This document shows positions 1 to 64,000 of a stretch of DNA of 64,000 nucleotides, one piece after another. A program made the position numbers and the translations under genes. The DNA is taken from the IMG/VR virus record IMGVR_UViG_3300005444_000001, positions 4,406 to 68,405 of that record, one strand, 5' to 3'. This DNA is from a virus. The notes below the pieces were generated by a model. The model was not told where the DNA came from. It did no database searches and saw only the letters and a list, made by a program, of their open reading frames with translations. How positions within the stretch are numbered: position 1 is the first letter of the stretch; each line of letters starts with the position of its first letter.

Positions 1-1
1 C

Positions 2-58
2 GGCAGCTTCTACCACCAGAACATCAAAGGGAAATACGAGACGAAAAAGGTCGCGTAA
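2..58 (+). CDS. 3' end of an upstream gene, KTSC-domain-like (partial)
   Basis: Frame 2 reads GSFYHQNIKGKYETKKVA*, resembling the C-terminal 'GSYF..NIKGKY' end of KTSC domains; only 18 residues visible. Confidence 0.45.
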   Translation, partial: GSFYHQNIKGKYETKKVA

Positions 59-60
59 AC

Positions 61-77
61 CTCTCCCACTGGGCGAC
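61..77. repeat. 17-bp palindrome copy
   Basis: CTCTCCCACTGGGCGAC, 2 nt after a stop codon. Confidence 0.9.
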
Positions 78-104
78 GAATCCCGTGTATCAAAAAGAAA
101 CTCG

Positions 105-134
105 TTGACAAACTGACACGCTGTCGGTTAGGTT
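105..134 (+). promoter_or_regulatory. Possible sigma70 promoter for the head operon
   Basis: TTGACA (105-110), 18 bp, TAGGTT (129-134), upstream of ORF 208. Confidence 0.4.
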
Positions 135-207
135 CAGCGCGTATCAACAAGTCCCGTCACGCTATCCGAAGATTGGAACGTGGGCGCGACGGAGTAAAAA
201 TTCCAAT

Positions 208-1572
208 ATGCCAGACGAAGTAGACAACACAGCAATCGCGGAACCCGAAGCGATTGACGACGCCCCGCTCGATACCGCGGGAGGCACGGGTGACGAACCT
301 GTGGACAGGGACACTGGCTTCCTCTCGATTCTTGAGGGCAAGCAACCTGAAACCGCAGAAGAAGTCGAAAAACCAACCGAACCAGAAAAGCCAGCCGAAA
401 AACCTGAAGAGAAAAAGGTCGACGCGCCCAAGACTCAAGCCCCGCCGGATGCGGCGGACGACAGTGAGGAAGAAGACGACGACACGATTCTCGACCGCGA
501 GGAATTAGATAAGCGGTATTCAAACAGTCCCAAAGGGCTTCGCAAATACGCTGACAACCTGGGCAAGAAATATGCTCCGGTCGCCGCGATAGTTGACGAA
601 CTCGGTGGGGTTGATGCCGTGAAGCGGTTAGATAAGATTTCGACGCTGATTACCTCTATCCCGTCGCGTGCGGACGCGCCAGAAGTCGTTGATCTTGTGA
701 AGGAGATTCGGGCTATCAATCCCGCGTTTGCTGGTCATCTCAACACGAATATCTTCTATGGCGCGATCGATGAAAATCCGACGCTGATGGAATCGGTAGT
801 CAAACTGCCGCGTACCTTCGACGAGAAGGGCAAGCCGACAGGCGGCTTTGGGCCTAACTGGTCAATCGATAAGTTGATGAAATTAACTCAACTGGTCGAC
901 GACGGTGAAATCGACTTGGACGATGCTCTTGAGGTTGCAAATCGAAAGATTGCGCCTGAAGAACTCGCCCGCAGGGAAGCGCAGAGCGCCGCGGACAAGA
1001 AACGCGACGACGAAATCGCTGAACTGCGTAAGTCTCAAGAAGACGCTCTAAACGAGAAGAAGCAGAATCAGATTACCGCTGATACTGAAGAACTCGGAAA
1101 GCGCTTTTCTGAGGTTCGTGAATCCGTGTGGCGTCAGTTTAAGTTGCTACCCGTCGAAGGTGATCCGGATGATTTGAAGCAGGAAAAAGAGCGCCAGATT
1201 AAGAAGATTATGACGCTGGTCGCTTTTGAACTTCGCGCGCATCCGGTAATGCAAGCTGTAAACCAGATGATCAACTCTCAATCCAAGGGAGATGGTTACG
1301 GCTGGGCAGTTGAAAAGGCTGCTGGCTTGCTGCGAGGAAAGTCCCGCGAAATCGCTCTCGCTGAACAAAAACAGTGGAGCGCCTACCTAAAACAGTACAA
1401 CCAACCTGCCGCTTCAAATGTAACCCAACGGCGTCCTGAGCCGCTTGCCGAAGGCGCACTGGCGACTGAGCGCGAACCTTCTCCGACTGAACGAGCTCAA
1501 GAGCCGCTTAGTCCTGAAGAACGCAAAGCTCAATTCCAGGCGATCCTCGAAGGCAAGCGACAGGTGCAGTAA
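208..1572 (+). CDS. Probable capsid scaffolding protein
   Basis: 454 aa, very acidic disordered N-terminus, helical/coiled-coil body, directly upstream of the major capsid gene. Confidence 0.6.
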   Translation: MPDEVDNTAIAEPEAIDDAPLDTAGGTGDEPVDRDTGFLSILEGKQPETAEEVEKPTEPEKPAEKPEEKKVDAPKTQAPPDAADDSEEEDDDTILDREELDKRYSNSPKGLRKYADNLGKKYAPVAAIVDELGGVDAVKRLDKISTLITSIPSRADAPEVVDLVKEIRAINPAFAGHLNTNIFYGAIDENPTLMESVVKLPRTFDEKGKPTGGFGPNWSIDKLMKLTQLVDDGEIDLDDALEVANRKIAPEELARREAQSAADKKRDDEIAELRKSQEDALNEKKQNQITADTEELGKRFSEVRESVWRQFKLLPVEGDPDDLKQEKERQIKKIMTLVAFELRAHPVMQAVNQMINSQSKGDGYGWAVEKAAGLLRGKSREIALAEQKQWSAYLKQYNQPAASNVTQRRPEPLAEGALATEREPSPTERAQEPLSPEERKAQFQAILEGKRQVQ

Positions 1573-1595
1573 GTTTCAGAAAAGGAGCAAAAGTC

Positions 1596-2855
1596 ATGTC
1601 AGTCCTTCTCGCTAATGTCGAGGCGGCGGTCAAGGAGTATTACTCCGGCGGCGTCGAAGACGTCACGTTTAATGTCGATGACACGCTCAGCGAAATTGAA
1701 GCCGGTAAAGACTTCGAAGAACTGAACTCGCGCGGCGCCAGCCTGGTTATCCGCCCGCTGAATAACGTGTCAGAGAAGTGGGGAACCGCCGAAATCGCAG
1801 ACTTTCCGAATCCCGGCGTGTCGCCTTTGGTCAAGACGACGGTTACGTTCACCGGGGTATCAGCGTCCGCGCTGTTCTCAGGTCACGTGCTGGCCGAAAA
1901 CCAGACCGCGACTCAGATCACTAACACGGTTACAGGCGAACTTGACAACAAAATGGAAAACCTTCGAGATTCGATGGATTTCCTCGTTTGGGGTGACGCG
2001 ACGAACGAGCGCGCCAGAGTGTCAAGCGCGACCTTGCTGGTAGTCACATGCACCAACGCTGGCAATTTGTTTGGCGTGCAAATGCTGGAAGTCGGTATGC
2101 CAGTTGAGTTCAGAACCTCTGGCGGCACTCAGCATCAAGGCGGCGGAGTGACCGTAAGCACGATCACGGCAGTTGACTACGCGAACCAGACCTTCACGGT
2201 GGACGTGATTCCGTCCGACGTCGCGAACAATGATCGCGTTGTGCTGTCCGGGTCTTACGGCTCCGCCTTCAGGGGCGCTCTCTACCATATCGCGACATCT
2301 GGTGCATGGCAGGGACTTGCGGATCGAACCATCTACCGCGGAACCACGCCGACGATCGTGACGGCGACGGGCGCTTTGACTCAGGGCTTGATCGAAAAAA
2401 TGATCTCGGCCAGAGCGTTGAAAACCGGCAAACGCACAGCCGGCGGACGGAAACTTTACGTCTCCGCTCAGTGGTCAGCCTTCGTGGCGATTGGGTTCGA
2501 GATGAAATCCTTCGTCAATACCACGGAGTTCAACGCGGGTTTCAAAGACGGCGAAACCGGTTACGGTGATTACAAATTCAAGTTCTCGAAACACGTTCAG
2601 AGGGACATGGTTTGGGACATGAATTTCAAACTTCTCCGTGCTTACAAAATGAGCACGAAGATGATTGAGATGGAGAAGAATGACGCCGGTGGAATTTTTC
2701 ACCAACTCAATGCCGCCCAGGGTCAGATGCACGCAGACGGAAAGGCCGTGTACTGGAAAGGGTATCTGAACTTTGGAACCAAGACTCCAGTTGACCTTGG
2801 AACCAGAATTGACGGGTTGTCCACGACTGGATTGGCCCTCGGGAATAGTAATTAG
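1596..2855 (+). CDS. Major capsid protein
   Basis: 419 aa, strong SD (AAGGAG). N-terminal 'AVKEYYSG' and 'E...L...L...WGD' pattern typical of a widespread phage MCP family with a beta-rich insertion; position after the scaffold. Confidence 0.8.
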   Translation: MSVLLANVEAAVKEYYSGGVEDVTFNVDDTLSEIEAGKDFEELNSRGASLVIRPLNNVSEKWGTAEIADFPNPGVSPLVKTTVTFTGVSASALFSGHVLAENQTATQITNTVTGELDNKMENLRDSMDFLVWGDATNERARVSSATLLVVTCTNAGNLFGVQMLEVGMPVEFRTSGGTQHQGGGVTVSTITAVDYANQTFTVDVIPSDVANNDRVVLSGSYGSAFRGALYHIATSGAWQGLADRTIYRGTTPTIVTATGALTQGLIEKMISARALKTGKRTAGGRKLYVSAQWSAFVAIGFEMKSFVNTTEFNAGFKDGETGYGDYKFKFSKHVQRDMVWDMNFKLLRAYKMSTKMIEMEKNDAGGIFHQLNAAQGQMHADGKAVYWKGYLNFGTKTPVDLGTRIDGLSTTGLALGNSN

Positions 2856-2872
2856 TGGTAATGTGAATTTAG

Positions 2873-2925
2873 AGTAGCGGCTAGGGTAGCTCCCGAACGC
2901 CAACTTCCGATTGGTTGCCGCTACT
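2873..2925 (+). ncRNA. Candidate three-way-junction RNA element upstream of HNH gene
   Basis: AGTAGCGGC/GCCGCTACT 9-bp closing stem enclosing GGG-TAGCT-CCC and CCAA-CTTCCGA-TTGG hairpins. Confidence 0.4.
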
Positions 2926-2957
2926 TAATTTCGGACTCAACTGCGGAGGTTGAAAAC

Positions 2958-3443
2958 ATGAAATGGTGTTCAGCGTGTGAGCAAGATAAGCCGTTTTCAG
3001 ATTTCGGGAAGAACAAAACAACGCCCGACGGATATCAGTATCACTGTCTGGCGTGTTCTCGATTAGCAGATGCGACATGGCGCGAAGCGAATCGCGATAA
3101 AAGTCGAAAGAAAGCCCGCGCCCATTACCACAAAACGAAAGACCGGTTCTTTGAGAGATTTGAGCAAGCGAAGGCGGTTGTCTTCCGTCACTACGGCGGC
3201 GCGTGCTATTGCTGCGGCGAAACCGAATGGGCTTTCCTGACGATTGACCACGCGGATAATTCAGGCCGCGCTGAACGGAAAGCCAAGGCGGGCATAGGTG
3301 GTAGCCAGATGTACTTCAAGATCATCGAACGCGGCTTCCCGACGCACCTTCGCCTTGCTTGTTGGAACTGTAACTGTGGCCGCGCAAGAAACAACGGCGT
3401 TTGCCCGCACGAGCAGCGGCGTCAAGACTTGTTAGCGGCATAA
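2958..3443 (+). CDS. Free-standing HNH-type endonuclease with Zn-binding motifs
   Basis: CxxC...CxxC N-terminus; 'CYCCGE...LTIDH...LACWNCN' HNH-like core; SD GGAGG. Confidence 0.75.
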   Translation: MKWCSACEQDKPFSDFGKNKTTPDGYQYHCLACSRLADATWREANRDKSRKKARAHYHKTKDRFFERFEQAKAVVFRHYGGACYCCGETEWAFLTIDHADNSGRAERKAKAGIGGSQMYFKIIERGFPTHLRLACWNCNCGRARNNGVCPHEQRRQDLLAA

Positions 3444-3486
3444 ACCAACTGGACGCAGGGCGACTGGATCCCGGGAGGAAAAGTAG

Positions 3487-3801
3487 ATGGCATTTTCAAA
3501 AGGCACGACATTAGTAATTACGCGCAAGAGCGGGCGCAACGACTTTTTCGTCGATTTTCGGCGCAGGGTTAAGATCATTCCGTTCACCAAGTTGACTGGA
3601 GACACTGTTTCAGGAACTGTGGATACGGAACTTACATACTGCAAAGCGATCACGGTACTCAAGGCCGACATGAGCGTTGACACGGCGGCGGTCCCGACGA
3701 CCGGTTTCGGGTTGAATGGGGCAACATTTTCGACCTCTATCACCGCAATGTCGACGGGATACACGGCGGGCTACCTGATCTGCGAAGGCGGCAAGAACTA
3801 A
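3487..3801 (+). CDS. Small virion protein (possible capsid decoration)
   Basis: 104 aa, Thr/Gly-rich, beta-like, SD GGAGG, follows the MCP. Confidence 0.45.
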   Translation: MAFSKGTTLVITRKSGRNDFFVDFRRRVKIIPFTKLTGDTVSGTVDTELTYCKAITVLKADMSVDTAAVPTTGFGLNGATFSTSITAMSTGYTAGYLICEGGKN

Positions 3802-3811
3802 AGAGGCACGT

Positions 3812-3838
3812 GTGAGCGGCGTCATTGGCGTCGCTCAC
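3812..3838 (+). other. Intergenic 12-bp hairpin without U-tract (mRNA stabiliser or processing site)
   Basis: GTGAGCGGCGTC-ATT-GGCGTCGCTCAC. Confidence 0.4.
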
Positions 3839-3849
3839 GTCTCGAAATC

Positions 3850-4923
3850 ATGGAAATCGTACACCCAGAGAAGCCTTCGACCTGGCGCAATCACCCCGCG
3901 CCATACCTCGAACCTAACCTAGTTCAGCAATTGACGCGTATTGGTGGATTAAACCTCTATGGCGAGTCGATTTTACGGTTTGTCTGGGGGCAGGCGCGAG
4001 TACAGTTTCGGCGCGGGAAGGAGCGGTTGCTTTACGTCGACGAGCGCATTGAGGCGATCAAACACTCCGTTCACTTACTGAAGCGACCGCTGATTACTGA
4101 CGCTGCTGGCCGTGTCTCCCATTGGGAGACAAAGCAGGTCGGCCGCGCGCCTTCGGTCGTCCCTGAAGGTTGGTGCTACGAAGAAAAACTCGCCTCGGTT
4201 GAGTTCATTGGCAAGCAGATGTGGTTTGTCGAGCAGTGGTATCCGCCGATTGTAAACCTACCGAATGGCGAAACGTTTTTACCGTTTGGCACGCCTGCGC
4301 AGTGGGAGCGCGACCGCTACGAAGACTGGGAAGACCCGGAGATTGGTTTCGTCAAGAACTGTGACGTGTTAGGGCCGTTTCCGTCGCGCGGGCGCTACAC
4401 GGCGGTCATGTGCGTGAGTAAGCCGTTCACCTGGACGGACTACGAAGAAGAGAACGTTCATGAGTATTACTTTAATTGCGGCGGATGTGGTGCGCCTCAT
4501 TTCGACAAGGATTACGAGGGAATTATTTTCAAGTGCGCGGATCGTAAAGACTTGAAAGTTGGCGAGAAATACGCGATTGCCGTCGATACGATCAAAGTGC
4601 CGCGCGAGATTCGAGACGTTTGCTATCGCGAGCTCGGGCAAGATGTGATCGAAGAATTTGAATTTCAGGCGCGTGTTCGCGAGCAGCGTCACATTGAGAA
4701 AATCGAACAGCGAACCAGGGATTTGTACTACGAAGACGATCAAAGGCGAGCAAGGGCGCGCGATCAGCGACTTGAACATGCGCGCGCTAAGCTCACAGAA
4801 GATGCCTGGCGGTGGCAGTCAGCCGATAGTGGACCGACCGGCGGTATAGGCGGCGGCTCTCGGGTGTATATTGAGAACACAGACGCCGCAGAGCATCTGA
4901 ACAAAAGAGAGGAAGCAGCATAA
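3850..4923 (+). CDS. Hypothetical phage morphogenesis protein
   Basis: 357 aa ORF in the co-directional head operon; function not recognised. Confidence 0.6.
   Translation: MEIVHPEKPSTWRNHPAPYLEPNLVQQLTRIGGLNLYGESILRFVWGQARVQFRRGKERLLYVDERIEAIKHSVHLLKRPLITDAAGRVSHWETKQVGRAPSVVPEGWCYEEKLASVEFIGKQMWFVEQWYPPIVNLPNGETFLPFGTPAQWERDRYEDWEDPEIGFVKNCDVLGPFPSRGRYTAVMCVSKPFTWTDYEEENVHEYYFNCGGCGAPHFDKDYEGIIFKCADRKDLKVGEKYAIAVDTIKVPREIRDVCYRELGQDVIEEFEFQARVREQRHIEKIEQRTRDLYYEDDQRRARARDQRLEHARAKLTEDAWRWQSADSGPTGGIGGGSRVYIENTDAAEHLNKREEAA
4114..4130. repeat. 17-bp palindrome copy (perfect arms)
   Basis: GTCTCCCATTGGGAGAC, inside a CDS (VSHWET). Confidence 0.9.
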
Positions 4924-6038
4924 TGTCAACGAATTTAGCTTATTCAGAACCAGTAGTACCGCAGGATCAGTTTCGAGCAGAGGATGACCGTCACTTGATG
5001 CGCTTCGCCTGGAAGGGTGGCGCGTACATGGACTTGAATCGGTTCATGCCGAGTCAATTTGTCGGTGCTTTTCCGGATGACGTGATCCCATCGCATCAGT
5101 TAGTAGTCATTCCGGAGGCGCGGTCAATCGGGCCGTTTGAAGTGCCGGCGACGATTATGAGCGGCGATGGTAGCGTGATGCAACAAGGGCCGAGTTTCGC
5201 GGTTGGCTCGGAAGGAATGGTGCCTGCGCCTGTTTCGGCCACGCCGGACAGGTTCAATCCGAATCGAGGCGCGCGGCTAACTCGTTTCACAAACTCGCCA
5301 AAGATGTGCGGCTACATCCTGATGCGAAAGTACGAGTCTGAAGGCATGTGCTTGTTCGAGCAGTTGAAGGGCATGGCGAAGGATGAGATGCGGAAGCTGT
5401 ACGCGCTGTTCATGCCGGTCAAGGTGAATGGTTCGTGGGACACGGTAAAGATTCAAGCGCTTGGATGGGATATGGAGCGCGAGGTCTTGGGCCAAGCCGT
5501 CTCGGGACCGTTCCTCGACGATATCCGGAAGCACTTGAAAGAAGGCGGCACAGCCGGACAGTGGCTGAAGGAGACAGAGGTACCAGGTAAGGGCAAGATG
5601 GCGACCGCGGAGCAGCGCAGAGACGCGAAGTACATGCTGCTCGAGATGCGTGGTGCCGCGACTCGCGCCTGGGCGTTTTTGAATACTCGCCTGAATGACA
5701 CGGAGAAAGAGATTCGGCGCGCGCGAGACGGCAAGCCGGGCAAAGAGTATTACGATGCCGTGGACGAGCGTTTCACGGGCGGCGTACTACCGCTGGATAT
5801 CGTAGCGATGGCGAACACGAATCGGGCTCCGATTGACCTGCAGGCGGCGCGTGAGCAGTCGGCGCGAGAAGAGAACCAAAATTCCGTGATGATGCAGGGA
5901 TTCAATTTGATTGCCGACAAGATCGCGGAATCGAAGCAGGCGGTTACGATGGAAGACGTGCAGCGGATGCTCGCCGAACGCGACGCGCATTGGGCGGCGC
6001 AAATTGCTGCAATGAAGAAAGACGAAGCGACGGGATAA
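4923..6038 (+). CDS. Hypothetical phage protein
   Basis: 371 aa, TAATG overlap with the previous gene. Confidence 0.6.
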   Translation: MSTNLAYSEPVVPQDQFRAEDDRHLMRFAWKGGAYMDLNRFMPSQFVGAFPDDVIPSHQLVVIPEARSIGPFEVPATIMSGDGSVMQQGPSFAVGSEGMVPAPVSATPDRFNPNRGARLTRFTNSPKMCGYILMRKYESEGMCLFEQLKGMAKDEMRKLYALFMPVKVNGSWDTVKIQALGWDMEREVLGQAVSGPFLDDIRKHLKEGGTAGQWLKETEVPGKGKMATAEQRRDAKYMLLEMRGAATRAWAFLNTRLNDTEKEIRRARDGKPGKEYYDAVDERFTGGVLPLDIVAMANTNRAPIDLQAAREQSAREENQNSVMMQGFNLIADKIAESKQAVTMEDVQRMLAERDAHWAAQIAAMKKDEATG

Positions 6039-6782
6039 ATGTCAACGATCCTTTCAGAGTGCGCCGGTATCCTGCTCGAGTATTTGGGCTCGCCGCCCAG
6101 AGAAGTTTTCGATGAGCAGGCCGCCACGATGGCGTGCATGGAGGCCCAGACCTTCTATCAGCATCAGGCAGGCCCGGCGATGGGCCGCCTGTTGACTGGT
6201 CGCAGCTTTGAGATCGACGCGCCGTCAAAGGAATTCCAGATCAATCAGGACGGCTTTACGTCTGCGGTCTACGTTGAGCGACGCGTGTATGAAGCGACTG
6301 CGGTGGGCGCAGATACTGATATTTGGGATAAGGTTGAAATTGTTGACATTCCGGATTTGGATAACGAGGCAGATATCGCCGAGTATTCAATCGCTTTCTA
6401 CGGGCAGCCGCCGACTGCTCGATTATCGTGGGATCCGGCGCTTGATCCTTGGTCGCATTTGAAAATCTGGCACAGTCCCGATTCGGACGAAGCGGGCACT
6501 CTTGACGACGATTTAAGCCTGCCTATTAAGTTATTGAAGTACATGATCCCGCGCCGCGGCGTGCTTCTCTCGCTCGACAAACTTCAGGAACGAGCGCCTG
6601 CAATCTTCACTGAGGGCAGAATTGATCGCATGGAAAGACGAAACATGGCGATTCTGCGCCAGTACGAAGAAGAGTGGGAGATGTGGCGCTTCCAGTCAGG
6701 CGAAGATGAGGGCTGGACACAAATGGAAGGTACGATGGATAGGTTCTACGGCCACGGGCGACGCGCGCCGTTTTCACGCTAA
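6039..6782 (+). CDS. Putative head-tail adaptor
   Basis: 247 aa, helical N- and C-termini with a beta-rich middle, typical podovirus adaptor layout; position. Confidence 0.45.
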   Translation: MSTILSECAGILLEYLGSPPREVFDEQAATMACMEAQTFYQHQAGPAMGRLLTGRSFEIDAPSKEFQINQDGFTSAVYVERRVYEATAVGADTDIWDKVEIVDIPDLDNEADIAEYSIAFYGQPPTARLSWDPALDPWSHLKIWHSPDSDEAGTLDDDLSLPIKLLKYMIPRRGVLLSLDKLQERAPAIFTEGRIDRMERRNMAILRQYEEEWEMWRFQSGEDEGWTQMEGTMDRFYGHGRRAPFSR

Positions 6783-7459
6783 TGCCGAATCTTGCCACCT
6801 TATTGCGAGTGCAGAAACTGATGGCGCAGGCGCTTAATGCCGCGCCTGACGATATGTCCTACGCGGCGGCCACGCTCGCAGACCAGCAAAAGTACAATCC
6901 TGATCATATTACTGACTGTATCCTCTATGCGGATTTCGATGTCATCCGCACGCGCCAAAGCACGATCGGCGATGGGTATCGCACCCAATACGGAAGCGTG
7001 GTTGCGGTTGCGAACGGCGCGACGATTCCGGCGCATCCAGGGAAGATCGGATTTGTCGAAATCAAAAAGACTGCATCGGACTCGTTTCGGCGCGGCGTGA
7101 AGACGCAGAGCATTGATGAAATCAACAAGCTACTTGAAAACCCGGATTCACGTTACGGATCGGCGTCAATCTTTGGTGGCCGGTATCACATTGATGAAGA
7201 GATGCGCCTATATTTTACCGGGAATTCTTGTCAGATTTTCGTCCCGAGCGACTTAGCGATTACGGCCGCGTGCCAGGCGCCGGCGATTGACGAACCAAGG
7301 ATTGCGCGCGGCGCGATTGCGATGGCGGCAAAAGACCCGTTGGATCCGAACCTTTTCAATTATTTCAACGGACTATTTCAGAGGGACTTGATGGGCATTC
7401 AGATGCTCGAAGCTCCTATTCCAATTCTTGATCAACTCGCGAAAGCAGGAGGTAGTTAG
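6782..7459 (+). CDS. Putative adaptor-like virion protein
   Basis: 225 aa, TAATG coupling, same architecture as its neighbour. Confidence 0.4.
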   Translation: MPNLATLLRVQKLMAQALNAAPDDMSYAAATLADQQKYNPDHITDCILYADFDVIRTRQSTIGDGYRTQYGSVVAVANGATIPAHPGKIGFVEIKKTASDSFRRGVKTQSIDEINKLLENPDSRYGSASIFGGRYHIDEEMRLYFTGNSCQIFVPSDLAITAACQAPAIDEPRIARGAIAMAAKDPLDPNLFNYFNGLFQRDLMGIQMLEAPIPILDQLAKAGGS

Positions 7460-7461
7460 TT

Positions 7462-8064
7462 ATGGCAAAGAAGAAAGCAGCAGTGAGGAAAAACGACGAC
7501 ATCCCGGAGACGGTGGCACCGGCTCCGGCGCATCGCGTGCTCAAGGCAGGCACGATCATTGTCGGCGCTGCGGATCGAAGCCCGGGAAGTAATCAGCCTA
7601 TCACCACGCCAGGCAGCAGAGTACCGCTGCGGCTTGTGAATGATACGCCCGTCGAGTTTGACGGCTCTGACAGGGATGAAGTCTTTGTCAGCATTCTCGC
7701 CACGAACACGGAGAACTTCGCGCTGAACATCGGCAGCGTGCCCGGAAAGTGGAGTCCGACCGGCGCGCGACTGCCGAACGAGTGCGGAGTCTGCGGCACG
7801 GAGATTCCTGCGGCGGCGGCGGATCAGATAACTTGCGCCGGATGTATCGCCAAAGGCAAATTGCCGCCGACCGAATACACGGGCGAGGAACGACGCGTTC
7901 TGAAGGTGCGCAGAACTCAGGTTGTGCCGCTGAATGACGCGCCTGAAAGACGCGTTGGACCGACGGATCGACGTGAAGCAGTCGCGCAGAAAGCCGCCGT
8001 GCCGAAGCAAGTCGCCGCGAAGGCTGCCAAGAAAGCCGCAGCTAAGAAAGCGTCCGCGAAATAG
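7462..8064 (+). CDS. Hypothetical protein with Lys/Ala-rich termini and CxxC pairs
   Basis: 200 aa; MAKKKAA...AKAAKKAAAKKASAK; CGVC...CAGC. Confidence 0.55.
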   Translation: MAKKKAAVRKNDDIPETVAPAPAHRVLKAGTIIVGAADRSPGSNQPITTPGSRVPLRLVNDTPVEFDGSDRDEVFVSILATNTENFALNIGSVPGKWSPTGARLPNECGVCGTEIPAAAADQITCAGCIAKGKLPPTEYTGEERRVLKVRRTQVVPLNDAPERRVGPTDRREAVAQKAAVPKQVAAKAAKKAAAKKASAK

Positions 8065-8067
8065 CAA

Positions 8068-8667
8068 ATGCCGTTATCGCTCGAAGGATACGCCCAAGGC
8101 GTAAGAGATTTGCTCACAGAGCAATCTGAGGCGGCCGCGGGCTTTACTGTGCCGGAAATCGCCGGACATACGCCGACGATCATGGAAGAGTTCGCGCGCA
8201 TGATTGTCGCCGATCCGGACAAGCGCGAACTCTTGAAGCCCGCGACTCCGCTTAGCGGCAACGTTGCCGGAGGGTTCTACGACCTCGCGCCGCACTTGAT
8301 CGCGCCAGACAATCTGATGCTGGAATTCATTCAGATGGCGGATATTCGTACCGATCCGGACGACCTCGGCACGGCGTTTCACTGGAAAGCGGAGCATGGG
8401 CAATTACGGATGAAACTGCCGACCGATTCCATGTTTCGTTCTTGCGCCGTTGAAGGTTCAATTCTTCATGTCAGAGACGTTGACGGCTCGCTTATCGCCG
8501 ACATTGGCGCGATCACCATCTCCGGCCCGTTCATTCCTGTGATCGCCGAAGACGCGTCGTTGACGACGCTCCCGTTTTCCCTGTGGGGCGCTGCTCAGGC
8601 GTTCGGCGCAAAATATCTGATTTCTTATCGCGAGCAGCCGCGACGAACTCGAAATGCCCAAGCGTGA
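8068..8667 (+). CDS. Putative adaptor-like virion protein
   Basis: 199 aa in the structural operon; helical ends and a beta middle. Confidence 0.4.
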   Translation: MPLSLEGYAQGVRDLLTEQSEAAAGFTVPEIAGHTPTIMEEFARMIVADPDKRELLKPATPLSGNVAGGFYDLAPHLIAPDNLMLEFIQMADIRTDPDDLGTAFHWKAEHGQLRMKLPTDSMFRSCAVEGSILHVRDVDGSLIADIGAITISGPFIPVIAEDASLTTLPFSLWGAAQAFGAKYLISYREQPRRTRNAQA

Positions 8668-9376
8668 GCCACCGAAACAGTTCAAATTCAAAACCGCAAC
8701 TGGCGCTGAATACGTCATCGGCGATCTTGGCAAGTCTTCGGCGCTGACTCGTGAAAAACTCGAAGAGTCAGTCCGTAACCAAGCGGCATGGTCTGAGTCC
8801 TCTCCACACGTACAAGTCGACGCGCACATGAGCGCAGTCCTTCGGGCTCGCCGCGAAGCTCCCGACTGGCTCGAAGGACTGAAGCAAGTCGAACTCGAAC
8901 TTCATCAACGGCATTCGAAAGAAGAACGAAAGAACCTCAAGCGCCTTTTCAATCACTACTCGAAATTGCTGGCGGAAACGTTGGCGACGATGGGTGAGTA
9001 CGAAGACGCGCTTTTGGTGCTTCCGAAGCACGAGACGGCGCTGAGACGCGAATGGAAAGCCTTGCTCGAAGCAGTCTGGAAAGACGACGAGCATATCTGC
9101 GGAAACAAATGTGAAGTCGCTTTCAATTCCGATCCGAACTTAATGACGCGGGAGCGAATTCATGCCTTCGTGTGGAGTAAAAAACACGGCAAGGTTATGC
9201 CCGCTGTTCGTGCGGCGTGCGGCGACTTGAACGTGAGGCCGTTGACGGGCGATCTACTTCGAAGACACACCGCTCGGAAGGAAGCAGACGAAATTATCAA
9301 AGGCCGCACGCCAAAAGAAGCGGTAGCGGCGCTTCGAGATGCTGGATTGACGGCAGAGAAGGTACTGCGGGCGTAA
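8654..9376 (+). CDS. Hypothetical phage protein
   Basis: 240 aa ORF overlapping the previous gene end. Confidence 0.55.
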   Translation: MPKREPPKQFKFKTATGAEYVIGDLGKSSALTREKLEESVRNQAAWSESSPHVQVDAHMSAVLRARREAPDWLEGLKQVELELHQRHSKEERKNLKRLFNHYSKLLAETLATMGEYEDALLVLPKHETALRREWKALLEAVWKDDEHICGNKCEVAFNSDPNLMTRERIHAFVWSKKHGKVMPAVRAACGDLNVRPLTGDLLRRHTARKEADEIIKGRTPKEAVAALRDAGLTAEKVLRA

Positions 9377-9449
9377 CTTGACAAAAAGTGCAAATGGGCA
9401 AATTGACCGATTTGGCAAGTAGAGATATTCAAACTGAACTTTGCCTCGT

Positions 9450-9466
9450 GTCGCCCAGTGGGAGAC
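9450..9466. repeat. 17-bp palindrome copy
   Basis: GTCGCCCAGTGGGAGAC, 4 nt past the stop of the antisense ORF. Confidence 0.9.
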
Positions 9467-9470
9467 AGAT

Positions 9471-9668
9471 TTACAACGGTCGAGTGACGCCGCGTCTCTT
9501 TTCAAATCGACGTAGAGCAGCCTTCGCGCGATTGAAGTTGTATTCCAAGTAGCAATGATAGTGCATTCCAAGTTTCTGTCGATGGTTTTTATGAATCTCG
9601 GTGTTGCATTTTCGGCAGAGAGGATCAAGCAGTTCTGGCGTAAGAACCTGAATAAGTTGCTGGCTCAT
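9471..9668 (-). CDS. Small antisense ORF, possible Zn-binding protein
   Basis: 65 aa filling the only gap in the + operon; CxxC...HxHC. Confidence 0.4.
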   Translation of the reverse strand: MSQQLIQVLTPELLDPLCRKCNTEIHKNHRQKLGMHYHCYLEYNFNRAKAALRRFEKRRGVTRPL

Positions 9669-9688
9669 TAGACTGACAATTATAGCGC

Positions 9689-12463
9689 ATGGAACTCCAA
9701 ACCCTACAAGAAATCAGTCTCAGTAATTCCTTTTTTGACTCGCCGGACGGCTACGGCCCGATGGACGCCCTCGCCGCGGGCTCGCGCAACATTCTAGCCA
9801 TCGGAGCCCAACAGAAAGGCTTTCTCGGCCTGTCCTTCCTCGCTCGTGGCGCGCGCGTCCTGATGCAAACGAAGAACACCTACGGCGGTCTGGAGGACTA
9901 CGTTTCGGGAACCTCGCGCACGGTCGGCTCGATCACCGCAGGCGCAAACGTGCTGACGGATGCAGGTAACCCATTCGTGATCGGTGACGACGGCAAAGCA
10001 ATCCAATTAATCAATTCCAGTTCAAATTCAATCGACCAAATTGGGTATTTGAAGTACGTCGCAGCGGGGCAGGTGACGCTTTTCACCGACTCCGCGCTGA
10101 CGATTCCGATGACTTCCGGAACGACCTTCGCCGGGAACCTGTCGTACACGTTCGGCACGCTGATACGCGGCGCGGGATCTATTTTTAGCCATATCGCTTC
10201 GACGCTTTTCTATAATGGTGCCGGCCAGGTAATGTACAACGGGTCGAAGATCACTGGCGCTACGGCTTCATCAACGCTGAAGCTCTTACTGTCGCGCAAC
10301 GGTAGCTACACAGCATCCAACTCCGGCCCGTACTCGGCCGGGCTCACGCAAACGAGCGCGCCGTCCGTCTTCGTCAAGACGACTCCGAGCGCTGGCTTCA
10401 CTGGATTGCTGAATTCGCCTGCGCTGGCGCTGAAGATTGCGGTTCTGCGCAGAGCGACCGGCGCACGTTCTATCGCCTCGCCTTCGTCAGATGTCTTTTC
10501 CTGCTCAGGACAGACTGTTGTGGCGGTCGTGCCGACTATGCAGTCGGGCGGTTCGGATTGGGTCTTCTTCGCCACTCAGGCGGGCTTTGGCGGCATCGGC
10601 CCGTATCAAAGACTCCCTGTCAGCGGCCAACTCCAAGTTCCGGAAACCTATTTCACGCGCATCGTCACGGACGCAGTAACAAACAGCACACGCACGCTGA
10701 CTTCAGCAACGGCAAACTTCACGGCGTCTGATGTTGGGAAGCAGATTGTTTTGAGCGGCGGCGGCTCACTGACGACGACGATCCAGTCCGTCACGAACTC
10801 CACAACGGTAATAATGACCGCTCCGGCTACCTGGTCGTCTTCTGGAAACACGGCGGTCGTTACCGCGATGATTGCGCTGACGAATCCGCGTACTGTGACA
10901 GACCTCGTGGCGAACGGTACGACAACTGTGACCTCAGCAACGGCGGCGTGGACGCAAGCAGATGTCGGCAAGCAGGTCGTTATCAATGGCGGCTCCGGCG
11001 CGCTGGCTTATCAGACGCGAACCATCGCGACCGTAACGAACGCTACGGATGTTGTACTGAACTCACTTGTGGCGGCCAGTACGGGCGCGACTGCTACGAT
11101 TGTCGACGTCAATGGAACCCTGCGCGCAATCGAACTCGAATGGCAGGATGGCGATCTAACTTCAGAGTTTGCGTGGATTGACGACTATCCGCCGCCGGCA
11201 GGAACGCACTGCGCGGCGCTGAATAATGTTACCCTCGTAGGCGGGTGTTACGCGGACGCGACGGCGGATCCGACAAGCTCTGGTCCAGGTACTTGCATCG
11301 CGCAGTCGCTTCAGAACTTTCCTGAGAGTTTTCGCCCAACTGACCTTTTATACTTGCCCGAACCGATAGTCGGCATGCTTGGGCGCCAGTCGGATAACTT
11401 CATGCTCGTAGGCTGTCGCGACTCAACGCATCAGGTTCAATACGTGGGCGGATCGGATGGCCCTGCGTGTGTGCTGACGACTATGTGGGCTGATCAAGGT
11501 ATCGCGCATCCGCACGCATGGTGTCTTTGCTACGGAATTCCTTTTGTAATGATCGCCAAAGGCAAGATCGCTACTCTGAACGCTTTGGGCCAGCCGGACA
11601 GTACGTTCATGGCGCCGATTGCCGAATCAATCAAAGACTGGGAGCCTGAGAATACGGTTCTCGACTTTCATCCGAACACAAACCAGTTTGTTGTTTCGAA
11701 CGGCGCTCAGGCGTACGGATTCTGTTTTGACCAGGGCGGATGGTCCAGCGTGCTTCCGTACAGCGACTTCGCGACCGGCAATGCTTTGTCTGCCGTGAAC
11801 TCGCAGAAGAAGATGAAGATCGTGATTGAGGGCAATGGTGCCCACCCGCTGTTTACTTTCAATGAAGGCGCGGGCTCGACAGTGACGGCAATGTCGCACT
11901 GGTTTGAAGCCTCTGGGCGCACAAAGACGATCTGGGAGTGTGCGGAACGAATTCAAGTAGACTCCACATCAACGACTCCGTACGTCTCTGTTCATCGAAA
12001 CTTCCGGGTGCCAACAGATAATGCTGGCGCGATTACGAACGCGACGAATACCTTAACCACGGCTACGGCAGGATTTTTCACCGCGGCAGACGTTGGATCG
12101 TACGTGCTTATTCTTGGCGCCGGTGCTGCGGGCGCGCCTTTGCTCGCTCGAATCAAAACCTTCAACAGCGCGACTTCGGTGAACCTGGGCGATCCCGATC
12201 CGACTGTCCCGATCGTCAGCGCGGCGAATCGGAACGCCGGCGCGACCGTCTCGAGCGCGTTCTTTATTATCGCAAAGAAGATTTACGCGAGAACGCCGCG
12301 GTACAAAAAATCGAACGTCTTTCGTCCAAAGCGAGTTCATGTCCGCGAGGCGTATGCGTATGCAATCGGGATTACGATTCCGCAGACCACGGGGAACGTG
12401 CAAGCGCTTGGAGCTACGCTGTATGGCATACCTGACGGTCAGTCGGCAGGGATAACGGCGTGA
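9689..12463 (+). CDS. Tail nozzle / DNA-stabilisation-like protein with inserted repeat modules
   Basis: 924 aa beta-rich; three 'TSATA.FT..DVGK'-type modules; position after the adaptors. Confidence 0.55.
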   Translation: MELQTLQEISLSNSFFDSPDGYGPMDALAAGSRNILAIGAQQKGFLGLSFLARGARVLMQTKNTYGGLEDYVSGTSRTVGSITAGANVLTDAGNPFVIGDDGKAIQLINSSSNSIDQIGYLKYVAAGQVTLFTDSALTIPMTSGTTFAGNLSYTFGTLIRGAGSIFSHIASTLFYNGAGQVMYNGSKITGATASSTLKLLLSRNGSYTASNSGPYSAGLTQTSAPSVFVKTTPSAGFTGLLNSPALALKIAVLRRATGARSIASPSSDVFSCSGQTVVAVVPTMQSGGSDWVFFATQAGFGGIGPYQRLPVSGQLQVPETYFTRIVTDAVTNSTRTLTSATANFTASDVGKQIVLSGGGSLTTTIQSVTNSTTVIMTAPATWSSSGNTAVVTAMIALTNPRTVTDLVANGTTTVTSATAAWTQADVGKQVVINGGSGALAYQTRTIATVTNATDVVLNSLVAASTGATATIVDVNGTLRAIELEWQDGDLTSEFAWIDDYPPPAGTHCAALNNVTLVGGCYADATADPTSSGPGTCIAQSLQNFPESFRPTDLLYLPEPIVGMLGRQSDNFMLVGCRDSTHQVQYVGGSDGPACVLTTMWADQGIAHPHAWCLCYGIPFVMIAKGKIATLNALGQPDSTFMAPIAESIKDWEPENTVLDFHPNTNQFVVSNGAQAYGFCFDQGGWSSVLPYSDFATGNALSAVNSQKKMKIVIEGNGAHPLFTFNEGAGSTVTAMSHWFEASGRTKTIWECAERIQVDSTSTTPYVSVHRNFRVPTDNAGAITNATNTLTTATAGFFTAADVGSYVLILGAGAAGAPLLARIKTFNSATSVNLGDPDPTVPIVSAANRNAGATVSSAFFIIAKKIYARTPRYKKSNVFRPKRVHVREAYAYAIGITIPQTTGNVQALGATLYGIPDGQSAGITA

Positions 12464-13749
12464 ACATTCAATCCCTCGATGATAAAGTCAACAATTTACG
12501 CGTTCAGTTGAATCGGGCGCAGGACACTATTAGTGCGCAGGCCGCCCAAATCGCCCTGCTTGACCGTACCGTCAAAGACTTGCCAAAGTCCGGCGCGCCG
12601 GGAATTCATAACTACATCCGAAACGGCGACTTCTCCCACTCGTTCGATACTTATTACAACCTCCCTTCAGTCGCTGACGACACTCGATTCGAGTGCTGGA
12701 ATGTCTACACACACGCCGCGCCGTCAGTCGGTCAGCAACTTAAAGAGGATTCGGTTTATTCAGGTGCGGCAGTAGCTGATTCGACAGCGCTGCCAGACAC
12801 CGGGAGATCAGACACGCCCACGGTCGATCCGTGGTGGGATCGCACTCAGGGACATGGAATGATCGGATCTACGCGCACGATTGACTTTGTTTTACCGGGA
12901 AACGTGGGTGTTGCAGCACGAAAGTTCTCCTTCATGCTGATTGCCGCCAAGCGTTCCGCGAATGTTGGCGTGCCTGGGCGCTTCTTTGCGGGAGTTTGGG
13001 ACAATACCGCAGGCCAGCGCGACTTCCTGAATGGCGACGGCTTCTCGATTGACGCCGAAGTTGTCGGCATTCCCGCCACGACCGTTTCCCGCGAATATCT
13101 GATCGTAATGACCAGCGACTCAGGGAAGACGGTGAAGAGTTCGACGGTCACGGTGAATAACGCGCCAGCGGATTCTGCCTTTGTCTCAGGGCAAGTGTAT
13201 GTGCGATTGACGTGGCCGAACTTCGCGGGCTTCATTCAATCGGACATTTACCGTAAGACCGCAGGCGTCTACGTTCTTCTGGCGCGTCAAAGCACGGTCG
13301 TTCAATACTTTGACCAGGGCGACATTCAACAAAGCGTCGGGAACTATCCCGACACGTCAGACACGCAGCAGAAAGCGATCGTTTATTCTCCGGCGGGCGC
13401 GTTCGACTCTTTTCCGATTGACGGCGTGGATCCGGAGTGGCAGCAGTATTTGATTACACTGCAAATTCCGCCGACCTATGTTCAGTCGAACACGACAGAT
13501 AAGCAATGGCTGCGAATCGGCTTCGACCAGGCGCTAACCGGGAGTGACGCGGCGCACGGGATGTTGATTGATCTCGTAGGACTGTCGCCGACATCGGGGA
13601 GTTGGGCGCATAATGACGAAGATAACAAAGGTCAACAGCAATTTGTATCCACACCGACCGGCACGCAGGGCGGCGCGGGTACGGGCGGCGGGTCGTTCGA
13701 ACCGCCCGATCCGGGCGACGGTGGCCCGCGAGAATTCACCATTGCGTAA
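12460..13749 (+). CDS. Tail-associated structural protein
   Basis: 429 aa, N-terminal coiled coil then 'NYIRNGDF' (CBM-like start) and beta-rich body; GTGA overlap. Confidence 0.55.
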   Translation: MNIQSLDDKVNNLRVQLNRAQDTISAQAAQIALLDRTVKDLPKSGAPGIHNYIRNGDFSHSFDTYYNLPSVADDTRFECWNVYTHAAPSVGQQLKEDSVYSGAAVADSTALPDTGRSDTPTVDPWWDRTQGHGMIGSTRTIDFVLPGNVGVAARKFSFMLIAAKRSANVGVPGRFFAGVWDNTAGQRDFLNGDGFSIDAEVVGIPATTVSREYLIVMTSDSGKTVKSSTVTVNNAPADSAFVSGQVYVRLTWPNFAGFIQSDIYRKTAGVYVLLARQSTVVQYFDQGDIQQSVGNYPDTSDTQQKAIVYSPAGAFDSFPIDGVDPEWQQYLITLQIPPTYVQSNTTDKQWLRIGFDQALTGSDAAHGMLIDLVGLSPTSGSWAHNDEDNKGQQQFVSTPTGTQGGAGTGGGSFEPPDPGDGGPREFTIA

Positions 13750-13810
13750 AAAATTCTTTATGACACGCTTGGATTTGTGTCAATATGCCCGGCGACGGTC
13801 AGTCTGACAC

Positions 13811-13827
13811 GTCGCCCAGTGGGAGAG
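13811..13827. repeat. 17-bp palindrome copy
   Basis: GTCGCCCAGTGGGAGAG, 6 nt past the stop of the antisense HNH. Confidence 0.9.
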
Positions 13828-13833
13828 ACGGAT

Positions 13834-14406
13834 TTAGATTACATGCTTCCAACGCTGAAAATTAACGATGTCTTTAACGTGGGACTGGCAAAGTCCGTAT
13901 TCCGCTCCCAGGGCGGATTGACTTATTCCGCCAGCGGCGTAGCGGCGTCGAATCTCGCGAACGTCGGTTTCGGTCAGTCGCGCGTTGTGATGCTGCTCAC
14001 CGGCGTACTCGCCGCGATGTCGGCCTTTCGCAATCTTGTCTTGCATGTTGCCGTTGTTGTCAGTGCTAAACAGATGATCAGGGCGCACGCAAGGTGGATT
14101 GTCGCAATGGTGCGCGACTACTTCGGCCAGCCAGCCAAAGCAGATAAGGAAGGCATAGCGATGTGCGCGCAGAGCCCAGCGCCTGCCGCCAAACTGTCCG
14201 TAGCCGTCTCTATCGCGCCCAAAGCGCCATTCCCAACAATCGCCCTTTGGACCCTGACCGGGCAACTGATTAACCTTGCGCCAAAAGCGCCGCATAACGT
14301 TAATAGCGGTGTCAGGAGGCAAGGACGGTGGTGCGCAGGAATCACACCGGAAGCCCCTTCCGACTTTTCTTTTCGGATTACTACAAATCTCGCATATTGG
14401 GTTCAT
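13834..14406 (-). CDS. HNH homing endonuclease (HNH_3 type), antisense insertion
   Basis: 'RFWRKV...CWEW...GYG...AHR...HHCDNPPCVRPDHL...N..D...KGR' plus C-terminal HTH. Confidence 0.9.
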   Translation of the reverse strand: MNPICEICSNPKRKVGRGFRCDSCAPPSLPPDTAINVMRRFWRKVNQLPGQGPKGDCWEWRFGRDRDGYGQFGGRRWALRAHRYAFLICFGWLAEVVAHHCDNPPCVRPDHLFSTDNNGNMQDKIAKGRHRGEYAGEQHHNARLTETDVREIRRRYAAGGISQSALGAEYGLCQSHVKDIVNFQRWKHVI

Positions 14407-14452
14407 TTACTGAGAATACCAAACGATATCGGTATTTTGAAAGGAAAAAGCA

Positions 14453-15079
14453 TTGGCTAAGGGCAGCCGCGCATTAGCAGAGGAAATGAAGCGCCGCGAT
14501 ATTGAAGATCGCGCAGCGCAGCATGAAGCGTTGACTGCCGCTACGACACCTTCTGCCGCCGAAACCGATCTTGAAAAGGATCGTAAAGCCTACTTCGACT
14601 GGAAAGCTAAGGGCGACTTCCGCACGCCGCCGCCGGGACTTATCGGCATTAACTACGGGCCGGAAGCGGTACGGCGCAGACAACTCGAACAAACGGCAGT
14701 CCCGACCGGCGCGGCAGGAATGGGCGCGGCGTATGCGAGTCCGACCGCTTTGGCGCTGACTCGCGACTACCTATCGAATGTAAACGCCGAAAACGACGCC
14801 ACGGCGTATCAGGGCGCGTTGCAAGGCGAAGACCTGTATCAGCGTACCGGAAATTCGCTTGGGTTGATGAATGCTGACTTTGCGCGCAAGTCATCAGTCC
14901 TCGGCGCGACAACCAACCAATCGCAGCTTTCGACGGGCGCCCGTATCCAGACCACACCGAAGCCTTGGACTCAGACTATTTTACCCGCGTTAATCAGCGG
15001 CGGGCTATCGGCGGGCGGAGCGTTCTTAGGTGGTCCCGCGTTCGCGGCAATGATGAAGCCAGTAACCAAAACAGTATGA
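14453..15079 (+). CDS. Putative DNA pilot/ejection protein
   Basis: 208 aa, TTG start with SD AAGGA; Ala/Gly-rich C-terminus typical of pilot proteins. Confidence 0.45.
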   Translation: MAKGSRALAEEMKRRDIEDRAAQHEALTAATTPSAAETDLEKDRKAYFDWKAKGDFRTPPPGLIGINYGPEAVRRRQLEQTAVPTGAAGMGAAYASPTALALTRDYLSNVNAENDATAYQGALQGEDLYQRTGNSLGLMNADFARKSSVLGATTNQSQLSTGARIQTTPKPWTQTILPALISGGLSAGGAFLGGPAFAAMMKPVTKTV

Positions 15080-17337
15080 AGCGAATACTTCTCAGTCTAG
15101 TTTTTCTTTTAATGCTCTGCGCTCCGGCGTGGGCGACTCAGATCACGGTAAGCTCATTTCAACCGGGGCTTTCTTGGAATTACGGCTCGACGCAGCCGGT
15201 TACGCTCAGGATCTACGTCTCAGCATCTTTCGTCACGAGTGATGGCGTCTCCATAGTCGCCAGTCCGGTCGGCGGCGCAGGGTTCTATAAGACGATTACT
15301 TGTTCAGTTGTGGGCACGACGCTCACGGTCAGTTCTTTCGTTATTCCGAGCACAACCGACGCGACTCCGACCACGGCCAGGTACACATTCATTTTCTTTC
15401 AAGGCAGCACGAAGCGCGACGTCTTATGGTCGAACTATCAAGTACCCGTCTCGCTCGGTACGACAATTTCAAACAGTCAGTTGGAGATTTACAATCGCAC
15501 AGCGCCAGCGCCGCCGCGCCCGGGCTTCCCGACTACTGACCAAGTGCAGCAATTGATTAACGCGGTTCCGCCGACAGTCAAGATGACGGACGCGATTTAT
15601 GGTATTGGAACATTAAGCGTACCGGCGGCGATCTCTACGGCACCAAAAGTGGTCGGTAACAACGATCCGCGCGTTACGGCAGACCAGGCGGCGAGTGTCG
15701 CAAGCATTAGAACGCTCGGGCTGGACACGCTTCAGGCTATGCCGGGCGCGGTTATACCATTGCCCGCGCCTGGCAAGGTGACTCTGACAGATGATGGGGC
15801 CGGGACTCTTTCATCGGGTACTTATAAGATTGGAGTGGTTGCGGTCAATGCTCTTGGTGGTGAGGGGCAGTTCGACCCACTTGGGTACGCAGCAAATAAC
15901 TCAATCACAATTGTCGCGAGTCATAACATTGGAGTCGTGTGGTCAGCAGTGGCGGGGGCTGCAAAATACCACGTTTACGTTTGGGGGCCGACAGGGACAT
16001 ATTACCAGCGGTACTACGAAACTTCTTCCACGTCGCTAATTCTTTCCGAAAATCCTGTTGGGCCAGTACTAACTTTAACCAGCGCAACAACCAATCTAAT
16101 CACCGCATGGACTGCCACGAACCCTATTGAGTTGACTACCACGTCGCCTCACGGTCTTGTTACTGGGCGGTCAGTGATCATCTCAGGCGGGACGGGGATT
16201 ACCCAGAAGATTAACAGTGGATGGATAGTTACAAGGACCGGGGCGAGCACGTTTACCATACCGCTTGATGGAACGTCATTCGTCACCGGTTCACCTTTAG
16301 GCACTCCCGTTGTGCAGGCCATCTCAGTTACCTCATCGAATACAGGTGGAAGCCTTAAAGCAGGTAGTTATTACTTCGGCATCGAAGCCGAGTTTTCAGA
16401 TGGCGGGACGGTCGATCAGTCGGCCTATTATGGTAACTACCCAGTGGGAACAGTTACTGGCACTGACACGGGTTCGATCACCGTTTCGTGGACAGCGGTA
16501 ACAGGGGCAACCCTCTACCGGGTTTATGTCGTCAGCGATCAAGACGGCAACCCACGGACGCACACAAAATACTTCACGACGGCGTTAACCAGCATCACCG
16601 TTACAGGAACTGAATCGTATATCCGCGGAGTTGCGGCCTCACAGTTTCATGGTGAGGGAGAAACTGAATCGAGCGCGGTTGGAATCTTTGGAACGATCCG
16701 TACCGTAGCCGATGCTAAAAGTTACTTTGGCGGCGACGTCTCGATAACCGCGAAGAAGGGGGCTGATGCGGGGTTTCAGGCTAACCGGTTTGACAGTAAC
16801 GGGTTTGCTGGCCTGTCAATGCGTCAGAGCGCCCAAGAGTACTGGCGGATGGGAATGGAAGGCAGCGAACAGAACTTTTATATCTTCCGACCCGTTTCAC
16901 CGTTCTTCATGTTCAAGATAGATTACGACACGGGGCTGACCACTGTTGGGCTATCGCTTCAGGTTAATGGCTCCGTTCAAATAACCTCCCCAAGTAATGT
17001 CATTCAGTGGCTTGCTGGAGAGGGCAACGTAGATAGAATTATTCTTAATCCGTCTAATGCTGGAATCGGAATAGATAATTTGCATGGTGACGTGACTATT
17101 TGGTCGCCAGTTTTAGAGGGGGTAAGTTTCAAAAACGATAACCGCAATGGAACACTTTTGGCCCGATTAACGGGAACTGGTAATTTTGGTATTGGTACAG
17201 ACGCACCGACAAGCAAGTTACAGGTGGTGGGACTACCGGTGTATGCCAATAACGCTGCCGCCCTGGCCGGAGGATTGACGGCTGGCGCTTTTTACCGGAC
17301 GGGCGCGGATCCGGACGCGGTTGCGGTGGTTCACTGA
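15076..17337 (+). CDS. Tail-fibre-like protein with N-terminal signal peptide
   Basis: Start corrected to ATG 15076 (ATGA overlap). MKRILLSLVFLLMLCAPAWA|TQ; two Fn3-like 'V.W.AV.GA..Y.VY' modules; E1-FCCH-like 'ITAWTATNPIELTTTSPHGL'; 'GNFGIGTDAPTSKLQV' fibre motif. Confidence 0.65.
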   Translation: MKRILLSLVFLLMLCAPAWATQITVSSFQPGLSWNYGSTQPVTLRIYVSASFVTSDGVSIVASPVGGAGFYKTITCSVVGTTLTVSSFVIPSTTDATPTTARYTFIFFQGSTKRDVLWSNYQVPVSLGTTISNSQLEIYNRTAPAPPRPGFPTTDQVQQLINAVPPTVKMTDAIYGIGTLSVPAAISTAPKVVGNNDPRVTADQAASVASIRTLGLDTLQAMPGAVIPLPAPGKVTLTDDGAGTLSSGTYKIGVVAVNALGGEGQFDPLGYAANNSITIVASHNIGVVWSAVAGAAKYHVYVWGPTGTYYQRYYETSSTSLILSENPVGPVLTLTSATTNLITAWTATNPIELTTTSPHGLVTGRSVIISGGTGITQKINSGWIVTRTGASTFTIPLDGTSFVTGSPLGTPVVQAISVTSSNTGGSLKAGSYYFGIEAEFSDGGTVDQSAYYGNYPVGTVTGTDTGSITVSWTAVTGATLYRVYVVSDQDGNPRTHTKYFTTALTSITVTGTESYIRGVAASQFHGEGETESSAVGIFGTIRTVADAKSYFGGDVSITAKKGADAGFQANRFDSNGFAGLSMRQSAQEYWRMGMEGSEQNFYIFRPVSPFFMFKIDYDTGLTTVGLSLQVNGSVQITSPSNVIQWLAGEGNVDRIILNPSNAGIGIDNLHGDVTIWSPVLEGVSFKNDNRNGTLLARLTGTGNFGIGTDAPTSKLQVVGLPVYANNAAALAGGLTAGAFYRTGADPDAVAVVH

Positions 17338-17356
17338 GACGGATTAGGGAGTGACA

Positions 17357-18418
17357 ATGAAACGATTTTTACTCTTAGTTTTGTTCCTTTGCGCGGGCGC
17401 GGTAAGTGTCATTGCCCAGACGCCAACCACAACTCAGAACGCGCGGCGACTGCCGAATGGATCGGGCGCGCCGACCGGAAGTTGCGTGGCGGGTCCGCCG
17501 TTCATTCAGACCTACATTGATTCGTCGACCACGCCGCCGACAACTTACTACTGCAAAGCAGGGACGTGGACAGCATCATCTGGCGCGGGCTCTGCGGCTC
17601 CGAAAGACGCGACCTACATCACGGAAACCGCAAACACGACTCTTACAAATGAGTTTGCCTTGGGATCGCTGGCGACTGGCATTCTCAAAAACACTACGAC
17701 GACAGGAGTGCCGAGCGTCATCGTTCCAGGCACAGGCGTCGAAACCGCCCTTGCGGTCAACGTAGGTTCGGCCGGGGCGTTCGTGACCTTCAACGGCGCG
17801 TTAGGCACGCCGTCGTCAGGAACAGCCACTAATCTCACGGGAACGGCATCAGGGTTGACTGTCGGCAACGTCACGGGTACAGGCGTAGCATCGGCAACCT
17901 CGTTGGCTCTCGGTGGCGCGACTATTGGGACTAATAATTTAGCGGTCACCGGAAAGAGCGCTTTTAGCAGTCAGATGGTTGTTACTGGTCCCTCTGGCGA
18001 CTATACAATTGTTGCCAGCAACCTCGCAGCGGCGGGTAGCTCATACGGCCTTGAAATAAACGCAGGAGGCAATTCGTCTGATTGGCCGTTCATCGTGAAC
18101 GATAGAGTAGGCGCGACACTGCTCCTACTGCGGGGTGATGGTGATTTACAGCTTACAAAGACTGTTACAGCCGCAGGCACGACCGGCACTCAGACGATTA
18201 ACAAAACCACCGGGTCGGTCAATTTCGCTGCCTCCGCAACGTCGCTTGTAGTTACCAATTCGCTTGTCGCAGCTACTAGTATTATCCAATGCACTGTAGG
18301 TACTAACGACGTAACCATGAAGTCAGTTCAGTGTGTGCCGGGATCGGGTAGCTTTACGATTTTCGCTAACGCGGCTGCTACGGCTGAAACGCGAGTTAAT
18401 TTCACTGTAACGAACTAA
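17357..18418 (+). CDS. Fibre-like Thr/Gly/Ala-rich protein with signal peptide
   Basis: MKRFLLLVLFLCAGAVSVIA|QT; 'GTPSSGTATNLTG' fibre-like repeats. Confidence 0.6.
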   Translation: MKRFLLLVLFLCAGAVSVIAQTPTTTQNARRLPNGSGAPTGSCVAGPPFIQTYIDSSTTPPTTYYCKAGTWTASSGAGSAAPKDATYITETANTTLTNEFALGSLATGILKNTTTTGVPSVIVPGTGVETALAVNVGSAGAFVTFNGALGTPSSGTATNLTGTASGLTVGNVTGTGVASATSLALGGATIGTNNLAVTGKSAFSSQMVVTGPSGDYTIVASNLAAAGSSYGLEINAGGNSSDWPFIVNDRVGATLLLLRGDGDLQLTKTVTAAGTTGTQTINKTTGSVNFAASATSLVVTNSLVAATSIIQCTVGTNDVTMKSVQCVPGSGSFTIFANAAATAETRVNFTVTN

Positions 18419-18431
18419 AGGTAGGAAGATA

Positions 18432-18977
18432 ATGAAACATCCATATCGTTCTGCGACGCTCGGCCTCCTATTGATGCTTATGAGCATGGCTGCTGGTCCA
18501 CCACTACTTGAGCGTTCTTGGGACTTTCTCAGTCCTGAAGCGTTCGGGCAAGCCTCAGACACCTGCTCAGATGGACAGTCCATCGTGCTCGACACGGCAA
18601 ATAAGCGATATAAGTGCATCTCGACGCCGCTGATCTTTCGCACCAAGGCTCTGAACGTCAACCAAACCAACACTGACATTGGATCGTTTGCTGGGCTTCC
18701 TGCGCGTTACATTGTGAGACGCTTCACGGTTGATAATGCCTCAGCGACGCCAACATTGAGTACGATAGCGTTGCGCACGGCAACAGGTGGTGGAGGAACT
18801 GCCATAGTAACCGCCCAGGCGTTATCTACTCTGAGCGCAGCCACAACCTTTATTGACGCGACACTGGCGGTAACGACTTCGGCGCAGACCGCCAGCACGT
18901 TGACGATTCGCGCAGTTGCGGCGGCAGGGACGACATCAACCTGTGACTTCACGCTTGAAATTGTCCCATTGCCATGA
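18432..18977 (+). CDS. Structural-like protein with hydrophobic N-terminus (possible signal peptide)
   Basis: MKHPYRSATLGLLLMLMSMAAG...; Thr/Ala-rich beta-sandwich-like C-terminus. Confidence 0.55.
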   Translation: MKHPYRSATLGLLLMLMSMAAGPPLLERSWDFLSPEAFGQASDTCSDGQSIVLDTANKRYKCISTPLIFRTKALNVNQTNTDIGSFAGLPARYIVRRFTVDNASATPTLSTIALRTATGGGGTAIVTAQALSTLSAATTFIDATLAVTTSAQTASTLTIRAVAAAGTTSTCDFTLEIVPLP

Positions 18978-18987
18978 AAGGAAAGCA

Positions 18988-19266
18988 ATGAAGCGACTAT
19001 TGTTGATTCTTCTGGTGGTAGTCACAGCGGGCGCACAACAGCCAAAGCCGGACGCCGTAACGCTCCCGGCCGAAGCCAGCAAGGCGTACAATGCCATTGC
19101 TGCTCGTCAAGCAGAACTCGCTCAACAGTGGCAGATTCTGGAGAGCCAGCGGCAGATGTTGCTGATCGGCGCTAACGTGCCGACGGAAGCACGAATGAAT
19201 TGCACGGGCGATCCAGTTGTCTGTAAGAAGCCGGAGACAGCGAAGGCGGGTCCTGAGAAGAAGTGA
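18988..19266 (+). CDS. Small secreted coiled-coil protein
   Basis: Start corrected to ATG 18988 (SD AAGGA); MKRLLLILLVVVTAGA|QQ. Confidence 0.6.
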   Translation: MKRLLLILLVVVTAGAQQPKPDAVTLPAEASKAYNAIAARQAELAQQWQILESQRQMLLIGANVPTEARMNCTGDPVVCKKPETAKAGPEKK

Positions 19267-19280
19267 GGCGCAATTGATAA

Positions 19281-19751
19281 ATGCCTTCATGGGTTCTTTA
19301 CATCATCGGAACGGCGGCGGTAGTGACGGCCATCGGCGTACTATGGACGAAGGCTATCAAGCCCACCGCAAAGCTGATTACAACCACGGATCAGATGTTG
19401 CCGTTGCTAATCACGCTGACAGAAACTTTCAAAAGCAATCCAAATGGATTCAAGGTCTTAAATGAGATTGCGGCGCAGTTCAAAACAGACAGCGGCTCAA
19501 GTCTTCGGGATGTAGTCAACAGACTTGAGGAAGCAGCGAAAGAGAATCGCGCAGCAGCAGACTTGTTGAAGGTTGGGGTCGAGGCTCAGAAGCAGTTAGG
19601 CGAACAGGATCGGGAGCAGCTTCGGCAATTATTGATTTCTCTTGATCGGGTCGGAGTAAAAGTTGACGCGGGGGCCGCAACGGGATTAAGAAACGAAGCC
19701 GCGGCAAAGGTGGTAGCATCTGATTTAGCAAGTCACCGTGACAAGAAGTGA
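19281..19751 (+). CDS. Single-TM coiled-coil protein (holin- or spanin-like)
   Basis: N-terminal TM 'WVLYIIGTAAVVTAIGVLW' followed by coiled coil. Confidence 0.45.
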   Translation: MPSWVLYIIGTAAVVTAIGVLWTKAIKPTAKLITTTDQMLPLLITLTETFKSNPNGFKVLNEIAAQFKTDSGSSLRDVVNRLEEAAKENRAAADLLKVGVEAQKQLGEQDREQLRQLLISLDRVGVKVDAGAATGLRNEAAAKVVASDLASHRDKK

Positions 19752-19764
19752 ACGGGAGGAAACT

Positions 19765-20001
19765 ATGACACTCTTACTGCTCTTACTTATAAACAACATC
19801 GGTGGCAACGGGCCGCAGTTCGCGCTGCCGTGGATATTCTGGGTGGCGTTTGCGCTGTGGATATTTCTCGGATTCAGGTGGTACTGGCGCGGCGACGGTG
19901 CGCCCGGTCGGTGGATCGGGCCGGGCAATCACGCCATGATCACGCTCTTTATCTTCCTACTCGGTTGGGGGATATTCGGGCTACCAGGCATCGGCCGCTG
20001 A
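19765..20001 (+). CDS. Small multi-pass membrane protein (possible holin)
   Basis: SD GGAGG; 78 aa with three hydrophobic Trp/Phe-rich segments. Confidence 0.5.
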   Translation: MTLLLLLLINNIGGNGPQFALPWIFWVAFALWIFLGFRWYWRGDGAPGRWIGPGNHAMITLFIFLLGWGIFGLPGIGR

Positions 20002-20008
20002 ATTTTAC

Positions 20009-20037
20009 TTGGCAATCAATTTTGTTTTCTGTATAAC
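20009..20037 (+). promoter_or_regulatory. sigma70-type promoter
   Basis: TTGGCA, 17 bp, extended TG-TATAAC; shares TCTGTATAA with the promoters at 51980 and 55828. Confidence 0.55.
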
Positions 20038-20061
20038 CACGGAAGTTAATGGAGGCACATT

Positions 20062-20589
20062 ATGAGTGAAGTCACGATACCAATGGGCGGCGGCGCGAGT
20101 TATTCGGGCGGAGTCGGTACTCGAGGGCGCTGTCCGCGCATTTCGAGTTCGGGCGCGACGACCGGAATGGAAGATTCGCCGTATGCGAGCATCGAAGTTT
20201 CATTGACCGCTGCACAAATCAAGGCTCTGCGCGCGACGCCGGTAGAACTTGTTCCGGCACCAGGCGCGAATAAGGTGCTTGATTTCATCGGCGCGCATTT
20301 TCAACTGCTCGCTGGCGGGACCGGGTTCACTGAGAGCGGATGCAACCTTGGCATCAAATACACGGACGGGTCAGGCGTCCAAGTGAACGAGACGGTCGAG
20401 GCGACAGGCTTCATCGACCAGACCGTGAACACGAATACGAGTGCTCGCAAGAAACTCGATCCGATTGTGGCCGCGAGCGCTGCGACGAATAAAGCCCTCG
20501 TGCTTCACAACGTCGGCGGCGGCGAAATCGCGGCTGGCGACGGCACGATGAAAGTGAAAGTGCTTTTCGCTGTTCACGCTGCAGGCTAA
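20062..20589 (+). CDS. Virion structural protein (decoration/fibre-like)
   Basis: 175 aa; 'LTAAQIKALRATPVELVPAPGA' motif recurrent in phage structural proteins; SD GGAGG. Confidence 0.55.
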   Translation: MSEVTIPMGGGASYSGGVGTRGRCPRISSSGATTGMEDSPYASIEVSLTAAQIKALRATPVELVPAPGANKVLDFIGAHFQLLAGGTGFTESGCNLGIKYTDGSGVQVNETVEATGFIDQTVNTNTSARKKLDPIVAASAATNKALVLHNVGGGEIAAGDGTMKVKVLFAVHAAG

Positions 20590-20591
20590 AC

Positions 20592-20608
20592 GTCTCCCAA
20601 TGGGCGAC
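20592..20608. repeat. 17-bp palindrome copy
   Basis: GTCTCCCAATGGGCGAC, 2 nt after a stop codon. Confidence 0.9.
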
Positions 20609-20628
20609 ATTCTTTCGGAGGTCTTCGA

Positions 20629-21300
20629 ATGAAACGCAATCTGCTTATCTCTTTGGTTTTGCTTCTAACGTTGGTGGCTATCGTGATCGCCAACACATAT
20701 TCTGGCGGCGTGTCCGGCACGGCGACCGGAAACGCGCTTCTGAAAAGCACCGGCGATCGCTCAGTCGGTGGATCTTCCGCGTCAGATGACGGCACGACCT
20801 TCACGATTAACACGAACAAGGTTCTCATCACTGAGTCAAACGGCAACACGACGATTGCCGGAACTCTGGCTGTCACCGGCGCTACGGTGCATACTGGCAC
20901 GGTCAATGGCCCGTTCGGCGCGGTGCGGCAATTAACCACACCTGTCGTGTTGACCGCCGCACAATCAGGCCAATTAGAAGTCGTTGCGAGTACGGCGGAT
21001 GCGGTAACTACTTTCACTTTGCCAGCGGCGTCTACCGCAGGGTTGCGTTATTGCTTCGCCGCAGACGTAGTAACCGGTTCGAATCGAGAAATTGACATCG
21101 AACCGCCTGGCGCCGCCGATCTCATTGTCGGCACGACGACGCCCGCCGGCGGAACCGGCATCGCGACTACTGCAGGCGCGGGGCACGGCATCAAGAATAC
21201 TCACGCGACGGCTGTGCGCGGCAATTCGGTCTGCTTACAGTCGGACGGGACGAACACGTGGTACATGACGAGCCTGAGCGGTATCTGGGCGGCTTACTAA
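20629..21300 (+). CDS. Fibre/spike-like protein with signal peptide
   Basis: MKRNLLISLVLLLTLVAIVIA|NT; Thr/Gly-rich; C-terminal 'LQSDGTNTWY' typical of phage fibres. Confidence 0.6.
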   Translation: MKRNLLISLVLLLTLVAIVIANTYSGGVSGTATGNALLKSTGDRSVGGSSASDDGTTFTINTNKVLITESNGNTTIAGTLAVTGATVHTGTVNGPFGAVRQLTTPVVLTAAQSGQLEVVASTADAVTTFTLPAASTAGLRYCFAADVVTGSNREIDIEPPGAADLIVGTTTPAGGTGIATTAGAGHGIKNTHATAVRGNSVCLQSDGTNTWYMTSLSGIWAAY

Positions 21301-21301
21301 A

Positions 21302-21622
21302 ATGACGCTTTCACACACAGACGAAAAAGGCAGGACATTTGCTTTAGCTGACGGCGATCAAACCGTAGCGTCGCTTTTAGCCGCAGCGGGTCTGGACATT
21401 TTCTCCGGCTGCAAGAGCATTGAGATTCGCTGCGAAACAAACGGGCCGATCGCTGTAGCGGTCAATACTGTAATGACGGCACTGACTGATGGTAAGCAGT
21501 TGGCCGGAACCGATGACACGGTGCTCCGCTCCGTTCGATATGAGCAGAAAGACACCAATCACGTACACATCTTTGCGGTCGGCACGGCGGATAAGGTGTA
21601 CATCGAAGTCAGCAGTTTCTAA
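21302..21622 (+). CDS. Hypothetical protein
   Basis: 106 aa, last gene of the + operon. Confidence 0.5.
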   Translation: MTLSHTDEKGRTFALADGDQTVASLLAAAGLDIFSGCKSIEIRCETNGPIAVAVNTVMTALTDGKQLAGTDDTVLRSVRYEQKDTNHVHIFAVGTADKVYIEVSSF

Positions 21623-21655
21623 TCGAGAAATCCTGCTACCGCACTGGCAGGTGAA

Positions 21656-21691
21656 GGCGCGTCACTTCCGGGTGGCGCGTTCTTTTTTTTT
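21656..21691 (+). terminator. Rho-independent terminator ending the structural operon
   Basis: GGCGCGTCAC-TTCCGG-GTGGCGCGTT followed by C and T9; convergent gene boundary. Confidence 0.8.
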
Positions 21692-21889
21692 AATTGAAGG
21701 CCGTGAGGCAAAGGCGTAGAATGTGAATCCTGAACTCGAAGTTGGGAGTTCTATTTTGAAAACGTAGAGGGGTAATCGACTTTCTATGGCAACTAGGAAG
21801 AAGATAGTCGCTGAAGGGCGGCGCAAGAAGAGATGGGAAATTAACTGTTCAGGGAGAGAGCCGGAGAATCAACCACTCCGGCTCTTTTT

Positions 21890-22180
21890 CTATGCAGAGA
21901 TAGGGATTTCGAGCGCGCTGAAGGCGTCGGCGAGGGTTTCGACTTTGAACACAGGCGAATCACTCCATTCATCAAAGAAGTCTTGTTGGCCCGGACGCAG
22001 CCGCCGCTCGGACGGTTTACGGGATCCGTCCTTTACTTCAAGCAGGCTAATCTTGCCTTGGTAAGAACAAAGCAGATCGGGTAGATCGCGTGCGTCGAGA
22101 ATGCGCACCTTAACTCCGGCCTTGCGGAGCGCGTTGACGATGATATTTTGATTGGCGTCTTTGCGGGCTTTGTGGCGCAT
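21890..22180 (-). CDS. VRR-NUC-like PD-(D/E)XK nuclease (resolvase-like)
   Basis: 'RKDANQ..IV.ALR..G...LPDLL......LLEVKDG'; start corrected to 22180 (SD GAGG). Confidence 0.75.
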   Translation of the reverse strand: MRHKARKDANQNIIVNALRKAGVKVRILDARDLPDLLCSYQGKISLLEVKDGSRKPSERRLRPGQQDFFDEWSDSPVFKVETLADAFSALEIPISA

Positions 22181-22190
22181 TAGTTTCCTC

Positions 22191-22652
22191 TTAGAGTTCC
22201 GATTGTTCTTGGCAAAAGGCTTCATAGCCAGCATCTTCTTCGTCCGCTTCTGCGCACGGTCTGCATTGATAGTTCTTATCGTTTGGATCGTCTTCATCCT
22301 TGATGTAGGGATCGTCGTCTTCGATTAGCTCTGACATAGGGAATTTATCGCCGCATTTCCAGCAGTAGTCCGTCTTCACCCTGTCGCGCTCCGGGATAAG
22401 TGCGCTGCGGTTCATGTGTTCCACGAGGATGTTGTGCATTTCATTTGCCTGTCGCTGAAGGTTGATCATTTCGCGCAAATCTATCTGAAACACTTTAGGT
22501 TTATGCTTAGCTTTGCGGCGCTTGCGTCTGTCCTGGGCGGAAGCGAGGATGCGCGCTACACGTCTTAGGCGGGCGATTTCATCGGGAGCAACCTGAGCAG
22601 CGGCGTCCACGATCTCTTTGCATTGCGCGTCAGGCGGAATGTTGACTCTCAA
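22191..22652 (-). CDS. Hypothetical protein with C-terminal CxxC pairs
   Basis: Probable TTG start at 22652 after a GGGAG SD; longer starts overlap the HAD gene. Confidence 0.4.
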   Translation of the reverse strand: MRVNIPPDAQCKEIVDAAAQVAPDEIARLRRVARILASAQDRRKRRKAKHKPKVFQIDLREMINLQRQANEMHNILVEHMNRSALIPERDRVKTDYCWKCGDKFPMSELIEDDDPYIKDEDDPNDKNYQCRPCAEADEEDAGYEAFCQEQSEL

Positions 22653-23083
22653 TTTTCTCTCCCATTGGGTGATAAATTCAGAATTGGCAATACGCCGTTG
22701 ATTGCCCATTCCGTCACGAGCGGCCTGATAGCCGCCCAGTCTGCGTAAGGGCGGCCGTCCGGCGGATAGACCAATGGACAACCAAGTGCCGCGTCGTCGA
22801 TGTACAGATGCGCGTAAGTCTTTCGTGATGAAGACCACGAGCCTTGATCGGGATTGTGGTTAATACCCCAAAACATGACGCCTTTCGATTTACAGAATTC
22901 TACCGCTTCTGTCAGCGTGTTTCCGTGTATTCCGTGATCCGAACGGATCGTCCAAAGCACCAACTGAACGCCCATGTCTTGAAGCTCACGCAGACAGTCG
23001 AACGCGTAGGGTACAGGCGGGCCGATAATCGGATACTCATGCCGAACAAGAGTGCCGTCGAAATCTACTGCAAGAATTTTCAC
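22649..23083 (-). CDS. HAD-superfamily hydrolase (BT0820-like)
   Basis: Motif I 'IL.VDFDGTL', motif II 'LWT.R', motif IV 'YIDD'. Confidence 0.8.
   Translation of the reverse strand: MKILAVDFDGTLVRHEYPIIGPPVPYAFDCLRELQDMGVQLVLWTIRSDHGIHGNTLTEAVEFCKSKGVMFWGINHNPDQGSWSSSRKTYAHLYIDDAALGCPLVYPPDGRPYADWAAIRPLVTEWAINGVLPILNLSPNGREN
22657..22673. repeat. Degenerate palindrome copy
   Basis: CTCTCCCATTGGGTGAT (2 mismatches); supplies an SD on the minus strand. Confidence 0.55.
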
Positions 23084-24027
23084 GCTTCCACCGCCTTTTT
23101 AGGAATTGATTCAATAAGGTTTGAATAGACCGATACACAAAATCCGCAGAGCAACATCTTAATGCTGCGCATGTGCCCGTTTGACCTTGCGGTAATCACC
23201 GACAACCGGACCGGCTCTTCGCCGTTATGTCCGCAGCGCTCGCACAGTCCCGCCATCGCTACCGGATCGGTCATAAAATCTACTTCGTCATCCGCGCCGC
23301 CTTCGCCCAGGATGGCTTTTGATAAGTGATAAGCATTGAACAGCGCCGGATGCAGCGCGCCTTTTTCGCCGATGTACTTGTCCATTGCTCTGACATTTTC
23401 GCGAATCAGGTAAGTCAGAAAGACGGGCGCCGACTGCGCGGGTACTTGTTTAGGCTCGCCGGAGTCGTGCGCGTCGCTCGTCCGCTTGTCGATCGCGGTG
23501 CGAATGCGTTCTCTCTGACGTTCCATGTTTTCGAGCACATGCGTAGTGACGTTGGCTTTCAGCGCGACAGATAGCGGCACAGCTTCGCCGCTCGCCGGAT
23601 CCGTCGAGGCGCCTTGCAGCCACTCAGAAACTTTGTCTTCGGTCCCTTCGCGCACCTGGCGCAGTAGCGTCGCTGTCACCGGACGGTCGCCCGCGATTTC
23701 TTTGGCGATGCTATGCACGGCGACCTGCAAGTCCTTTTCGAGCCCGACAAGTTCTCGGGCCTCGCGCTCTGACTCGACTGGCACGTTGTCAGCAACCTCG
23801 GCGGCGGCGATTAGCCTGTAGGCATGGCTGGCGCCGAATCGCCAGCGGTGGCGACAGTACGAGGCGAAGTCCGGATAGTTTTCGCGGTAGAGGCGCCTAT
23901 CTTTGATTTCCAACAGGGCGGCGCCGGCGGAGATGAATGCTTTAATGTCGCGCTCGACGATTGCTTCGAGGCGCGTAAGCTCCGTTGACTCGTCAGAAGT
24001 GATAGGTTCAAGGGATTCTGAGTTCAT
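23080..24027 (-). CDS. Phage DNA-binding-type hypothetical protein
   Basis: 315 aa; 'ALLEIKDRRLYRE.Y.DF..YC..RW.F..S.AYRLI' motif common in phage proteins. Confidence 0.55.
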   Translation of the reverse strand: MNSESLEPITSDESTELTRLEAIVERDIKAFISAGAALLEIKDRRLYRENYPDFASYCRHRWRFGASHAYRLIAAAEVADNVPVESEREARELVGLEKDLQVAVHSIAKEIAGDRPVTATLLRQVREGTEDKVSEWLQGASTDPASGEAVPLSVALKANVTTHVLENMERQRERIRTAIDKRTSDAHDSGEPKQVPAQSAPVFLTYLIRENVRAMDKYIGEKGALHPALFNAYHLSKAILGEGGADDEVDFMTDPVAMAGLCERCGHNGEEPVRLSVITARSNGHMRSIKMLLCGFCVSVYSNLIESIPKKAVEA

Positions 24028-24278
24028 TCGTTTTCTCTCCCAGTGGGCGACACGGGCAGTCGGTACAGTTCGATCTTATCGACGCCGGAAGCGCGGTAAG
24101 ACATCGACGGGTAGATTCGCCATTGCTGTGCCGACCCTTCAGCGAGAAACGCCAGTATCGCTCGTTCTGCGGGCGTCTCGCCTTCCAGTTTAATGCTCGG
24201 CTCTTTCTCGCCGTGAAATTCGAGTAGAAACTTCATCAGGCTCCTTTCGGCAGATGCAGTTGATAGTAGCGTCGCCAC
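24024..24278 (-). CDS. Hypothetical protein
   Basis: 84 aa, overlaps the next gene by ATGA. Confidence 0.45.
   Translation of the reverse strand: MATLLSTASAERSLMKFLLEFHGEKEPSIKLEGETPAERAILAFLAEGSAQQWRIYPSMSYRASGVDKIELYRLPVSPTGRENE
24035..24051. repeat. 17-bp palindrome copy
   Basis: CTCTCCCAGTGGGCGAC; gene end, SD of the next gene. Confidence 0.9.
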
Positions 24279-24586
24279 GCCTCGGTGACGTCTTTGAGGG
24301 CGATGTTCCCAATCCCACCGTCGTGGTAGAAGTAAGCGTCAAGCACGAAATCGAGATGCGCGGCAGCGGCAGTAACCTCTGGCGGCGGTTCTTTCAAGAA
24401 GGGCGGCAGCGGACCGGTCGGCGGAACGCGAAAGGTCTTCGGGATCTTCGCCCCGAGCGTCCAGTCGATGTTCGGGTAGTGCGCGTTGACTACTTTGAAC
24501 GCCTGCTTGAGCCACGCGCACATAGCCGCCTCGCCGCCGTTTTTAGGTGTATCGGGTTTAGTCGTAGTATCCAAGGTCGTCGTCAT
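24236..24586 (-). CDS. Hypothetical protein
   Basis: Pro-rich ORF in the - operon; start tentative. Confidence 0.4.
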   Translation of the reverse strand: MTTTLDTTTKPDTPKNGGEAAMCAWLKQAFKVVNAHYPNIDWTLGAKIPKTFRVPPTGPLPPFLKEPPPEVTAAAAHLDFVLDAYFYHDGGIGNIALKDVTEAWRRYYQLHLPKGA

Positions 24587-24740
24587 AATCCTCGTCGTCG
24601 TAGGTATCATCGCCGCCGCAACCTTCAGGACTGTACGGACATTCGCACATCATCGATGAATACTCTTCCGTCTCGACCTCACAGTCGTCGATGTCGCCGT
24701 GACAGTAGCAAGCCTGACCGCATTCAGGGCATGAGTGCAT
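24558..24740 (-). CDS. Small Cys-rich acidic protein
   Basis: 60 aa, CPEC...CYCH...CEC, Asp-rich tail. Confidence 0.45.
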   Translation of the reverse strand: MHSCPECGQACYCHGDIDDCEVETEEYSSMMCECPYSPEGCGGDDTYDDEDYDDDLGYYD

Positions 24741-24888
24741 TACTGCTTCATCCTTTCCAAGAATCGCTCTTTCTCTGCGATCCGCCGCGCTAACTCAGGG
24801 TTAGGCTTCTCGCGGAACGCCTGTCGCATCATTCGCAGCGCGTTCTGCGTGCGCGTGACGATGATTTGCTGTGCCTCGACGCGCGGGT

Positions 24889-25293
24889 TCATGAGAATAG
24901 TCGCATTCCGCTTCTTATCGCGTCGACGTCAGCGCTATGCCCGACGATTACGGTTGTATCCTTCGGCCCAACAATGTGATCGACTACGAATACGGCGCGC
25001 CTCTCGCCAGTCAGCCTCCCTTGCTGATGTTGAATGCCGGGCTCGTACTTGTATTCGTCCAAACTTAGAAGAAAACGGAAAGCCATCGCCGCAACTTGGA
25101 TCGCCTCAGCGCGAACATCGTCAGGGTTTGATTTGTGCGGCTCGTAGACCGCCTGAAGCACGGCTTTTTGAAGTTCGCCTACTTCTTCGCCAACGACAGC
25201 CATCGCATGAAGCGGGTCAGTCGGCCACGTCGGAAACTTTGTGGTCGCCGCCGACACTTCGGCTAACACCTGTTCTGGTATGTTCATAATCAA
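24889..25293 (-). CDS. MazG-like all-alpha NTP pyrophosphatase
   Basis: 'VVGEEVGEL.KAVL...E.IQVAAMA' ExxE...ExxD/Q signature. Confidence 0.7.
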   Translation of the reverse strand: MIMNIPEQVLAEVSAATTKFPTWPTDPLHAMAVVGEEVGELQKAVLQAVYEPHKSNPDDVRAEAIQVAAMAFRFLLSLDEYKYEPGIQHQQGRLTGERRAVFVVDHIVGPKDTTVIVGHSADVDAIRSGMRLFS

Positions 25294-25895
25294 TTCCTCA
25301 TTCCTGAAAGTCGCTTACTGAAACAGTTCGCGCAGATGCCGATCACGTCCTGGCGCTCGTTCTCGCCAATGGCTCTGACGATGCACTCGGTCGGATGCTT
25401 CCCGCAGAGCGCGCACAATCGCTCCATCGCCTTCAGCAAGGCGCAACGAAAACACTTCGCCAGCGGTGGATCGGAAAACGTGATGAACTCCGCCGGTTCG
25501 TCGCAGTCGAGACAGCCTACGATGTCTTGAACTGGGCGCGCGTGATAATCATCTCCTTCGGCCCATTTTCGGGCTTTGCTCTGCTCGTCCTGTAGTTGTT
25601 TTTCAAGCGGAGACGGATTTGGCGATTGCGGGCGATTTAAGGCGTCTGAATTCTCCCCGGCCTTGCCGTGCATCCTGTCAGGGGTGTCTGGCAAGGGAGG
25701 CGCAGGCTGTGCGCACGTGGCGATAGAATCCTTCGAAGGCTCTACCCCTTCAGATGGTACTTCGCGGGGCGGTAGCCCTTCTTCCCGAATCCATAGCCTC
25801 GCGCCGCAGTCGGGACAGATCGGCTTTGCCGCTTCGCCGATAGGCAGGATGAAAGGACATGACGGGCAATACATCTGCGTCAAATACTCGCCCAT
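25290..25895 (-). CDS. Hypothetical protein with several CxxC motifs
   Basis: 201 aa. Confidence 0.5.
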   Translation of the reverse strand: MGEYLTQMYCPSCPFILPIGEAAKPICPDCGARLWIREEGLPPREVPSEGVEPSKDSIATCAQPAPPLPDTPDRMHGKAGENSDALNRPQSPNPSPLEKQLQDEQSKARKWAEGDDYHARPVQDIVGCLDCDEPAEFITFSDPPLAKCFRCALLKAMERLCALCGKHPTECIVRAIGENERQDVIGICANCFSKRLSGMRN

Positions 25896-27289
25896 AATTC
25901 TCCTAACTCGTGAATCCAGTCGCCGACCGGATCGGTATCGTTCGTGTAGAGCGCGTCTGTTGTGGTCGCGGAAATCCCGTCCAAGATTGCGAAGATGAGC
26001 GAGCGACAGCGTTCAAGTTGCCAGTCTTCGCGGGAAGGGATGGCGGTCTGGTACGTCTTTCCTTCCATGTAGAAACATTTGTCTCCCACTGGGCGACACT
26101 TGGGCGCGGCGGTTTTCGTGTCTTCGGATACTTGCGACGTTTGGCTTTCGGAATCTCCGACATACCATTCGATCGGACGCGTGCGTGTCGATTTACGACC
26201 TTGCGCCTTCTCGTTGGCCTCCGTCGCCTCGCTTTGGGGAACCGTGTGAATATCGGGATTAAAACCGGGGAAGACTTGGGGAATAACTTCCCACGAGGAA
26301 TCAAGCCACTCCTGAAACTTGCCCGCGATCTGAATTTCAAGCAGAGTGCGATCCTTCGGCAACTCGCCTGTCTCGATCCATCCACAAAGGTACTTAAATG
26401 CCGCGTTCCATTGTCCCGTGAATAGGTTGCGGCCTAGCGATTCGTCAAACCAGAGATGTTTCAGTTCAAGAAACCATCGGACGACCGTTTCAGGATGAAC
26501 GGCGCTGGTAAGCTGGTACTTGCGCCCACGTGCCTTTTCGTTATCGTACTTCGCCCCAACGGACGCGACATCCTCCCCCAAAGATGCCGCGTCCGTGCGA
26601 TTCTCGGAGTGCGTAGTCTCCGAGCCAGCCGCGCCGAATCCACATTCAGCGCAGGATTCAAAATCGCCTGAACCATCAGAGCGAGGTCTGAGCGGAGCGG
26701 CGCACTTTGGACAAAGCGTCATAACCATCGGCCCTTGCGCCGCTGCGCCGTATTCAGCGCCAGCGAGAAAGGCGGATTTGACTTCATCTTCCAGTCCGAA
26801 GACTAACTTGCCGCCGAGATTACGCACGCCGGGAAACTTGCGCCGCAGCCACACTTCAAACGCATCTTCTACTTTCCACGGTGGCGGCCCGGACGCGGTT
26901 TTATGACTGAGAATCGCGTTCAATGCGTTTACGCGGGCTACGACAGATTGAGTCCACGGCACTGACTCTGGCGTTGCAGTGGTAAGCAGGTTATTCAGCG
27001 CCGCCGCCTCTTCTCGCAGTCGGTCGATTTTCGCGGACGGTATCTGCCCGAACAATGGTGGCGGGTCGGTACGGACGCCTCGTTCTTTGGCCAGGCGGCT
27101 AAACTCAAGATGTCCGCCGTATTCCGCGCCGGTCGCTAACGCGGTAAAGAACGCTGACTCAACCTCTTTTTCGATAATCGGCCCGAAAGCGCCTCGGTAC
27201 TTCCGAAAAGCCGCCCACGCCTGTTGTTCCCAGTCCTCGCGTTCCTTGGCGCCGGTATGTGACGCTAAGACTTTTTCGATTAAACTCAT
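25880..27289 (-). CDS. Mosaic hypothetical protein with an internal repeat
   Basis: 469 aa; 'E.EV.SAF...A.GAEYG' occurs twice; central CxxC ribbon. Confidence 0.55.
   Translation of the reverse strand: MSLIEKVLASHTGAKEREDWEQQAWAAFRKYRGAFGPIIEKEVESAFFTALATGAEYGGHLEFSRLAKERGVRTDPPPLFGQIPSAKIDRLREEAAALNNLLTTATPESVPWTQSVVARVNALNAILSHKTASGPPPWKVEDAFEVWLRRKFPGVRNLGGKLVFGLEDEVKSAFLAGAEYGAAAQGPMVMTLCPKCAAPLRPRSDGSGDFESCAECGFGAAGSETTHSENRTDAASLGEDVASVGAKYDNEKARGRKYQLTSAVHPETVVRWFLELKHLWFDESLGRNLFTGQWNAAFKYLCGWIETGELPKDRTLLEIQIAGKFQEWLDSSWEVIPQVFPGFNPDIHTVPQSEATEANEKAQGRKSTRTRPIEWYVGDSESQTSQVSEDTKTAAPKCRPVGDKCFYMEGKTYQTAIPSREDWQLERCRSLIFAILDGISATTTDALYTNDTDPVGDWIHELGELWASI
26081..26097. repeat. 17-bp palindrome copy
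   Basis: GTCTCCCACTGGGCGAC, inside a CDS (CRPVGD). Confidence 0.9.
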
Positions 27290-28662
27290 AAAAACTGATT
27301 CTCCTTATCGTCTGGTACTTCTTCGCCTAACTCATCCAACGTCGGATAGAACTGCATCTTTGGGCGATGAAACTGTAACTTGATAGCGCGCTTGCCCACG
27401 GCTGTCGGACCATTCCTTTGCTTCCAGACCGCCAGTCGCGCTTTTGACAAATCACCTTCGTCCTTTTGCGCTTCGGTGGTCAGCACGGCAAACAGGTCGC
27501 ACGCCTGGTAGTACGCCTCTCCGCCGTCAATACTTTCTGGCCCCGGGTCTTTCTTTCCCCACGCAGACCGATTGAACTGCGCCGCCACGATCGTTACTAA
27601 GTCCTCGCCGATGCTGATGTCCTGCTGAATGAAATCTGCAGTGTATTTCAACTCCTGAGTTTTATTCTCATACTTGTCGCGCCCGCGCCCGTATCCGCTT
27701 ACCTTCCCAAAGTAGTCAATACCGACAACTTTCAACTCCTTGCCCTGATTGGCGAGTTCTCGTTTGACTACGCCGATGCGGTTTTTGATCTCATGAACAG
27801 ACTTGCAGTCGTTGTAAATCCAGATTGGGAAGTCGAGCGACTTACGCACCTGCGCCAATAAGTCAGCCACTGCAATCTCGCTGATGCCGTATCGAATGCG
27901 ATTCATCGGCACACCCGATTCGGCCGCCAGCGCCCGAAGTGCGATCAGCAGCGCTTTCATCTCGAGCGAGAAAAGAATCGACGGCGCGTCGTGAGACGCC
28001 ATGTATTTCAGCGTCTGCAGCAGGATTGAACTTTTCCCTTCGCTTGATCGCGCGGCAATACCCCACATCTCACTTCGCGTCGGACCGCCGCCGGTCAGTC
28101 TGTCCAACGGCTCGCAGCCGGTAGCGACGGCCGGATTGATGCCAGCGCGCAAAAGGTAGAGATGGTCTTCAACTTGGGGCACGAGATCGATCAGGCGCCC
28201 GCCCTTGAATCCGTTGGTTGACGCCTCGCGCATCGACGCAAAGCGCTCTGTGGCGGTAGCGAGTGTGACTTGTGGATCTTCCGACTCGTCGAGAAAGGCG
28301 GCTTGTAGCCGGGCAGCTTCTTTGAACCCCTGCCGTGCGGTAAGTTTTTGGCGCAGAATCTTCGTGTACGGAGCGAGTTTAGTCACGGCCGGGAGTTTGT
28401 CGCTTAGCTTTGAGATCCCAGGCACGCCGCCGACCTTCTGTGCATCTCTACCGAGCGCATTCGCGATCGTGACCGGGTTAATCTCTGCGTGCTGACGGTG
28501 CTGTTCGAGCATAGCCGTGAAAATCAGTCGATTCGCGTAGCCGTAAAAGATATCAGGCGGTTCATGCGCCGCTTCGTCCATAAGTTGCGGGTCCAGCAGG
28601 ATTGAGCCAAGGAACACGCTTTCAGTCTCGGGCGCGTTTGGCAGTTCGGTTTCATGCGACAT
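27286..28662 (-). CDS. dnaB: DnaB-like replicative helicase
   Basis: N-terminal 'E...LGSIL.DP', Walker A 'AARSSEGKS', 'FSLEM', 'IDY', 'AAQFNR', 'KQRNGP'. Confidence 0.9.
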   Translation of the reverse strand: MSHETELPNAPETESVFLGSILLDPQLMDEAAHEPPDIFYGYANRLIFTAMLEQHRQHAEINPVTIANALGRDAQKVGGVPGISKLSDKLPAVTKLAPYTKILRQKLTARQGFKEAARLQAAFLDESEDPQVTLATATERFASMREASTNGFKGGRLIDLVPQVEDHLYLLRAGINPAVATGCEPLDRLTGGGPTRSEMWGIAARSSEGKSSILLQTLKYMASHDAPSILFSLEMKALLIALRALAAESGVPMNRIRYGISEIAVADLLAQVRKSLDFPIWIYNDCKSVHEIKNRIGVVKRELANQGKELKVVGIDYFGKVSGYGRGRDKYENKTQELKYTADFIQQDISIGEDLVTIVAAQFNRSAWGKKDPGPESIDGGEAYYQACDLFAVLTTEAQKDEGDLSKARLAVWKQRNGPTAVGKRAIKLQFHRPKMQFYPTLDELGEEVPDDKENQFL

Positions 28663-28705
28663 AGGGTCAGCGGATTTATCATAAAGCTATCCGTGGCGGC
28701 AATCG

Positions 28706-29197
28706 TTAGTTTGCAGCCGATGTTTCACCGATTGACGGGATCAGGCGCGGCAATCGTCCGGTCGCGCAAAGTTCTGGTATCTGCGGACTAATGTGCTCGC
28801 CAATAGTCTTCCCGTCGGGCATGACAATGTGCGCCAAAAATTCATCTTCAAATGTCGTGATCCCTGATTCAACAGCTTCCAATTTGGCTTTGATCGCCAG
28901 CGCGAGGGCGCGCCATCGTTGACGACAAGCCTGCTCCCACTTCACATGTTGCTTATGAACCGGCAGCGCATCATTGGTTTTCTTCCCGCCGTAGTAGCGG
29001 TAGACAAACTCATCGGCAGTGCGATTCGGTAATGGCAGGTCAAATCGAAGACGTCGATCTGCGAGTTCGAACACAATCGCCGACCGAGTGTCTTCTTCGA
29101 AGAATGCGTACTTACTCGCGCCATAGCGCTGCAGCGTCGCCTTAATCTCGCCCTGGCTGCGCTCGCTTGACACTGTTGTTTCGGATGCGTACTTCAT
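28706..29197 (-). CDS. Conserved phage hypothetical protein
   Basis: 'YA..T.VS.ERS..EI...L.RYGA...RQRWRAL.L.IKAKLEAVESGI.TFE.EFLAH' family. Confidence 0.7.
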   Translation of the reverse strand: MKYASETTVSSERSQGEIKATLQRYGASKYAFFEEDTRSAIVFELADRRLRFDLPLPNRTADEFVYRYYGGKKTNDALPVHKQHVKWEQACRQRWRALALAIKAKLEAVESGITTFEDEFLAHIVMPDGKTIGEHISPQIPELCATGRLPRLIPSIGETSAAN

Positions 29198-29532
29198 TCG
29201 TTGACCGCCTCTCGTCGTCTATTTCGGTTCTGGGCGCAGGTCGCAATCCAGTATTGAATATCCAGCGCCAGTTCTTTCGTGTTCGTGTATTCAATTCTAT
29301 CCCTGAGACGTTTCAGTCTCATCAACTCAATGCAATCCCGCAGATCATTACCGACGTAGCCGTGCTTCGCGGCAAACTCAACTATTTCAGGCGTGGCTGC
29401 GATTCTCTCAGGAAAAGGAAAGCTTGTCGTAGCGCGCTGCGTTCGTTCAGGCGCAAACCTATTCGCGATCCGCTTAGAGCGGTTTTTAGAAAAATTGCTC
29501 ATTGAGGTAATGGCGCGAGTATGAACTTCCAA
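29194..29532 (-). CDS. Hypothetical protein (possible replication-initiator fragment)
   Basis: 112 aa upstream of the helicase region; start uncertain. Confidence 0.4.
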   Translation of the reverse strand: MEVHTRAITSMSNFSKNRSKRIANRFAPERTQRATTSFPFPERIAATPEIVEFAAKHGYVGNDLRDCIELMRLKRLRDRIEYTNTKELALDIQYWIATCAQNRNRRREAVNE

Positions 29533-30002
29533 TCGGTTATCCGATCGGGGTAATCGTAGTCTCCAAAGCCGTCGCCTTTGTCTGGATCATTATAGTCATA
29601 CCAATGCTCACGCCCTGTAATCTCATCGAGGAATGCCCTGACATTTTCGTAACGCGCCACAGCGTTGAGCATGTATTCAAAGTTGCATTCACCGCACACG
29701 ACGGCAAATTCAATCTCCCGAAGGATAAATTCTGGTTCCTCTCCGTAAAAAGGCCCAAACTGCCGAGTCGTAGCCGTGTACAGAGCCTGAATACGGGTTT
29801 CGTTGCTCAAGTTGGCAGCTTTCGCAAGATTGCAATCTTGGCATGCCGTAAGCAAGTTGGAAGACTCATCCGACCCGCCGTTGGATTGAGGCTGGGCGTG
29901 ATCTACGTGCAGTTGAACGTCCGGCGCGCGACGTCCGCAATACTGGCACGTGAAGTTGTCACGCTGGAAGATTCGAAATCTTTCTGAAGGTCTAAGTGCC
30001 AT
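29499..30002 (-). CDS. HNH endonuclease
   Basis: 'RF.IFQRDNFTCQYCGR...LHVDH..P.SNGG.D..SNL.TAC.DCN..K'. Confidence 0.9.
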   Translation of the reverse strand: MALRPSERFRIFQRDNFTCQYCGRRAPDVQLHVDHAQPQSNGGSDESSNLLTACQDCNLAKAANLSNETRIQALYTATTRQFGPFYGEEPEFILREIEFAVVCGECNFEYMLNAVARYENVRAFLDEITGREHWYDYNDPDKGDGFGDYDYPDRITDWKFILAPLPQ

Positions 30003-30010
30003 AAATAAAA

Positions 30011-30124
30011 AGCGACCAAGTTACCGCCCGCATCACGCGCCCCCTCAAAGAACCCAAGTACCCGCCCAGTAACAAACGGAACTTGAGATGGTTTGCGAAA
30101 ACGCGGCACGGTAACTTGGCCGCT
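30011..30124 (-). promoter_or_regulatory. Long-range RNA stem in the HNH leader followed by U-tract
   Basis: On the minus transcript AGCGGCCAAGUUACCG (30124-30109) pairs with CGGUAACUUGGUCGCU (30026-30011), 16 bp including one G-U, then UUUUU. Confidence 0.5.
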
Positions 30125-30214
30125 CTGTTACTGTATCAGATTTTCAAAGCCGCTTTGAGACGGCAACGAACGTTCGCAACCTACCAATTCCAACGAATTC
30201 GTGTCAACAAAAAA

Positions 30215-30799
30215 CTACACGTACTCGAAGGTTTGGATGATGTCTTTCGCCTGGGACTCGCTCAACTGCCCGACTTCCTTAATGTCGGCCGCCCACGGGA
30301 AAGTATCTTTGCAGTCGTTGATGAACTTCACGACCTTCTCTTTCGTGTCCATGCCCTTTTCTGCGCCCTTGCGCATGACGCTGGCGATCAGCGCGGGAGC
30401 GGCCTTCGGACCCGCTTGCCCCCCACTGGGCGACGTTTGGGACTTGGCCGCGGCGGACGCTGGCGCGCCTTCATCATGGGCGACGCTCTGGTGGTAAGCA
30501 TCCTTCCATGCGTCGTCTTTCATGTAGAACGAACTTTTATCCTTACGCTCAGAGAGGTTCATTTCGTGCGTCTTTGGGCCGGTGCATTTGAGCCCGTAGT
30601 AGTGGTACTCCTGCGGATGGCGCGCAAAGAATACCAACGGCGCCCCGCACCCCGGCATTGGGCACACAGTCGGTAACTGCTGCCAAAAACTGCACGCCTC
30701 GATGACGTTCTTTTGCTGGTCGATCGGATTGGCGCCGGCGGCAACCTCGATTTCGATTACGAGCCCTGGCGATAGTTCGATTTTAGCTCCTACTGACAT
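30215..30799 (-). CDS. Hypothetical protein (recombination module)
   Basis: 194 aa, SD AAGGAG, CP..GC...C...H motif. Confidence 0.55.
   Translation of the reverse strand: MSVGAKIELSPGLVIEIEVAAGANPIDQQKNVIEACSFWQQLPTVCPMPGCGAPLVFFARHPQEYHYYGLKCTGPKTHEMNLSERKDKSSFYMKDDAWKDAYHQSVAHDEGAPASAAAKSQTSPSGGQAGPKAAPALIASVMRKGAEKGMDTKEKVVKFINDCKDTFPWAADIKEVGQLSESQAKDIIQTFEYV
30418..30434. repeat. Degenerate palindrome copy
   Basis: GCCCCCCACTGGGCGAC, inside a CDS (TSPSGG). Confidence 0.6.
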
Positions 30800-30857
30800 A
30801 TTTGAATTCTCCTTTTCGGGTTAAGCCGTTCACGCGGGGAACGGCGAGTTAAATTGT

Positions 30858-31496
30858 TCACCTCGCTGTCAGAGTTTTTAAGGCGCTGCGCCACGCTTCC
30901 TCTGATGATGGCCCAGCCCCGATTGCAGGTACGCTAGTTCTCTGTTCGACGCGATACCGGGATTGATTGCAAGTTGGGCACGGTTCGGTCACTTCTCGAC
31001 CTGCGTAGACGTAAACCCATTCACCATCGTCATGAAGAAATGCTAACGGCTCAATTGCCAACACTTCTTCTTTTGGGTTATTTAATGGCATTACAAAGCT
31101 CCTTCCAGGCTGATTCGTGAATGACGACGCTGCCAGGTATTCGACAATCTGATACATCGGCGGATCAAGCTGCCGTGGAGGCTCAGGAAACCACGTCTCC
31201 CTGCGATAACCGTCTTCTGGTTGCCGCTCCAGAAACACTCTTGCTGGTGGCTCAGTAAGCGAGCCATCGTGTGCCAGTGAGAACGGGCCATCGACAGAAT
31301 TTGTTAGCAGAAACCTTACGGCTCGGCGCACGAAAAACTCGGCTGACTTGGTGTCGTACAGTGGCAGCGTTGGATACTTCTTACTGAACGGCTCGACAAA
31401 CTGTTGTTGCCATATCTGCTCAAATGCTGCCTCTCGGTTTTCCATATCCGCCACGATTGGATCGCGTGCAACTTCTGCTTTAGGTGTATCAGCCAT
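30858..31496 (-). CDS. Hypothetical protein
   Basis: Probable start MADTPK at 31496 (SD AAGGAG). Confidence 0.5.
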   Translation of the reverse strand: MADTPKAEVARDPIVADMENREAAFEQIWQQQFVEPFSKKYPTLPLYDTKSAEFFVRRAVRFLLTNSVDGPFSLAHDGSLTEPPARVFLERQPEDGYRRETWFPEPPRQLDPPMYQIVEYLAASSFTNQPGRSFVMPLNNPKEEVLAIEPLAFLHDDGEWVYVYAGREVTEPCPTCNQSRYRVEQRTSVPAIGAGPSSEEAWRSALKTLTAR

Positions 31497-31731
31497 TCTG
31501 TGACTCCTTGATTTCGGTACTCTGCTTGACTTCTCCATCAGTGCGATAAGGCGTAGCGATGATTTCAACTTCGCAACATTTACAGCCACGTTTACGCGGA
31601 GCGATCCGCAAGCTCTCGCCATTCTCAAAGCGCAGACGAAAGCAGCCGGGTGCCGCCTCGTCATCTTCGAGAATTGCAATGGTTTGGCCCGAGACAAACT
31701 GGCGAATGTAGTCACTATTTAGAAAGCCCAT
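31489..31731 (-). CDS. Hypothetical protein
   Basis: 80 aa. Confidence 0.45.
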   Translation of the reverse strand: MGFLNSDYIRQFVSGQTIAILEDDEAAPGCFRLRFENGESLRIAPRKRGCKCCEVEIIATPYRTDGEVKQSTEIKESQNG

Positions 31732-32182
31732 CTTGCTCCTTCCATTCGCGGATACGGACCATAACTTCGGTGAGGGTCGCGCCCATGAAGTGTCGGTTAG
31801 TTGCCCTCAGTCCGATTCGTACAGACTGAGACTCGTCGCAATACTCTGCCTTTGCTTTCCAGCTTTTGTCGATGGTGATTAACCATTCGTTCGGAAACAT
31901 CTCTCGCAACTCAGCTAAGGCTTGCTCTACAGTCAACTCTGCTGGTGCGGGTGGTGCTATTTCAAACATGGCCGACCTGCCCGAATCCTGACGGCCGTGT
32001 GTATAAGCATCCTGTATAGCTCCTTCAATATAGTAGCCCATTGTTTGCCGATCTTCAGGAGTCAGCGAATCTGTTACCGCGTTGACGATCAACCCGACTG
32101 TATCAGTCGTTCTTAGACACCATGCCCTCTGCTTGGTCGGCTTTGGTGCGGGTGGTGTTTGGTTTAGTTTTGCTTCCTTCAC
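31715..32182 (-). CDS. Hypothetical protein
   Basis: 155 aa, SD GAGG. Confidence 0.5.
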   Translation of the reverse strand: MKEAKLNQTPPAPKPTKQRAWCLRTTDTVGLIVNAVTDSLTPEDRQTMGYYIEGAIQDAYTHGRQDSGRSAMFEIAPPAPAELTVEQALAELREMFPNEWLITIDKSWKAKAEYCDESQSVRIGLRATNRHFMGATLTEVMVRIREWKEQDGLSK

Positions 32183-32231
32183 TGTTATCTCCTCTCAGTT
32201 TCGCTGAGTATCTTTCCGTTTGTGCGGACAG

Positions 32232-33541
32232 TTAGTCATTGAACTTCTGCTCCTCGCAAAACGATTCCCACTCCTTCTGAATCCGATCCGCAAGCTCCCA
32301 TTTCAAATCGACGCGAATATCTTCACGTAACGCATTGAACTGGGGCATCAACTCTAGTAACGACTCCGCTGCATCCCATGAACGCGGATCGACACTTGGT
32401 CTTTTCTTTGCCATTTTCATCCTCCAAGCTTTCTACGCTACGGCATCAGGCGCCGCCGATAAATTAGACATGTGGCTATCTTTTCGCGCACTCATGAATC
32501 GAGGCGCAGACGGTACATAACGATCCGCGCAGGCACTTCATGCATTGCTCAGTTTCGGACTTGAGCGCGGGCGCGTGACATTCGCCGCAATGGATTAATA
32601 CATCCCAGTTCTGCAGCGCGAAGAAACTGAAATCGACAGTGAGCGAGCGCGTGAATCGTACCTTTCGCTCCCGGTCGCCGGCGGTGTCGTTGCGCACTTG
32701 GATGACGCCTACGGTCCCGACCTCGTATTGAATCCCGAGCGCCGCGCCTGGGCGAATCGCCACGACCATCATTCCACTTGCAAGCGTTAAAGAATCAGCG
32801 TAGCGCATCAGTAGCCCCTTCATTGACTCTCTCCGTGATGTCTCTGAGCCACGCGAGCACGCTCTCGCTTGGCGCGTAGCTTATTCGCTTGGAGCGCGCC
32901 ATTTGGTCGTTATAGAACTCGTAGTCGACGCGCTTCATCTTGTCGAGATCGGCGTCTTCGCTGATGATGCGGAGACACTTGCGCGCGGCCTCAGCGCGTT
33001 CCGCCGGACTGAGTATGTTGGAGCGCTCAAAAGCAAAGGCTCTAGGCATTAGACATCCTCCTGCTTGGTCTGCTCTTTGTGAAATTCAACTAACTTAGCA
33101 GCGAATCCGCTTGTGTCGCGCGGGTGGCTAAGAACGATAAAGCTGCCCTCACTTCCCGCGCGTCGGATCAGTAGATATTCTTGCCACTCGCCGAGGTTGT
33201 AATGTTCAAGCGTTCGGCGAACCTCGGTCATGCCCACATTCAAATCGTCGTTAAGGTCTTTGGTTGTTGCCATGCGTGTCTCCCACTGGGCGACGAAAAC
33301 TCTGCGCGGCGTAGCAATCGGCGAAGTGAGATATGAACTCGCCCGTCATCCCAGATTCGCGCTCTTTCTTGTTGATTACGTGATACAGCCAGCGGCCATC
33401 TTTGAATCGAATTGTGATGTTCGGCGCGAGCCCGCCTTCTCGCGGGCGCAAAAGCGGCGCGCGTGTGCCCGTGCGTTCGTGATACGCCGAAAAGATTGGC
33501 GCTTTACATGCGGCACATGGAAACCATTCAGGTTCGTTCAT
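32232..33541 (-). other. Run of five small hypothetical genes (32232-32420, 32476-32808, 32795-33049, 33049-33273, 33251-33541)
   Basis: Tightly packed or overlapping co-directional ORFs of 62-110 aa. Confidence 0.45.
33278..33294. repeat. 17-bp palindrome copy
   Basis: GTCTCCCACTGGGCGAC; SD of the gene starting at 33273. Confidence 0.9.
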
Positions 33542-34455
33542 CGCTTTTTACTCACAACTGAAGTCTCAGTCTCGAGCGCGCACCCGGGGATCATGTCGAA
33601 GCGGCTCCCAAGCCCGCGCGCTAAATCATTCATCTGCTTCTGGTCGATTTTCAGCAGAAGCGGCGGCGGAAACGCCGTCCCGGCCCTTACACCGTCCGCA
33701 ATCGCGCAAATCAGCGGTATCAATCCAAGTTTCTGCTTCCGCTTCCTCAAATCTTCCTCGACGCTTCCGACCAAAAGCGCGACACCCTTTTCGCCGACCG
33801 CGGCCTTCTCGACGTCGCGCATCTCTTTGAGTGAGCGAACGCGGCCGGTCGATCGGGAAGAGAAATGCCCCGCGTCTGATTTTGGCACGTCAGGCTCGAC
33901 AGTCGGCGCTACCATCGTTGCTACGGTGCTCTCCGTGACCGCTGCCTGCGTTTCTGCCGCTTGCGCGATGCTGTCAGCCTGTGCTCGGAGTTTCGCAGCC
34001 TGAGCGGCCTTCCCGGCGGCTTCCGCAGCGGCGGCTTTCTCCCTGCGTATCTGCTCATCCTTCGCGGCTCTGGCGGCCTGAGCGGCAGCGTTCGCGCGCA
34101 ACACAGCCTGTTGTCGCTCGACCTCTTCCTGGCGCCGCCGATTCTCTTCCGCGACGCGTTGCTGTTCAGCCTGACGATAAGAGACGATGGCGCGGTCGTG
34201 ACCGGTCTTTGCTTCCGCGAGTTTATTCAGCGGCACCGCGAAGAAAGCGTTAATGCGCTTGATGCCTTCATTGAACGGATCGAGTAGTTCCTTTTTCTTC
34301 GCCAGAAGTTCTTTCTCAGCGGCCTTTATCTCAGACAGAGCGACCATAGCGACCTGCATTTCTTCGGCGGTCGATACGACCATGACCCGCTCCAGGAAAT
34401 GCGGAGCGGCGGCGGCGAGTGTTTTGACTTCTTGTGGGATAGTTGGTTCGTTCAT
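33538..34455 (-). CDS. Coiled-coil protein of the recombination module (Gam/DUF1351-like)
   Basis: 'EIKAAEKEL..KKKELLDPFN...K.IN.FF..PL..L' followed by an Ala/Glu/Arg-rich coil. Confidence 0.5.
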   Translation of the reverse strand: MNEPTIPQEVKTLAAAAPHFLERVMVVSTAEEMQVAMVALSEIKAAEKELLAKKKELLDPFNEGIKRINAFFAVPLNKLAEAKTGHDRAIVSYRQAEQQRVAEENRRRQEEVERQQAVLRANAAAQAARAAKDEQIRREKAAAAEAAGKAAQAAKLRAQADSIAQAAETQAAVTESTVATMVAPTVEPDVPKSDAGHFSSRSTGRVRSLKEMRDVEKAAVGEKGVALLVGSVEEDLRKRKQKLGLIPLICAIADGVRAGTAFPPPLLLKIDQKQMNDLARGLGSRFDMIPGCALETETSVVSKKR

Positions 34456-34745
34456 GCGGCGATAGGTGTCCTTTCGTGGAAAACAATGACTGTGGCGAAT
34501 TGCTGTAAATGAGCCAGAGAGTCGATGAACGGTTGCGCCTCGGTGCGGTAGCGTTGAATCTCTCGCTCAATCAGTCGGACTTGTTCTTCTCGCGGATAAT
34601 GCTTAGGGATTGCGCGGACTCGCGTTTCAGCGGCGGCGCGGCATTCATCGATCATCTGGAAGAGTATTGCGCGTTGGCGCTCAACTTCCAGCGTGAATTT
34701 GTATTCGACGTCAAACGGACGCTGCGGGTTAGTTGGTTCGTTCAT
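34452..34745 (-). CDS. Hypothetical protein
   Basis: Start MNEPTN at 34745 (SD GGAGG). Confidence 0.5.
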   Translation of the reverse strand: MNEPTNPQRPFDVEYKFTLEVERQRAILFQMIDECRAAAETRVRAIPKHYPREEQVRLIEREIQRYRTEAQPFIDSLAHLQQFATVIVFHERTPIAA

Positions 34746-35092
34746 CGTACCTCCTGTGTAAGCCCGCACACGTTGTTAAGCCTATGCAGGCAATCTCGTA
34801 GTTCTTCGGTTAGCCGCATCGCCATTTCCTGAAAGTTATTGCTCTTATCTTTTGGACTGTAGTGAGCGATTTCGAGAATCTTACAGAGCGTGTCGATTTC
34901 CCGAAACTTCAGGGTTGGCTCCGACTTAAACTCAACACTATTACGCAGGCCGAAGAGGAATCCGCCTTCCTGACTAACAGCGCGGCAATGCGCGTCATAG
35001 TGCATCGCCGACAGTTTCATCAATAGATCGACTTCTTCTTTGGTGAGGCGCATTTGGCACTCAGCCTTAAAGACGATTGCTGTTAATTTCAT
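34742..35092 (-). CDS. Hypothetical protein
   Basis: 116 aa, ATGA-coupled. Confidence 0.5.
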   Translation of the reverse strand: MKLTAIVFKAECQMRLTKEEVDLLMKLSAMHYDAHCRAVSQEGGFLFGLRNSVEFKSEPTLKFREIDTLCKILEIAHYSPKDKSNNFQEMAMRLTEELRDCLHRLNNVCGLTQEVR

Positions 35093-35838
35093 GCGAATAC
35101 CTCGCTCGGCTTGACGGTCTGGTTATCATTTCGGTTATCAAACGGTACAAATTTAAGAGAGCACCCCATGTCCTTAGCGATGCGCTGAGCATTCAGCAAT
35201 GACATGAAATTACCGAAGTCGCGCGGGTTCTCAAGTGGTTCGAGCTTCCAGCCGCTCCGATAAAGTTTCGGGTTTAGATGGAGACACGCGCGCTTCTTTG
35301 CTTTGGGGAGCTCGTAATCCTTCGCGCAGCGGTTGTAGGCTTCCAGGTACGCGGCCGTCTGCATTCCGACAGTCTTGGGAATGAGCGCGCTGGCCTTCAC
35401 GTCGATCAGGATTATTTCTTTGCTGAGATTTTCGCAGACGCCCAAGATGTCGAAGCGACCAACGTAATCCATTAAATCGTGATAGACGAACATCTCGACG
35501 GCATGTCTCCCAGTGGGCGACACGAGCGTGCGGAAACCAGTTTCCTGTTTGAAGCGCCAGTACCCGGTCATCCATCCAGCCGAGTCTTCGCTGTCGAGAA
35601 CAGTGACATAGGCAGGCTTTCGGTTCTGCCGCTCGCATCGCTCGATGTCTTGAGCGATTTTATGCCCGCGGTCGCCCGCCTTCTCCTTGACCTGTTGATT
35701 CGCCGCCAGCCACTCATTTTCCACATAAGGCAAACACCCTGTCACACTGGTAATGCGCTGGCCGAAACGCTCGTATCGGTGGTCGGCGTCACTGTAAGTT
35801 ATGCCGTGTTTTGCGAGCAAATCCGTCATCTTGTCCAT
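35089..35838 (-). CDS. PD-(D/E)XK (Cas4/RecB-like) phage exonuclease
   Basis: 'TSVT..L...G..I...E.F.Y....YVGRFD....LIDVK.....MQTAAY'. Confidence 0.75.
   Translation of the reverse strand: MDKMTDLLAKHGITYSDADHRYERFGQRITSVTGCLPYVENEWLAANQQVKEKAGDRGHKIAQDIERCERQNRKPAYVTVLDSEDSAGWMTGYWRFKQETGFRTLVSPTGRHAVEMFVYHDLMDYVGRFDILGVCENLSKEIILIDVKASALIPKTVGMQTAAYLEAYNRCAKDYELPKAKKRACLHLNPKLYRSGWKLEPLENPRDFGNFMSLLNAQRIAKDMGCSLKFVPFDNRNDNQTVKPSEVFA
35505..35521. repeat. 17-bp palindrome copy
   Basis: GTCTCCCAGTGGGCGAC, inside the exonuclease CDS (VSPTGR). Confidence 0.9.
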
Positions 35839-36239
35839 CCGGGGTATTCGTATTTCTTCTGGGCGGCGGGAAGGCAGTCAGCGCAACAGCGACCAGCAAA
35901 TCCTACGCGCTGAGTATCGACATCGGTTTTCCCGCATTCGCCGCAGCGACGATTGCCGTCTTTGATAATTGCGAAGTCATAGACACGCGGAGCCGTAATT
36001 GCTAAGCCGTCCGGGCCCCACAAATTGATTTGTGCTTCGTGCTTGTATTTATACTTATGCTCTGAATTGTCGCGCATTAAAGCGAGGACGTGATAGCCGT
36101 TTTTCCGGAGCGATGCGGCGCGCTCGACGGGTTCGCTCGCGTAGGTCGGCTCAATAGTCCATCCATCCGCTACGGCGTCGGCTACCCACTTTCGCGCAGC
36201 CTCTAAGTCGGCGTCATCATTCGTAAACCCAAACATCAT
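35826..36239 (-). CDS. Hypothetical protein with C-terminal Zn finger
   Basis: 137 aa, CGEC...CCADC. Confidence 0.5.
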   Translation of the reverse strand: MMFGFTNDDADLEAARKWVADAVADGWTIEPTYASEPVERAASLRKNGYHVLALMRDNSEHKYKYKHEAQINLWGPDGLAITAPRVYDFAIIKDGNRRCGECGKTDVDTQRVGFAGRCCADCLPAAQKKYEYPGWTR

Positions 36240-38587
36240 CGCTTGTCTCCATTCTCATAAAACCTATCCAGCATTCCACCTAACTGCGAAGCGTTGTACT
36301 TGCGGAGCATCTTTAAGGCAACCTGAGCCGCCCGAGGCGTCAATTCATCGCGACATGCGAGACTGTGCCCAAACCTACTATCGATGCCGTTATATCCCAT
36401 CCCATCCTTCGCAAACGCTCCGTCGCATACTCCCGCCAGCGTACGGACGGCAATCAAGATGTCGCGACAGTCGGTGACCGATAATTCTGGTCCTACGTTT
36501 TTATTGGGGTTTATTTGGTCACCTGTTAAATTTCCTAACGATTCTGCTGGTGACCAACTCGAAACGGGTCCGCTCGCTTCCAGTTTCTCCGGTAGCGCGA
36601 TTTCTCCCCCACTGGGCGACACGGCGGGCAGTTCGGCCATCATCGGGATTTCACGATCAAGCGCATTGAAGTTAATCTCTTCCTTATCGACGAGCGTTTG
36701 CGCCATTCGAGCATCGAGCGAGCCTTGGAAGGCACAGTATTGAATCAATGAAGAAGTCTTTTTGAACGGATTCTCCAGTCGCGCCTCCGCTTGGTTGATG
36801 TCTTTCGGCACCCAAGACCACTCCGCCATCACACCCACATCGGCAGAACTCATGTCCAAGCCTTCGCAGATTGCAATTCCGAGCACACCCAAACCCGCAG
36901 GCATAGCGTTAAAACGATCCTGCATCGCCACGCGCTGATTTCCTGGCGTCTTACCGTAGATGCTCACGCACCCGGGAAACTCGGCCGCGATCTGCTCTAC
37001 TACGTCGTTGTGCCACGCGAAGCAAATCACCTTTGGCGTCTCTTCCAGCAGTTCTTTTAAGTGCTCGACGATGAACGGAATTCGTTTGATCGCGTCTTCG
37101 TGGCGCACGCGCGACATTTCCTCGAAACAGGCCAATTTGTCGGTGTCGAGATCGCGCACGTCGTCGCGGTATTCTTCTATGTCGGTCGTGACCGTCGACG
37201 CGCGGACCGTAATATCTGTGTAGCGCTTCCAGAGACGATCCTGTTCGTTAATGAATCCATCATCCGGGCATGGGAACTCAATTAGCTGGCGGCGGCGCTT
37301 GGGGAATTCTTTGTAGACATCAGGGAATAAGCGCCTGACCATGTACTTTGATCGCAGGATCGTCTGTAACTCGTCCAGATTCGACGCGCCGTCCATAGTC
37401 CAGCCAAACGGGCCTCGCTGCGCGTCAGCAAATCGAATCGCAAACTTAAACCGTGACGATTCAGGGAAAGACTTTGGATCGATCCAATTCAGCGCCGGCC
37501 AGATTTCCATTGCGCGACCATTTGGACTAAGCGTTCCGGTTAGCAGAGCGCGCTTCTTCGGCTGTAGCGCCTGAAGGTATTGATGTTTCGCTGTACCGAT
37601 GGTCTTAAAATCGTGACACTCGTCCACGATTACCATATCCCAAGGCACGGCAACTTCGTCGCGCACGCGATAGACCTTTTTCGTCGCTGGTACCATTCCG
37701 GCTTTCGTCTTCTTCATTTTTGGTTTGCCAGACTTAAGTAGGACCGGGACGATCATCTTGTCTTTCGGATTACCAAGAATTTGCGCGTTTGCAATTACCA
37801 CATCGGTGTCCGGCCAGTCGCTCAAGCCCCAAGCGACGCCGACACTGAGCCCGAGCGTCGACCAGCGCCTCCACTCGCGCTGCCAGTTCAACTTGATCGT
37901 CTTCTTCGTGATAATCAGAATTCGCTTTACGTCACGGTGACAGTTTGACCAGCAAATGCTTTCCGGGGTCTTCCCGATCCGCATATCATCGCCAAAAATC
38001 ACGACGTCTTTGTTCTGAGCGTAGAGCACTGCGGCGACTTGGCACGGTAGCAATGCAAAGCCTTTGGCCGGATCCGGCACGGCGTAAGATGGCAGAGCGT
38101 CGACGTCCGCCTCGATCGCGCGCGAGGCCGCCATTGCCGCCGCTTGTCGCGCCTGCGTACCCCTTAACAAGTCTTGCGCCTCTGCATCGCAAACAAACAC
38201 GTCTGGCGCGCCTTCCGCGGCCGCCTGGTAGCATCTGAGCGCAATAGCAACGTCTTCTGTCCACCAGTGCCATACCGGAACCTTGGAGACGCGCATCCCC
38301 GCGTCTTTCGCGTAGCGGTTGAACTCGTAAGGCGAGTAATACTTCCACGTCGTACCATCGAAAGTCAGCGTGGCTTTATCCGGATCCGGCAACCCTTCAG
38401 CTTCGGGTAATAGCTCCGCGCGGAGAGCGTCATCCGCATACGCGGCGAGTTTTAAGGCGACTCTCGGGTTCTCTGTGCGCCAGCGACGATTGTTTCGATC
38501 CCAGGTGAAGCCAGCGCCTTTCGCGGCAAATCGCTCCGTGTAATCACAGAGGAAGATGTATTGATTGTCTTCTTTGACTAGGCGCAT
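36236..38587 (-). CDS. SNF2-family (SMARCAL1/HARP-like) helicase
   Basis: 'DDMRIGKT', 'IVDECH', 'LLTGT', helicase-C domain, two N-terminal HARP-like repeats. Confidence 0.85.
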   Translation of the reverse strand: MRLVKEDNQYIFLCDYTERFAAKGAGFTWDRNNRRWRTENPRVALKLAAYADDALRAELLPEAEGLPDPDKATLTFDGTTWKYYSPYEFNRYAKDAGMRVSKVPVWHWWTEDVAIALRCYQAAAEGAPDVFVCDAEAQDLLRGTQARQAAAMAASRAIEADVDALPSYAVPDPAKGFALLPCQVAAVLYAQNKDVVIFGDDMRIGKTPESICWSNCHRDVKRILIITKKTIKLNWQREWRRWSTLGLSVGVAWGLSDWPDTDVVIANAQILGNPKDKMIVPVLLKSGKPKMKKTKAGMVPATKKVYRVRDEVAVPWDMVIVDECHDFKTIGTAKHQYLQALQPKKRALLTGTLSPNGRAMEIWPALNWIDPKSFPESSRFKFAIRFADAQRGPFGWTMDGASNLDELQTILRSKYMVRRLFPDVYKEFPKRRRQLIEFPCPDDGFINEQDRLWKRYTDITVRASTVTTDIEEYRDDVRDLDTDKLACFEEMSRVRHEDAIKRIPFIVEHLKELLEETPKVICFAWHNDVVEQIAAEFPGCVSIYGKTPGNQRVAMQDRFNAMPAGLGVLGIAICEGLDMSSADVGVMAEWSWVPKDINQAEARLENPFKKTSSLIQYCAFQGSLDARMAQTLVDKEEINFNALDREIPMMAELPAVSPSGGEIALPEKLEASGPVSSWSPAESLGNLTGDQINPNKNVGPELSVTDCRDILIAVRTLAGVCDGAFAKDGMGYNGIDSRFGHSLACRDELTPRAAQVALKMLRKYNASQLGGMLDRFYENGDKR
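36604..36620. repeat. Near-consensus palindrome copy
   Basis: CTCCCCCACTGGGCGAC, inside the SNF2 CDS (VSPSGG). Confidence 0.7.
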
Positions 38588-39250
38588 TTAGTCTTTCAGC
38601 GGCTGCATCGCATCAAGGTCAAGCACGAACGATCCGGGCGAAGGGGGATATGGACGTTCCCCGTCGTCGTATCCGCGATCTTCTCGCCATTCGGAAAGCG
38701 ACATATAGCGAGAGTCGCCATAGTCGTCGAACGTCATTGCCCACTCAATCATGCCTTCATGTGGAGTGCGCCAGCGTTTGTAGCCTGTACCCTCAAACAC
38801 AATATCCGGCAGTTGATCATCGGGAATGTGCAGGTCGTCCTTGTCGCCGTATTTGTATTGCAACACAAGGCCATCGGCTTCGGTCATGCAGGCATAGGGA
38901 ACGACTCGGAAACTGTGTTCGTACTTCGACAGACCCATACGTTCCTGGTTGTGCCAGAGTGCTTGGGAGATTGCGCAGGTAAAACAATTTCTCGCCTCTC
39001 CGTCTTTGATATGCTTCTTAGTGATGCGAATCGCAAACAGGCGGTGGGCTTTAAGGACGCGGATTCGAGCGCGAGCCGCCTTGATCGCGTCCGACCTGCT
39101 TATCGTTTCTCTGCGCGGCCCACTTTCAAATCCAACGATGCCTCTAAGATCGCACATGAGAATCTCGTATTCAACAAACTTGCGTTCGTCACAGTAGGTG
39201 ACGGTTCGCGTTCTTATTTCAAATCTCAGGTTGTCGCTCATTTTATTCAA
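38588..39250 (-). CDS. Hypothetical protein
   Basis: 220 aa. Confidence 0.5.
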   Translation of the reverse strand: MNKMSDNLRFEIRTRTVTYCDERKFVEYEILMCDLRGIVGFESGPRRETISRSDAIKAARARIRVLKAHRLFAIRITKKHIKDGEARNCFTCAISQALWHNQERMGLSKYEHSFRVVPYACMTEADGLVLQYKYGDKDDLHIPDDQLPDIVFEGTGYKRWRTPHEGMIEWAMTFDDYGDSRYMSLSEWREDRGYDDGERPYPPSPGSFVLDLDAMQPLKD

Positions 39251-39932
39251 TCCTCGTAAAGAAAAATCCCTGCCACAGTTGCGCCAACAACTTAGTCGTT
39301 AGCACGTCAAGTTCCCCGTACAACTTCAGCAGCCGCAGCGCTTCCCAGTCGTCGCTATTGATGAAATTCAAGTAGAGTTCTTCAATGTCCGCTCCGGTGT
39401 TGTCGACGACCTCGGCGTACTTCTCAGGGACCGGTAACTCCAGCACGCGCCTGAGCGCCTTGAGGCTCATAAAGTCGCGGCTATGGCCGAAGCGCCGCTG
39501 CATCAAGTCGATCACGGTATCCTGCCACGATTTCACGTCATAGAACGCGACGGTCGGCGCTACGCCCAGGAGCGCGCTGCGCGTGTAGATGACGGGAAGA
39601 TCGAACTTTAGGCAGTTGAAACCAATCAAGCGTGGGCACTGAGCGGCCCAATTCCAGAAGAGAACGAGTAAATCTTGCTCAGAAAACGGCTCACCTGTTT
39701 TCGGGTTCAATTCTCCAATCCATCCGCTCTTAGGCTCGCCATCGCCAAGGATTACGTTAAGCCCAACCATCTGACACGCTTCCGGCTGTAGCGCCATCTG
39801 TTTCAGTTGTTCGGCCTGCCACGTCGCCTCGTCTACGTCGGCGGGCTTTTCCTTGCGCGATAACCACAGGTCTGAGCGGTCATACGCGGGAACCGACTCA
39901 ATATCGAAGTAGAGGCATTTTAGTTGGCTCAT
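39243..39932 (-). CDS. DnaQ/PolB-like 3'-5' exonuclease
   Basis: ExoI 'FDIES', ExoII 'GFN...FDLP', ExoIII 'Y..LDV'. Confidence 0.8.
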   Translation of the reverse strand: MSQLKCLYFDIESVPAYDRSDLWLSRKEKPADVDEATWQAEQLKQMALQPEACQMVGLNVILGDGEPKSGWIGELNPKTGEPFSEQDLLVLFWNWAAQCPRLIGFNCLKFDLPVIYTRSALLGVAPTVAFYDVKSWQDTVIDLMQRRFGHSRDFMSLKALRRVLELPVPEKYAEVVDNTGADIEELYLNFINSDDWEALRLLKLYGELDVLTTKLLAQLWQGFFFTRIE

Positions 39933-39939
39933 GAGTTTT

Positions 39940-39956
39940 GTCTCCCAGTGGGCGAC
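39940..39956. repeat. 17-bp palindrome copy
   Basis: GTCTCCCAGTGGGCGAC; SD of the exonuclease gene at 39932. Confidence 0.9.
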
Positions 39957-39962
39957 AGCGGC

Positions 39963-40400
39963 TTACAGTTCGACTACTAAGTCTCGGATTGCCGCAACTA
40001 AGCGTTGCTCTGGTGTTTCCTGCGCGGGTCTGTCGGCGCATATATGCCATTGCGGAGTAATTTGACCAAGCAGCGCCTTGCCGAGTGTCGCTAGGTCGCG
40101 GATTGCCTTGACTGATTCAAACGGACATTTTTCGCATCGTGCGATTAAGGCCAATACAGTCTTGTAGCCATGGTCAACGTCGTAAAAGGTAGTCAGTAGC
40201 AAACCGCCAGCAGGGTAGCGCGGCTGTGCATGCTTAAACTCAACCATCTCAGGGTAAAGAGGAATATCGAACGGCTGAAGCATCGCCTCCAATTCCCGAA
40301 GGTTCTTGGCGCGCGTTTTTTCCAGTGCCTGCGCTTCTTCCTCGTCTTTACGGTTCGCTGCTTCAATAGCAAGTGTTGCCCAATTAGGTGTATCGCTCAT
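39963..40400 (-). CDS. Hypothetical protein
   Basis: Start MSDTPN at 40400 (SD GGAGG). Confidence 0.5.
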   Translation of the reverse strand: MSDTPNWATLAIEAANRKDEEEAQALEKTRAKNLRELEAMLQPFDIPLYPEMVEFKHAQPRYPAGGLLLTTFYDVDHGYKTVLALIARCEKCPFESVKAIRDLATLGKALLGQITPQWHICADRPAQETPEQRLVAAIRDLVVEL

Positions 40401-40464
40401 AAGTTTCCTCCGCGCTGCGGACGGCAAGGTATCACAAGAGATTGTGAAAAGACAAGACAAAAGT

Positions 40465-41208
40465 TTAGGCGCGCTTTCGGAACCTGAGCGGCGTCCTTAC
40501 TCGTTGGACTGAGCGACACGCCGTTTGAAAATGGTCGACGCCGCGCGCTTGCGCCTTATCTTCGTTGCTAATGGAGTAGTCAACGCGCAGGTCAGCGCCA
40601 CAGTCGAGGCATTCCTGATGCGCTCCGACCGGGCGCGAGCGGCGTCGGTGGCGGCATCGTAAGCCGAGGATCTGTAAGAGCGTCATTTCAAATCATCCTT
40701 CAGTTCTTTTCGAGCTTTGGCGGTTGCGGATCTTAATCGCAATCCCTCTGGAGTTCGGTTATCTCGATGTCTTTGTCTTTGCGCTTGCCGATCTCATTCG
40801 CGCAGTCGCGGCAAACGTTCATGCAGCAAGCTCCTGATCGAACGTGGTGCGTTGCCTGGGTGTGAACCTCTTGCGCTGGAATTCCGCGAAAGCATCTGCC
40901 GTTATGGGCCATGCCAAAGCCTCCGTTTGGGTTGGCTCGATCATAGCAGTAGGTTTGACCGATCATAGTAGTGCGCCTCCTTGGTCGCCCGTTGTCTGAT
41001 ATTGACTCTGCCAGTGGTTGCCCGATGCCGATAACCCGACCATCCTGACCGCGAGCGAGCCGAACACGCGATCTGCGGCTTCTACTCCGACAAGAACCGC
41101 CAAAGCCTGCCAGCGTGAAAGCCTGCGCGCGTGCGCCCATGCGTCCAAGTCGCCCAGAGTGCGGATGTCGTTACGCTTCAGAATTGCGATGATGTCTTGG
41201 TTGCTCAT
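40465..41208 (-). other. Three small hypothetical genes (40465-40686, 40733-40966, 40963-41208)
   Basis: Co-directional small ORFs, two Cys-rich. Confidence 0.4.
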
Positions 41209-41478
41209 GCGAATGCCTCGATTCTGGCCTCGTACTTGTCGCCGTGTTCGGCCTTAATTTCAGCCACAACTTGATCGGCGCGTTCAGGCGTAAAACATCG
41301 CCGCATGTATTCGCAGATGGTTTAAGCCGCCGCGACTCGTTAGAAACTCGAATCGTTTGCGACCTTTAGGCCTCAGTTTCACATGCACTGATGGTCGTGT
41401 CTCTTTGTTTTCCATAGTCTTAACCCTCCTGACTGTCTCCGCTCAGAACAGAGACAGGTGCAAGGTTAGAATCCGCGT

Positions 41479-41495
41479 GTCGCCCACTGGGAGAC
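41479..41495. repeat. 17-bp palindrome copy with extended arms
   Basis: CGT-GTCGCCCACTGGGAGAC-ACG, 8 nt after a stop codon. Confidence 0.9.
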
Positions 41496-41503
41496 ACGGC
41501 GAG

Positions 41504-42037
41504 TTAGATACAGGCCGCGAGGCCGCGCGTATACATGCAATCGACCGTTTGACGGAATGCGAAGGATCTGGCCTCTGCCTTCGTTTTAATGGTCATTGAG
41601 TACGGCGAATCGCTGCCGGTGCGCTGAATAGTCCAGCCTTCGGCCTTGCGGATTACGGCGAACATATCGCGCGGCAAGTCTGACTTGCGAATGATGTACA
41701 GAGCGCAGCTGCGCGGATCGCCTTGATGGTAAGAAACCAAGTCAGGGTAAGCGGCCATGATGCGCCCGAGTCGCCGCAATGCCCCGGATTCTTTGTCTGC
41801 GATGCGGTTGCGGTACATGCGCCCGTCTGAATGAATGCGGCGAACCATGTACGGCTTTTCGGTTTCTTCGTCGCGTTCAATCGCCCAAGATGCGTACTCG
41901 TTAGAATCCCCGCACTCAAGCTCTGCCCACCGATGCAAGGTCATTTCAATGCGCCGGAGTTTGGCCGCGTCCTCGTAGCTGACGCCATAGCGCGCCATGC
42001 TGTCAAAGTATCGTTGTAATTTCTCCTGTTTGGTCAT
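41504..42037 (-). CDS. Conserved phage hypothetical protein
   Basis: 'LRRIEMTLHRWAE.ECG...YHQGDPR.CALY' family motif; SD AAGGAG. Confidence 0.65.
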   Translation of the reverse strand: MTKQEKLQRYFDSMARYGVSYEDAAKLRRIEMTLHRWAELECGDSNEYASWAIERDEETEKPYMVRRIHSDGRMYRNRIADKESGALRRLGRIMAAYPDLVSYHQGDPRSCALYIIRKSDLPRDMFAVIRKAEGWTIQRTGSDSPYSMTIKTKAEARSFAFRQTVDCMYTRGLAACI

Positions 42038-42139
42038 CGTATCTCCTTCACGTACAAAGCCCGTCGGCTTTCTCGCTTCAGATTGAATCCGAGCGCGGCG
42101 CCACATCCCCCGCGAGACGTGGTGCCGGACTCCATTCGA

Positions 42140-42424
42140 TCAGAAGGCTGCAGGATCAGCGATTTTCAACATCTGCATTAAATGATCGCGTATCTCTCCC
42201 AAGTGTGCGCCGTGGTCAATGCGTGCGATCGCGCTGCGAAGTTCCACGGTCAGCGCATCATGTGAATTAACTGCTTGAACGATTAGAGCGGCGTTGGCTG
42301 CCTCTTCTGAGCCATCCGCGTCGTCTTTTAGGTCGTAAACTACGGCTATCGTCTGGCCGTTGCCGTTTTCCGCGTAAATCTGAGACTCTTTAGTGAGCCA
42401 CGGCCTTTTGGTTGCTTCTGACAT
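42140..42424 (-). CDS. Hypothetical protein
   Basis: 'EAAANAALIV.AVNSHDAL...L' motif common in phage early genes. Confidence 0.55.
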   Translation of the reverse strand: MSEATKRPWLTKESQIYAENGNGQTIAVVYDLKDDADGSEEAANAALIVQAVNSHDALTVELRSAIARIDHGAHLGEIRDHLMQMLKIADPAAF

Positions 42425-42444
42425 AACTGATTCTCCCTTCAAAG

Positions 42445-42962
42445 TTAGAAAAGCTGTTCCTGTCCGAAAAATGAAAGCTGCGCCCGGTCCGCGGTCAGCC
42501 GGCGGATACGTCGATCGCAAGGCGCGCAGACCATTCGCCCATCGCTGAGCCCCACCATTTCAGACTCAGGCGCATAGCCGGTGCATTCCTGGCAGGAGCG
42601 CATCGGGCTCGCACAGCCAGCATAAACGCGTCCAGGCGCGCCCACTTTGCATTGATTCTCCATAAATTCGCTCTCCTTCTCGCGTCTAATCTCCGCGCGG
42701 CAAAGTGTCTCCCATTGGGCGACACGCTGCCGGACTGGGATTAGAGAAGCATTGCCCGCTCTGCGATAAATCCGCTCGGCAATTCAACGTGAGCGACGAT
42801 AGACGCGCCCAGGTTCGTTACTCTCAGACTGTACCGAAGGAGACGCGCCTTAACATGGGCCGGTGAATGCGGCGTGTCCTTGCCACCCTCAGCCAACTTG
42901 CGCACCATCTGACGCAATTCCTTAAAGTCGTAATATGTGGACTGTCCTACTGTTTGAGACAT
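42445..42962 (-). other. Two small hypothetical genes (42445-42663, 42741-42962)
   Basis: ORFs with SD AAGGAG and AAGGG. Confidence 0.4.
42707..42723. repeat. 17-bp palindrome copy
   Basis: GTCTCCCATTGGGCGAC, intergenic. Confidence 0.9.
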
Positions 42963-43047
42963 GATGTAGCCCTTCCTTCTCGTGCTTAGCACGTAAGAGC
43001 GTTCCGACACCGCGAAACGCTCCCAGCTTACCAAGCCCGCTCCCCGT

Positions 43048-43299
43048 CTACTTCTTCCGCTTGTCCTGGTCCTTGTGCATCCAGCAGTAATCACCCTCAA
43101 CTTTAACCGGCCGCCGACACCGCACGCCCTTCTTAGTAATCCCCGCGCAGTAATGCCGCTCCTTCATCTGCGCCTCAACCTCAATAAGTGTCGATGCCAC
43201 CCGACTAGAGCGCGCCTCAACCTTCTGCTCAATCCCTCGCTGACAACCAGAAAGCCCTAACGCTCCCGCCAATACCAAAAGACCTAATAGACTCTTCAT
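43048..43299 (-). CDS. Lipoprotein with C-terminal Cys/His knuckle
   Basis: MKSLLGLLVLAGALGLSG|C lipobox; CAGITKKGVRCRRPVKVEGDYCWMH. Confidence 0.6.
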   Translation of the reverse strand: MKSLLGLLVLAGALGLSGCQRGIEQKVEARSSRVASTLIEVEAQMKERHYCAGITKKGVRCRRPVKVEGDYCWMHKDQDKRKK

Positions 43300-43898
43300 C
43301 GCTTCATTCTCCTTCTCAGTTTATTAGCGAGCATCCCTCGCTCCGCGAACTGCACGATACGCCTTGTCAACCCCTCCTTGGTTGCCGTTCGATTGCAAAG
43401 TGGTCACGGAGCTGAGATTCTACTCGAAGTAACGCCCCTATTTGCCACACTTACAGCCCCCAACGCGCCATAACGATACATTCACCAAGCCATATGTCTG
43501 TGTCATCTTGGTCCGCTCACTTCGCGTCTCACTATCCCGCGGACCAGCGACCAGCACAACAAGCAGGAGCGCCGCGTTGATCGTCGCGCCTTGCCGCGTC
43601 AGACTGACCGAGGCGCGCACGGCTATCGTTCAGCGCCCATGTTTAACAGGCGCGTGACCATTCATCGACCGCTCACAGTATAGCGCTATGCTGTGGTTTG
43701 CTCAGTAATAAGGCGAAAGGGCTCGACGTGCGGCAGGCGAGGCCAGCGGCCGGGCGCCAGGAGCCTCCTACCTCCGCGCACCTTCGACGGTATCCGTAAT
43801 GTGACTCCCTGTCGCGCGAGCGAGCGGCAATAGAAAATGAAATCAGGAATGGGCGCTGCTGAAAAAATAATAGTTTTGGAAATGCGGGCGGTGAAGGC

Positions 43899-43963
43899 AG
43901 TGCGATACGGTGCAATACAGAATCCTTGACAAGTGCGATACAGTGCGATACAAAGTGCGGTAC
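43899..43963 (+). promoter_or_regulatory. Promoter with five 10-bp direct repeats (operator)
   Basis: RGTGCRRTAC at 43899, 43909, 43932, 43942, 43954 around TTGACA (43926)-17-TACAAA. Confidence 0.65.
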
Positions 43964-43964
43964 A

Positions 43965-44534
43965 ATGGGAAAGACAGAAGCGGTAGCGATGAGTTTTCGG
44001 ATTCGGACGGCGGTTAAGACTGCGTTGATTGCTTTGGCGGAGCAGCGAGGATGTTCAAAGACTGCGGTGATAGAGCAGGCGATATTAGACGCTGAGACGC
44101 CGCGATTAGAGTTGTCGGTTGAAGCGCAGCGTGCGATAAAGTGGTGGGCGAAGCAGGATGGCGCGACCGAGGCGGAAATCGTGGAAGAAGCGATTGCGTT
44201 TTATGATGGGCAGCGAGCGGATGGCGGCACCACGTCCTCGCGAGTTCCGAGTACCTCAGCGAACACGGACGAGTCGGCGTCTATTGCCGCTCGTGCTGCG
44301 GCGAACGCGAAGGCGGCGCGCGAGGCTCAAGAGCCGCCGGTCACTGAAGCGGCGGAGGTGCCTGGGGTTCATGTTGGGGTTGGGAATTTACCGAAGAACG
44401 CGCAGTGCCGTCATTGCGGAGAAAAGTTCGCGGGACCGAAGCGGGCGATTGTTTGCCCTGATTGTAAGGCGGCTGGTCACGCGGAGGATCCGCATGGATG
44501 CGGCGAGTGTTTTAATCGGGACGGGCCGGCGTGA
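43965..44534 (+). CDS. Ribbon-helix-helix transcriptional regulator
   Basis: 'AMSFRIRTAVKTALIALAEQRGCSKTAVIEQAIL' CopG/Arc-like, followed by a second RHH-like unit and a Zn ribbon. Confidence 0.7.
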   Translation: MGKTEAVAMSFRIRTAVKTALIALAEQRGCSKTAVIEQAILDAETPRLELSVEAQRAIKWWAKQDGATEAEIVEEAIAFYDGQRADGGTTSSRVPSTSANTDESASIAARAAANAKAAREAQEPPVTEAAEVPGVHVGVGNLPKNAQCRHCGEKFAGPKRAIVCPDCKAAGHAEDPHGCGECFNRDGPA

Positions 44535-44782
44535 TGGCGGTGCGGATCCGTAAAGATGGGCGCGTTCTTTGTGCCGCTATGCACCCAGCGGAAGCGGGCG
44601 ATATTTATGTCGATGACGGCGTGCATTATCACCTGTCCGTCGAGGCGAAGGTCTTAGTGACAGAGCCTCATGAGAGGCATCGAATCCACGGCGAATGGTG
44701 GTGGATTAACGCGGTACCCGACGGCGTTCAGATTGAAAAGTTCTATGAAGGCGAAGGAGAATCCAGTGAGCGAACTCAATGA
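44531..44782 (+). CDS. Conserved phage hypothetical protein
   Basis: 83 aa 'AVRIRKDGR.LCAA.H....GD.Y.DD..HY.LS'. Confidence 0.6.
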   Translation: MMAVRIRKDGRVLCAAMHPAEAGDIYVDDGVHYHLSVEAKVLVTEPHERHRIHGEWWWINAVPDGVQIEKFYEGEGESSERTQ

Positions 44783-45113
44783 AGTCATTTTGGCGGCTGT
44801 GACCGGTTCTGGTTTGGGCGATTACGACCAGCGGTCGGCGCTTGGGATGGCGCGCGGGTGGTTGGACAGTGGAAAGCCGATTCGGTGGAATCCGGACCAG
44901 GTTGAGTATCCAAAGCGCGGCCAGTTAGCGAAAGACCTGGTAGCGTTAATGGAAGGGTATGGGCGCGAGGAATGTATTGAAGCGCTGATGGTGGCGCGGG
45001 AGGCGGTGAATGCGCCGTTTCAGGATCCGTCGATGTTGGGGTTTCGGGCGCGGCGACTGACCCGGGGAATTGTGGGATCGCCGAAGAAGAATGAGAAGAT
45101 GAAGGTGCGATGA
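44766..45113 (+). CDS. Hypothetical protein
   Basis: Probable GTG start with SD AAGGAG. Confidence 0.45.
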   Translation: MSELNEVILAAVTGSGLGDYDQRSALGMARGWLDSGKPIRWNPDQVEYPKRGQLAKDLVALMEGYGREECIEALMVAREAVNAPFQDPSMLGFRARRLTRGIVGSPKKNEKMKVR

Positions 45114-45359
45114 GGCGCATCCGGGGAGTTAAGGGAAGTGGGAACTGAAGACTTCCCGGTTGCGCGCAGATATTTGAAAGATTGCCGCTTGACGTGAGGA
45201 AGCGCGAGCGATGCTTCGGCATCCGTCGTTGAAGCACTTGCGGCAATAAAGTTTGCGCGGAAAAAGCAGAAGCGTAAGAGGAAGGCGAAGCGTCTAACAA
45301 GGAAAAGAGATGAATAAACAACTGAGATTTACCAGCTCGCGGAAGCTCCTGAAGAACTA

Positions 45360-45560
45360 ATGTCACAGGAAGACTACAACGCTCATTATGATTCAACCGC
45401 AGCCGTTGGGCTTTGCTGGGAAGGTGATGGGAATCCACAGTTCGTTCAAGACGTGATCCTGCCGAATGGTCAACGAATGACGGTCGAATCTCTTTGGTGC
45501 GTGGAGTGCGCAGTCCGAAAGGGTGAAATTGTTGCGTCGGATGAATCATTGCCATGCTAG
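45360..45560 (+). CDS. Hypothetical protein
   Basis: 66 aa. Confidence 0.4.
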   Translation: MSQEDYNAHYDSTAAVGLCWEGDGNPQFVQDVILPNGQRMTVESLWCVECAVRKGEIVASDESLPC

Positions 45561-45733
45561 AGACTCAAGATAAGCAATCGCAGTGTGAGGTAAAGGAGGT
45601 GATTCAAAATGGATGACAGCACGTTGCGCGGCAGTCGCCGGATGAAAGCGCGGGGATGATCGCATCCGCTAAAAACACGTATCGGAAGCAAAAGAGTTTG
45701 AGTTTGTGAGGTAAAGGAGAAACGAATCAATAG

Positions 45734-46336
45734 ATGATGGCGTTACTGGACACAAGCGAAGACCTGAAAGTTTGCGAGGCTGAAATCGGCTGCAAGGTGG
45801 AGCAATTATTGACCCCGCTCACCCGTTTCAAAGTTCAGTATCCAGACGAAATGGAAGCCATCGAAAACGGAGGCTTCGTGGGTTTCAAAGAAAAAGCCTA
45901 TCTCTCGTTATTGGATCGCGAAGCGAAGCGTCAAGACAAGGTTCGATGGATTACGGTTCCCGATGTTCCCGCGAGCGCAAGGCGCACCCTTGAATGTTTT
46001 GAGTTCTGGTATCCGCGTCTCTGCACATGGCCGCTTGCTTTCGTTTGTCAGGACGGACAAGAGGACTTGCCGATACCGTGGGGCGATATCGTTGCTGTGT
46101 TCATCGGCGGCACAACGGCTTGGAAACTATCGCACCACGCAGCTGCCATTGTGAAGGCAGCAAAGATAATGAATAAGACCGTACATGCTGGTCGAGTAAA
46201 CACGCCGGGGCGATTTGAATACTTCGAGTCGATAGGTGCGGATTCAATTGACGGCACGGGGCTGTCTCGTTATTCGTGGATGCGGGAAGCGATTTACAAA
46301 GCGGCAACCATGCCAACTCTATTTGAGGGCAAATGA
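45734..46336 (+). CDS. TGT-fold DpdA-like protein (7-deazaguanine DNA modification)
   Basis: 'AIENGGF', 'VPDVP', 'FIGG.T.WK', 'VHAGRVN...R......GADSIDGT' match the short phage TGT/DpdA-like family. Confidence 0.65.
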   Translation: MMALLDTSEDLKVCEAEIGCKVEQLLTPLTRFKVQYPDEMEAIENGGFVGFKEKAYLSLLDREAKRQDKVRWITVPDVPASARRTLECFEFWYPRLCTWPLAFVCQDGQEDLPIPWGDIVAVFIGGTTAWKLSHHAAAIVKAAKIMNKTVHAGRVNTPGRFEYFESIGADSIDGTGLSRYSWMREAIYKAATMPTLFEGK

Positions 46337-46587
46337 AAGTCACACACATTTTAACAATCAGTGCGCGTTGCCCGGTTGATATCAGCGTGGAAGATACCTA
46401 CGAAATGATCGTCAAAACTGAGCGGTTGATCGAGGTCGAAACAATCTTGGCCGAGGCGTTGGACGCCTGCAAAGAGCCTGTGTATCAAGAAACGCTTTGT
46501 GATGATTTATCGAAGCGGCTTGGCTGTGAAGTCACGCTCATCGGTGTTCATTCGGGCGTAAAAACAGAGGTGACGTGCGGAGTTTGA
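46333..46587 (+). CDS. Small T-fold QueF/QueF-like protein
   Basis: 'ARCPVD...D.Y...I.VE.I...QE.L...L...GVHSGV' resembles the QueF Cys/Asp/Glu pattern; ATGA-coupled to the DpdA-like gene. Confidence 0.5.
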   Translation: MKVTHILTISARCPVDISVEDTYEMIVKTERLIEVETILAEALDACKEPVYQETLCDDLSKRLGCEVTLIGVHSGVKTEVTCGV

Positions 46588-46638
46588 GTTTGCCGGACAA
46601 CTACGCGATGCGCAGCCCCACCAGAGAGGGACACGAAA

Positions 46639-47499
46639 ATGACAGTAATGAACAATCAGCGATGTATCCACGGCGTCTCATTTGAGGCGACGTGCGCGAT
46701 CTGCGAATCGCTGGGAGGCCGGGCGGTGGAGTGCCCGGTTCGGTGTCCTTATTGCGCGGGCGAGTGTAAGCGGGGGTTTGCAGGCCACGAGAATCATCGA
46801 TGCGCAACCAACTCAAGCCACACATGGAAGGGCGGCGAGGTAGAAGTCACAGAGGAATGGATCGAGCGCGGCAGCAAGGCGACTCCGGTTCTGTATCTCG
46901 ATCTTGATGATACCGTGCGCAAGGGCAAAGACACGTTGGGCCGCTTCGTAAACAAGGCATCCGATGTTGAGGTCTTCCCTGAAGTGCCCGCGATTCTTGC
47001 TGAATACAAAAAACGCGGCTGGCGCATCGTGGCGATCAGTAATCAGGGCGGCGTGGCTCTCGGAATTCTCAGTCAAGAAGATTGCGCTAGAGCAATGCTG
47101 GAAACACAGCGCCAGTGTGGGGGGTTGTTCGACAAAATCGCGTTCTGCGTTCATCACCCCGACGCTTCCGATCCTGAGTTTGCTGTGTGTTGGTGTCGCA
47201 AGCCGCGCATAGGCTTGATTCTCGATGCTGCCTACGGACTCGCCGCGAAGCACAACGAATACTATCCGCCGCACCTTGCGTTGTTTGTCGGAGATCGAAT
47301 CGAAGATCAAGAGTGTGCTGAAAATGCTGGCATCAAGTTTATGTGGGCTGAGATGTGGCGGGCAGACGGCTGGCAGGACACGCTTGAATCAACCGGATAT
47401 GTCACGCTCGACGAAACAGCAGCCGCAATATGTAGGGACACAGCATTACGGGGTGAGGTAGGTAGTCCGGCAGAAATGAAGATTAAGGAGAATTGTTAG
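46639..47499 (+). CDS. HAD phosphatase (GmhB/polynucleotide 3'-phosphatase-like) with N-terminal Zn ribbons
   Basis: 'LDLDDT', 'ISNQGG', 'CWCRKP..G', 'FVGDRIED..CA.NAG'. Confidence 0.8.
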   Translation: MTVMNNQRCIHGVSFEATCAICESLGGRAVECPVRCPYCAGECKRGFAGHENHRCATNSSHTWKGGEVEVTEEWIERGSKATPVLYLDLDDTVRKGKDTLGRFVNKASDVEVFPEVPAILAEYKKRGWRIVAISNQGGVALGILSQEDCARAMLETQRQCGGLFDKIAFCVHHPDASDPEFAVCWCRKPRIGLILDAAYGLAAKHNEYYPPHLALFVGDRIEDQECAENAGIKFMWAEMWRADGWQDTLESTGYVTLDETAAAICRDTALRGEVGSPAEMKIKENC

Positions 47500-48114
47500 A
47501 TGAGCGAATACCACAAAATTGAGACGCTATACGAGCGCGACATGGACACCTTCAAGGTTGATCCGTCGAAGTTAAAGAACGCAACTTATTCACTAATCAA
47601 GTCGTGGCAATGGACGGAGAAGATCGACGGCACGAACATCCGTTGCATTTGGAAAGACGGCGTTTTGACCTTCGGTGGCAAGACCGATAACGCGCAGATT
47701 CACGCCGACCTGATCAAGCATCTTTATGAGTCGGTGAGCGCGGCGAAGATGGCTGAAATTTTTCCCGACACGAACGCTGTGATTTACGGCGAAGGCTACG
47801 GTGCGGGAATTCAGAAGGGCGGCGACTATTCGCCTACAAAACGCTTCATCGTGTTCGATGTTCTCGTTAGCGATAAGTGGTGGCTGAGTTGGGACAATAC
47901 TTGCGACGTAGCCGCAAAGCTAGGTCTTGATTGCGTCCCGTATCTCGGTGAAATGAGCCTTGAGGACGCGACAGCGTTGGTTCGTGCTGGCTTTACATCA
48001 CAACTGAACGGCGGCAAGGCAAAAGCCGAAGGACTTGTGGGCCGCACAGCGGAAACCCTGTTCGACAAGAAGGGCCACAGGTTAATCGTGAAGCTCAAGA
48101 CGAAAGACTTTTGA
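47500..48114 (+). CDS. RNA ligase (Rnl2-type nucleotidyltransferase)
   Basis: Motif I 'TEKIDGTN', 'YGEGYG..IQ', 'FDV', 'EGLV', 'VKLK'. Confidence 0.8.
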   Translation: MSEYHKIETLYERDMDTFKVDPSKLKNATYSLIKSWQWTEKIDGTNIRCIWKDGVLTFGGKTDNAQIHADLIKHLYESVSAAKMAEIFPDTNAVIYGEGYGAGIQKGGDYSPTKRFIVFDVLVSDKWWLSWDNTCDVAAKLGLDCVPYLGEMSLEDATALVRAGFTSQLNGGKAKAEGLVGRTAETLFDKKGHRLIVKLKTKDF

Positions 48115-48120
48115 GTTCTT

Positions 48121-48190
48121 GGGCCATGCCGCAGTAATTGCGGGTGAGAGGTACGTCAAACAGCTTCTCGCTACCGAAAGGACATGGCCT
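48121..48190 (+). ncRNA. Candidate four-way-junction RNA
   Basis: P1 48121-28/48183-90 (8 bp), P2 CCGCA/TGCGG, P3 GTGAGAG/TTCTCGC, P4 CC-GAAA-GG. Confidence 0.45.
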
Positions 48191-48239
48191 GAGAAGTTGA
48201 GAAGGTTGAGCCGCTGAAGCGGCCAGAGGTGAAGCAAGA

Positions 48240-48716
48240 ATGAGTGAAAAATGCGAAGTCGGTGCTCAGTACGTCGTTGGATTTATGTTCAGCGCGGATC
48301 TTCGGTTCGTTCTGCTGGTGCTGAAGAATCGTCCTGATTGGCAGCGCGGAAAGCTAAATGGTATCGGGGGCAAGATCGAAGATGACGAGTCGCCCGATCA
48401 GGCAATGCGGCGTGAGTTTTTGGAAGAGGCCGCGATCGATACTGACGACTGGCTACGGTTCGCAACCCTTGGGGATGATCGCGGATGGATTATTCACTTC
48501 TATTACGCTAAGGGCGACATTAATAAGGCCAAAACTGTGACCGATGAAATCTTGATGGCAATTCCCTTGTGGAACCTGAACAGAGAACCGCGTCTCATCC
48601 CGAATCTGACGTGGCTTATCCCGATGGCGCTCAGTATGCAGAAAGAGCGCATCGACTATTTCCAAGTGACCGAACAACGAATATACGAAACACAGAGCAA
48701 CGAGGCATCGCAGTAA
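48240..48716 (+). CDS. Nudix hydrolase
   Basis: Nudix box 'GGKIEDDESPDQAMRREFLEEAAI'. Confidence 0.85.
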   Translation: MSEKCEVGAQYVVGFMFSADLRFVLLVLKNRPDWQRGKLNGIGGKIEDDESPDQAMRREFLEEAAIDTDDWLRFATLGDDRGWIIHFYYAKGDINKAKTVTDEILMAIPLWNLNREPRLIPNLTWLIPMALSMQKERIDYFQVTEQRIYETQSNEASQ

Positions 48717-48733
48717 CGAGGCAGGAGAGGAAG

Positions 48734-49078
48734 ATGGGACACACGGTTTACCCCGGTCAGCAGTTTGGGAACTTTGTGGTTTTCAACGACGGCCCGCTGA
48801 CACTTGAACCGATCACGGATGCGGATATTAAGACGATCAAGGTTAAGCCGGGCTCTGGTTGCGCGTCGAAGGCATGGAGTTGCAATGCGCAATGGTTTTT
48901 CGTCATCAGACATTCCGACATCATTCTAGTTAACGTGCATACGAATGAAGGCTATCTCTGTCAGAAGAAAAGCGCGAGGTTTATTGAAGCATTTCTGGAA
49001 GCCCGCAAACCAATGCGCAAATGGCCTGAGAAATTAGGAATGGCTGGCTCCGATCTGTACCCGAGGCGTCGCCAGTAG
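48734..49078 (+). CDS. Hypothetical protein
   Basis: Start corrected (SD GAGG). Confidence 0.45.
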   Translation: MGHTVYPGQQFGNFVVFNDGPLTLEPITDADIKTIKVKPGSGCASKAWSCNAQWFFVIRHSDIILVNVHTNEGYLCQKKSARFIEAFLEARKPMRKWPEKLGMAGSDLYPRRRQ

Positions 49079-49101
49079 GGACGGATAGAGAGGGAGAGTA
49101 G

Positions 49102-49362
49102 ATGAGCGAGCGCTATCAAAAAGAAGTCAACGATCTGATTGAGTGGTATGCCGCTCGACTCCCGGCCTGCGGGCCTTTCTCGCTGACTGAGAGCGAATAC
49201 AAGCAAGGAACGGATGCGCTGAAGGGCAACCACGCAACGCTCGCTCAGGCGGCATTTATCGAGTGGCTGGCAACTCGCAACTATGAACTCAGTTACAACC
49301 AGTGTTGTTGCGCGTGCTTTGAGGCAGCGAAACGGGCAGGGATGCTGACCGTAAATAGTTGA
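49102..49362 (+). CDS. Hypothetical protein
   Basis: 86 aa, SD GGAG. Confidence 0.45.
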   Translation: MSERYQKEVNDLIEWYAARLPACGPFSLTESEYKQGTDALKGNHATLAQAAFIEWLATRNYELSYNQCCCACFEAAKRAGMLTVNS

Positions 49363-49388
49363 AGCCCTCTGGATGTTGGGGAGAAAAA

Positions 49389-50024
49389 ATGACGCGAGTA
49401 ATCGGCTACATTCGAGTGAGTACAGGCGAGCAGGCGGACTCGGGGGCGGGTTTGCAGGCGCAGCGCGAGCGAATCGATGCGGAGTGTCAGCGCCGGGAAT
49501 GGGAACTTGTGCGCGTCTTCGAAGATGCGGGCTTGTCGGGGAAGTCCACGGACCGGCCGGGATTTGAGGCGGCGCTGGAGTACCTGCAGGATCGCGCGGC
49601 CGAAGGGATTGTCGTCTCAAACCTCGATCGATTGACGCGTTCACTGAAAGACTTTGCGGAGTTAATGGAAAAGGCGCGGGCTGAGCAGTGGAACCTCGTT
49701 GCCCTGGATTTGGGAGTTGATTTGTCCACGCCGGCGGGTGAGTTCCTGGCGCACGTCATGGCCTCTGTCGCCCAGTGGGAGAGACGGATCATTTCTCAAA
49801 GAACGAAGTCAGCGCTGGCGGTGAAGAAGGCGCAGGGCGTGAAGTTAGGCAGTCCGACAAAGACGACGAAGGAGACGAGAGAGTTGATTCGACGGCGCCG
49901 CGAGGCGGGCGAGTCGCTGGCGAAGATTGCGGAGATGTTGAACGAGCAGGGGATTGAGACAGGTCGCGGCGGGAAGCAGTGGTATCCTTCGAGCGTGGCG
50001 TCAGCGGCGGCAGCGCCGGATTAA
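49389..50024 (+). CDS. Serine recombinase (resolvase/invertase family)
   Basis: 'IGYIRVSTGEQ', 'SGKSTDRPG', 'LDRLTRS', 'ERRIISQRTKSAL..KKAQG..LG'. Confidence 0.9.
   Translation: MTRVIGYIRVSTGEQADSGAGLQAQRERIDAECQRREWELVRVFEDAGLSGKSTDRPGFEAALEYLQDRAAEGIVVSNLDRLTRSLKDFAELMEKARAEQWNLVALDLGVDLSTPAGEFLAHVMASVAQWERRIISQRTKSALAVKKAQGVKLGSPTKTTKETRELIRRRREAGESLAKIAEMLNEQGIETGRGGKQWYPSSVASAAAAPD
49767..49783. repeat. 17-bp palindrome copy
   Basis: GTCGCCCAGTGGGAGAG, inside the recombinase CDS (VAQWER). Confidence 0.9.
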
Positions 50025-50081
50025 TAGCGGCTTTATCATCCTAATTCAGAAAGGAACCCTCTGGAAGATTAACGGGGATTA

Positions 50082-50276
50082 CTATTCACGAAGAGAGGCG
50101 CTTTCGGGCGTCTCTTTTTGCTTGTAGAAGCACTTGAAACAGAGGTCGTCAGTGAAGAACTCGCAATAGATAAAGTCGCCGCGCACTTCCGAGATAACAA
50201 CCCGCTTTGAGCATTCTTGACAGATACCGATCCGTGGGCGTGCTTTAATCTTCTCAAGTAAGAGCAGGTAATTCAT
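50082..50276 (-). CDS. Small Cys-rich hypothetical protein
   Basis: 64 aa, CQEC...C...CFKC. Confidence 0.4.
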   Translation of the reverse strand: MNYLLLLEKIKARPRIGICQECSKRVVISEVRGDFIYCEFFTDDLCFKCFYKQKETPESASLRE

Positions 50277-50679
50277 CGCATCTCGACTCGTTCAACACTT
50301 CCTCTCTTTCTCGAATCATGTCGAGCAATTCTCCGTGCCCGAATTTAGTGTGCGAGTGCGCGCGCCGCTCGAGATCATCAAAGGCGTCCTGTCCGAAGCG
50401 ACGCACGTATTCATTATTGTAGGCGTCTGGCGCGTCTTCGTGGCGATTGTTTTCTGTGGCGTGCTGCGCGTGGTTGTTTCCTTCAGGGTGGACGTCGAAG
50501 CGCGTGGGCTCCCACGTTCGCGTGAACAAGTGACTGTTCTGAAGCGGATCGCCGGGTCGCCCAGGCTGACCGCAGGTGAAGCAGACCGTCTCATTTTTGA
50601 GGACGACTCTGCGCGTCAAATCGTCGAGCGTCTTCTTCAGGTCGCGGCGCGAGCCTTTTGCCGGCGGGCTGTAGCGCAT
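50254..50679 (-). CDS. NinG/Rap-like endonuclease
   Basis: 'CFTCG...SH..TR...TRFD...N.H.QH...N......Y......FGQ..FD.L'. Confidence 0.6.
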   Translation of the reverse strand: MRYSPPAKGSRRDLKKTLDDLTRRVVLKNETVCFTCGQPGRPGDPLQNSHLFTRTWEPTRFDVHPEGNNHAQHATENNRHEDAPDAYNNEYVRRFGQDAFDDLERRAHSHTKFGHGELLDMIREREEVLNESRCDELPALT

Positions 50680-50683
50680 GTAA

Positions 50684-51409
50684 CTACGCTTCACTCTGGA
50701 TTCTCCTTGCCGCGATTTCACAGTAGCGCTCCTGATTTTCAATGCCGACGGCTTTGCGGTTAAGTTGGCGCGCGGCCACGAGCGTCGTGCCGCTGCCCAT
50801 GAATGGGTCCAGCACGATGCCGTTCGGCGGACAGGAATACTCAATCAGCGGCAGGATGATTTCGATTGGCTTCTGGGTCGGATGCTGCGCGTAGTGATGG
50901 CAAGAGCGGGCTTCAATCACGCTTCGCTGCAGGCGCGGGCCGCCGTCAACCGAGACGTAAGGCGCTTGGTCAATATGACCTAAATGTGGAGGTCGAGTCT
51001 TGGAACGCCTCGTCCGCGGCGTGGCGTCCGGCGTTGTGACGGGCTTTTTGAAAATTGTCGCCCACTCGCCCTTGTAGAATTGAACAATGTGTTCGTGGAC
51101 GCGTCGAAAGCGGTCGGCGTGAAAGCCGGAGCCGTTGTGCTTTTTCCAGACGATATCCTGAGCGAGTTTCCATTTCGTGAACAGATCGCGCTCCTGCATG
51201 AAGAACCGGAGCGAGCCGAAGCACCAGAGCGTCCGGCAGGGCATCAAGTCCGGCCAGCAACCATCGACGCGCTTGTCCCACTTCAGCGACGTTTCCCCGT
51301 AAGGCGGATCGGCGATAGCCATATCCATCGCCTGCGGGAGCGCCGGCAGGACATCCCGGCAATCGCCGTGATAGATCGTTATTCCGTTTTGACTGAAGTA
51401 AGGCTTCAC
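50684..51409 (-). CDS. DNA N6-adenine/N4-cytosine methyltransferase (beta class)
   Basis: 'HGDCRDVL', 'ADPPY', 'HPTQKP', 'VLDPFMGSGTT', 'GIE...YCEIA..R'. Confidence 0.92.
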   Translation of the reverse strand: MKPYFSQNGITIYHGDCRDVLPALPQAMDMAIADPPYGETSLKWDKRVDGCWPDLMPCRTLWCFGSLRFFMQERDLFTKWKLAQDIVWKKHNGSGFHADRFRRVHEHIVQFYKGEWATIFKKPVTTPDATPRTRRSKTRPPHLGHIDQAPYVSVDGGPRLQRSVIEARSCHHYAQHPTQKPIEIILPLIEYSCPPNGIVLDPFMGSGTTLVAARQLNRKAVGIENQERYCEIAARRIQSEA

Positions 51410-51651
51410 GAGATTAGCGCCCGCCCCTTATCCGTTAGTTCAAAGTCGCCGCGACAGCCGCAGGCGCAGCCAGAGACGAGTCCGCGCTTAATGAGCGCGC
51501 GCATCTTCGCCAGCGCGATTTTAGGTAGAGTGTTCGGCGGCATCGCCAACGTGACACTGTTTGGGTATTCATTGCCGTACCACGTACATGGCTCTCTGCG
51601 TTCGGCTAAATGCCGGAGCACAGGTTCTTCTGGGATATCCTTAGCTTGCAT
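51406..51651 (-). CDS. Conserved phage hypothetical protein
   Basis: MQAKDIP...LIKRGLVSGCACGCRGDFELT; SD supplied by the palindrome. Confidence 0.6.
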   Translation of the reverse strand: MQAKDIPEEPVLRHLAERREPCTWYGNEYPNSVTLAMPPNTLPKIALAKMRALIKRGLVSGCACGCRGDFELTDKGRALIS

Positions 51652-51653
51652 CT

Positions 51654-51670
51654 CTCTCCCACTGGGCGAC
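51654..51670. repeat. 17-bp palindrome copy
   Basis: CTCTCCCACTGGGCGAC; SD of the gene at 51651. Confidence 0.9.
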
Positions 51671-51979
51671 AAAATCAAGACAGGCTCTCCGATGATGCGA
51701 TCTACCGGATGGCTCGCACCGTTGCGTTCGGACCCTCGCGGTTGAATCTTCAGTCGCGACGCGAGATAAGGGTTATTACCCCTACAACGTCCCTCGGCGC
51801 TTTTGGACAGGTACTATCCGCCCTTCGCGTTTGCTCCGACACCGGAGAGCCTACCTGTCCGCCGACTCGGCAATCTTCCCACACTTGCTATCGCTTTCGC
51901 GCGCGTCGAGCCGATTGATGAAGTGACATCGGCGGCGCAGGCACAATAACACACTGATTAGCGGGCGCGAAGAAGAAAC

Positions 51980-52008
51980 TTGCAGTAAGACGAGAAAATC
52001 TGTATAAG
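51980..52008 (+). promoter_or_regulatory. sigma70-type promoter
   Basis: TTGCAG, 17 bp, TG-TATAAG. Confidence 0.5.
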
Positions 52009-52015
52009 GATTCTC

Positions 52016-52153
52016 GCCTGAGAACGGCGCGACTGTGGGACAGCAAAGTAGCGCGGTAGCTCCGCTTGCCGTGGTCGCGCGTTAGAAAGATGGGTTAGGG
52101 TAACAAGGCTACCGCCCCGAGGCCATAGTCGGCGCGAATCCGGCTTCTCAGGT
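52016..52153 (+). ncRNA. Highly paired 5' leader RNA of the HTH/RHH gene
   Basis: Nested helices 52017-24/52145-52, 52030-38/52123-31, 52053-60/52108-15. Confidence 0.5.
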
Positions 52154-52160
52154 TGAATCC

Positions 52161-52592
52161 ATGTCGAAACGACGCATACCTGAACAACGAAAGACTGGCG
52201 CTCCAAAGTACAACACGGCGGAGTTCAAGCGGCTGACCGGTTATAGCGAAAAGACTCTGTATCGGTTGATTTCTGAGCGGCATATCCGAATGCAGCCGTT
52301 TCGCGGGCGCTGGAGCGAAGAACAGCTTCAGGACGTTCTGCTGTACAAAAAGTCAGTCGAGGCGGGGCGACCTTCCGGACCGGCGCGCATCAACCAGACC
52401 TTTCCTGTGCGCCCGCCCGTACTGAAAGCGCTGTCGAATCTGAGAGATGAAGGTAAGTACGCGAACCGCGGCGCGGCGCTGGAGCATACAATTCTGCACG
52501 CGCTTGCCTGCGAAAACTTTAAGCCCGGGCCGCACAATCTGGTCGTCGACGAGCAAGGCGCGGTCAGCGAAGTAGATTTGAGCAATTTGTAA
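52161..52592 (+). CDS. DNA-binding protein: excisionase-like HTH plus RHH-like domain
   Basis: 'YNTAEFKRLTGYSEKTLYRLI' and 'INQTFPVRPPVLKAL...NRGAALE..ILHAL'. Confidence 0.6.
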   Translation: MSKRRIPEQRKTGAPKYNTAEFKRLTGYSEKTLYRLISERHIRMQPFRGRWSEEQLQDVLLYKKSVEAGRPSGPARINQTFPVRPPVLKALSNLRDEGKYANRGAALEHTILHALACENFKPGPHNLVVDEQGAVSEVDLSNL

Positions 52593-52637
52593 TGGCAGAT
52601 TCTTTGGAACAACTAAAACTGGACGCTGACGAATAAT

Positions 52638-52654
52638 GTCTCCCAATGGGAGAG
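52638..52654. repeat. 17-bp palindrome copy
   Basis: GTCTCCCAATGGGAGAG, intergenic. Confidence 0.9.
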
Positions 52655-52666
52655 AAAGAGAGGTAT

Positions 52667-52864
52667 ATGCCCAAACGCATATCCGACGAAGAACGAATCA
52701 TTAAATTCTTTATGACGCAGCCGCCCGCGGAGTGCGCGCTGATGCAGAAGACGATCGCGAGCATTCTGGCGAACCGAACAGACATCACGCAGCCAGCCAA
52801 GAAAGAGCGAAAGAAGCGTGCGTCCCAAGGAAGCCCGGCGCTACCGCTGACTGGCGAGAAGTAG
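52667..52864 (+). CDS. Small basic protein
   Basis: 65 aa, SD GAGGT. Confidence 0.45.
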   Translation: MPKRISDEERIIKFFMTQPPAECALMQKTIASILANRTDITQPAKKERKKRASQGSPALPLTGEK

Positions 52865-52924
52865 CCCGTGGAACTCATTCAAGACACCGAAAACTGGCTA
52901 AACTCAATTTCGAAGGAGACTCCT

Positions 52925-53212
52925 ATGGCGAAAGCTAAAGCCGCAAGCGTGACCCAATCCACTGAACAGCGTCTCCCCGGCGCGGAAGACCCAACTATTC
53001 CGGAAATCCACCAGGCCGCCGCGTCGCTTCTGGACGTGCGCAGCCGCCGCATCGCGCTCACGAAAGAGGAAAGCGACGCTGAAAAGATCGTCGTCGAGGC
53101 GATGAAAAAGAACGAACGCGACTACTACAATGTTGACGGATTGGAAGTGACGATCAACCACGGCAAAGACAAAGCCAAGGTCGCTCACGTCTCGTCCGGC
53201 GACGATGAGTAA
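52925..53212 (+). CDS. Hypothetical phage protein
   Basis: 95 aa, SD AAGGAG. Confidence 0.5.
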   Translation: MAKAKAASVTQSTEQRLPGAEDPTIPEIHQAAASLLDVRSRRIALTKEESDAEKIVVEAMKKNERDYYNVDGLEVTINHGKDKAKVAHVSSGDDE

Positions 53213-53294
53213 ATCTTTCCGCTTTACCTGTAGTCCTTTTTCTGGCACTCTGCGCTCAGGCGTGGAGCGCCAGTTTTGTTTTGAAGGGAATCTT

Positions 53295-53801
53295 ATGAAT
53301 CGACGAACAATGTTGAAGCGCATCGGCACTGGCGCCGCAATCGTGGCGGCTAGTCCGAGCGTATTGTTAATGCAGGGATGCGGCGTGAAGGACATCGCCT
53401 TCTACGTCTCCACAGTCGTCGGCGCGCTCGGTGAACTGAGTCCGCTACTGCCCGGTGCCACCAAACTTATCGCTGAAGCCGTAAAGGTCGCGAACGACTT
53501 TCTCGCGAAGTACAAGGCGGAAGACTTCTCGAATGCCACGGCGCTCTTTCAGAATCTCGTCAGTGTGATTACTCAGATCGCGTCTGATGTTGGTGTGAAT
53601 AATCCGTCCGTGAAGATTATTCTGGCGATTGCCAACGTAGCGATTCACGCGATTGCGGCGCTTCTAGCCGGACAGGCCACACCAGCGGTTAAAGCGCGTA
53701 TGGCGAAGGCGAATTCCGCGCAGTTGGCGCAAGCGAACGTGATCGGGAAACTCGCGGACCCTGCGACGATTGACCAGATATTTGCAGCGACAAAACCGTA
53801 A
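53295..53801 (+). CDS. Tat-signal lipoprotein
   Basis: MNRRTMLK twin-arginine motif, h-region, 'LMQG|C' lipobox; amphipathic helical body. Confidence 0.6.
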   Translation: MNRRTMLKRIGTGAAIVAASPSVLLMQGCGVKDIAFYVSTVVGALGELSPLLPGATKLIAEAVKVANDFLAKYKAEDFSNATALFQNLVSVITQIASDVGVNNPSVKIILAIANVAIHAIAALLAGQATPAVKARMAKANSAQLAQANVIGKLADPATIDQIFAATKP

Positions 53802-53859
53802 ATGGTCTGGCGTTGCTGATTGTGGGAGTTAATAATTGTTCGATAGGTGAGGTAAAATC

Positions 53860-54015
53860 ATGTCTGACAAAGATTGCGAGAAGAAAGATAAAGTTGAGGA
53901 AAAAGATGAGCAGTCAAGCGACGGCCCGCGTCCAACCGATCCAATCATTCCCGGCGCAGACGAACCAGGCGGCGGCGTCAGCAGCGGACCGCCTGAGCCC
54001 GGCGGCGGAGACTAA
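53860..54015 (+). CDS. Short acidic Pro/Gly-rich peptide
   Basis: 51 aa MSDKDCEKK...PPEPGGGD*, SD GAGGT; overlaps the next ORF in another frame. Confidence 0.35.
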   Translation: MSDKDCEKKDKVEEKDEQSSDGPRPTDPIIPGADEPGGGVSSGPPEPGGGD

Positions 54016-54463
54016 GCCGCGCTGGATCTGGCGAGTAGTCACATGGAAGTACACCGTGGACGCCACTTCAAAATGGCTGAAGCGTGTGTACTTCTATTGC
54101 GTGTTTCTTCAGTTCAATCGCTTTTCGTATTGGGCATTCGATCTCGTGCCGCCAAACGGTCGGGACGATACCGGACGATTATGTTGGACGGAAGACCAAG
54201 GGTGCTGGGATACCGAATGGGAAGCCGAGCAGGAAGCCCTACTCTATCCATTTGGGCATGCTATTAAAGTGCCTCTACGAGCCTCGCTTCCCCGTGCGTC
54301 AGTTCATACTGAACAGATCCATCCGCACTCGCCACCCGAAGTGAAGAAGATGTATCAGAAGAAAACTGCAAGTGAGACTATCGAGTTATCCCGGCTTGAC
54401 GTCATCAAAGTAGCGGCAAAACTGGCGCAGAGTGACAGGATTTTTGAGTCGAAGGCCGTATGA
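53906..54463 (+). CDS. Hypothetical aromatic-rich protein
   Basis: ORF continuous to 54463; true start uncertain. Confidence 0.45.
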   Translation: MSSQATARVQPIQSFPAQTNQAAASAADRLSPAAETKPRWIWRVVTWKYTVDATSKWLKRVYFYCVFLQFNRFSYWAFDLVPPNGRDDTGRLCWTEDQGCWDTEWEAEQEALLYPFGHAIKVPLRASLPRASVHTEQIHPHSPPEVKKMYQKKTASETIELSRLDVIKVAAKLAQSDRIFESKAV

Positions 54464-54470
54464 GAACACA

Positions 54471-54893
54471 ATGCAGGATTCGACATCGCCGTCTCTCACT
54501 ACATACCTCTCCGCCCTTGCGGCGATAGCATCCCTTGTGGGAATCCCTGTAAGTTCAATCCTTACTTATCTTTTCACACGCCCAAAACAATCCGCTGAAA
54601 TTCATAAGACTGAGGCTGAAGCGCAGGAGATTCAGTCTTCGATTATGATGAGGATCTACAGACGTCTTGATGATTACGAGATAGTGCGCCAGCGATTGAA
54701 TGAGGCGATTGCGGACCTGGAAAACAGGAATTTTGACTTGGAATATGCTAGCCGGGTGAAGGATTCGAGAATCAAGCAACAATCAGAAGAAATCACGATC
54801 CTTAATCTCCAGATTCAGCGTGCACGCGCCCAAGGGTTCTTGGAAGAGAGAGAGCCGCATTCCCCGAACCCTGCCGCCACTCCGCCATCTTAA
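54471..54893 (+). CDS. Single-TM coiled-coil protein (holin-like)
   Basis: 'YLSALAAIASLVGIPVSSILTYLF' followed by coiled coil. Confidence 0.5.
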   Translation: MQDSTSPSLTTYLSALAAIASLVGIPVSSILTYLFTRPKQSAEIHKTEAEAQEIQSSIMMRIYRRLDDYEIVRQRLNEAIADLENRNFDLEYASRVKDSRIKQQSEEITILNLQIQRARAQGFLEEREPHSPNPAATPPS

Positions 54894-55401
54894 CCAGCGC
54901 CTCGTCGATGAGCCCGGGCGACCATCCTGCGACTTTTCCGTAAGCACGTCCGCGCGCGCGCCATGTCTCCCACGGGCGACAATAGCACCCAACGTGCATT
55001 AGGTCGCTGACGCACTCTGAGATAATGACACGAATCAACGAGTCTTCGATGACGTGATAGCGCGGCGGCTGCGTCCAGGTGCCGCGGTCGAAGCGGACGT
55101 GTTCATTAAGCGACCAAGGGCCGATAAGTTTAGCGTTGAAGACTCTGACGTTTTCGAGATCGACTTCTTCGACGGTGGCGTTGTAGAGGCGAGATTGTCC
55201 AGCGATTGTCGAGTGTCTTACTGTGGAATTGATTATCAAAGCGTCATCTTGGATTAGCGAGGAAATGATTTTGGAGCCGTATGCTTCTGTGCTGTCGCCG
55301 ACTGTAGAATGGCGATCAAGAAGAGTGTCAGAAGATATTTCGCAGTCATTTCCATATTTTCGTCCGTTTCCGCGATGATGTCTTAACCAAATTTGTTCCA
55401 C
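54802..55401 (-). CDS. Beta-helix-like hypothetical phage protein
   Basis: 199 aa with repeated short beta units and a 'HVGC..R.W..W' C-terminal motif. Confidence 0.5.
   Translation of the reverse strand: MEQIWLRHHRGNGRKYGNDCEISSDTLLDRHSTVGDSTEAYGSKIISSLIQDDALIINSTVRHSTIAGQSRLYNATVEEVDLENVRVFNAKLIGPWSLNEHVRFDRGTWTQPPRYHVIEDSLIRVIISECVSDLMHVGCYCRPWETWRARGRAYGKVAGWSPGLIDEALVKMAEWRQGSGNAALSLPRTLGRVHAESGD
54965..54980. repeat. 16-bp variant (one base shorter centre)
   Basis: GTCTCCCACGGGCGAC, inside a CDS. Confidence 0.6.
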
Positions 55402-55827
55402 GAAGCAACCTCATTTCGGTGGCAGAGCCGAGCGGGCATAGTAAACCTTCCCTGCTTGGGCAGTAGAGGTTTACTAGAATACGCATACATTTCGTATGGC
55501 GTCGCCTTCGCGTCTTCTAGTCCAAGGTTCTTCAGTACGCAGTCTCTCTGGTGTTACCTACCTGAGCGGGTGCTGTATTTATTCGCGCGGCTACTGAACA
55601 CAGGGCCAGAACGAGCAACGGGTTGTCTCTCCCGCCTCAAGGATCAGTTCTATCGGTGGCGGCACAGAGTTCTTTGAGCGGGTGCTATGAACGCCCCGTG
55701 CCATCAAACGCGAGTCTCTGGTCTGCAATTCTGGATTCATATACTTGGCAGTGCTTCCCGTCGCGCGTCACCTTCAACTACTTAGTAACTTGGTGATTGT
55801 TCGCCACTTTGACCGATACTTATTCCC

Positions 55828-55856
55828 TTGTCAATAAAATTTTCTGTCTGTATAAT
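55828..55856 (+). promoter_or_regulatory. Strong sigma70 promoter
   Basis: TTGTCA, 17 bp, TG-TATAAT. Confidence 0.75.
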
Positions 55857-55897
55857 GCAGGCACTCGAATCATTCCCGTGGCGCGAGTATCGACGAG

Positions 55898-55932
55898 AGG
55901 TCGGAGCAGTAATGTTCCGGCCTTTTGTTTTT
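55898..55932 (+). terminator. Rho-independent terminator about 40 nt after the promoter
   Basis: AGGTCGGAGCA-GTAA-TGTTCCGGCCT then TTTGTTTTT. Confidence 0.75.
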
Positions 55933-56006
55933 CCGGGTTGAAGTGAAAAGGGAACGGGCGACCTGTTTCCAGACCGCCCGCCCACCTGACGAAAGGAGAA
56001 TCAAAT

Positions 56007-56096
56007 ATGAGCCGTAACGCTCCGCATCCTAACGAATTTCTTTACCTCAAAGCAAGTGGAATGTTATTGTGCGCTCTATGGCCTTGTACGGCGTAA
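56007..56096 (+). CDS. 29-aa leader ORF overlapping the start of the next gene
   Basis: SD AAAGGAG; MSRNAPHPNEFLYLKASGMLLCALWPCTA*. Confidence 0.4.
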   Translation: MSRNAPHPNEFLYLKASGMLLCALWPCTA

Positions 56097-57310
56097 GTCC
56101 AATCGACGATTCGGCAAAGAGAAAGAAGCCTTACGACTTCTTTCAGCCAGCGAAGGCCCAAGCCCCGAGTCCTGAAAACCACTACAACCTTCTTCCGGCG
56201 GCTAAAGAGCCCGTCGCGGCGTCCGCGATAGTCCCGACTGGCTCAACCTATGCCGTCGTTCCTGTCGGCCCCAGTCCTAATCAAGAAACCTCACAGCAGC
56301 CCAGTTACGACGATCCGGCGCTCGAGTATCTGCGAAAGAGTCTCGACACTCTGAAAGCCACCAACGACGCTCCGGTGAAGAAAGAGAGTCGATTAAAGGC
56401 GGCGCTGAAGATGGCGGGTGCTGCTCTGGGTTCAGTGCCAGGCGGTACGACGTGGACAGACGTGGCGCGACAGGCCGGCGCGGCCGCTGGCGGTGCCATC
56501 TCTGGCGCTGTACAGCCGAAACTCCCGGGAGCAGTGCAGAAACTTTACGATGTGCATAAAGCCGAAGATGACGTGACGCGCGCTGAGAAGTACGCGAACG
56601 TTGCTTCGAACATTACGCGCAGGGCATCGCTGACGGACCAGGGCGACAAACGGCTGAAGCTCGCGGCCGATAAGCAGCGTCTTGATCAGGAATGGCGCAG
56701 TTTCCAAGTAGACGCCAAAAATCGCGGTCTTACGCTGGCAGAGAAAAAAGAGAAGTTTTACGAGGATGCCACTAAACGCGGGCTAACCGACCGTGAAACG
56801 ATGGACGAATGGCGCAAGGATATCGGCGAACGAAAGTTCAGAGAGGATCGTCGCCAGTTTGACGCGCAACAGCATATTCGAGAAAAGAACTCTGAGTTGA
56901 ACGCGCGCCGAACGGCAGCCTATGAAAAATCAGTCGAGAATGGCGGCAGTAAGACCGAAGCAAAGGCCGCCTCAGACGCCGCTGAGGCTGAAGCGCTGAG
57001 TGATTCTGCCGACGAGTACGAAGGGATCATCGCCACATTGGATCCTGATTTGGATTCATCGGAGATCGCGAAACTCAAAGGTGCCGCGGTAACGGCCAGG
57101 ACGCAAGCAAAGCGTCTGGGAGCCCGGGCGGGAGCGAGAGGCGAAGCGACTCCAATGACGACCGGACCGAACAAAGGCGTCACGGTTGACGCGATCAAGA
57201 AAATGAGTGAACCGCAATTCCGGAATTATTTGAAGACTGCCGTGCCGCCGTACTCCCCTGCGGAGACTGAGCGGCGCGTGAAGCACTGGAAGACGCTCTC
57301 AGGGAAGTAA
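56078..57310 (+). CDS. Putative DNA ejection protein
   Basis: About 410 aa; Gly/Ala-rich hydrophobic hairpin and long charged coiled coil; upstream of the giant SLT protein. Confidence 0.55.
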   Translation: MALYGVSPIDDSAKRKKPYDFFQPAKAQAPSPENHYNLLPAAKEPVAASAIVPTGSTYAVVPVGPSPNQETSQQPSYDDPALEYLRKSLDTLKATNDAPVKKESRLKAALKMAGAALGSVPGGTTWTDVARQAGAAAGGAISGAVQPKLPGAVQKLYDVHKAEDDVTRAEKYANVASNITRRASLTDQGDKRLKLAADKQRLDQEWRSFQVDAKNRGLTLAEKKEKFYEDATKRGLTDRETMDEWRKDIGERKFREDRRQFDAQQHIREKNSELNARRTAAYEKSVENGGSKTEAKAASDAAEAEALSDSADEYEGIIATLDPDLDSSEIAKLKGAAVTARTQAKRLGARAGARGEATPMTTGPNKGVTVDAIKKMSEPQFRNYLKTAVPPYSPAETERRVKHWKTLSGK

Positions 57311-57312
57311 AT

Positions 57313-60300
57313 GTGTCCACACCACGCGACGAAATTGATCGAATCCTCGGCCTCGCGCCGCCTCCGCAGCAAGCAGACTTCCCGTCGCTCGTTCGCTCTG
57401 CTGCTACAAGACTGAACGTTCCCCTCGAAGTTGCCGATGATTACCTCCGCGTAACCGGTGGGATCGAATCAGGTAATAAGCACTATCGCAACGGTAAGGT
57501 ACTCATGTCTGACATGGGCGCGTTGGGCGGCGGGCAATTGACGCCTGACAAGCCCGACACGTTTCATAAGACCGTCAAAGGAAAAGCCTACGATCTTCGT
57601 GATCCTGCGCAGAATGCGGAAGCTGGACTGGCGTACTTCTCCGACTTTGGTGACGATCCGATTGCTCGACGAATCGGATATTTCAGTGGCGACAGTAAAT
57701 CTCTCCGACACTACCGAACGACTGGTCGCATCCCGCTTGGTGGAGAGCGTGACCCAAAGAGCGGGAAACTCCGGACAAGTTTTCATAAGTACATTTCGGT
57801 GACGGGCGGCTTTGACCAGATAAAGCCTTCGCGAGATACGATCGACGCCGTGCTTGGTTTGTCTCCCACGGGCGAGACGTCCGCCCCTGAAGAAAAACCG
57901 ACTTACGGCGTGGCCCCGTTGCCGGATTTGGCAACATCAAGCGAGGCGCAAAATCCGGCAACGCCAGTTCCGCAACAGCCGCAACAGTTCCTGAAGTCGA
58001 TTGTTCGTCCTGAACCGGTCGCCATCGCTAGCGGTTCTACACCAGTCGCGCCGGACACCGCGCCAACATATAAACCGCCAGAGCCGCCAGAAAAGGCACG
58101 TCCGGCTGACGAGTTTACGAGCAAGAAAACCTTCAACGTTCCGCTGAAGCCGTTCGACAAAGAGCAGACAGGCGCGCTTGGGTTAATTGGCAATGCTGGT
58201 CCCGAAGCGCAGGCTGGTTACATCGACTGGGTGCGCCGCAACGCATCCAGCAGGCCAGACGCCTCACTTGCCGACGAGTCTTACGCGCAAACCTTTGTCA
58301 AGATTCAGCAGTACCTGGGCGCGAATCCGAAGGCGACACCTGAAGAGACTGTCAAAGAATTCGCGAAATTTGGGCAAGATTTTGTCAATGACCCGGCGAC
58401 GAAAGGTAAGCAGTTACCGAAGACGCTGCATGACGCGATGCTGCGGGCTCCATATGGTGAAGATGAACTCAAAACGCTTCCATCAAAAATCCGGCAGCAG
58501 AGAGCGCAGGTTGCTCGAGCCGACCAGCAGCGCCAGGCTGAAGCCGCGCTACAAAAACAGACCTTTGATCTGTACCGGAAAAATCCGGAACAACTCAATC
58601 GAAACATCGCGTGGCACTTCGGCGAAGAAACGCTGCGAGGGCTCGCGAACCTGCCGGAGAAGACGCAGCGGCATGTTGCGTTGATGGCGGTCGCCGCGGC
58701 GAACGAGGACGAGCGGAAGCGCCAGGCCGGCCAAACTGACTTCCAGCAGGATCCGAACTATCAGGCAACGATGCGGAAGAGAGCGGGGATTAGCGATGAT
58801 TTGTTAGCAGCCGCGACAGGGCCGATGAAATTCGTCCGAGAGATGGACACCTTTCTCGGAACTGCACAGCAGGAAGACCAGCAGCGTCAGACGATTCGGC
58901 AGCAAGTGCAGGCTGAACAGCAAGGCGGATGGGCGACGCGCGATCCGTCTACGGTGGAAGCGGAAACCGAGCGCCGCTTTCAGGCATGGAAGGCAGAGCA
59001 GCCCACAGAAGCCGAACTCGCGAAAGCAAAACCAGAGATTGAGCGACTGGAAAAGGCGAATTACTTCTGGCGCCAATGGGAGCGCGCAACGCCGGAACTC
59101 AAGAGTTTTGTCGAGAAAGCTCAGGCAACACTTGGCCGCGACTTGTCAAAAATTCTTCCAGGTGGCGTGGGCGCGCGTCTAAAGACCTTCGCTGAGCAGC
59201 AGCAGAGCGAAGCGCGCGTCGATGACCTGATCGCGCAGCATGAATACTCCGGCGATCAAACAATACTTCGCGGGATTGGCAAAGAGGTTGTTCAGCAAAC
59301 ATTTTCACTGGTGCCGCTGATCACGAGCGAGGCTGCGACAGGTATTCCGTTTCCATTATTGATGGCTGGACAAAGCTATTTGGAGAACGGCAACAAGCCA
59401 GCGTCCACGCGCCTAATAATGGCCGGTAGTGCGTACTTGATGGGCAAGGCGTACCAGAAAGTGCCGGGCCTGACTGTGGAAGGTTTACAGAAAATTCCCG
59501 GCGCGGTCGGTGAACTCGCTACGAAGTATCCGAGCGTCGCGTCGCGCATTGTCGGCGCGGGGGAGTTTGGCGGGCTTGGCGCTGGCGAGACGTTGGCGCG
59601 AGGCGGTACAGCGAAGCAGGCGGTCATTAGCGGCGTTGCGCAGGCCATTCCGGGCGCAGTGTTGGCAGGAAAACCAGAAGAACCAGCGGAGGTAAGTGAT
59701 GCCAGGAGCGAACAAATTCAGTCCGAAAGAAGATCGGCAAATCAACCATATACTGCAAGCGCTGATGAACCGGGGCGTGTCGGAGGACGAAGCGAGCCAC
59801 CAGGCGTACGGGAAAGTTCAAAACCTGAGAAAGCAGCACGGCCAGCAACCGAAAAAACCGAAGGTGTATCACGTCAGCCGACGGTAGCGCGCGAAGACAT
59901 TGACCGCGCGCTTGGACTAACTGACGAACCAGCGGTGAAAATTAGTCCACCTGCAAAAGCAGAGACAACGGCTTCCACGCCTTCTGAGGGTGGAGTATCT
60001 GTACCTGAAGCAGCAAAAACCGCTCGCAGAATTCTTGATGCCTATGACAAGACGGGCGAAATTTCAACTAAGCGAGAAGTTGTTAAAGAATTGGAGAAGG
60101 CGGGATTGCTACCGGAAGGGGTGGCGGCATACCGAGCGGCTGAAATTGAGCACCGTGAGCTTGGTATGCGAATGGATGTTCCCGGCGAAGTGTTTGAGGC
60201 TCAGGTGTGGCCGAAGTTGACCCGGCTAGCTGAAGGCGCACCCAGCACCGAGACTATCAGCACTCCCTCGCGGCGAGTTGCCGTGCCGCAAGAGTTAATA

Positions 60301-63300
60301 GATCGCGCCACCCAGCTAGAGAAGGACTTGACATCTGCAACGTCCGATGCTGAGCGATTTAGACTTCAGAGCGAGATGAGTGCGAATGACCGGGCTATCG
60401 GTGCCGCGCTCTCAGCCCAACCATCTGTACCTCAAGAAGCACCAAAGGTCTCAGAACTCGCAAAGCCGTTTGGTGGGGTATCACCTGAAGTTTCACAGAC
60501 GTACCAAGCGGAACTGCGGGCTAAGTTCGCCACGCCTCTAAAGCCGAAACCCGTCGTGTCGCCCACGGGAGAGATGAAATCAAAGGAGAAAACCGATGAG
60601 CAAGTTGTACCAAGTCGAGCCGAAAACAAACCCGCCGTCAAGCCGAGTATTGCCGCTGCGCAAGCGAAAGCCAGAGAATTACAATCCGCACCAGAGGTTC
60701 GAGAGACTGCTCGGACAGCACTTCCTGGCGCTGCAGGGCGAGAAACCGACATCACTATCCCCGGCACGAACCGGCGCTACAAAGCACGGTACGCACTCCG
60801 AGAAGCCGACGACATAGAGGCGTCGCACAATCCGGAGAATTTCAATCCCAATCCGAAGTATCCGTACACGAACGATCGGCGCTATGAATCAGAGCCTCAA
60901 TATCAGACGCAGGTAATAAACAGATCGAAATCGACAGGGCCAGAGCCGTTCGATCCGCGCCAACTCATCAACACGAGCCCAACGATCGACACCGGACCGC
61001 CAGCAGTTACTGAAGATGGTCTAGCGTTGGGTGGTAACTCACGGGCGATGATCGCCAAGCGCGTTTACCGTAATAATCCAGAAGGCGCTGAAGCCTATCG
61101 CAAGGTACTAACAGAGGATGCCGCCAGTATAGGAATCGATCCCGCTGAAGTCGCGAAGATGAAGAACCCTGTTCTGGTGCGCGAAATCAGTAACGAAGGG
61201 CTAAAGTCAAGCGAGGTTCAGCGAGCCATCACCGACCTGAATGTCACCAGCACGACTCCGCTGACTCGCGAAGAACAGGGCGCGGCCGGCGCTCGCCGCA
61301 TGTCTCAGGACTCCGCCGATTTTATCTCTCAGGCGATTGAATCTAAAGGCGAAGACGCCACGCTGGCGACGGTAATGGACGCGACTGGTCCGGAGATTAT
61401 CAACAGACTAATTGCTGATGGTGTCATTCCCGCTGGCGATCGAAACGTGCTTATCAAAAACGGCAAGGTCACGCCCGAGGCCAAGTTGAGGGTCGGGCGA
61501 CTACTGACCGGTCGAGTTTACGAGAATTTGGACCAGATGAAGGTCACGGCGCCAAGCGTCCAGAATAACATCGAAAGAATTGCGCCAGCGCTTCTTCAGG
61601 TGGAAGGCTCTGACTGGGATCTCATTCCAACAGTACGTCGAGCGCTGGATGCTGTACAGGAGTCCAAGGCGTCGCGCATTCCGCTGGATGACCTTAATAA
61701 CCAAGCGTCGATGACGCGCGGTGAACCCTTTACCGCCGAAGAATTGTCGATTGCTAAAGCCCTTCAGATGGATCCGCGGCAGGCAGCAACTCGATTCCGA
61801 CAATACGCGAACGACTTCGAAACTGAAAAGAACGGCCAGAGCGGATTATTCGGCGAACCCGCCACCCAGGCAGAAAGTTTCGATCAGAACTTTGGCGAGG
61901 CAAAGCGCGGTCCCGGCGCTGCGAACGTAGGCGACGTGCCGACTGAGCGGACGGTCGCGCAACTCACTGACGCTATTAGTAAGTTGCCCAAAGGCAAGTC
62001 GGTTCGTGAGGCGATGGCCGCTGCTCTTGATACTGCCGAAAAACTTGGCGAAGGCAAGGACGCGCTTCATCGAGCATGGCTGCGCACGGTCGCTAGTTCA
62101 AAAGCTTTGATTGTTCGACGGGAGGTTTCAGACTACCAAAAGAGTGTCGGCGAATTTGAGAAAGCCAGACAGCGTAACGCTTTTGAGACGCGCCAATTCG
62201 TGAAGCAAATCAAGGAAACCGTGCCAAGCCGATTGCGTCGCGAGGCGATCATTAACTACATCCAGGCAGACGGCGATAACGCTCTGCTGATGCAACGCGC
62301 GCAGCAATCTAAGCTCCGGCGACGACTCGGATACGAAGAAGCGACGCGACTGACTGATGAAGAAAAGACGGTCGCGAATATGGTTAGTTCCGCGTGGGAG
62401 TCTGGCTGGCAAGAAGCACGCGACAAAGGCATCCTGCACGGATTTATTGAAAACTACGTGACTCAGGTTTGGAAGCGCAAAGACCCGATTCGGCAGAAAC
62501 TTCTGGCCGACGTTCAGCGCGGCTTGCTCAACCCGACGTTTCAGTTCAACAAGCAACGTATCTTTGCCGATTACTTTGAAGGTGAGCAGGCAGGGAAAAT
62601 CCCCGCGTCGAAAGACATTGGCGATATGTACGCGACGTGGAACCAGTCAATGCAGACGGCGATCTACTCGCGTGATTTCATTCGCGGTCTTTACGACATT
62701 GACGCCGTTGACGGTCGCCCGGTCGCGCAAATCTCCGGCTCCGGGAAGTTGATTTCAAAAGAGGAGGCAGGGCCGGAAGAGTTCGTGCTGCGTCCGCGCA
62801 CAAAGCAGGCAAGTATGCAGGAGCAGATCGCACGGAAACGAGCGGGTGAACCATCGCTAAATATCGCCGGCTATGGCAGCGTGAATCATTCGGCGATGCA
62901 CGGCTTTAAGTGGGTTACGAAAACCGCAGACGGTACGCCGATGTTCATGGAAGGCGACATCCTTATTCACTCAGACCATCTTCAGCAAGTTCGCAATTTA
63001 CTTGGACGCTCTGCGTTTTCGTCTGGCCCACTGAAGGCTTTGAAAGTGACGCAGCAAACCATCAAAGGCACGATGTTCGGATTGCTCCCGGAATTTCACC
63101 TAGTTCAAGTGGCGACGCACGGGCTTGGACATCGAATTTTGCCGTGGAACTTGGAGAAGATTGATTTCGATCATCCGATTCAGTCGCTACTCGTGAGTCG
63201 TGGCGCGCAGATCGCGAGTTTCGACGCCGCGCAAGAATACGGTGAAGGGTTAATGGCAGGAAACCTTTTGGCGAAAATCCCGGTGTTAGGTTCTCGGATC

Positions 63301-64000
63301 ATTCGCCCGCATCAAGACTGGTTGTTTCAGGATTATATTCCGCGTCTGAAAATGACGATGATGCTCGACGCTTTTGAACGGAACCAGAAGCGATACGGCA
63401 GCAAACTCAATGTCGATCAAATCGCTGAACTTACCGCAGAACAAGGTAACGCGGCATTTGGCGAGCAGAACTGGCGCTATCTTGGCTATCACCCAACAAC
63501 CGTGGACGCGATGCGCACTTTCCTGCTGGCTCCCGATTTCCTTCTCTCGCGCGGGAAGTTTGTCGGGCAGGCGGCAAAGCCTTATGGACGCGAGCAGTTA
63601 GTGGCCTTGGGAGTGCTGGCGAGTACGCAGTACCTCGCGGCCCGCATCTTCAACAAGATATCGAGTGGGGATTATCACTTCGAACTGGAGAATGCCTTCA
63701 AGGTGATCATTGGCAAAAAGTGGTATGGACTTCGGAGTGTGCCAGGCGACATTGTTCACATGATTTCAGATCCGCGCGGATTCTTTTTTAATCGGCTTTC
63801 CCCTGTTGTTGCGACCGCCGTGGAAGCAGGTACTGGCCGCGACGATCGTGGGCAGAAAAAAGACGCGGCGGAGCAAATTCAAGACTTCCTCAAACGTGCC
63901 GAACCGATCCAGTTTCGCCGCCATTCAGACGATTCATGGTGGGAATCGGCGCTAAACTCAATGGGCCTCCAGGAAGGGCGATACTACACGCCGGCAGAAG
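57313..64000 (+). CDS. Giant ejection / polyvalent protein (partial) with lytic transglycosylase and DdrB-like ParB domains
   Basis: Frame from GTG 57313 has no stop in any stretch read and is absent from the stop-terminated ORF track (at least 2229 codons). 'GGIESG...SDMGALGGGQL...YDLRDPAQNAEAGLAYF' SLT motifs; 'YALREADDIEASH...NDRRY...DTGPP..TEDG.ALGGNSR' ParB-like at about 60.75-61.3 kb. Confidence 0.8.
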   Translation, partial: MSTPRDEIDRILGLAPPPQQADFPSLVRSAATRLNVPLEVADDYLRVTGGIESGNKHYRNGKVLMSDMGALGGGQLTPDKPDTFHKTVKGKAYDLRDPAQNAEAGLAYFSDFGDDPIARRIGYFSGDSKSLRHYRTTGRIPLGGERDPKSGKLRTSFHKYISVTGGFDQIKPSRDTIDAVLGLSPTGETSAPEEKPTYGVAPLPDLATSSEAQNPATPVPQQPQQFLKSIVRPEPVAIASGSTPVAPDTAPTYKPPEPPEKARPADEFTSKKTFNVPLKPFDKEQTGALGLIGNAGPEAQAGYIDWVRRNASSRPDASLADESYAQTFVKIQQYLGANPKATPEETVKEFAKFGQDFVNDPATKGKQLPKTLHDAMLRAPYGEDELKTLPSKIRQQRAQVARADQQRQAEAALQKQTFDLYRKNPEQLNRNIAWHFGEETLRGLANLPEKTQRHVALMAVAAANEDERKRQAGQTDFQQDPNYQATMRKRAGISDDLLAAATGPMKFVREMDTFLGTAQQEDQQRQTIRQQVQAEQQGGWATRDPSTVEAETERRFQAWKAEQPTEAELAKAKPEIERLEKANYFWRQWERATPELKSFVEKAQATLGRDLSKILPGGVGARLKTFAEQQQSEARVDDLIAQHEYSGDQTILRGIGKEVVQQTFSLVPLITSEAATGIPFPLLMAGQSYLENGNKPASTRLIMAGSAYLMGKAYQKVPGLTVEGLQKIPGAVGELATKYPSVASRIVGAGEFGGLGAGETLARGGTAKQAVISGVAQAIPGAVLAGKPEEPAEVSDARSEQIQSERRSANQPYTASADEPGRVGGRSEPPGVRESSKPEKAARPATEKTEGVSRQPTVAREDIDRALGLTDEPAVKISPPAKAETTASTPSEGGVSVPEAAKTARRILDAYDKTGEISTKREVVKELEKAGLLPEGVAAYRAAEIEHRELGMRMDVPGEVFEAQVWPKLTRLAEGAPSTETISTPSRRVAVPQELIDRATQLEKDLTSATSDAERFRLQSEMSANDRAIGAALSAQPSVPQEAPKVSELAKPFGGVSPEVSQTYQAELRAKFATPLKPKPVVSPTGEMKSKEKTDEQVVPSRAENKPAVKPSIAAAQAKARELQSAPEVRETARTALPGAAGRETDITIPGTNRRYKARYALREADDIEASHNPENFNPNPKYPYTNDRRYESEPQYQTQVINRSKSTGPEPFDPRQLINTSPTIDTGPPAVTEDGLALGGNSRAMIAKRVYRNNPEGAEAYRKVLTEDAASIGIDPAEVAKMKNPVLVREISNEGLKSSEVQRAITDLNVTSTTPLTREEQGAAGARRMSQDSADFISQAIESKGEDATLATVMDATGPEIINRLIADGVIPAGDRNVLIKNGKVTPEAKLRVGRLLTGRVYENLDQMKVTAPSVQNNIERIAPALLQVEGSDWDLIPTVRRALDAVQESKASRIPLDDLNNQASMTRGEPFTAEELSIAKALQMDPRQAATRFRQYANDFETEKNGQSGLFGEPATQAESFDQNFGEAKRGPGAANVGDVPTERTVAQLTDAISKLPKGKSVREAMAAALDTAEKLGEGKDALHRAWLRTVASSKALIVRREVSDYQKSVGEFEKARQRNAFETRQFVKQIKETVPSRLRREAIINYIQADGDNALLMQRAQQSKLRRRLGYEEATRLTDEEKTVANMVSSAWESGWQEARDKGILHGFIENYVTQVWKRKDPIRQKLLADVQRGLLNPTFQFNKQRIFADYFEGEQAGKIPASKDIGDMYATWNQSMQTAIYSRDFIRGLYDIDAVDGRPVAQISGSGKLISKEEAGPEEFVLRPRTKQASMQEQIARKRAGEPSLNIAGYGSVNHSAMHGFKWVTKTADGTPMFMEGDILIHSDHLQQVRNLLGRSAFSSGPLKALKVTQQTIKGTMFGLLPEFHLVQVATHGLGHRILPWNLEKIDFDHPIQSLLVSRGAQIASFDAAQEYGEGLMAGNLLAKIPVLGSRIIRPHQDWLFQDYIPRLKMTMMLDAFERNQKRYGSKLNVDQIAELTAEQGNAAFGEQNWRYLGYHPTTVDAMRTFLLAPDFLLSRGKFVGQAAKPYGREQLVALGVLASTQYLAARIFNKISSGDYHFELENAFKVIIGKKWYGLRSVPGDIVHMISDPRGFFFNRLSPVVATAVEAGTGRDDRGQKKDAAEQIQDFLKRAEPIQFRRHSDDSWWESALNSMGLQEGRYYTPAE
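57861..57876. repeat. 16-bp variant
   Basis: GTCTCCCACGGGCGAG, inside the giant ORF. Confidence 0.6.
60558..60573. repeat. 16-bp variant
   Basis: GTCGCCCACGGGAGAG, inside the giant ORF. Confidence 0.6.

Follow-up and report, generated by a model that had tools for sequence, protein, structure and literature searches.

A near-palindrome of 16 to 17 letters recurs in about 24 copies, both between and inside genes, throughout the 72.8-kb genome of an uncultured soil phage (record G000), and it raises the question of what reads this word and to what end. The window considered here is the whole stretch of 64,000 nucleotides at G000:C1:4406-68405.

Number and distribution of the sites

When the window was scanned, all 15 strict copies listed in the initial annotation, matching STCKCCCANTGGGMGAS, were found at the coordinates given there (Table 1), and the excess that it described is real, given that 100 dinucleotide-preserving shuffles yielded no strict match. 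The three copies that it called degenerate (one or two mismatches to a 15-nt core) and the three that are one base shorter (16 bp, with the centre CCCACGGG) are also present. Three extra sites lie beyond the window, at genome positions 171, 2086 and 69365, giving a genome total of 24 and a mean density of one per 3 kb. The spacing is more even than chance (CV 0.54, P=0.001), with a smallest gap of 984 bp (P<1e-4), and 10 of the 24 sites are intergenic versus 10.9% expected (P=1e-4). A search of 185,579 species genomes addressed the possibility of a host repeat; the motif occurred as a single copy in all of the at least 120 matches, and it is not a dense host repeat.

Table 1. Repeated sites and candidate reader gene in the window (window coordinates; R, reverse).
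Feature	Position	Strand	Context
Site	61..77	-	R orientation on mRNA; 2 nt past stop of KTSC-domain gene; orthologous to G001 site 40898
Site	4114..4130	.	True palindrome, A/A arms; within CDS 3850-4923, reads VSHWET; site-like in L013, absent from G001
Site	9450..9466	+	Intergenic, 9376 to 9689
Site	13811..13827	+	Intergenic; ATG 13843 follows after 15 nt
Site	20592..20608	-	R orientation on mRNA; stop 20589 2 nt before, ATG 20629 20 nt after; orthologous to G001 site 19632
Degenerate site	22657..22673	-	GGGAGAG arm 4-6 nt upstream of TTG start, CDS 22191-22652
Site	24035..24051	-	Supplies ribosome-binding site, 7 nt before ATG of 23080-24027; orthologous to G001 site 16247
Site	26081..26097	-	Within CDS 25880-27289, reads RPVGD
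Degenerate site	30418..30434	-	Within CDS 30215-30799, reads TSPSGGQ; same alignment column as G001 10519
Site	33278..33294	-	Supplies ribosome-binding site, 4-6 nt before ATG of 33049-33273
Site	35505..35521	-	Within CDS 35089-35838, reads VSPTGR; alignment column adjoins G001 5822
Degenerate site	36604..36620	-	Within helicase CDS 36236-38587, reads VSPSGGE; same alignment column as G001 4916
Site	39940..39956	-	Intergenic; stop 6 nt before, ATG of exonuclease gene 39243-39932 7 nt after
Site	41479..41495	+	R orientation on minus-strand mRNA; 8 nt past stop of 41504-42037
Site	42707..42723	-	Intergenic; decayed in close relative L146
Site	49767..49783	+	Within serine recombinase gene 49389-50024, reads VAQWER; L146 copy identical
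Site	51654..51670	-	2-4 nt before ATG of 51406-51651; 0.5 kb upstream of HTH-RHH gene
Site	52638..52654	.	A/A arms; 45 nt past HTH-RHH gene stop; 12 nt before ATG 52667
16-bp site	54965..54980	-	Intergenic, or within doubtful 199-aa minus-strand ORF
16-bp site	57861..57876	-	Within giant gene, reads LSPTGE; same alignment column as G001 54281
16-bp site	60558..60573	+	Within giant gene, reads VSPTGEM; linker just before ddrB-ParB domain
Candidate reader, 143-aa protein	52161..52592	+	N-terminal MerR/AlpA-type HTH_17, GRP linker, C-terminal ribbon-helix-helix-like dimer domain

Anatomy of the repeated word

The word had been described as a 17-bp palindrome. The near-dyad does recur, but its arms differ systematically and true palindromy does not hold: the usual form in G000 is GTCGCCC-ANT-GGGAGAC, with one G arm and one T/A arm, and pair 4/14 is Watson-Crick in just 3 of the 24 sites. 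The pair that breaks the dyad varies by lineage, being 4/14 in G000 and 1/17 in the relative G001, while in L013 the arms are C and T. Two spacing classes that differ by 1 bp, of 16 and 17 bp, are found together in each genome, and at one orthologous site, 51654, the close relatives G000 and L146 differ in class (17 and 16 bp, respectively). This broken dyad and the two spacing classes are not explained by a simple symmetric homodimer model; the consistent asymmetry of the arms counts against the prediction of a symmetric homodimer, and two interchanging classes are more easily explained by the loop of a hairpin than by a rigid dimer. The predicted RNA hairpin energies are -5 to -10 kcal/mol across lineages, versus -17 for a perfect dyad.

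Gene junctions and copies inside genes

The GGGAGA arm often constitutes a ribosome-binding site. At 10 of the 24 sites a start codon (nine ATG, one TTG) follows GGGAG by 2-9 nt in the forward orientation, versus about three expected, and at three junctions the reverse orientation is placed 2-8 nt past stop codons. No fixed relation was found between the sites and predicted promoters.

The copies inside genes mostly encode S-P-x-G-D/E and are located in linker segments; the giant 7-kb gene carries two of them in each phage, G000 and G001. It had been claimed that in-gene copies use three different reading frames, and the three frames are indeed used, but the majority of these copies share the one that reads S-P-x-G-[D/E/G/R]. 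Compared with orthologues, the peptide segments that bear a site are often places of insertion or deletion. When the synonymous codons of the coding sequences were shuffled and the intergenic DNA was kept, the strict count averaged 9.1 instead of 17, and therefore protein sequence and codon usage are insufficient to account for the in-gene copies. This shuffle, and the fact that synonymous codons track the lineage consensus at orthologous sites, agree with the earlier proposal that selection acts on the nucleotides rather than on the peptide.

Conserved positions and re-spelt words in relatives

G001, a relative with a capsid protein 68% identical, carries 20 sites. The proteins of the two phages are 29-81% identical, and nine sites are positionally shared between G000 (24) and G001 (20), at the same junction or in the same or an adjacent alignment column, versus about 0.14 coincidences expected; in-gene copies are kept in relatives. 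At all nine shared positions the G001 copies are re-spelt to TCCCCC-AT-GGGGGA, synonymous and third codon positions included. The codons for DSP[T/M]GDK are an example, since they read TCG CCC ACG GGC GAC in G000, TCC CCC ATG GGG GAC in G001, and TCC CCC ACG GGA GAC in L013. The site orientation in G001 is mostly reverse, and both orientations are conserved at orthologous places in G000 and G001, a pattern more in keeping with a reader of duplex DNA than with one of an RNA hairpin.

The array was not detected in the 21 kb examined of L014, a relative as close as G001, nor in the 21 kb examined of each of three distant relatives; accordingly, it looks like an accessory system. G001, which bears the array, has no homologue of the serine recombinase (49389-50024), the methylase or the TGT-like genes.

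A candidate reader

The HTH-RHH protein encoded at 52161-52592 had been put forward as a candidate binder, and it gains comparative support from its tiny family, a dimer model, the co-variation of its residues with the motif, and the sites near its gene. The family is very small, with 10 matches among 1.84 billion cluster representatives. The C-terminal 78 residues were modelled as a symmetric homodimer in which the strand 77-84 pairs with itself at T80 (score 0.72 versus 0.00 for the best control, partner pLDDT at least 77, runs agreeing in at least 95% of contacts); of 30 proteins solved as same-chain pairs, 20 attained the mark for this score, as did 1 of 23 solved as single chains, and resemblance to ribbon-helix-helix dimers of solved structure may underlie the pass. 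The best fold matches are ribbon-helix-helix proteins (NikR, ArtA, ParD/MazE), all of them weak (E 0.28 or worse), and no significant sequence match of this domain to solved structures or Pfam families was detected. At full length the protein is poorly modelled (pLDDT 46).

Residues 80 and 82 of the strand, which are predicted to face the DNA if the fold is ribbon-helix-helix, vary with the motif variant: T..P accompanies TCGCCC-ANT-GGGAGA (G000, L146), Q..R accompanies TCCCCC-AT-GGGGGA (G001, L237), and T..R accompanies TCCCCC-ACT-GGGCGA (L238). This co-variation comprises three variant classes, two of them set by a single site on a contig of less than 2 kb, and is confounded with phylogeny. 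A site is located at most 0.5 kb from the gene in the five phages sampled, and in G001 and L237 it lies within codons 8-18 of the gene itself. L013 has the array, and a homologue of the candidate reader was not found in the examined part of its contig. The other proposed binder, the ParB-fold domain of the giant protein, does exist, as a Pfam ddrB-ParB domain, but nothing ties it to the motif.

Comparison with known systems

Among published systems, the nearest is the array of 17-bp dyads in the Cluster O mycobacteriophages (Corndog and relatives), TGTTCGG-N3-CCGAACA. Of its 34 copies, 14 are intergenic, 10 lie near the 5' ends of genes and 10 within genes; its authors infer a dimeric protein, propose no function and regard a transcriptional role as doubtful (Cresawn et al. 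2015, PMC4351075). The two arrays are alike in the genome of about 70 kb, the 7+3+7 dyad, the genome-wide spread (34 copies versus 24 here), positions that are mostly common to relatives, and a word absent from the host. On the other hand, they are unrelated in word, host group and phage lineage, and in Cluster O the arms are symmetric and do not vary, whereas the G000 dyad is systematically broken; G000 also differs in its two spacing classes, in the arm that doubles as a ribosome-binding site, in the re-spelt words of its relatives, and in a nameable candidate reader with co-varying residues.

The stoperators of the Cluster A mycobacteriophages are two dozen or more short asymmetric sites, mostly in short intergenic gaps, that are read by one small phage protein (the gp71 repressor in L5), which once bound blocks the elongating RNA polymerase. 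This mode of action is the one proposed for the G000 array. However, stoperators are 13-bp, non-dyad sites bound by a repressor monomer in a single orientation with respect to transcription, in temperate phages with an immunity system, whereas the G000 sites are 16-17-bp near-dyads of mixed orientation, many of them within genes, and no lysogeny module was found.

In the IncP plasmid RK2, the OB sites are a palindrome that recurs round a replicon of about 60 kb. Through this short palindrome (core TTTAGCGGCTAAA) the protein KorB, a CTP-dependent sliding clamp of the ParB family whose partner is KorA, silences genes at a distance (PMC11790492). The likeness is that of a short word recurring round a replicon and read by a single replicon-encoded protein; nevertheless, the sole ParB-like element of G000 is the ddrB-ParB domain mentioned above, and its candidate reader combines an HTH with a ribbon-helix-helix. 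The strand-helix-helix order and the modelled strand-paired symmetric dimer of the latter domain resemble the regulators Arc, CopG, NikR, omega and ParG, but in the reader this domain is fused to a MerR/AlpA-type HTH, and the known members work at a single operator or a small cluster of operators and not at a genome-wide array.

Possible function of the array

The anatomy of the sites, the selection on nucleotides, the kept positions and the re-spelling by lineage are established by the sequences, while we infer protein binding, the identity of the reader, and a function for the array as a transcription roadblock or a chromosome-wide mark. As in the initial annotation, binding sites of a dimeric protein were judged the best reading, even though a simple symmetric homodimer leaves the broken dyad unexplained. 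On sequence grounds we tentatively favour duplex-DNA docking sites for a co-evolving phage protein, the likeliest reader being a dimer of the 52161-52592 product and the likeliest role a roadblock or brake. The C-terminal ribbon-helix-helix domains would pair, and their two-stranded ribbon (residues 77-84) would read the centre CCC-A(N)T-GGG, while the two MerR/AlpA-type HTH domains, on linkers containing GRP, would read the outer GTC/GAC arms; flexibility of these linkers could permit binding of both the 16-bp and the 17-bp classes. The reader, made from the early region, would occupy the approximately 24 sites, nearly half of them exactly at gene junctions, where most probably it would brake or block the host RNA polymerase along the long phage operons, as L5 stoperators do. 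The overlap with ribosome-binding sites would be an economical reuse, the GGGAGA arm doubling as Shine-Dalgarno when it falls just before a start codon, and the built-in mismatch would keep the transcript from folding into a hairpin that buries it. Their spelling as S-P-x-G-D/E within flexible linkers would explain why copies inside genes are tolerated.

A possible, though unlikely, alternative is that the protein-DNA array has an architectural or marking role, i.e., compaction, a self mark, a shield against nucleases or defence, or possibly partition, like the KorB/ParB, Noc and SlmA networks. The G000 sites are evenly spaced and never clustered, whereas classical operators cluster, and copies are kept within long genes at the cost of rewritten protein linkers, which promoter control does not need; for similar reasons the Cluster O authors thought a transcriptional role of their array unlikely (PMC4351075). 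Nevertheless, a pure mark does not need the enrichment exactly at stop and start junctions, in G001 the spacing is not significantly even (CV 0.79, smallest gap 692 bp, one 13-kb gap), and neither partition genes of the ParA/ParB type nor an integrase nor plasmid functions were found.

It is rather improbable that the word acts as an RNA stem-loop, in which GGGAGA pairs with the anti-SD-like GUCGCCC and tunes translation starts or coupling, or protects message ends, possibly with an RNA-binding protein. The excess of start codons after GGGAG, the reverse copies just past stops and predicted stems of -8 kcal/mol would fit, and loops of 4-5 nt would explain how 16- and 17-nt versions coexist and interchange. 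However, sites at starts are less than half of those in G000 and 3 of 20 in G001, and both orientations are conserved on messages even though the resulting RNAs differ (G.A versus U.C mismatch). Moreover, the stem is mismatched in G000 and L013 and perfect in G001, with no compensatory changes, so that hairpin stability is not conserved; a concerted re-spelling of loop and arms across all the sites of a lineage is unexpected for a bare hairpin, and no Rfam family matched.

Recombination junctions, short shared words at module boundaries that let related phages swap genes or domains, are very unlikely as the function. Homology between G000 and L146 begins exactly at site 52638, gene order is shuffled around the sites, the insertions and deletions at site-bearing segments would agree with such exchange, and deletions between repeats occur in Cluster O phages (PMC4351075). 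Against this, nine positions are stable across deep divergence, the re-spelling of a whole array needs a trans-acting reader, 17 bp is short for homologous exchange, and the sole site-specific recombinase is without homologue in G001; recombination may be a side effect.

Scarcely credible are promoters for a T7-like phage RNA polymerase. The GGGAGA arm does resemble the +1 to +6 region of T7-group promoters, but no RNA polymerase was found by Pfam or PHROGs, the conserved stretch is only 19-20 nt without an upstream promoter part, and antisense transcripts would arise from copies that are reversed or lie inside genes. Equally so are targets of DNA-modifying enzymes (an N6/N4 methylase, whose gene is present, or the TGT-like cassette of the initial annotation), given that G001 has the array but no homologue of these genes. 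The peptide SPxG[D/E], although encoded by most in-gene copies, is ruled out as the cause, because ten of the sites lie between genes, some in-gene copies are read in other frames, and the spelling at synonymous positions is that of the lineage word.

Copy number and anatomy of the word

The pattern STCKCCCANTGGGMGAS matches exactly 15 times in the window (bases 4406–68405 of the phage record), as the initial annotation had claimed and with every coordinate correct, and strict copies are absent from 100 dinucleotide-preserving shuffles. The three degenerate copies (one or two mismatches to the 15-nt core) and the three copies lacking one central base are likewise present, and the whole 72.8-kb phage genome (G000) carries 24 sites, i.e., those of the window and three beyond it. 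The ends of the record share approximately 80 nt, which indicates that the contig is a circular assembly of a complete genome. When synonymous codons were shuffled in every gene and the intergenic DNA was kept fixed, the strict count fell from 17 to about 9; therefore, protein sequence and codon usage do not account for the in-gene copies. The removal of these copies by the shuffle, together with third codon positions that track the word of each lineage, bears out the earlier claim that selection acts on the DNA and not on the peptide.

Read in one direction, nearly all G000 copies have the form GTCGCCC-ANT-GGGAGA(C/G). The conserved span is 19–20 nt, T-GTCGCCCA-N-TGGGAGA-s-A, and an alignment around the sites revealed no further conserved box within 45 nt on either side. 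Half-sites alone are barely enriched, so that the dyad is the unit. This dyad had been described as a palindrome, a term that requires correction: pair 4/14 is Watson-Crick in just 3 of the 24 G000 sites, the other inner positions being paired in 23–24 of them. In G001, a relative from IMG/VR, it is the outermost pair (1/17) that is rarely Watson-Crick (1/20 sites), with a G at exactly one end in 18 of the 20 sites and at both ends in none. One mismatch is kept in each lineage, at differing positions. Two spacing classes also coexist, and the 17-bp and 16-bp forms occupy one orthologous site in G000 and its close relative L146; the consistent asymmetry and the two spacings are awkward for a simple homodimer.

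Placement on the genome

Ten sites are intergenic and 14 lie in or overlap coding sequences; contact with intergenic DNA (10/24) exceeds the expected 10.9% (P = 1e-4), and a gene end is found within 30 nt of 11 sites (P = 4e-4). The forward junction sites, with GGGAGA on the message, are located 2–15 nt 5' of a start codon and supply its Shine-Dalgarno sequence, and those in reverse orientation lie 2–8 nt 3' of a stop codon. The fixed mismatch may be adaptive, in that it would keep the transcript from burying the Shine-Dalgarno arm. The sites are not clustered (smallest gap 984 bp, P < 1e-4) and are spaced more evenly than chance (CV 0.54, P = 0.001). Of the 11 sites in the minus-strand block, 10 have the forward orientation; in the plus-strand blocks the orientation is mixed, and in G001 it is mostly reverse.

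Within genes, most copies are in the frame that encodes S-P-x-G and then D, E, G or R, and they are located in linker segments rich in Lys, Pro, Ala and Glu, several of which are absent from the orthologue in another phage. In the gene of the giant ejection protein, one site is followed 2 nt on by an in-frame ATG with 1287 codons downstream, the ddrB-ParB domain lying just after; an internal start yielding a shorter C-terminal product is conceivable. A further copy falls within the conserved VAQWER helix of a 211-aa serine recombinase (resolvase domain plus HTH), which is kept in L146 and in the contig of P0026, a homologue of the candidate reader; no G001 homologue was found, and the order of this gene and the RNA ligase gene is swapped between G000 and L146.

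Positions of the sites and associated features (window coordinates unless marked; single numbers are site starts)
Feature	Position	Strand	Remark
Forward junction sites	22657, 24035, 33278, 39940, 51654, 13811, 52638		GGGAGA on message
Reverse junction sites	61, 20592, 41479		after stop codon
Sites orthologous in G001	61, -2319, 64960, 57861, 20592, 24035, 30418, 35505, 36604		-2319 and 64960 fall beyond the window
Site with internal ATG, giant gene	60558–60600		
Candidate reader gene (HTH-RHH)	52161–52592	+	
Direct repeats	43880–43965		four copies
Arc-like/zinc-ribbon (RHH) gene	43965–44534		
Putative RNA-repair module	47500–48114 and neighbours		ligase gene located via L146 homologue
Serine recombinase gene	49389–50024		
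Sigma-70-like promoter region	55828–55983		TTGTCA-17-TATAAT
GC-rich hairpin	55952–55983	called minus	14 bp
Gene downstream of hairpin	56078–57310		
Terminal repeat	G000:C1:1–83 and 72718–72800		record coordinates

Re-spelling of the word in relatives

INPHARED holds no described phage related to G000 by DNA or capsid protein; the metagenome relatives of the capsid protein are 42–75% identical. Among these, G001 is a syntenic 70.9-kb contig (capsid protein 68% identical) with 20 sites of its own, spelled TCCCCC-AT-GGGGGA (12 sites), TCCCCC-ANT-GGGGGA (6) or with a GT or AC centre (2). The relative L013 uses TCCCCC-AC-GGGAGAC; L146, which is closer, has the same word as G000. No array was found in the 21 kb examined of L014, whose capsid identity is as close as that of G001, nor in the 21 kb examined of each of three more distant relatives.

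Nine G000 sites match a G001 site at the same junction or in the same or an adjacent alignment column, where approximately 0.14 coincidences are expected by our own estimate of chance. At all nine positions each phage carries the word of its own lineage, synonymous positions included. The segment DSP(T/M)GDK is written TCG CCC ACG GGC GAC in G000, TCC CCC ATG GGG GAC in G001 and TCC CCC ACG GGA GAC in L013, and it is deleted in L014. On this sequence comparison, the old conserved positions and the concerted re-spelling point to a trans-acting reader that would co-evolve with the word.

Scans of IMG/VR for the exact G000, G001 and L013 words recovered an array in G001 only, with single chance matches elsewhere; a capsid-protein search of IMG/VR returned nothing, and one with the capsid alignment returned only G001. 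A host repeat, the alternative named in the initial annotation, would be expected to be abundant in the host chromosome; across 185,579 species genomes, every contig that holds the word has a single copy, which speaks against a dense host repeat. Such single copies of the exact G000 17-mer are present in more than a dozen genomes of Caulobacter and Brevundimonas and in several of Duganella (loci L039–L097); they possibly represent one conserved host locus. Among sequencing runs, the full sequence was contained only in a rhizosphere metagenome, probably the source of this DNA, and in no listed RNA run.

A candidate reader

Few of the G000 proteins match any Pfam or PHROG family. The best candidate for the reader is the 143-aa HTH-RHH protein, on circumstantial evidence. 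Its N-terminus resembles a MerR/AlpA-type HTH (weak Pfam and PHROG matches; Atlas leads), and its C-terminus is a strand-helix-helix domain that has no Pfam match and no PDB sequence match in a profile search. The C-terminal 78 residues were modelled as a symmetric homodimer in which strand 77–84 pairs with itself at T80; the model scored 0.72 versus 0.00 for the best control, a pass that may reflect likeness to solved ribbon-helix-helix dimers, and the mark is reached by 20 of 30 proteins solved as one-chain pairs, compared with 1 of 23 single-chain structures. The partner pLDDT is at least 77, and contacts agree by at least 95% between runs. The best fold matches of the monomer model are NikR, ArtA and ParD/MazE, all of them weak (E 0.28 or worse), and the full-length AlphaFold model is poor (pLDDT 46).

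The family comprises 10 matches in 1.84 billion cluster representatives, including four that consist of the C-terminal domain alone with an RGRP arm before it, one of these four being in a syntenic phage. In these stand-alone homologues (P0031–P0034) the N-terminal arm is AT-hook-like; in the contig of P0032 (JGI 3300071358), the syntenic phage, the gene precedes a holin gene and a giant gene of 2563 aa. When JGI metagenomes were scanned with these RHH-only proteins, no relative was recovered.

Residues 80 and 82 alternate with the conserved hydrophobic F81 and V83 and therefore should face the DNA, an orientation taken from the general ribbon-helix-helix pattern and not from the model. They are T and P in G000 and L146, which share the G000 word, and also in P0026, a 91% relative of the G000 protein known from the protein alone; Q and R in G001 and L237, with the G001 word; and T and R in L238, with TCCCCC-ACT-GGGCGA. 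In these classes, T would accompany a centre of 3 nt and Q one of 2 nt; the co-variation has three variant classes, of which two are each known from a single site, and is confounded with descent. A site lies less than 0.5 kb from the reader gene in five of five phages sampled, and inside its codons 8–18 in G001 and L237. The candidacy proposed in the initial annotation thus gains from the co-variation and from the nearby site, to the extent that descent allows.

The ddrB-ParB domain, which had been put forward more speculatively as the binder, is real (residues 1153–1292 of the giant protein), but nothing ties it to the word, and family searches found neither a ParB HTH nor ParA among the phage proteins. 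The Arc-like/zinc-ribbon protein is a weaker candidate, its own promoter having separate direct repeats. Four copies of GTGCGATAC(A) and, interleaved with them, TTGACA and TACAAT-like boxes lie just upstream of its gene, and in G001 GCTATAC repeats surround TTGACC 5' of the orthologue; the G000 repeats are probably a separate operator set of an early promoter.

Probable recognition as duplex DNA and possible functions

Several features argue for recognition of duplex DNA rather than of an RNA hairpin: both site orientations are conserved on messages, the stem mismatch is fixed in two lineages and absent in a third, the predicted hairpin reaches -5 to -10 kcal/mol versus -17 for a perfect version, and the site comparison contains no compensatory pairs.

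The proposed mechanism is that HTH-RHH dimers would dock at the sites and brake the host RNA polymerase at gene junctions, so that the sites would work like L5 stoperators, outside the stoperator family. Almost as likely is a role of the array in marking or organising the whole chromosome, for which the even spacing and the copies inside genes speak. A wider form of this idea holds that the phage lineage keeps deliberately symmetry-broken dyad sites across its chromosome, that their reader is a previously undescribed MerR/AlpA-type HTH fused to a ribbon-helix-helix dimer, that each lineage re-tunes word and reader jointly, that the even spread writes S-P-x-G-D/E linkers into the helicase, the portal-region protein and the giant injected protein, and that the array serves self-marking, protection or organisation with no described phage counterpart; taken whole, we consider this conjunction improbable. 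Recombination at the repeats may be a side effect, as has been proposed for Cluster O; the homology between G000 and L146 begins at site 52638.

T7-type promoters are accompanied by the gene of a single-subunit phage RNA polymerase, and consist of a conserved word (-17 to +6) that is directed into genes. This reading was rejected, given that no polymerase gene was found, conservation covers just 19–20 nt, and many copies are inside genes or point against them; a Pfam search of 74 further proteins matched RNA ligase, NUDIX and PNK-phosphatase only, with no polymerase, ParB, integrase or HUH transposase. An intrinsic terminator or structured RNA family was likewise rejected, as there is no U/T tract 3' of the sites, no Rfam match and no compensatory change; a promoter and terminator scan of 39–57 kb had a yield no higher than expected by chance, its predictions bore no constant relation to the sites, and site 52638 was the only one that it detected as a terminator. 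The readings of the word as a modification target and as a peptide motif are both contradicted.

Comparison with known systems

Stoperators of the L5 gp71 type have one orientation relative to transcription, are bound by the immunity repressor of a temperate phage, and when bound block transcription elongation. Unlike these, the G000 array does not keep a single orientation in its plus-strand blocks, and that of G001 is mostly reversed. Family searches of the phage proteins found no integrase or repressor, only the small serine recombinase, for which G001 yielded no homologue. The readers of ParB-parS and KorB-OB are ParB-family proteins that combine an N-terminal CTP-binding domain with an HTH for DNA binding, whereas the sole ParB-like element here is the ddrB-ParB domain. 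Among analogues with a palindrome network spread over a replicon, KorB-OB on RK2 is the best understood (PMC11790492).

Of published arrays, that of the Cluster O mycobacteriophages comes closest: a 17-bp dyad in 34 copies, a third of them in genes, with no known reader or function (PMC4351075). Both arrays consist of one short dyad word in tens of copies genome-wide, far above chance, both intergenic and in-gene, held in G000 by selection on the DNA; positions are common to relatives (nine between G000 and G001), and species genomes hold the G000 word in single copies only. The arms of the Cluster O dyad are perfectly symmetric and invariant, in contrast with the broken pairs 4/14 of G000 and 1/17 of G001. 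New here are the systematic symmetry break, the second role of one arm as ribosome-binding site, the writing of S-P-x-G linkers, the natural re-tuning series, and a named candidate reader with predicted specificity residues.

Although genome-wide dyad arrays came to light in phages with the Cluster O work in 2015, to our knowledge nobody knows their function or reader, and they may amount to a layer of phage biology that is widespread yet unexplained. The present case is unusually tractable: the word occurs in three or four spellings at shared genomic positions, a close relative showed no array in the 21 kb examined, and one protein of a very small family can be named as candidate reader, with its ribbon residues 80 and 82 predicted to determine the spacing of the centre and the base in the arm. 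The array also shows how strongly a DNA word can shape protein sequences.

Other features of the region

The best sigma-70-like promoter of the region (11/12) is followed by a GC-rich hairpin with T-rich flanks, just 5' of the gene that it precedes in the table and of the giant gene. The proteome also matches an RNA ligase (PF09414), a polynucleotide kinase 3'-phosphatase/HAD and NUDIX, a set suggestive of an RNA-repair module similar to T4 Pnk/Rnl; the ligase gene is the only one of these that was located.

Follow-up and report, generated by a model that had tools for sequence, protein, structure and literature searches.

The question raised by this locus is why a set of phage fibre-like proteins should open with Sec-type signal peptides when phage particles are assembled in the cytoplasm. 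The window analyzed is a 64,000-nucleotide stretch (positions 4,406 to 68,405 of IMG/VR record IMGVR_UViG_3300005444_000001) of a complete, 72.8-kb, soil-type phage genome, for which two weak links to Pyrinomonadaceae hosts were found. Sec-type signal peptides open five late-operon genes in succession (15076, 17357, 18432, 18988, and 20629), and the two small membrane proteins that the sequence-only reading had placed in this block (19281 and 19765) lie among them. Since the fibre-like proteins all begin with ordinary bacterial secretion signals, they are, judging by sequence, probably exported from the cytoplasm. Our main reading, held tentatively at a probability of about 0.45, is that the block is an exchangeable host-recognition set made as Sec pre-proteins and loaded onto virions after export. 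The features are listed in Table 1.

Table 1. Features in and around the fibre block, in window coordinates; signal peptides and cuts (↓) are predicted
Feature	Coordinates	Strand	Basis or remark
Signal-less tail proteins of 924 aa and 429 aa	9689..13749	+	upstream of block
208-aa conserved protein without signal peptide	14453..15079	+	stop overlaps fibre-1 start (ATGA)
Fibre-1 signal peptide, residues 1-20, cut A-W-A↓T	15076..15135	+	n-h-c layout
Fibre-1 conserved N-terminal module: beta-sandwich plus helix (residues 21-141), linker to V-G-N-N-D-P-R-V	15136..15690	+	AlphaFold2, homologues
Fibre-1 exchangeable distal part: two Fn3-like modules, C-terminal GNFGIGT...VAVVH tail	15691..17337	+	no L003 similarity
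Fibre-2 precursor, 353 aa	17357..18418	+	signal peptide 1-20, ending V-I-A↓QTPTT
181-aa protein, less canonical signal or anchor (residues 1-22), beta-rich body	18432..18977	+	rule-based script
92-aa signal-bearing protein, signal peptide 1-16, A-G-A↓QQPKP, Gln at +1	18988..19266	+	rule-based script
156-aa membrane protein, one N-terminal transmembrane segment, then Lys-rich flank and coiled coil	19281..19751	+	sequence
78-aa protein, three hydrophobic segments, holin-like by shape only	19765..20001	+	sequence
175-aa protein without signal peptide, inside block	20062..20589	+	no hydrophobic N-terminus
223-aa small fibre-like protein, signal peptide 1-21, V-I-A then mature start NTYSGGVSG	20629..21300	+	rule-based script, homologues
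106-aa conserved protein without signal peptide, last of block	21302..21622	+	relatives
Strong intrinsic terminator, 11-bp stem, T9	21656..21690	+	closes late structural operon
Lipoprotein outside block	43048-43299	minus	L-S-G-C

Signal peptides were called with a rule-based script together with comparative evidence. The five N-termini proposed from the letters alone were recovered, including the predicted mature starts TQITV, QTPTT, QQPKP, and NTYSG. The protein at 18432 had been described as less clean, and we agree; its candidate cut is S-M-A↓AGPP, or it may be an anchor that is left uncleaved. The N-terminus of fibre 1 is MKR followed by 17 uncharged residues, with the predicted cut at A-W-A↓TQITV. 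The proposed clustering was borne out in a greedy set of 103 ORFs from the whole 72.8-kb genome. N-termini with K/R and a hydrophobic stretch were concentrated in the fibre block, and outside it they were limited to one lipoprotein and one or two membrane proteins.

An annotation artefact, in which translation begins further 3' and the hydrophobic stretches are left untranslated or lie in another frame, would be the simplest objection. Gene calls in uncultured phages are error-prone, and 18432 does contain several in-frame ATG codons at residues 15-19. However, Shine-Dalgarno-like motifs (GGGAG, AGGTAGGA, AAAGGA, and GGAGG) were found 5' of four of the signal-peptide starts, the fibre-1 start is coupled to the preceding gene by the ATGA overlap, the leaders are conserved as protein across many independent contigs, and in several orthologues the 45 codons that follow the initiator contain no in-frame start. 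We therefore regard an artefact as very improbable. No conserved internal start codon giving a cytoplasmic isoform was found in the signal-bearing genes.

Next, the signals were followed through the homologues. They are kept in six related phage contigs of 62-76 kb, and in L001, L002, L003, L006, and L031 the counterparts of fibre 1 and fibre 2 and the downstream fibre-like genes are all signal-bearing. P0151, likewise a signal-bearing fibre-1 homologue, is on a 70-kb phage contig. The homologues of the head, 924-aa, 429-aa, and 208-aa proteins in the relatives never bear a signal. The signal is all-or-none per genome: in L005, L032, and L004, the fibre-1 homologue and its neighbouring fibre genes all lack it. 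Leader length was bimodal among 145 representative homologues of the fibre-1 N-terminal module, as 83 have 15-30 residues ahead of the module, 56 start 0-3 residues from it, and almost none fall between. The predicted fibre-1 cut coincides with residue 1-3 of the signal-less homologues (M-S/T-x-I-T start), so the mature N-terminus would equal the natural N-terminus of these relatives. On the N-module tree, in which branches with support under 95 were collapsed before counting, the signal state changed at least nine times. An even cysteine count was seen in 54 of 82 signal-bearing and 21 of 45 signal-less fibre-1 homologues, a modest difference that ignores phylogeny. The fibre-1 leader is identical to that of L003 at 19 of 20 residues.

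Fibre 2 provides a further sign of processing. Its signal, Gln21, and Pro39 are invariant in all 18 aligned relatives, and the Gln at +1 is kept in 18/18 regardless of the residue at -1. This pattern matches the Q-rule, a Gln directly after the cut in signal peptidase I substrates (PMC5837995, PMC10653852). Just past the signal, 16 of the 18 have a Cys pair, which is lost as a pair in one more homologue, P0026. These comparisons support the view that the N-termini behave as real, conserved, and apparently cleavable Sec signals.

Another possible explanation is that the hydrophobic N-termini play no part in export during infection and that the fibres stay in the cytoplasm for conventional assembly, with the leader serving, for instance, as a transient inner-face membrane tether, as a handle for trimerisation or assembly that a phage protease removes, or in membrane insertion at the next infection. 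This would agree with all studied tailed phages, which assemble in the cytoplasm, and signal peptides predicted on Porphyromonas phage capsid proteins have been interpreted as leaders for the prohead protease to remove, not as export signals (PMC10367356). Also, the leader of the 223-aa protein, with 17 hydrophobic residues, is long enough for a membrane anchor. We find this explanation improbable: the full n-h-c layout with small residues at -3 and -1 is kept while the sequence varies freely, and the invariant +1 Gln and adjacent Cys pair make sense only if the protein is cut and extracytoplasmic. In the AlphaFold2 model of fibre 1, the leader forms a helix (residues 2-14) separate from and ahead of the domain, and no phage signal peptidase was found.

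The mature parts had been proposed to be of the phage fibre or receptor-binding type, and their modules and their place in the late structural operon support this. Fibre 1 has the Fn3-like W-x-A-V-x-G-A-x-x-Y motifs at residues 289 and 472 and GNFGIGT at 702, while the 223-aa protein has LQSDGTNTWY at residue 203. An E1_FCCH-like module was also matched, though below Pfam's cut-off (E 0.025). For the distal part of fibre 1, PHROG gave a weak hit to major tail proteins, at their Ig-like end, and in other homologues the same N-module is followed by pectate-lyase or beta-helix domains, or by Peptidase_S74. Mature fibre 1 has one cysteine and, thus, no disulfide signature. Fibre 2 consists of the +1 Gln, a Cys43...Cys66 mini-domain, a shaft module (~84-175) common to more than 1500 homologues, and a variable C-terminal domain with Cys312/Cys326 that matches gp15 of EBPR podovirus 3; its Atlas neighbours are all viral and of fibre type. 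No sequence similarity was found between the fibre set and cultured phage fibres or PDB chains.

Comparison with L003, a 76%-identical relative, supports the classification of the block proteins as fast-evolving, fibre-like host-recognition proteins. The fibres are conserved only over their N-terminal 119-205 residues (1-205 in fibre 1, with no similarity beyond, and 1-119 in fibre 2) and the remainder is swapped. The signal-less structural proteins align over essentially their full length at 49-79% identity, with the 200-aa product of 7462-8064 as the one exception; for the signal-less tail proteins the range is 50-79%. Among them, the 924-aa and 429-aa proteins align end to end at 76% and 68% identity, which marks them as conserved core parts that are not swapped; both lack a hydrophobic N-terminus and the latter begins with a coiled coil. 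This leaves the fibres as the only module-swapping proteins of the phage.

The conserved N-module of fibre 1, with 562 representative homologues, was modelled with a pLDDT of ~96 over residues 21-140. Its top structural match was the lambda Stf collar (9e7m_Ta; Z 8.3, rmsd 3.1, 91/94 residues), a Z level that the structure-comparison tool labels as one that may mean only a common arrangement. The other top matches were the XM1 neck, the A-1(L) neck fibre, and the Bxb1 tail tip, so that the four best are all N-terminal virion-attachment domains of solved fibres. With Foldseek, the best match was the A-1(L) tail fibre at an E-value of only 0.018. The module looks like a candidate virion-docking, collar-like domain.

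The block and the virion genes also appear to be transcribed together, since promoter-like matches were rarer than in shuffles and the only one in the block is a weak, 9-of-12 match inside the fibre-1 gene. Homologues of the 208-aa protein (77% identity to the L003 counterpart; Gly-rich hydrophobic C-terminal segment, residues 176-201) lie directly 5' of the signal-bearing block in L001, L002, L003, L006, and L031, except that one small signal-bearing gene intervenes before fibre 1 in L001. The names nozzle (924-aa) and pilot (208-aa), used in the sequence-only reading, received no support from any tool, and Pfam, PHROG, and PDB gave no family for the 924-aa or 429-aa protein.

The main rival to loading is that these are exported non-virion proteins acting late on the envelope of the infected cell, and that host recognition by the particle depends on a different protein. 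Possible roles would be removal or masking of receptor polysaccharide (receptor destruction, superinfection exclusion, or progeny escape from debris), or action as adhesins or soluble decoys. The genuine look of the signals fits this idea, a new assembly route would be unnecessary, and phages are known to encode exported receptor-blocking proteins beside fibre genes, such as T5 Llp, Cor, and lambda Lom. The relatives carry depolymerase-type domains (PF12708, PF13229), and bacteria have an exported tailspike-like enzyme, WceF (PMC7949094). Nevertheless, we consider it less likely than loading. No other exchangeable receptor-binding candidate was found, as every signal-less tail protein matches its L003 counterpart from end to end, and the fibre-1 N-module is common to signal-less fibres of other phages as well as resembling virion-docking domains. 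The block lies in the late operon without a convincing promoter of its own, and the signal covers a genome's whole fibre set, so that, on this reading, these phages would be left without fibres. Loaded fibres and surface adhesins or decoys had been offered as alternatives, and the docking-type N-domain, the confinement of module swapping to these proteins, the lack of an own promoter, and the all-or-none pattern favour post-export loading without deciding the choice.

Loading after export could proceed in three steps, of which the first is the strongest from sequence and comparison. Late in infection, the precursors of both large fibres, the small fibre-like protein, and the small accessory proteins would pass to SecYEG, and host signal peptidase I would cleave them at A-x-A. 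The new N-terminus of fibre 1 would be the first strand of the docking domain (TQITV...), and fibre 2 and the 92-aa protein would start with glutamine, probably cyclised to pyroglutamate. With moderate confidence, the fibres would then fold and trimerise in the periplasm, where the Cys43-Cys66 and Cys312-Cys326 disulfides of fibre 2 would form. In the third and weakest step, the capsid, portal, and signal-less tail core (924-aa, 429-aa, and 208-aa) would assemble fibreless in the cytoplasm and meet the fibres once holin and the lysis machinery breach the inner membrane, with fibre 1 docking via its Stf-like N-terminal collar domain. Exported protein may, in addition, act on the surface polysaccharide or receptor of the producer cell before it lyses. 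T4 fibres and P22 tailspikes attach in vitro to fibreless particles in classical complementation, and late joining is thus chemically feasible. Dilution at lysis is a real problem for loading, and long trimeric fibres may fit poorly in a periplasm ~25 nm wide. We know of no mechanism that brings periplasmic fibres efficiently to cytoplasmic particles. In line with the sequence-only reading, no characterised equivalent, and no tailed phage with exported fibres, was found described in the literature; if true, the route would be one not described there for any tailed phage.

Among the closest known systems are fibres and tailspikes such as lambda Stf (PDB 9e7m, PMC12617516) and the P22 and K1F types, in which the N-terminal virion anchor is conserved and the distal modules can be exchanged. 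Like these, the block sits at the end of the late structural operon with distal parts swapped between close relatives; the fibre-1 beta-sandwich-plus-helix domain superposes on Stf residues 1-94, and beta-helix lyase and S74 chaperone domains occur in relatives. Unlike these, the block has a predicted cleavable Sec signal before the anchor, and fibre 2 adds the +1 Gln and Cys pair, whereas known fibres lack a signal peptide and are joined to the tail in the cytoplasm. The mosaic adhesive trimer (MAT) fibres of Bdellovibrio bacteriovorus, some with an S74 chaperone-protease and tip-domain disulfides (Caulton et al. 2024, PMC10769870), are encoded by chromosomal genes of a predatory bacterium and displayed by the cell, while the block belongs to virion operons of complete phage genomes. 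Lambda Lom and Bor, T5 Llp, Cor, T4 antiholin RI (PMC8385771), secreted or SAR endolysins, and spanins are phage-encoded with Sec or lipoprotein signals. Their site of action is the envelope of the cell, infected or lysogenic, and some adjoin receptor-binding genes, but they are small, single-domain, non-fibrous, and often morons with their own promoter. The signal-bearing proteins of the block are, in contrast, large modular fibres that lack a lipobox, and the block contains no more than one weak promoter-like match. Pantoea stewartii WceF, a glycan-modifying, tailspike-like trimer acting outside the cytoplasm (PMC7949094), is a bacterial gene product of an exopolysaccharide locus without a virion-anchor module and is relevant only as a model for a secreted depolymerase. 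In Porphyromonas phages, a predicted signal-peptidase cut exposes an N-terminal Gln in some genes (the Bacteroidetes Q-rule), read by the authors as adaptation to the host secretion system (Matrishin et al. 2023, PMC10367356); the genes concerned encode spanins, capsid proteins, or products of unknown function, with tail fibres unmentioned and no fibre family with an invariant +1 Gln.

The smaller genes of the block are more varied. The 181-aa protein has no counterpart in L003, and its Atlas structural neighbours are small viral proteins only (TM 0.62-0.69). The 92-aa protein has a helical or coiled-coil body with C-x6-C at its C-terminus and gave no match in Pfam or PHROG searches; it was considered as an o-spanin and rejected because a lipobox is absent. 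Judged by eye, a 94-aa signal-bearing protein of L006 with the same layout looks like its counterpart. The 156-aa and 78-aa membrane proteins had been suggested to anchor or chaperone the fibres, which was not supported, as neither is conserved in the closest relative and no family was detected for either. At the 19281 position, L003 encodes a 159-aa protein that shares the design but is not homologous, and it lacks the 78-aa protein. Charge distribution suggests that the C-terminus of the 156-aa protein would be cytoplasmic. Among 28 close homologues of the 223-aa protein, which has Cys142/Cys202, 25 bear a signal, and Gln often immediately precedes NTY(S/A)GG; the distant homologues of ~170 aa are signal-less. 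The Atlas neighbours of the 223-aa protein are viral and include the Mtd_N, T4_gp9_10_N, and PTL_trimer families. Not every block gene is exported, since the 175-aa protein (47% identity to a 168-aa L003 protein) has no signal; the 106-aa protein and, in L006, a GDSL esterase are also signal-less. Counterparts of the 106-aa protein end the block in L002, L003, and L006, with 49% identity to that of L003, the only one aligned.

The window takes in the greater part of a virus genome that is complete at 72.8 kb and has direct terminal repeats. The late operon, on the plus strand, begins with a scaffold-like protein, followed by the head protein and about 10 unannotatable structural genes. These are followed by the genes of the 924-aa and 429-aa tail proteins and the 208-aa protein, then the block studied here (15076-21300), and finally a terminator, as seen in the Table. 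As expected of fibre genes, the block comes after the tail genes in the late operon, within a continuous plus-strand run up to the terminator. Promoter-like matches in the region were fewer than in shuffled sequences, with a single weak 9-of-12 match within the block, inside fibre 1. The block appears to be co-transcribed with the virion genes. In a tblastn search of 50,697 cultured phage records, neither the head protein nor the N-terminal module of fibre 1 found a match, and fibre 2 gave only a short C-terminal match to gp15 of EBPR podovirus 3. By head protein or fibre modules, no cultured phage in GenBank showed a detectable relationship.

Table. Principal features of the late operon, and glutaminyl cyclase genes in two Pyrinomonadaceae-family genomes (G001 and G002)
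Feature	Coordinates	Strand	Remarks
Major head protein, HK97-type	1596-2855	+	phrog_14242
Fibre 1, 753 aa	15076-17337	+	MKR, 17 uncharged residues, predicted cut A-W-A/TQITV
Fibre 2, 353 aa	17357-18418	+	predicted cut V-I-A/QTPTT
181-aa protein	from 18432	+	ambiguous c-region, S-M-A/A-G-P-P
92-aa protein	from 18988	+	predicted cut A-G-A/QQPKP
223-aa protein	from 20629	+	predicted cut V-I-A/NTYSG
Intrinsic terminator, strong	21656-21690		11-bp stem and T9; end of late operon
Glutaminyl cyclase, PF05096	G002:C4:3380820-3381533		
Glutaminyl cyclase, PF05096	G001:C5:7695-8407		

The sequence-only reading had described Sec signal peptides at five starts in the block, clean at 15076, 17357, 18988 and 20629 and less so at 18432, and all five were found as described. 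Each n-region is positively charged (MKR or MKH). The h-regions contain 8-17 uncharged residues with a mean Kyte-Doolittle hydropathy of 2.3-3.2, which is rare elsewhere in the genome, and the c-regions have small residues at -3/-1 and a polar mature start, apart from the ambiguous one at 18432. Shine-Dalgarno-like motifs precede four of the starts, and the start of fibre 1 is coupled to the 208-aa gene through an ATGA overlap. The reported clustering also held when the whole genome was scanned by rule on a greedy ORF set: outside the block, signal-like N-termini were limited to a single lipoprotein (43048-43299, minus strand) plus one or two membrane proteins. The block itself also includes two membrane proteins (19281 and 19765) and two signal-less proteins (20062 and 21302). 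In the AlphaFold2 model of fibre 1, the leader forms a separate helix (residues 2-14) before a confident beta-sandwich.

The signal calls were made with a rule-based script, and the signals were then judged by comparison. Four related phage contigs of 62-76 kb (L001, L002, L003 and L006) were checked gene by gene, and each showed the order large tail protein, coiled-coil protein, 208-aa-like protein and fibre genes; a fifth contig, L031, has the same core order with two small extra genes between. In all five, the fibre-like genes behind the 208-aa homologue start with a signal, and the head, tail-core and 208-aa homologues are without one. A 70-kb phage contig carries P0151, a further fibre-1 homologue with a signal. 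For the N-terminal module of fibre 1 (residues 21-235), 562 representative homologues were found, and leader length was analyzed in 145 of them. The distribution was bimodal, with 0-3 residues in 56 proteins, 15-30 in about 80 and almost none between. Signal-less homologues begin M-S/T-x-I-T-I/V, and signal-bearing ones have A-x-A directly before T-x-I-T-V; therefore, cleavage would recreate exactly the N-terminus natural to the signal-less relatives. The 223-aa protein has a signal in 25/28 close homologues, often with Q before a conserved NTY(S/A)GGVSG, and its distant homologues of about 170 aa are without one.

Near the cut, no conserved in-frame start codon with a ribosome-binding site was found, and in several orthologues that region contains no start codon whatever. 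On these grounds, an internal start yielding a signal-less cytoplasmic isoform was rejected. Lipoprotein (type II) signals were rejected for want of a lipobox, and Tat signals for want of a twin arginine. That the starts were simply mis-called is scarcely credible. No phage-encoded signal peptidase was found in the genome.

Conservation at the predicted cleavage sites pointed the same way. Across 18 aligned fibre-2-type proteins, only two columns are invariant, the Gln that immediately follows the signal and one Pro. In 16 of the 18, a Cys pair (C-x16-23-C) comes after the signal; in P0019 and the L003 protein, the second cysteine was placed a few columns away by MAFFT. P0026, a homologue outside this alignment, lacks both cysteines. 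Within the window, Gln is at +1 in fibre 2 (codon 17417-17419) and the 92-aa protein (codon 19036-19038), and it is frequent there in relatives of the 223-aa protein. The +1 residue is Thr in fibre 1 and Asn in the window's own 223-aa protein. Gln at +1 is a hallmark of signal peptidase I substrates in Q-rule organisms, where its cyclisation to pyroglutamate stabilises proteins outside the cytoplasm (PMC5837995, PMC10653852). A cysteine count that is even in 54/82 signal-bearing and 21/45 signal-less fibre-1 homologues, with relatedness ignored, lends weak support to export. It is improbable that the leaders are not used for export, since that reading is hard to square with the invariant Gln and the Cys pair. 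We regard genuine export and cleavage as likely.

None of the ten block proteins scored above cut-off against Pfam or PHROG, and the 924-aa protein, fibre 1 and fibre 2 had no relative in sequence searches of the PDB. The window was also compared with L003, a close relative. The 924-aa protein, the large tail protein, has no signal itself and is 76% identical to its counterpart there, and the signal-less structural proteins share 49-79% identity over essentially their full length, with the exception of the 200-aa product of 7462-8064, which matches only at residues 18-103 (41%). Fibre 1, in turn, is similar only to residue 205 (19/20 signal residues identical) and fibre 2 only to residue 119, with unrelated distal parts in both. 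Other homologues of the fibre-1 N-module have pectate-lyase or beta-helix domains joined behind it, and the L001 counterpart of fibre 2 has a weak S74 chaperone match. More than 1500 proteins have the fibre-2 shaft module, and roughly one in three of these carries a signal. In the ESM Atlas, the neighbours of fibre 2 and of the 181-aa and 223-aa proteins were all viral, and the named ones belong to the fibre families Mtd_N, T4_gp9_10_N, PTL_trimer and Peptidase_S74. In these comparisons, the block proteins behave as receptor-binding fibres, with the N-terminus kept and the distal part swapped in fibres 1 and 2. The last ~50 residues of fibre 1 (17179-17334; GNFGIGT...PTSKLQVVGLPV...GGLT.GAFYRTG.DPD.VAVVH) are about 80% conserved in homologues (P0003-P0007) whose middle parts differ, and this segment may be a C-terminal cap or assembly element.

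The modelled N-module of fibre 1 (residues 21-141) is a beta-sandwich plus helix. Its top structural match was the collar of the lambda Ur side-fibre, Stf (9e7m_Ta; Z 8.3, rmsd 3.1 A, 91/94 residues), followed in the VIA search by the XM1 neck protein (8.1), the cyanophage A-1(L) neck fibre (7.9) and a Bxb1 tail-tip chain (6.6). These four best matches are all N-terminal attachment domains of solved virion fibres, and unrelated generic Ig-like folds come next (Z <=5.6). Residues 1-94 of Stf form the collar that wraps the lambda tail (PMC12617516). Since Z ~8 is borderline by the tool's own calibration, the match to a virion-docking fold is only suggestive.

Fibre-1 homologues without a signal are also informative. 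In the three contigs that carry one (L004, L005 and L032), the neighbouring genes are without signals too; L005 has about a dozen such neighbours, including several fibre-like ones. In a FastTree phylogeny built from the module by itself, signal state changed 17 times compared to about 45 with shuffled labels. At least nine changes remained after branches with support <95 were collapsed, and three at 99. Therefore, the putative docking module seems to have served repeatedly both with and without a signal, although short-domain trees are noisy and recombination would look alike. A GDSL/SGNH esterase without a signal lies among the signal-bearing fibre genes of two more distant relatives, L006 (15423-16052) and the 70-kb contig of P0151, and exported and signal-less sets are therefore interleaved in these.

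Taken together, the block would encode the exchangeable proteins with which the phage recognises its host, produced as Sec pre-proteins. Inference gives good support to export with cleavage by signal peptidase I of the host, and moderate support to periplasmic folding with disulfides and pyroglutamate. Fibreless particles would meanwhile be assembled in the cytoplasm, and, after breach of the inner membrane, the mature fibres would attach to them by the collar-like domain. We infer this late-joining step because the fold resembles that of docking domains, no other variable tail protein is seen, the block appears to be co-transcribed with virion genes and the signals follow an all-or-none pattern. 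Late joining is chemically plausible since T4 fibres and P22 tailspikes attach in vitro to fibreless particles. For the full chain from export to late virion loading, we estimate a probability of about 0.45. The sequence-only reading had proposed either fibres loaded after export or phage-encoded cell-surface adhesins or receptor decoys. It is partly supported: synteny, alignments and module swapping bear out fibre-like proteins with conserved signals, and the loading would be a further step. More tentatively, the same may hold across a large lineage of uncultured tailed phages with genomes of 60-76 kb: all of the exchangeable fibres would be Sec-exported, often with Gln converted to pyroglutamate, folded oxidatively in the periplasm and added to fibreless particles only at envelope breach, and the docking module would have switched routes several times.

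Another possible explanation is that the proteins are exported without ever becoming part of the virion, having a receptor-destroying, masking or decoy function. This would fit the depolymerase domains and would call for no novel assembly pathway. The particle would then have no visible receptor-binding protein, however, and we consider this explanation less likely. The block compares as follows with known systems. The closest published analogues, ordinary phage fibres with N-terminal anchors, have the same design as the block fibres, but the known ones have no signal. The MAT fibres of Bdellovibrio likewise combine a signal, a conserved beta-domain and a variable fibre with diverse tips (PMC10769870), a likeness of architecture only. 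MAT fibres are encoded by chromosomal genes of a bacterial predator and displayed on its cells (PMC10769870), whereas all contexts examined for block homologues were phage genomes or contigs (28-76 kb), and the phage's own genome is complete. Moron-type genes such as lambda Lom/Bor, T5 Llp and Cor have their own promoter and terminator and a small outer-membrane or lipoprotein product; the block, in contrast, has one weak promoter-like match, no lipobox and modular fibres of up to 753 aa. Q-rule signal peptides have been reported on Porphyromonas phage genes without known function, not on tail parts (Matrishin et al. 2023). No description of Sec signals on tailed-phage fibres was found in the literature searched outside subscription journals.

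The block is best described as phage receptor-binding fibres, and it represents a new assembly route only if the last step holds. To our knowledge, all textbook tailed phages finish their particles in the cytoplasm. If the fibres are made as secreted proteins, the last assembly step of a widespread environmental lineage would take place outside it, with assembly split between two compartments. Alternatively, these phages would secrete a receptor-binding or depolymerase repertoire for another purpose. Either outcome would alter the annotation of fibre genes, in which a signal peptide is often taken as a reason to leave a protein out of the 'virion' class. It would also alter how fibres should be expressed when host range is engineered or depolymerases are produced, namely in the periplasm, under oxidising conditions and with a pyroglutamate N-terminus. 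Host prediction would change as well, since an invariant Gln at +1 points to Q-rule hosts. Homologues with and without a signal that share identical domain starts form natural pairs and offer a direct experimental handle.

The invariant Gln of the fibre-2 relatives is a phage-side Q-rule signature that might serve in host prediction. One homologue is named from a Pyrinomonadaceae (Acidobacteriota) MAG, and a search of genome contigs with a 13-sequence alignment found a sole locus, on a 6-kb contig of another Pyrinomonadaceae MAG. These two weak links point to a host in Pyrinomonadaceae; both could be binned phage DNA. With the head protein as query, no match and no prophage copy was found in 401 Acidobacteriota genomes. 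The Q-rule was described for Bacteroidetes, and this acidobacterial family was not among the groups covered by the 2018 paper (PMC5837995). Both Pyrinomonadaceae-family genomes tested encode a plant-type glutaminyl cyclase. In a crude scan of 400 kb of G002, Gln was at +1 in 11/39 signal-like ORFs, against an overall Gln background of 3% from a looser ORF set. Therefore, the Q-rule may extend to this family. Bacteroidota hosts would also fit, given the low-G+C leaders of many relatives and the Q-rule.

Among the small proteins of the block, the 92-aa protein has a helical body and a C-terminal C-x6-C and is predicted to be exported, with no lipobox Cys; a 94-aa signal-bearing protein of L006 has the same layout and, judged by eye, looks like its counterpart. 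The 19281 product combines a single N-terminal membrane segment with a coiled coil, which its charge distribution suggests is cytoplasmic, and the 19765 product has three hydrophobic segments. None of the three belongs to a Pfam or PHROG family or is conserved in L003, and the idea that the two membrane proteins anchor or chaperone the fibres thus found no support. Neither Pfam nor PHROG identified an endolysin family within the block or next to it. A better candidate for lysis than these three is a possible cassette at 53205-54893 (plus strand). There, an internal start in ORF 53205 gives a twin-arginine-like leader ending in a lipobox-like L-M-Q-G-C, making its product possibly o-spanin-like or a lipoprotein, and ORF 54432 encodes one N-terminal membrane segment and then a coiled coil, an i-spanin-like layout. 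The 216-aa ORF between them had no Pfam match.

Several other features of the genome were seen. An HNH homing-endonuclease-like gene (13834-14406, minus strand) lies between the 429-aa and 208-aa structural genes, and L003 has a minus-strand ORF at the equivalent position; a second HNH gene (2958-3443) is behind the head gene. The L003 orthologue of the 429-aa coiled-coil protein (L003 12778-14538) extends ~160 residues further at the C-terminus, and the window has no counterpart to this extension. The gene at 49359-50024 (plus strand) encodes a serine recombinase with a Resolvase N-terminal domain (E 4e-41); a temperate lifestyle or the use of site-specific inversion is therefore possible. 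The 83-aa lipoprotein at 43048-43299, in the early minus-strand region, has the lipobox L-S-G-C followed by Gln and a weak zinc-finger-like C-terminus (DUF5763, below cut-off), and is a candidate superinfection-exclusion lipoprotein.
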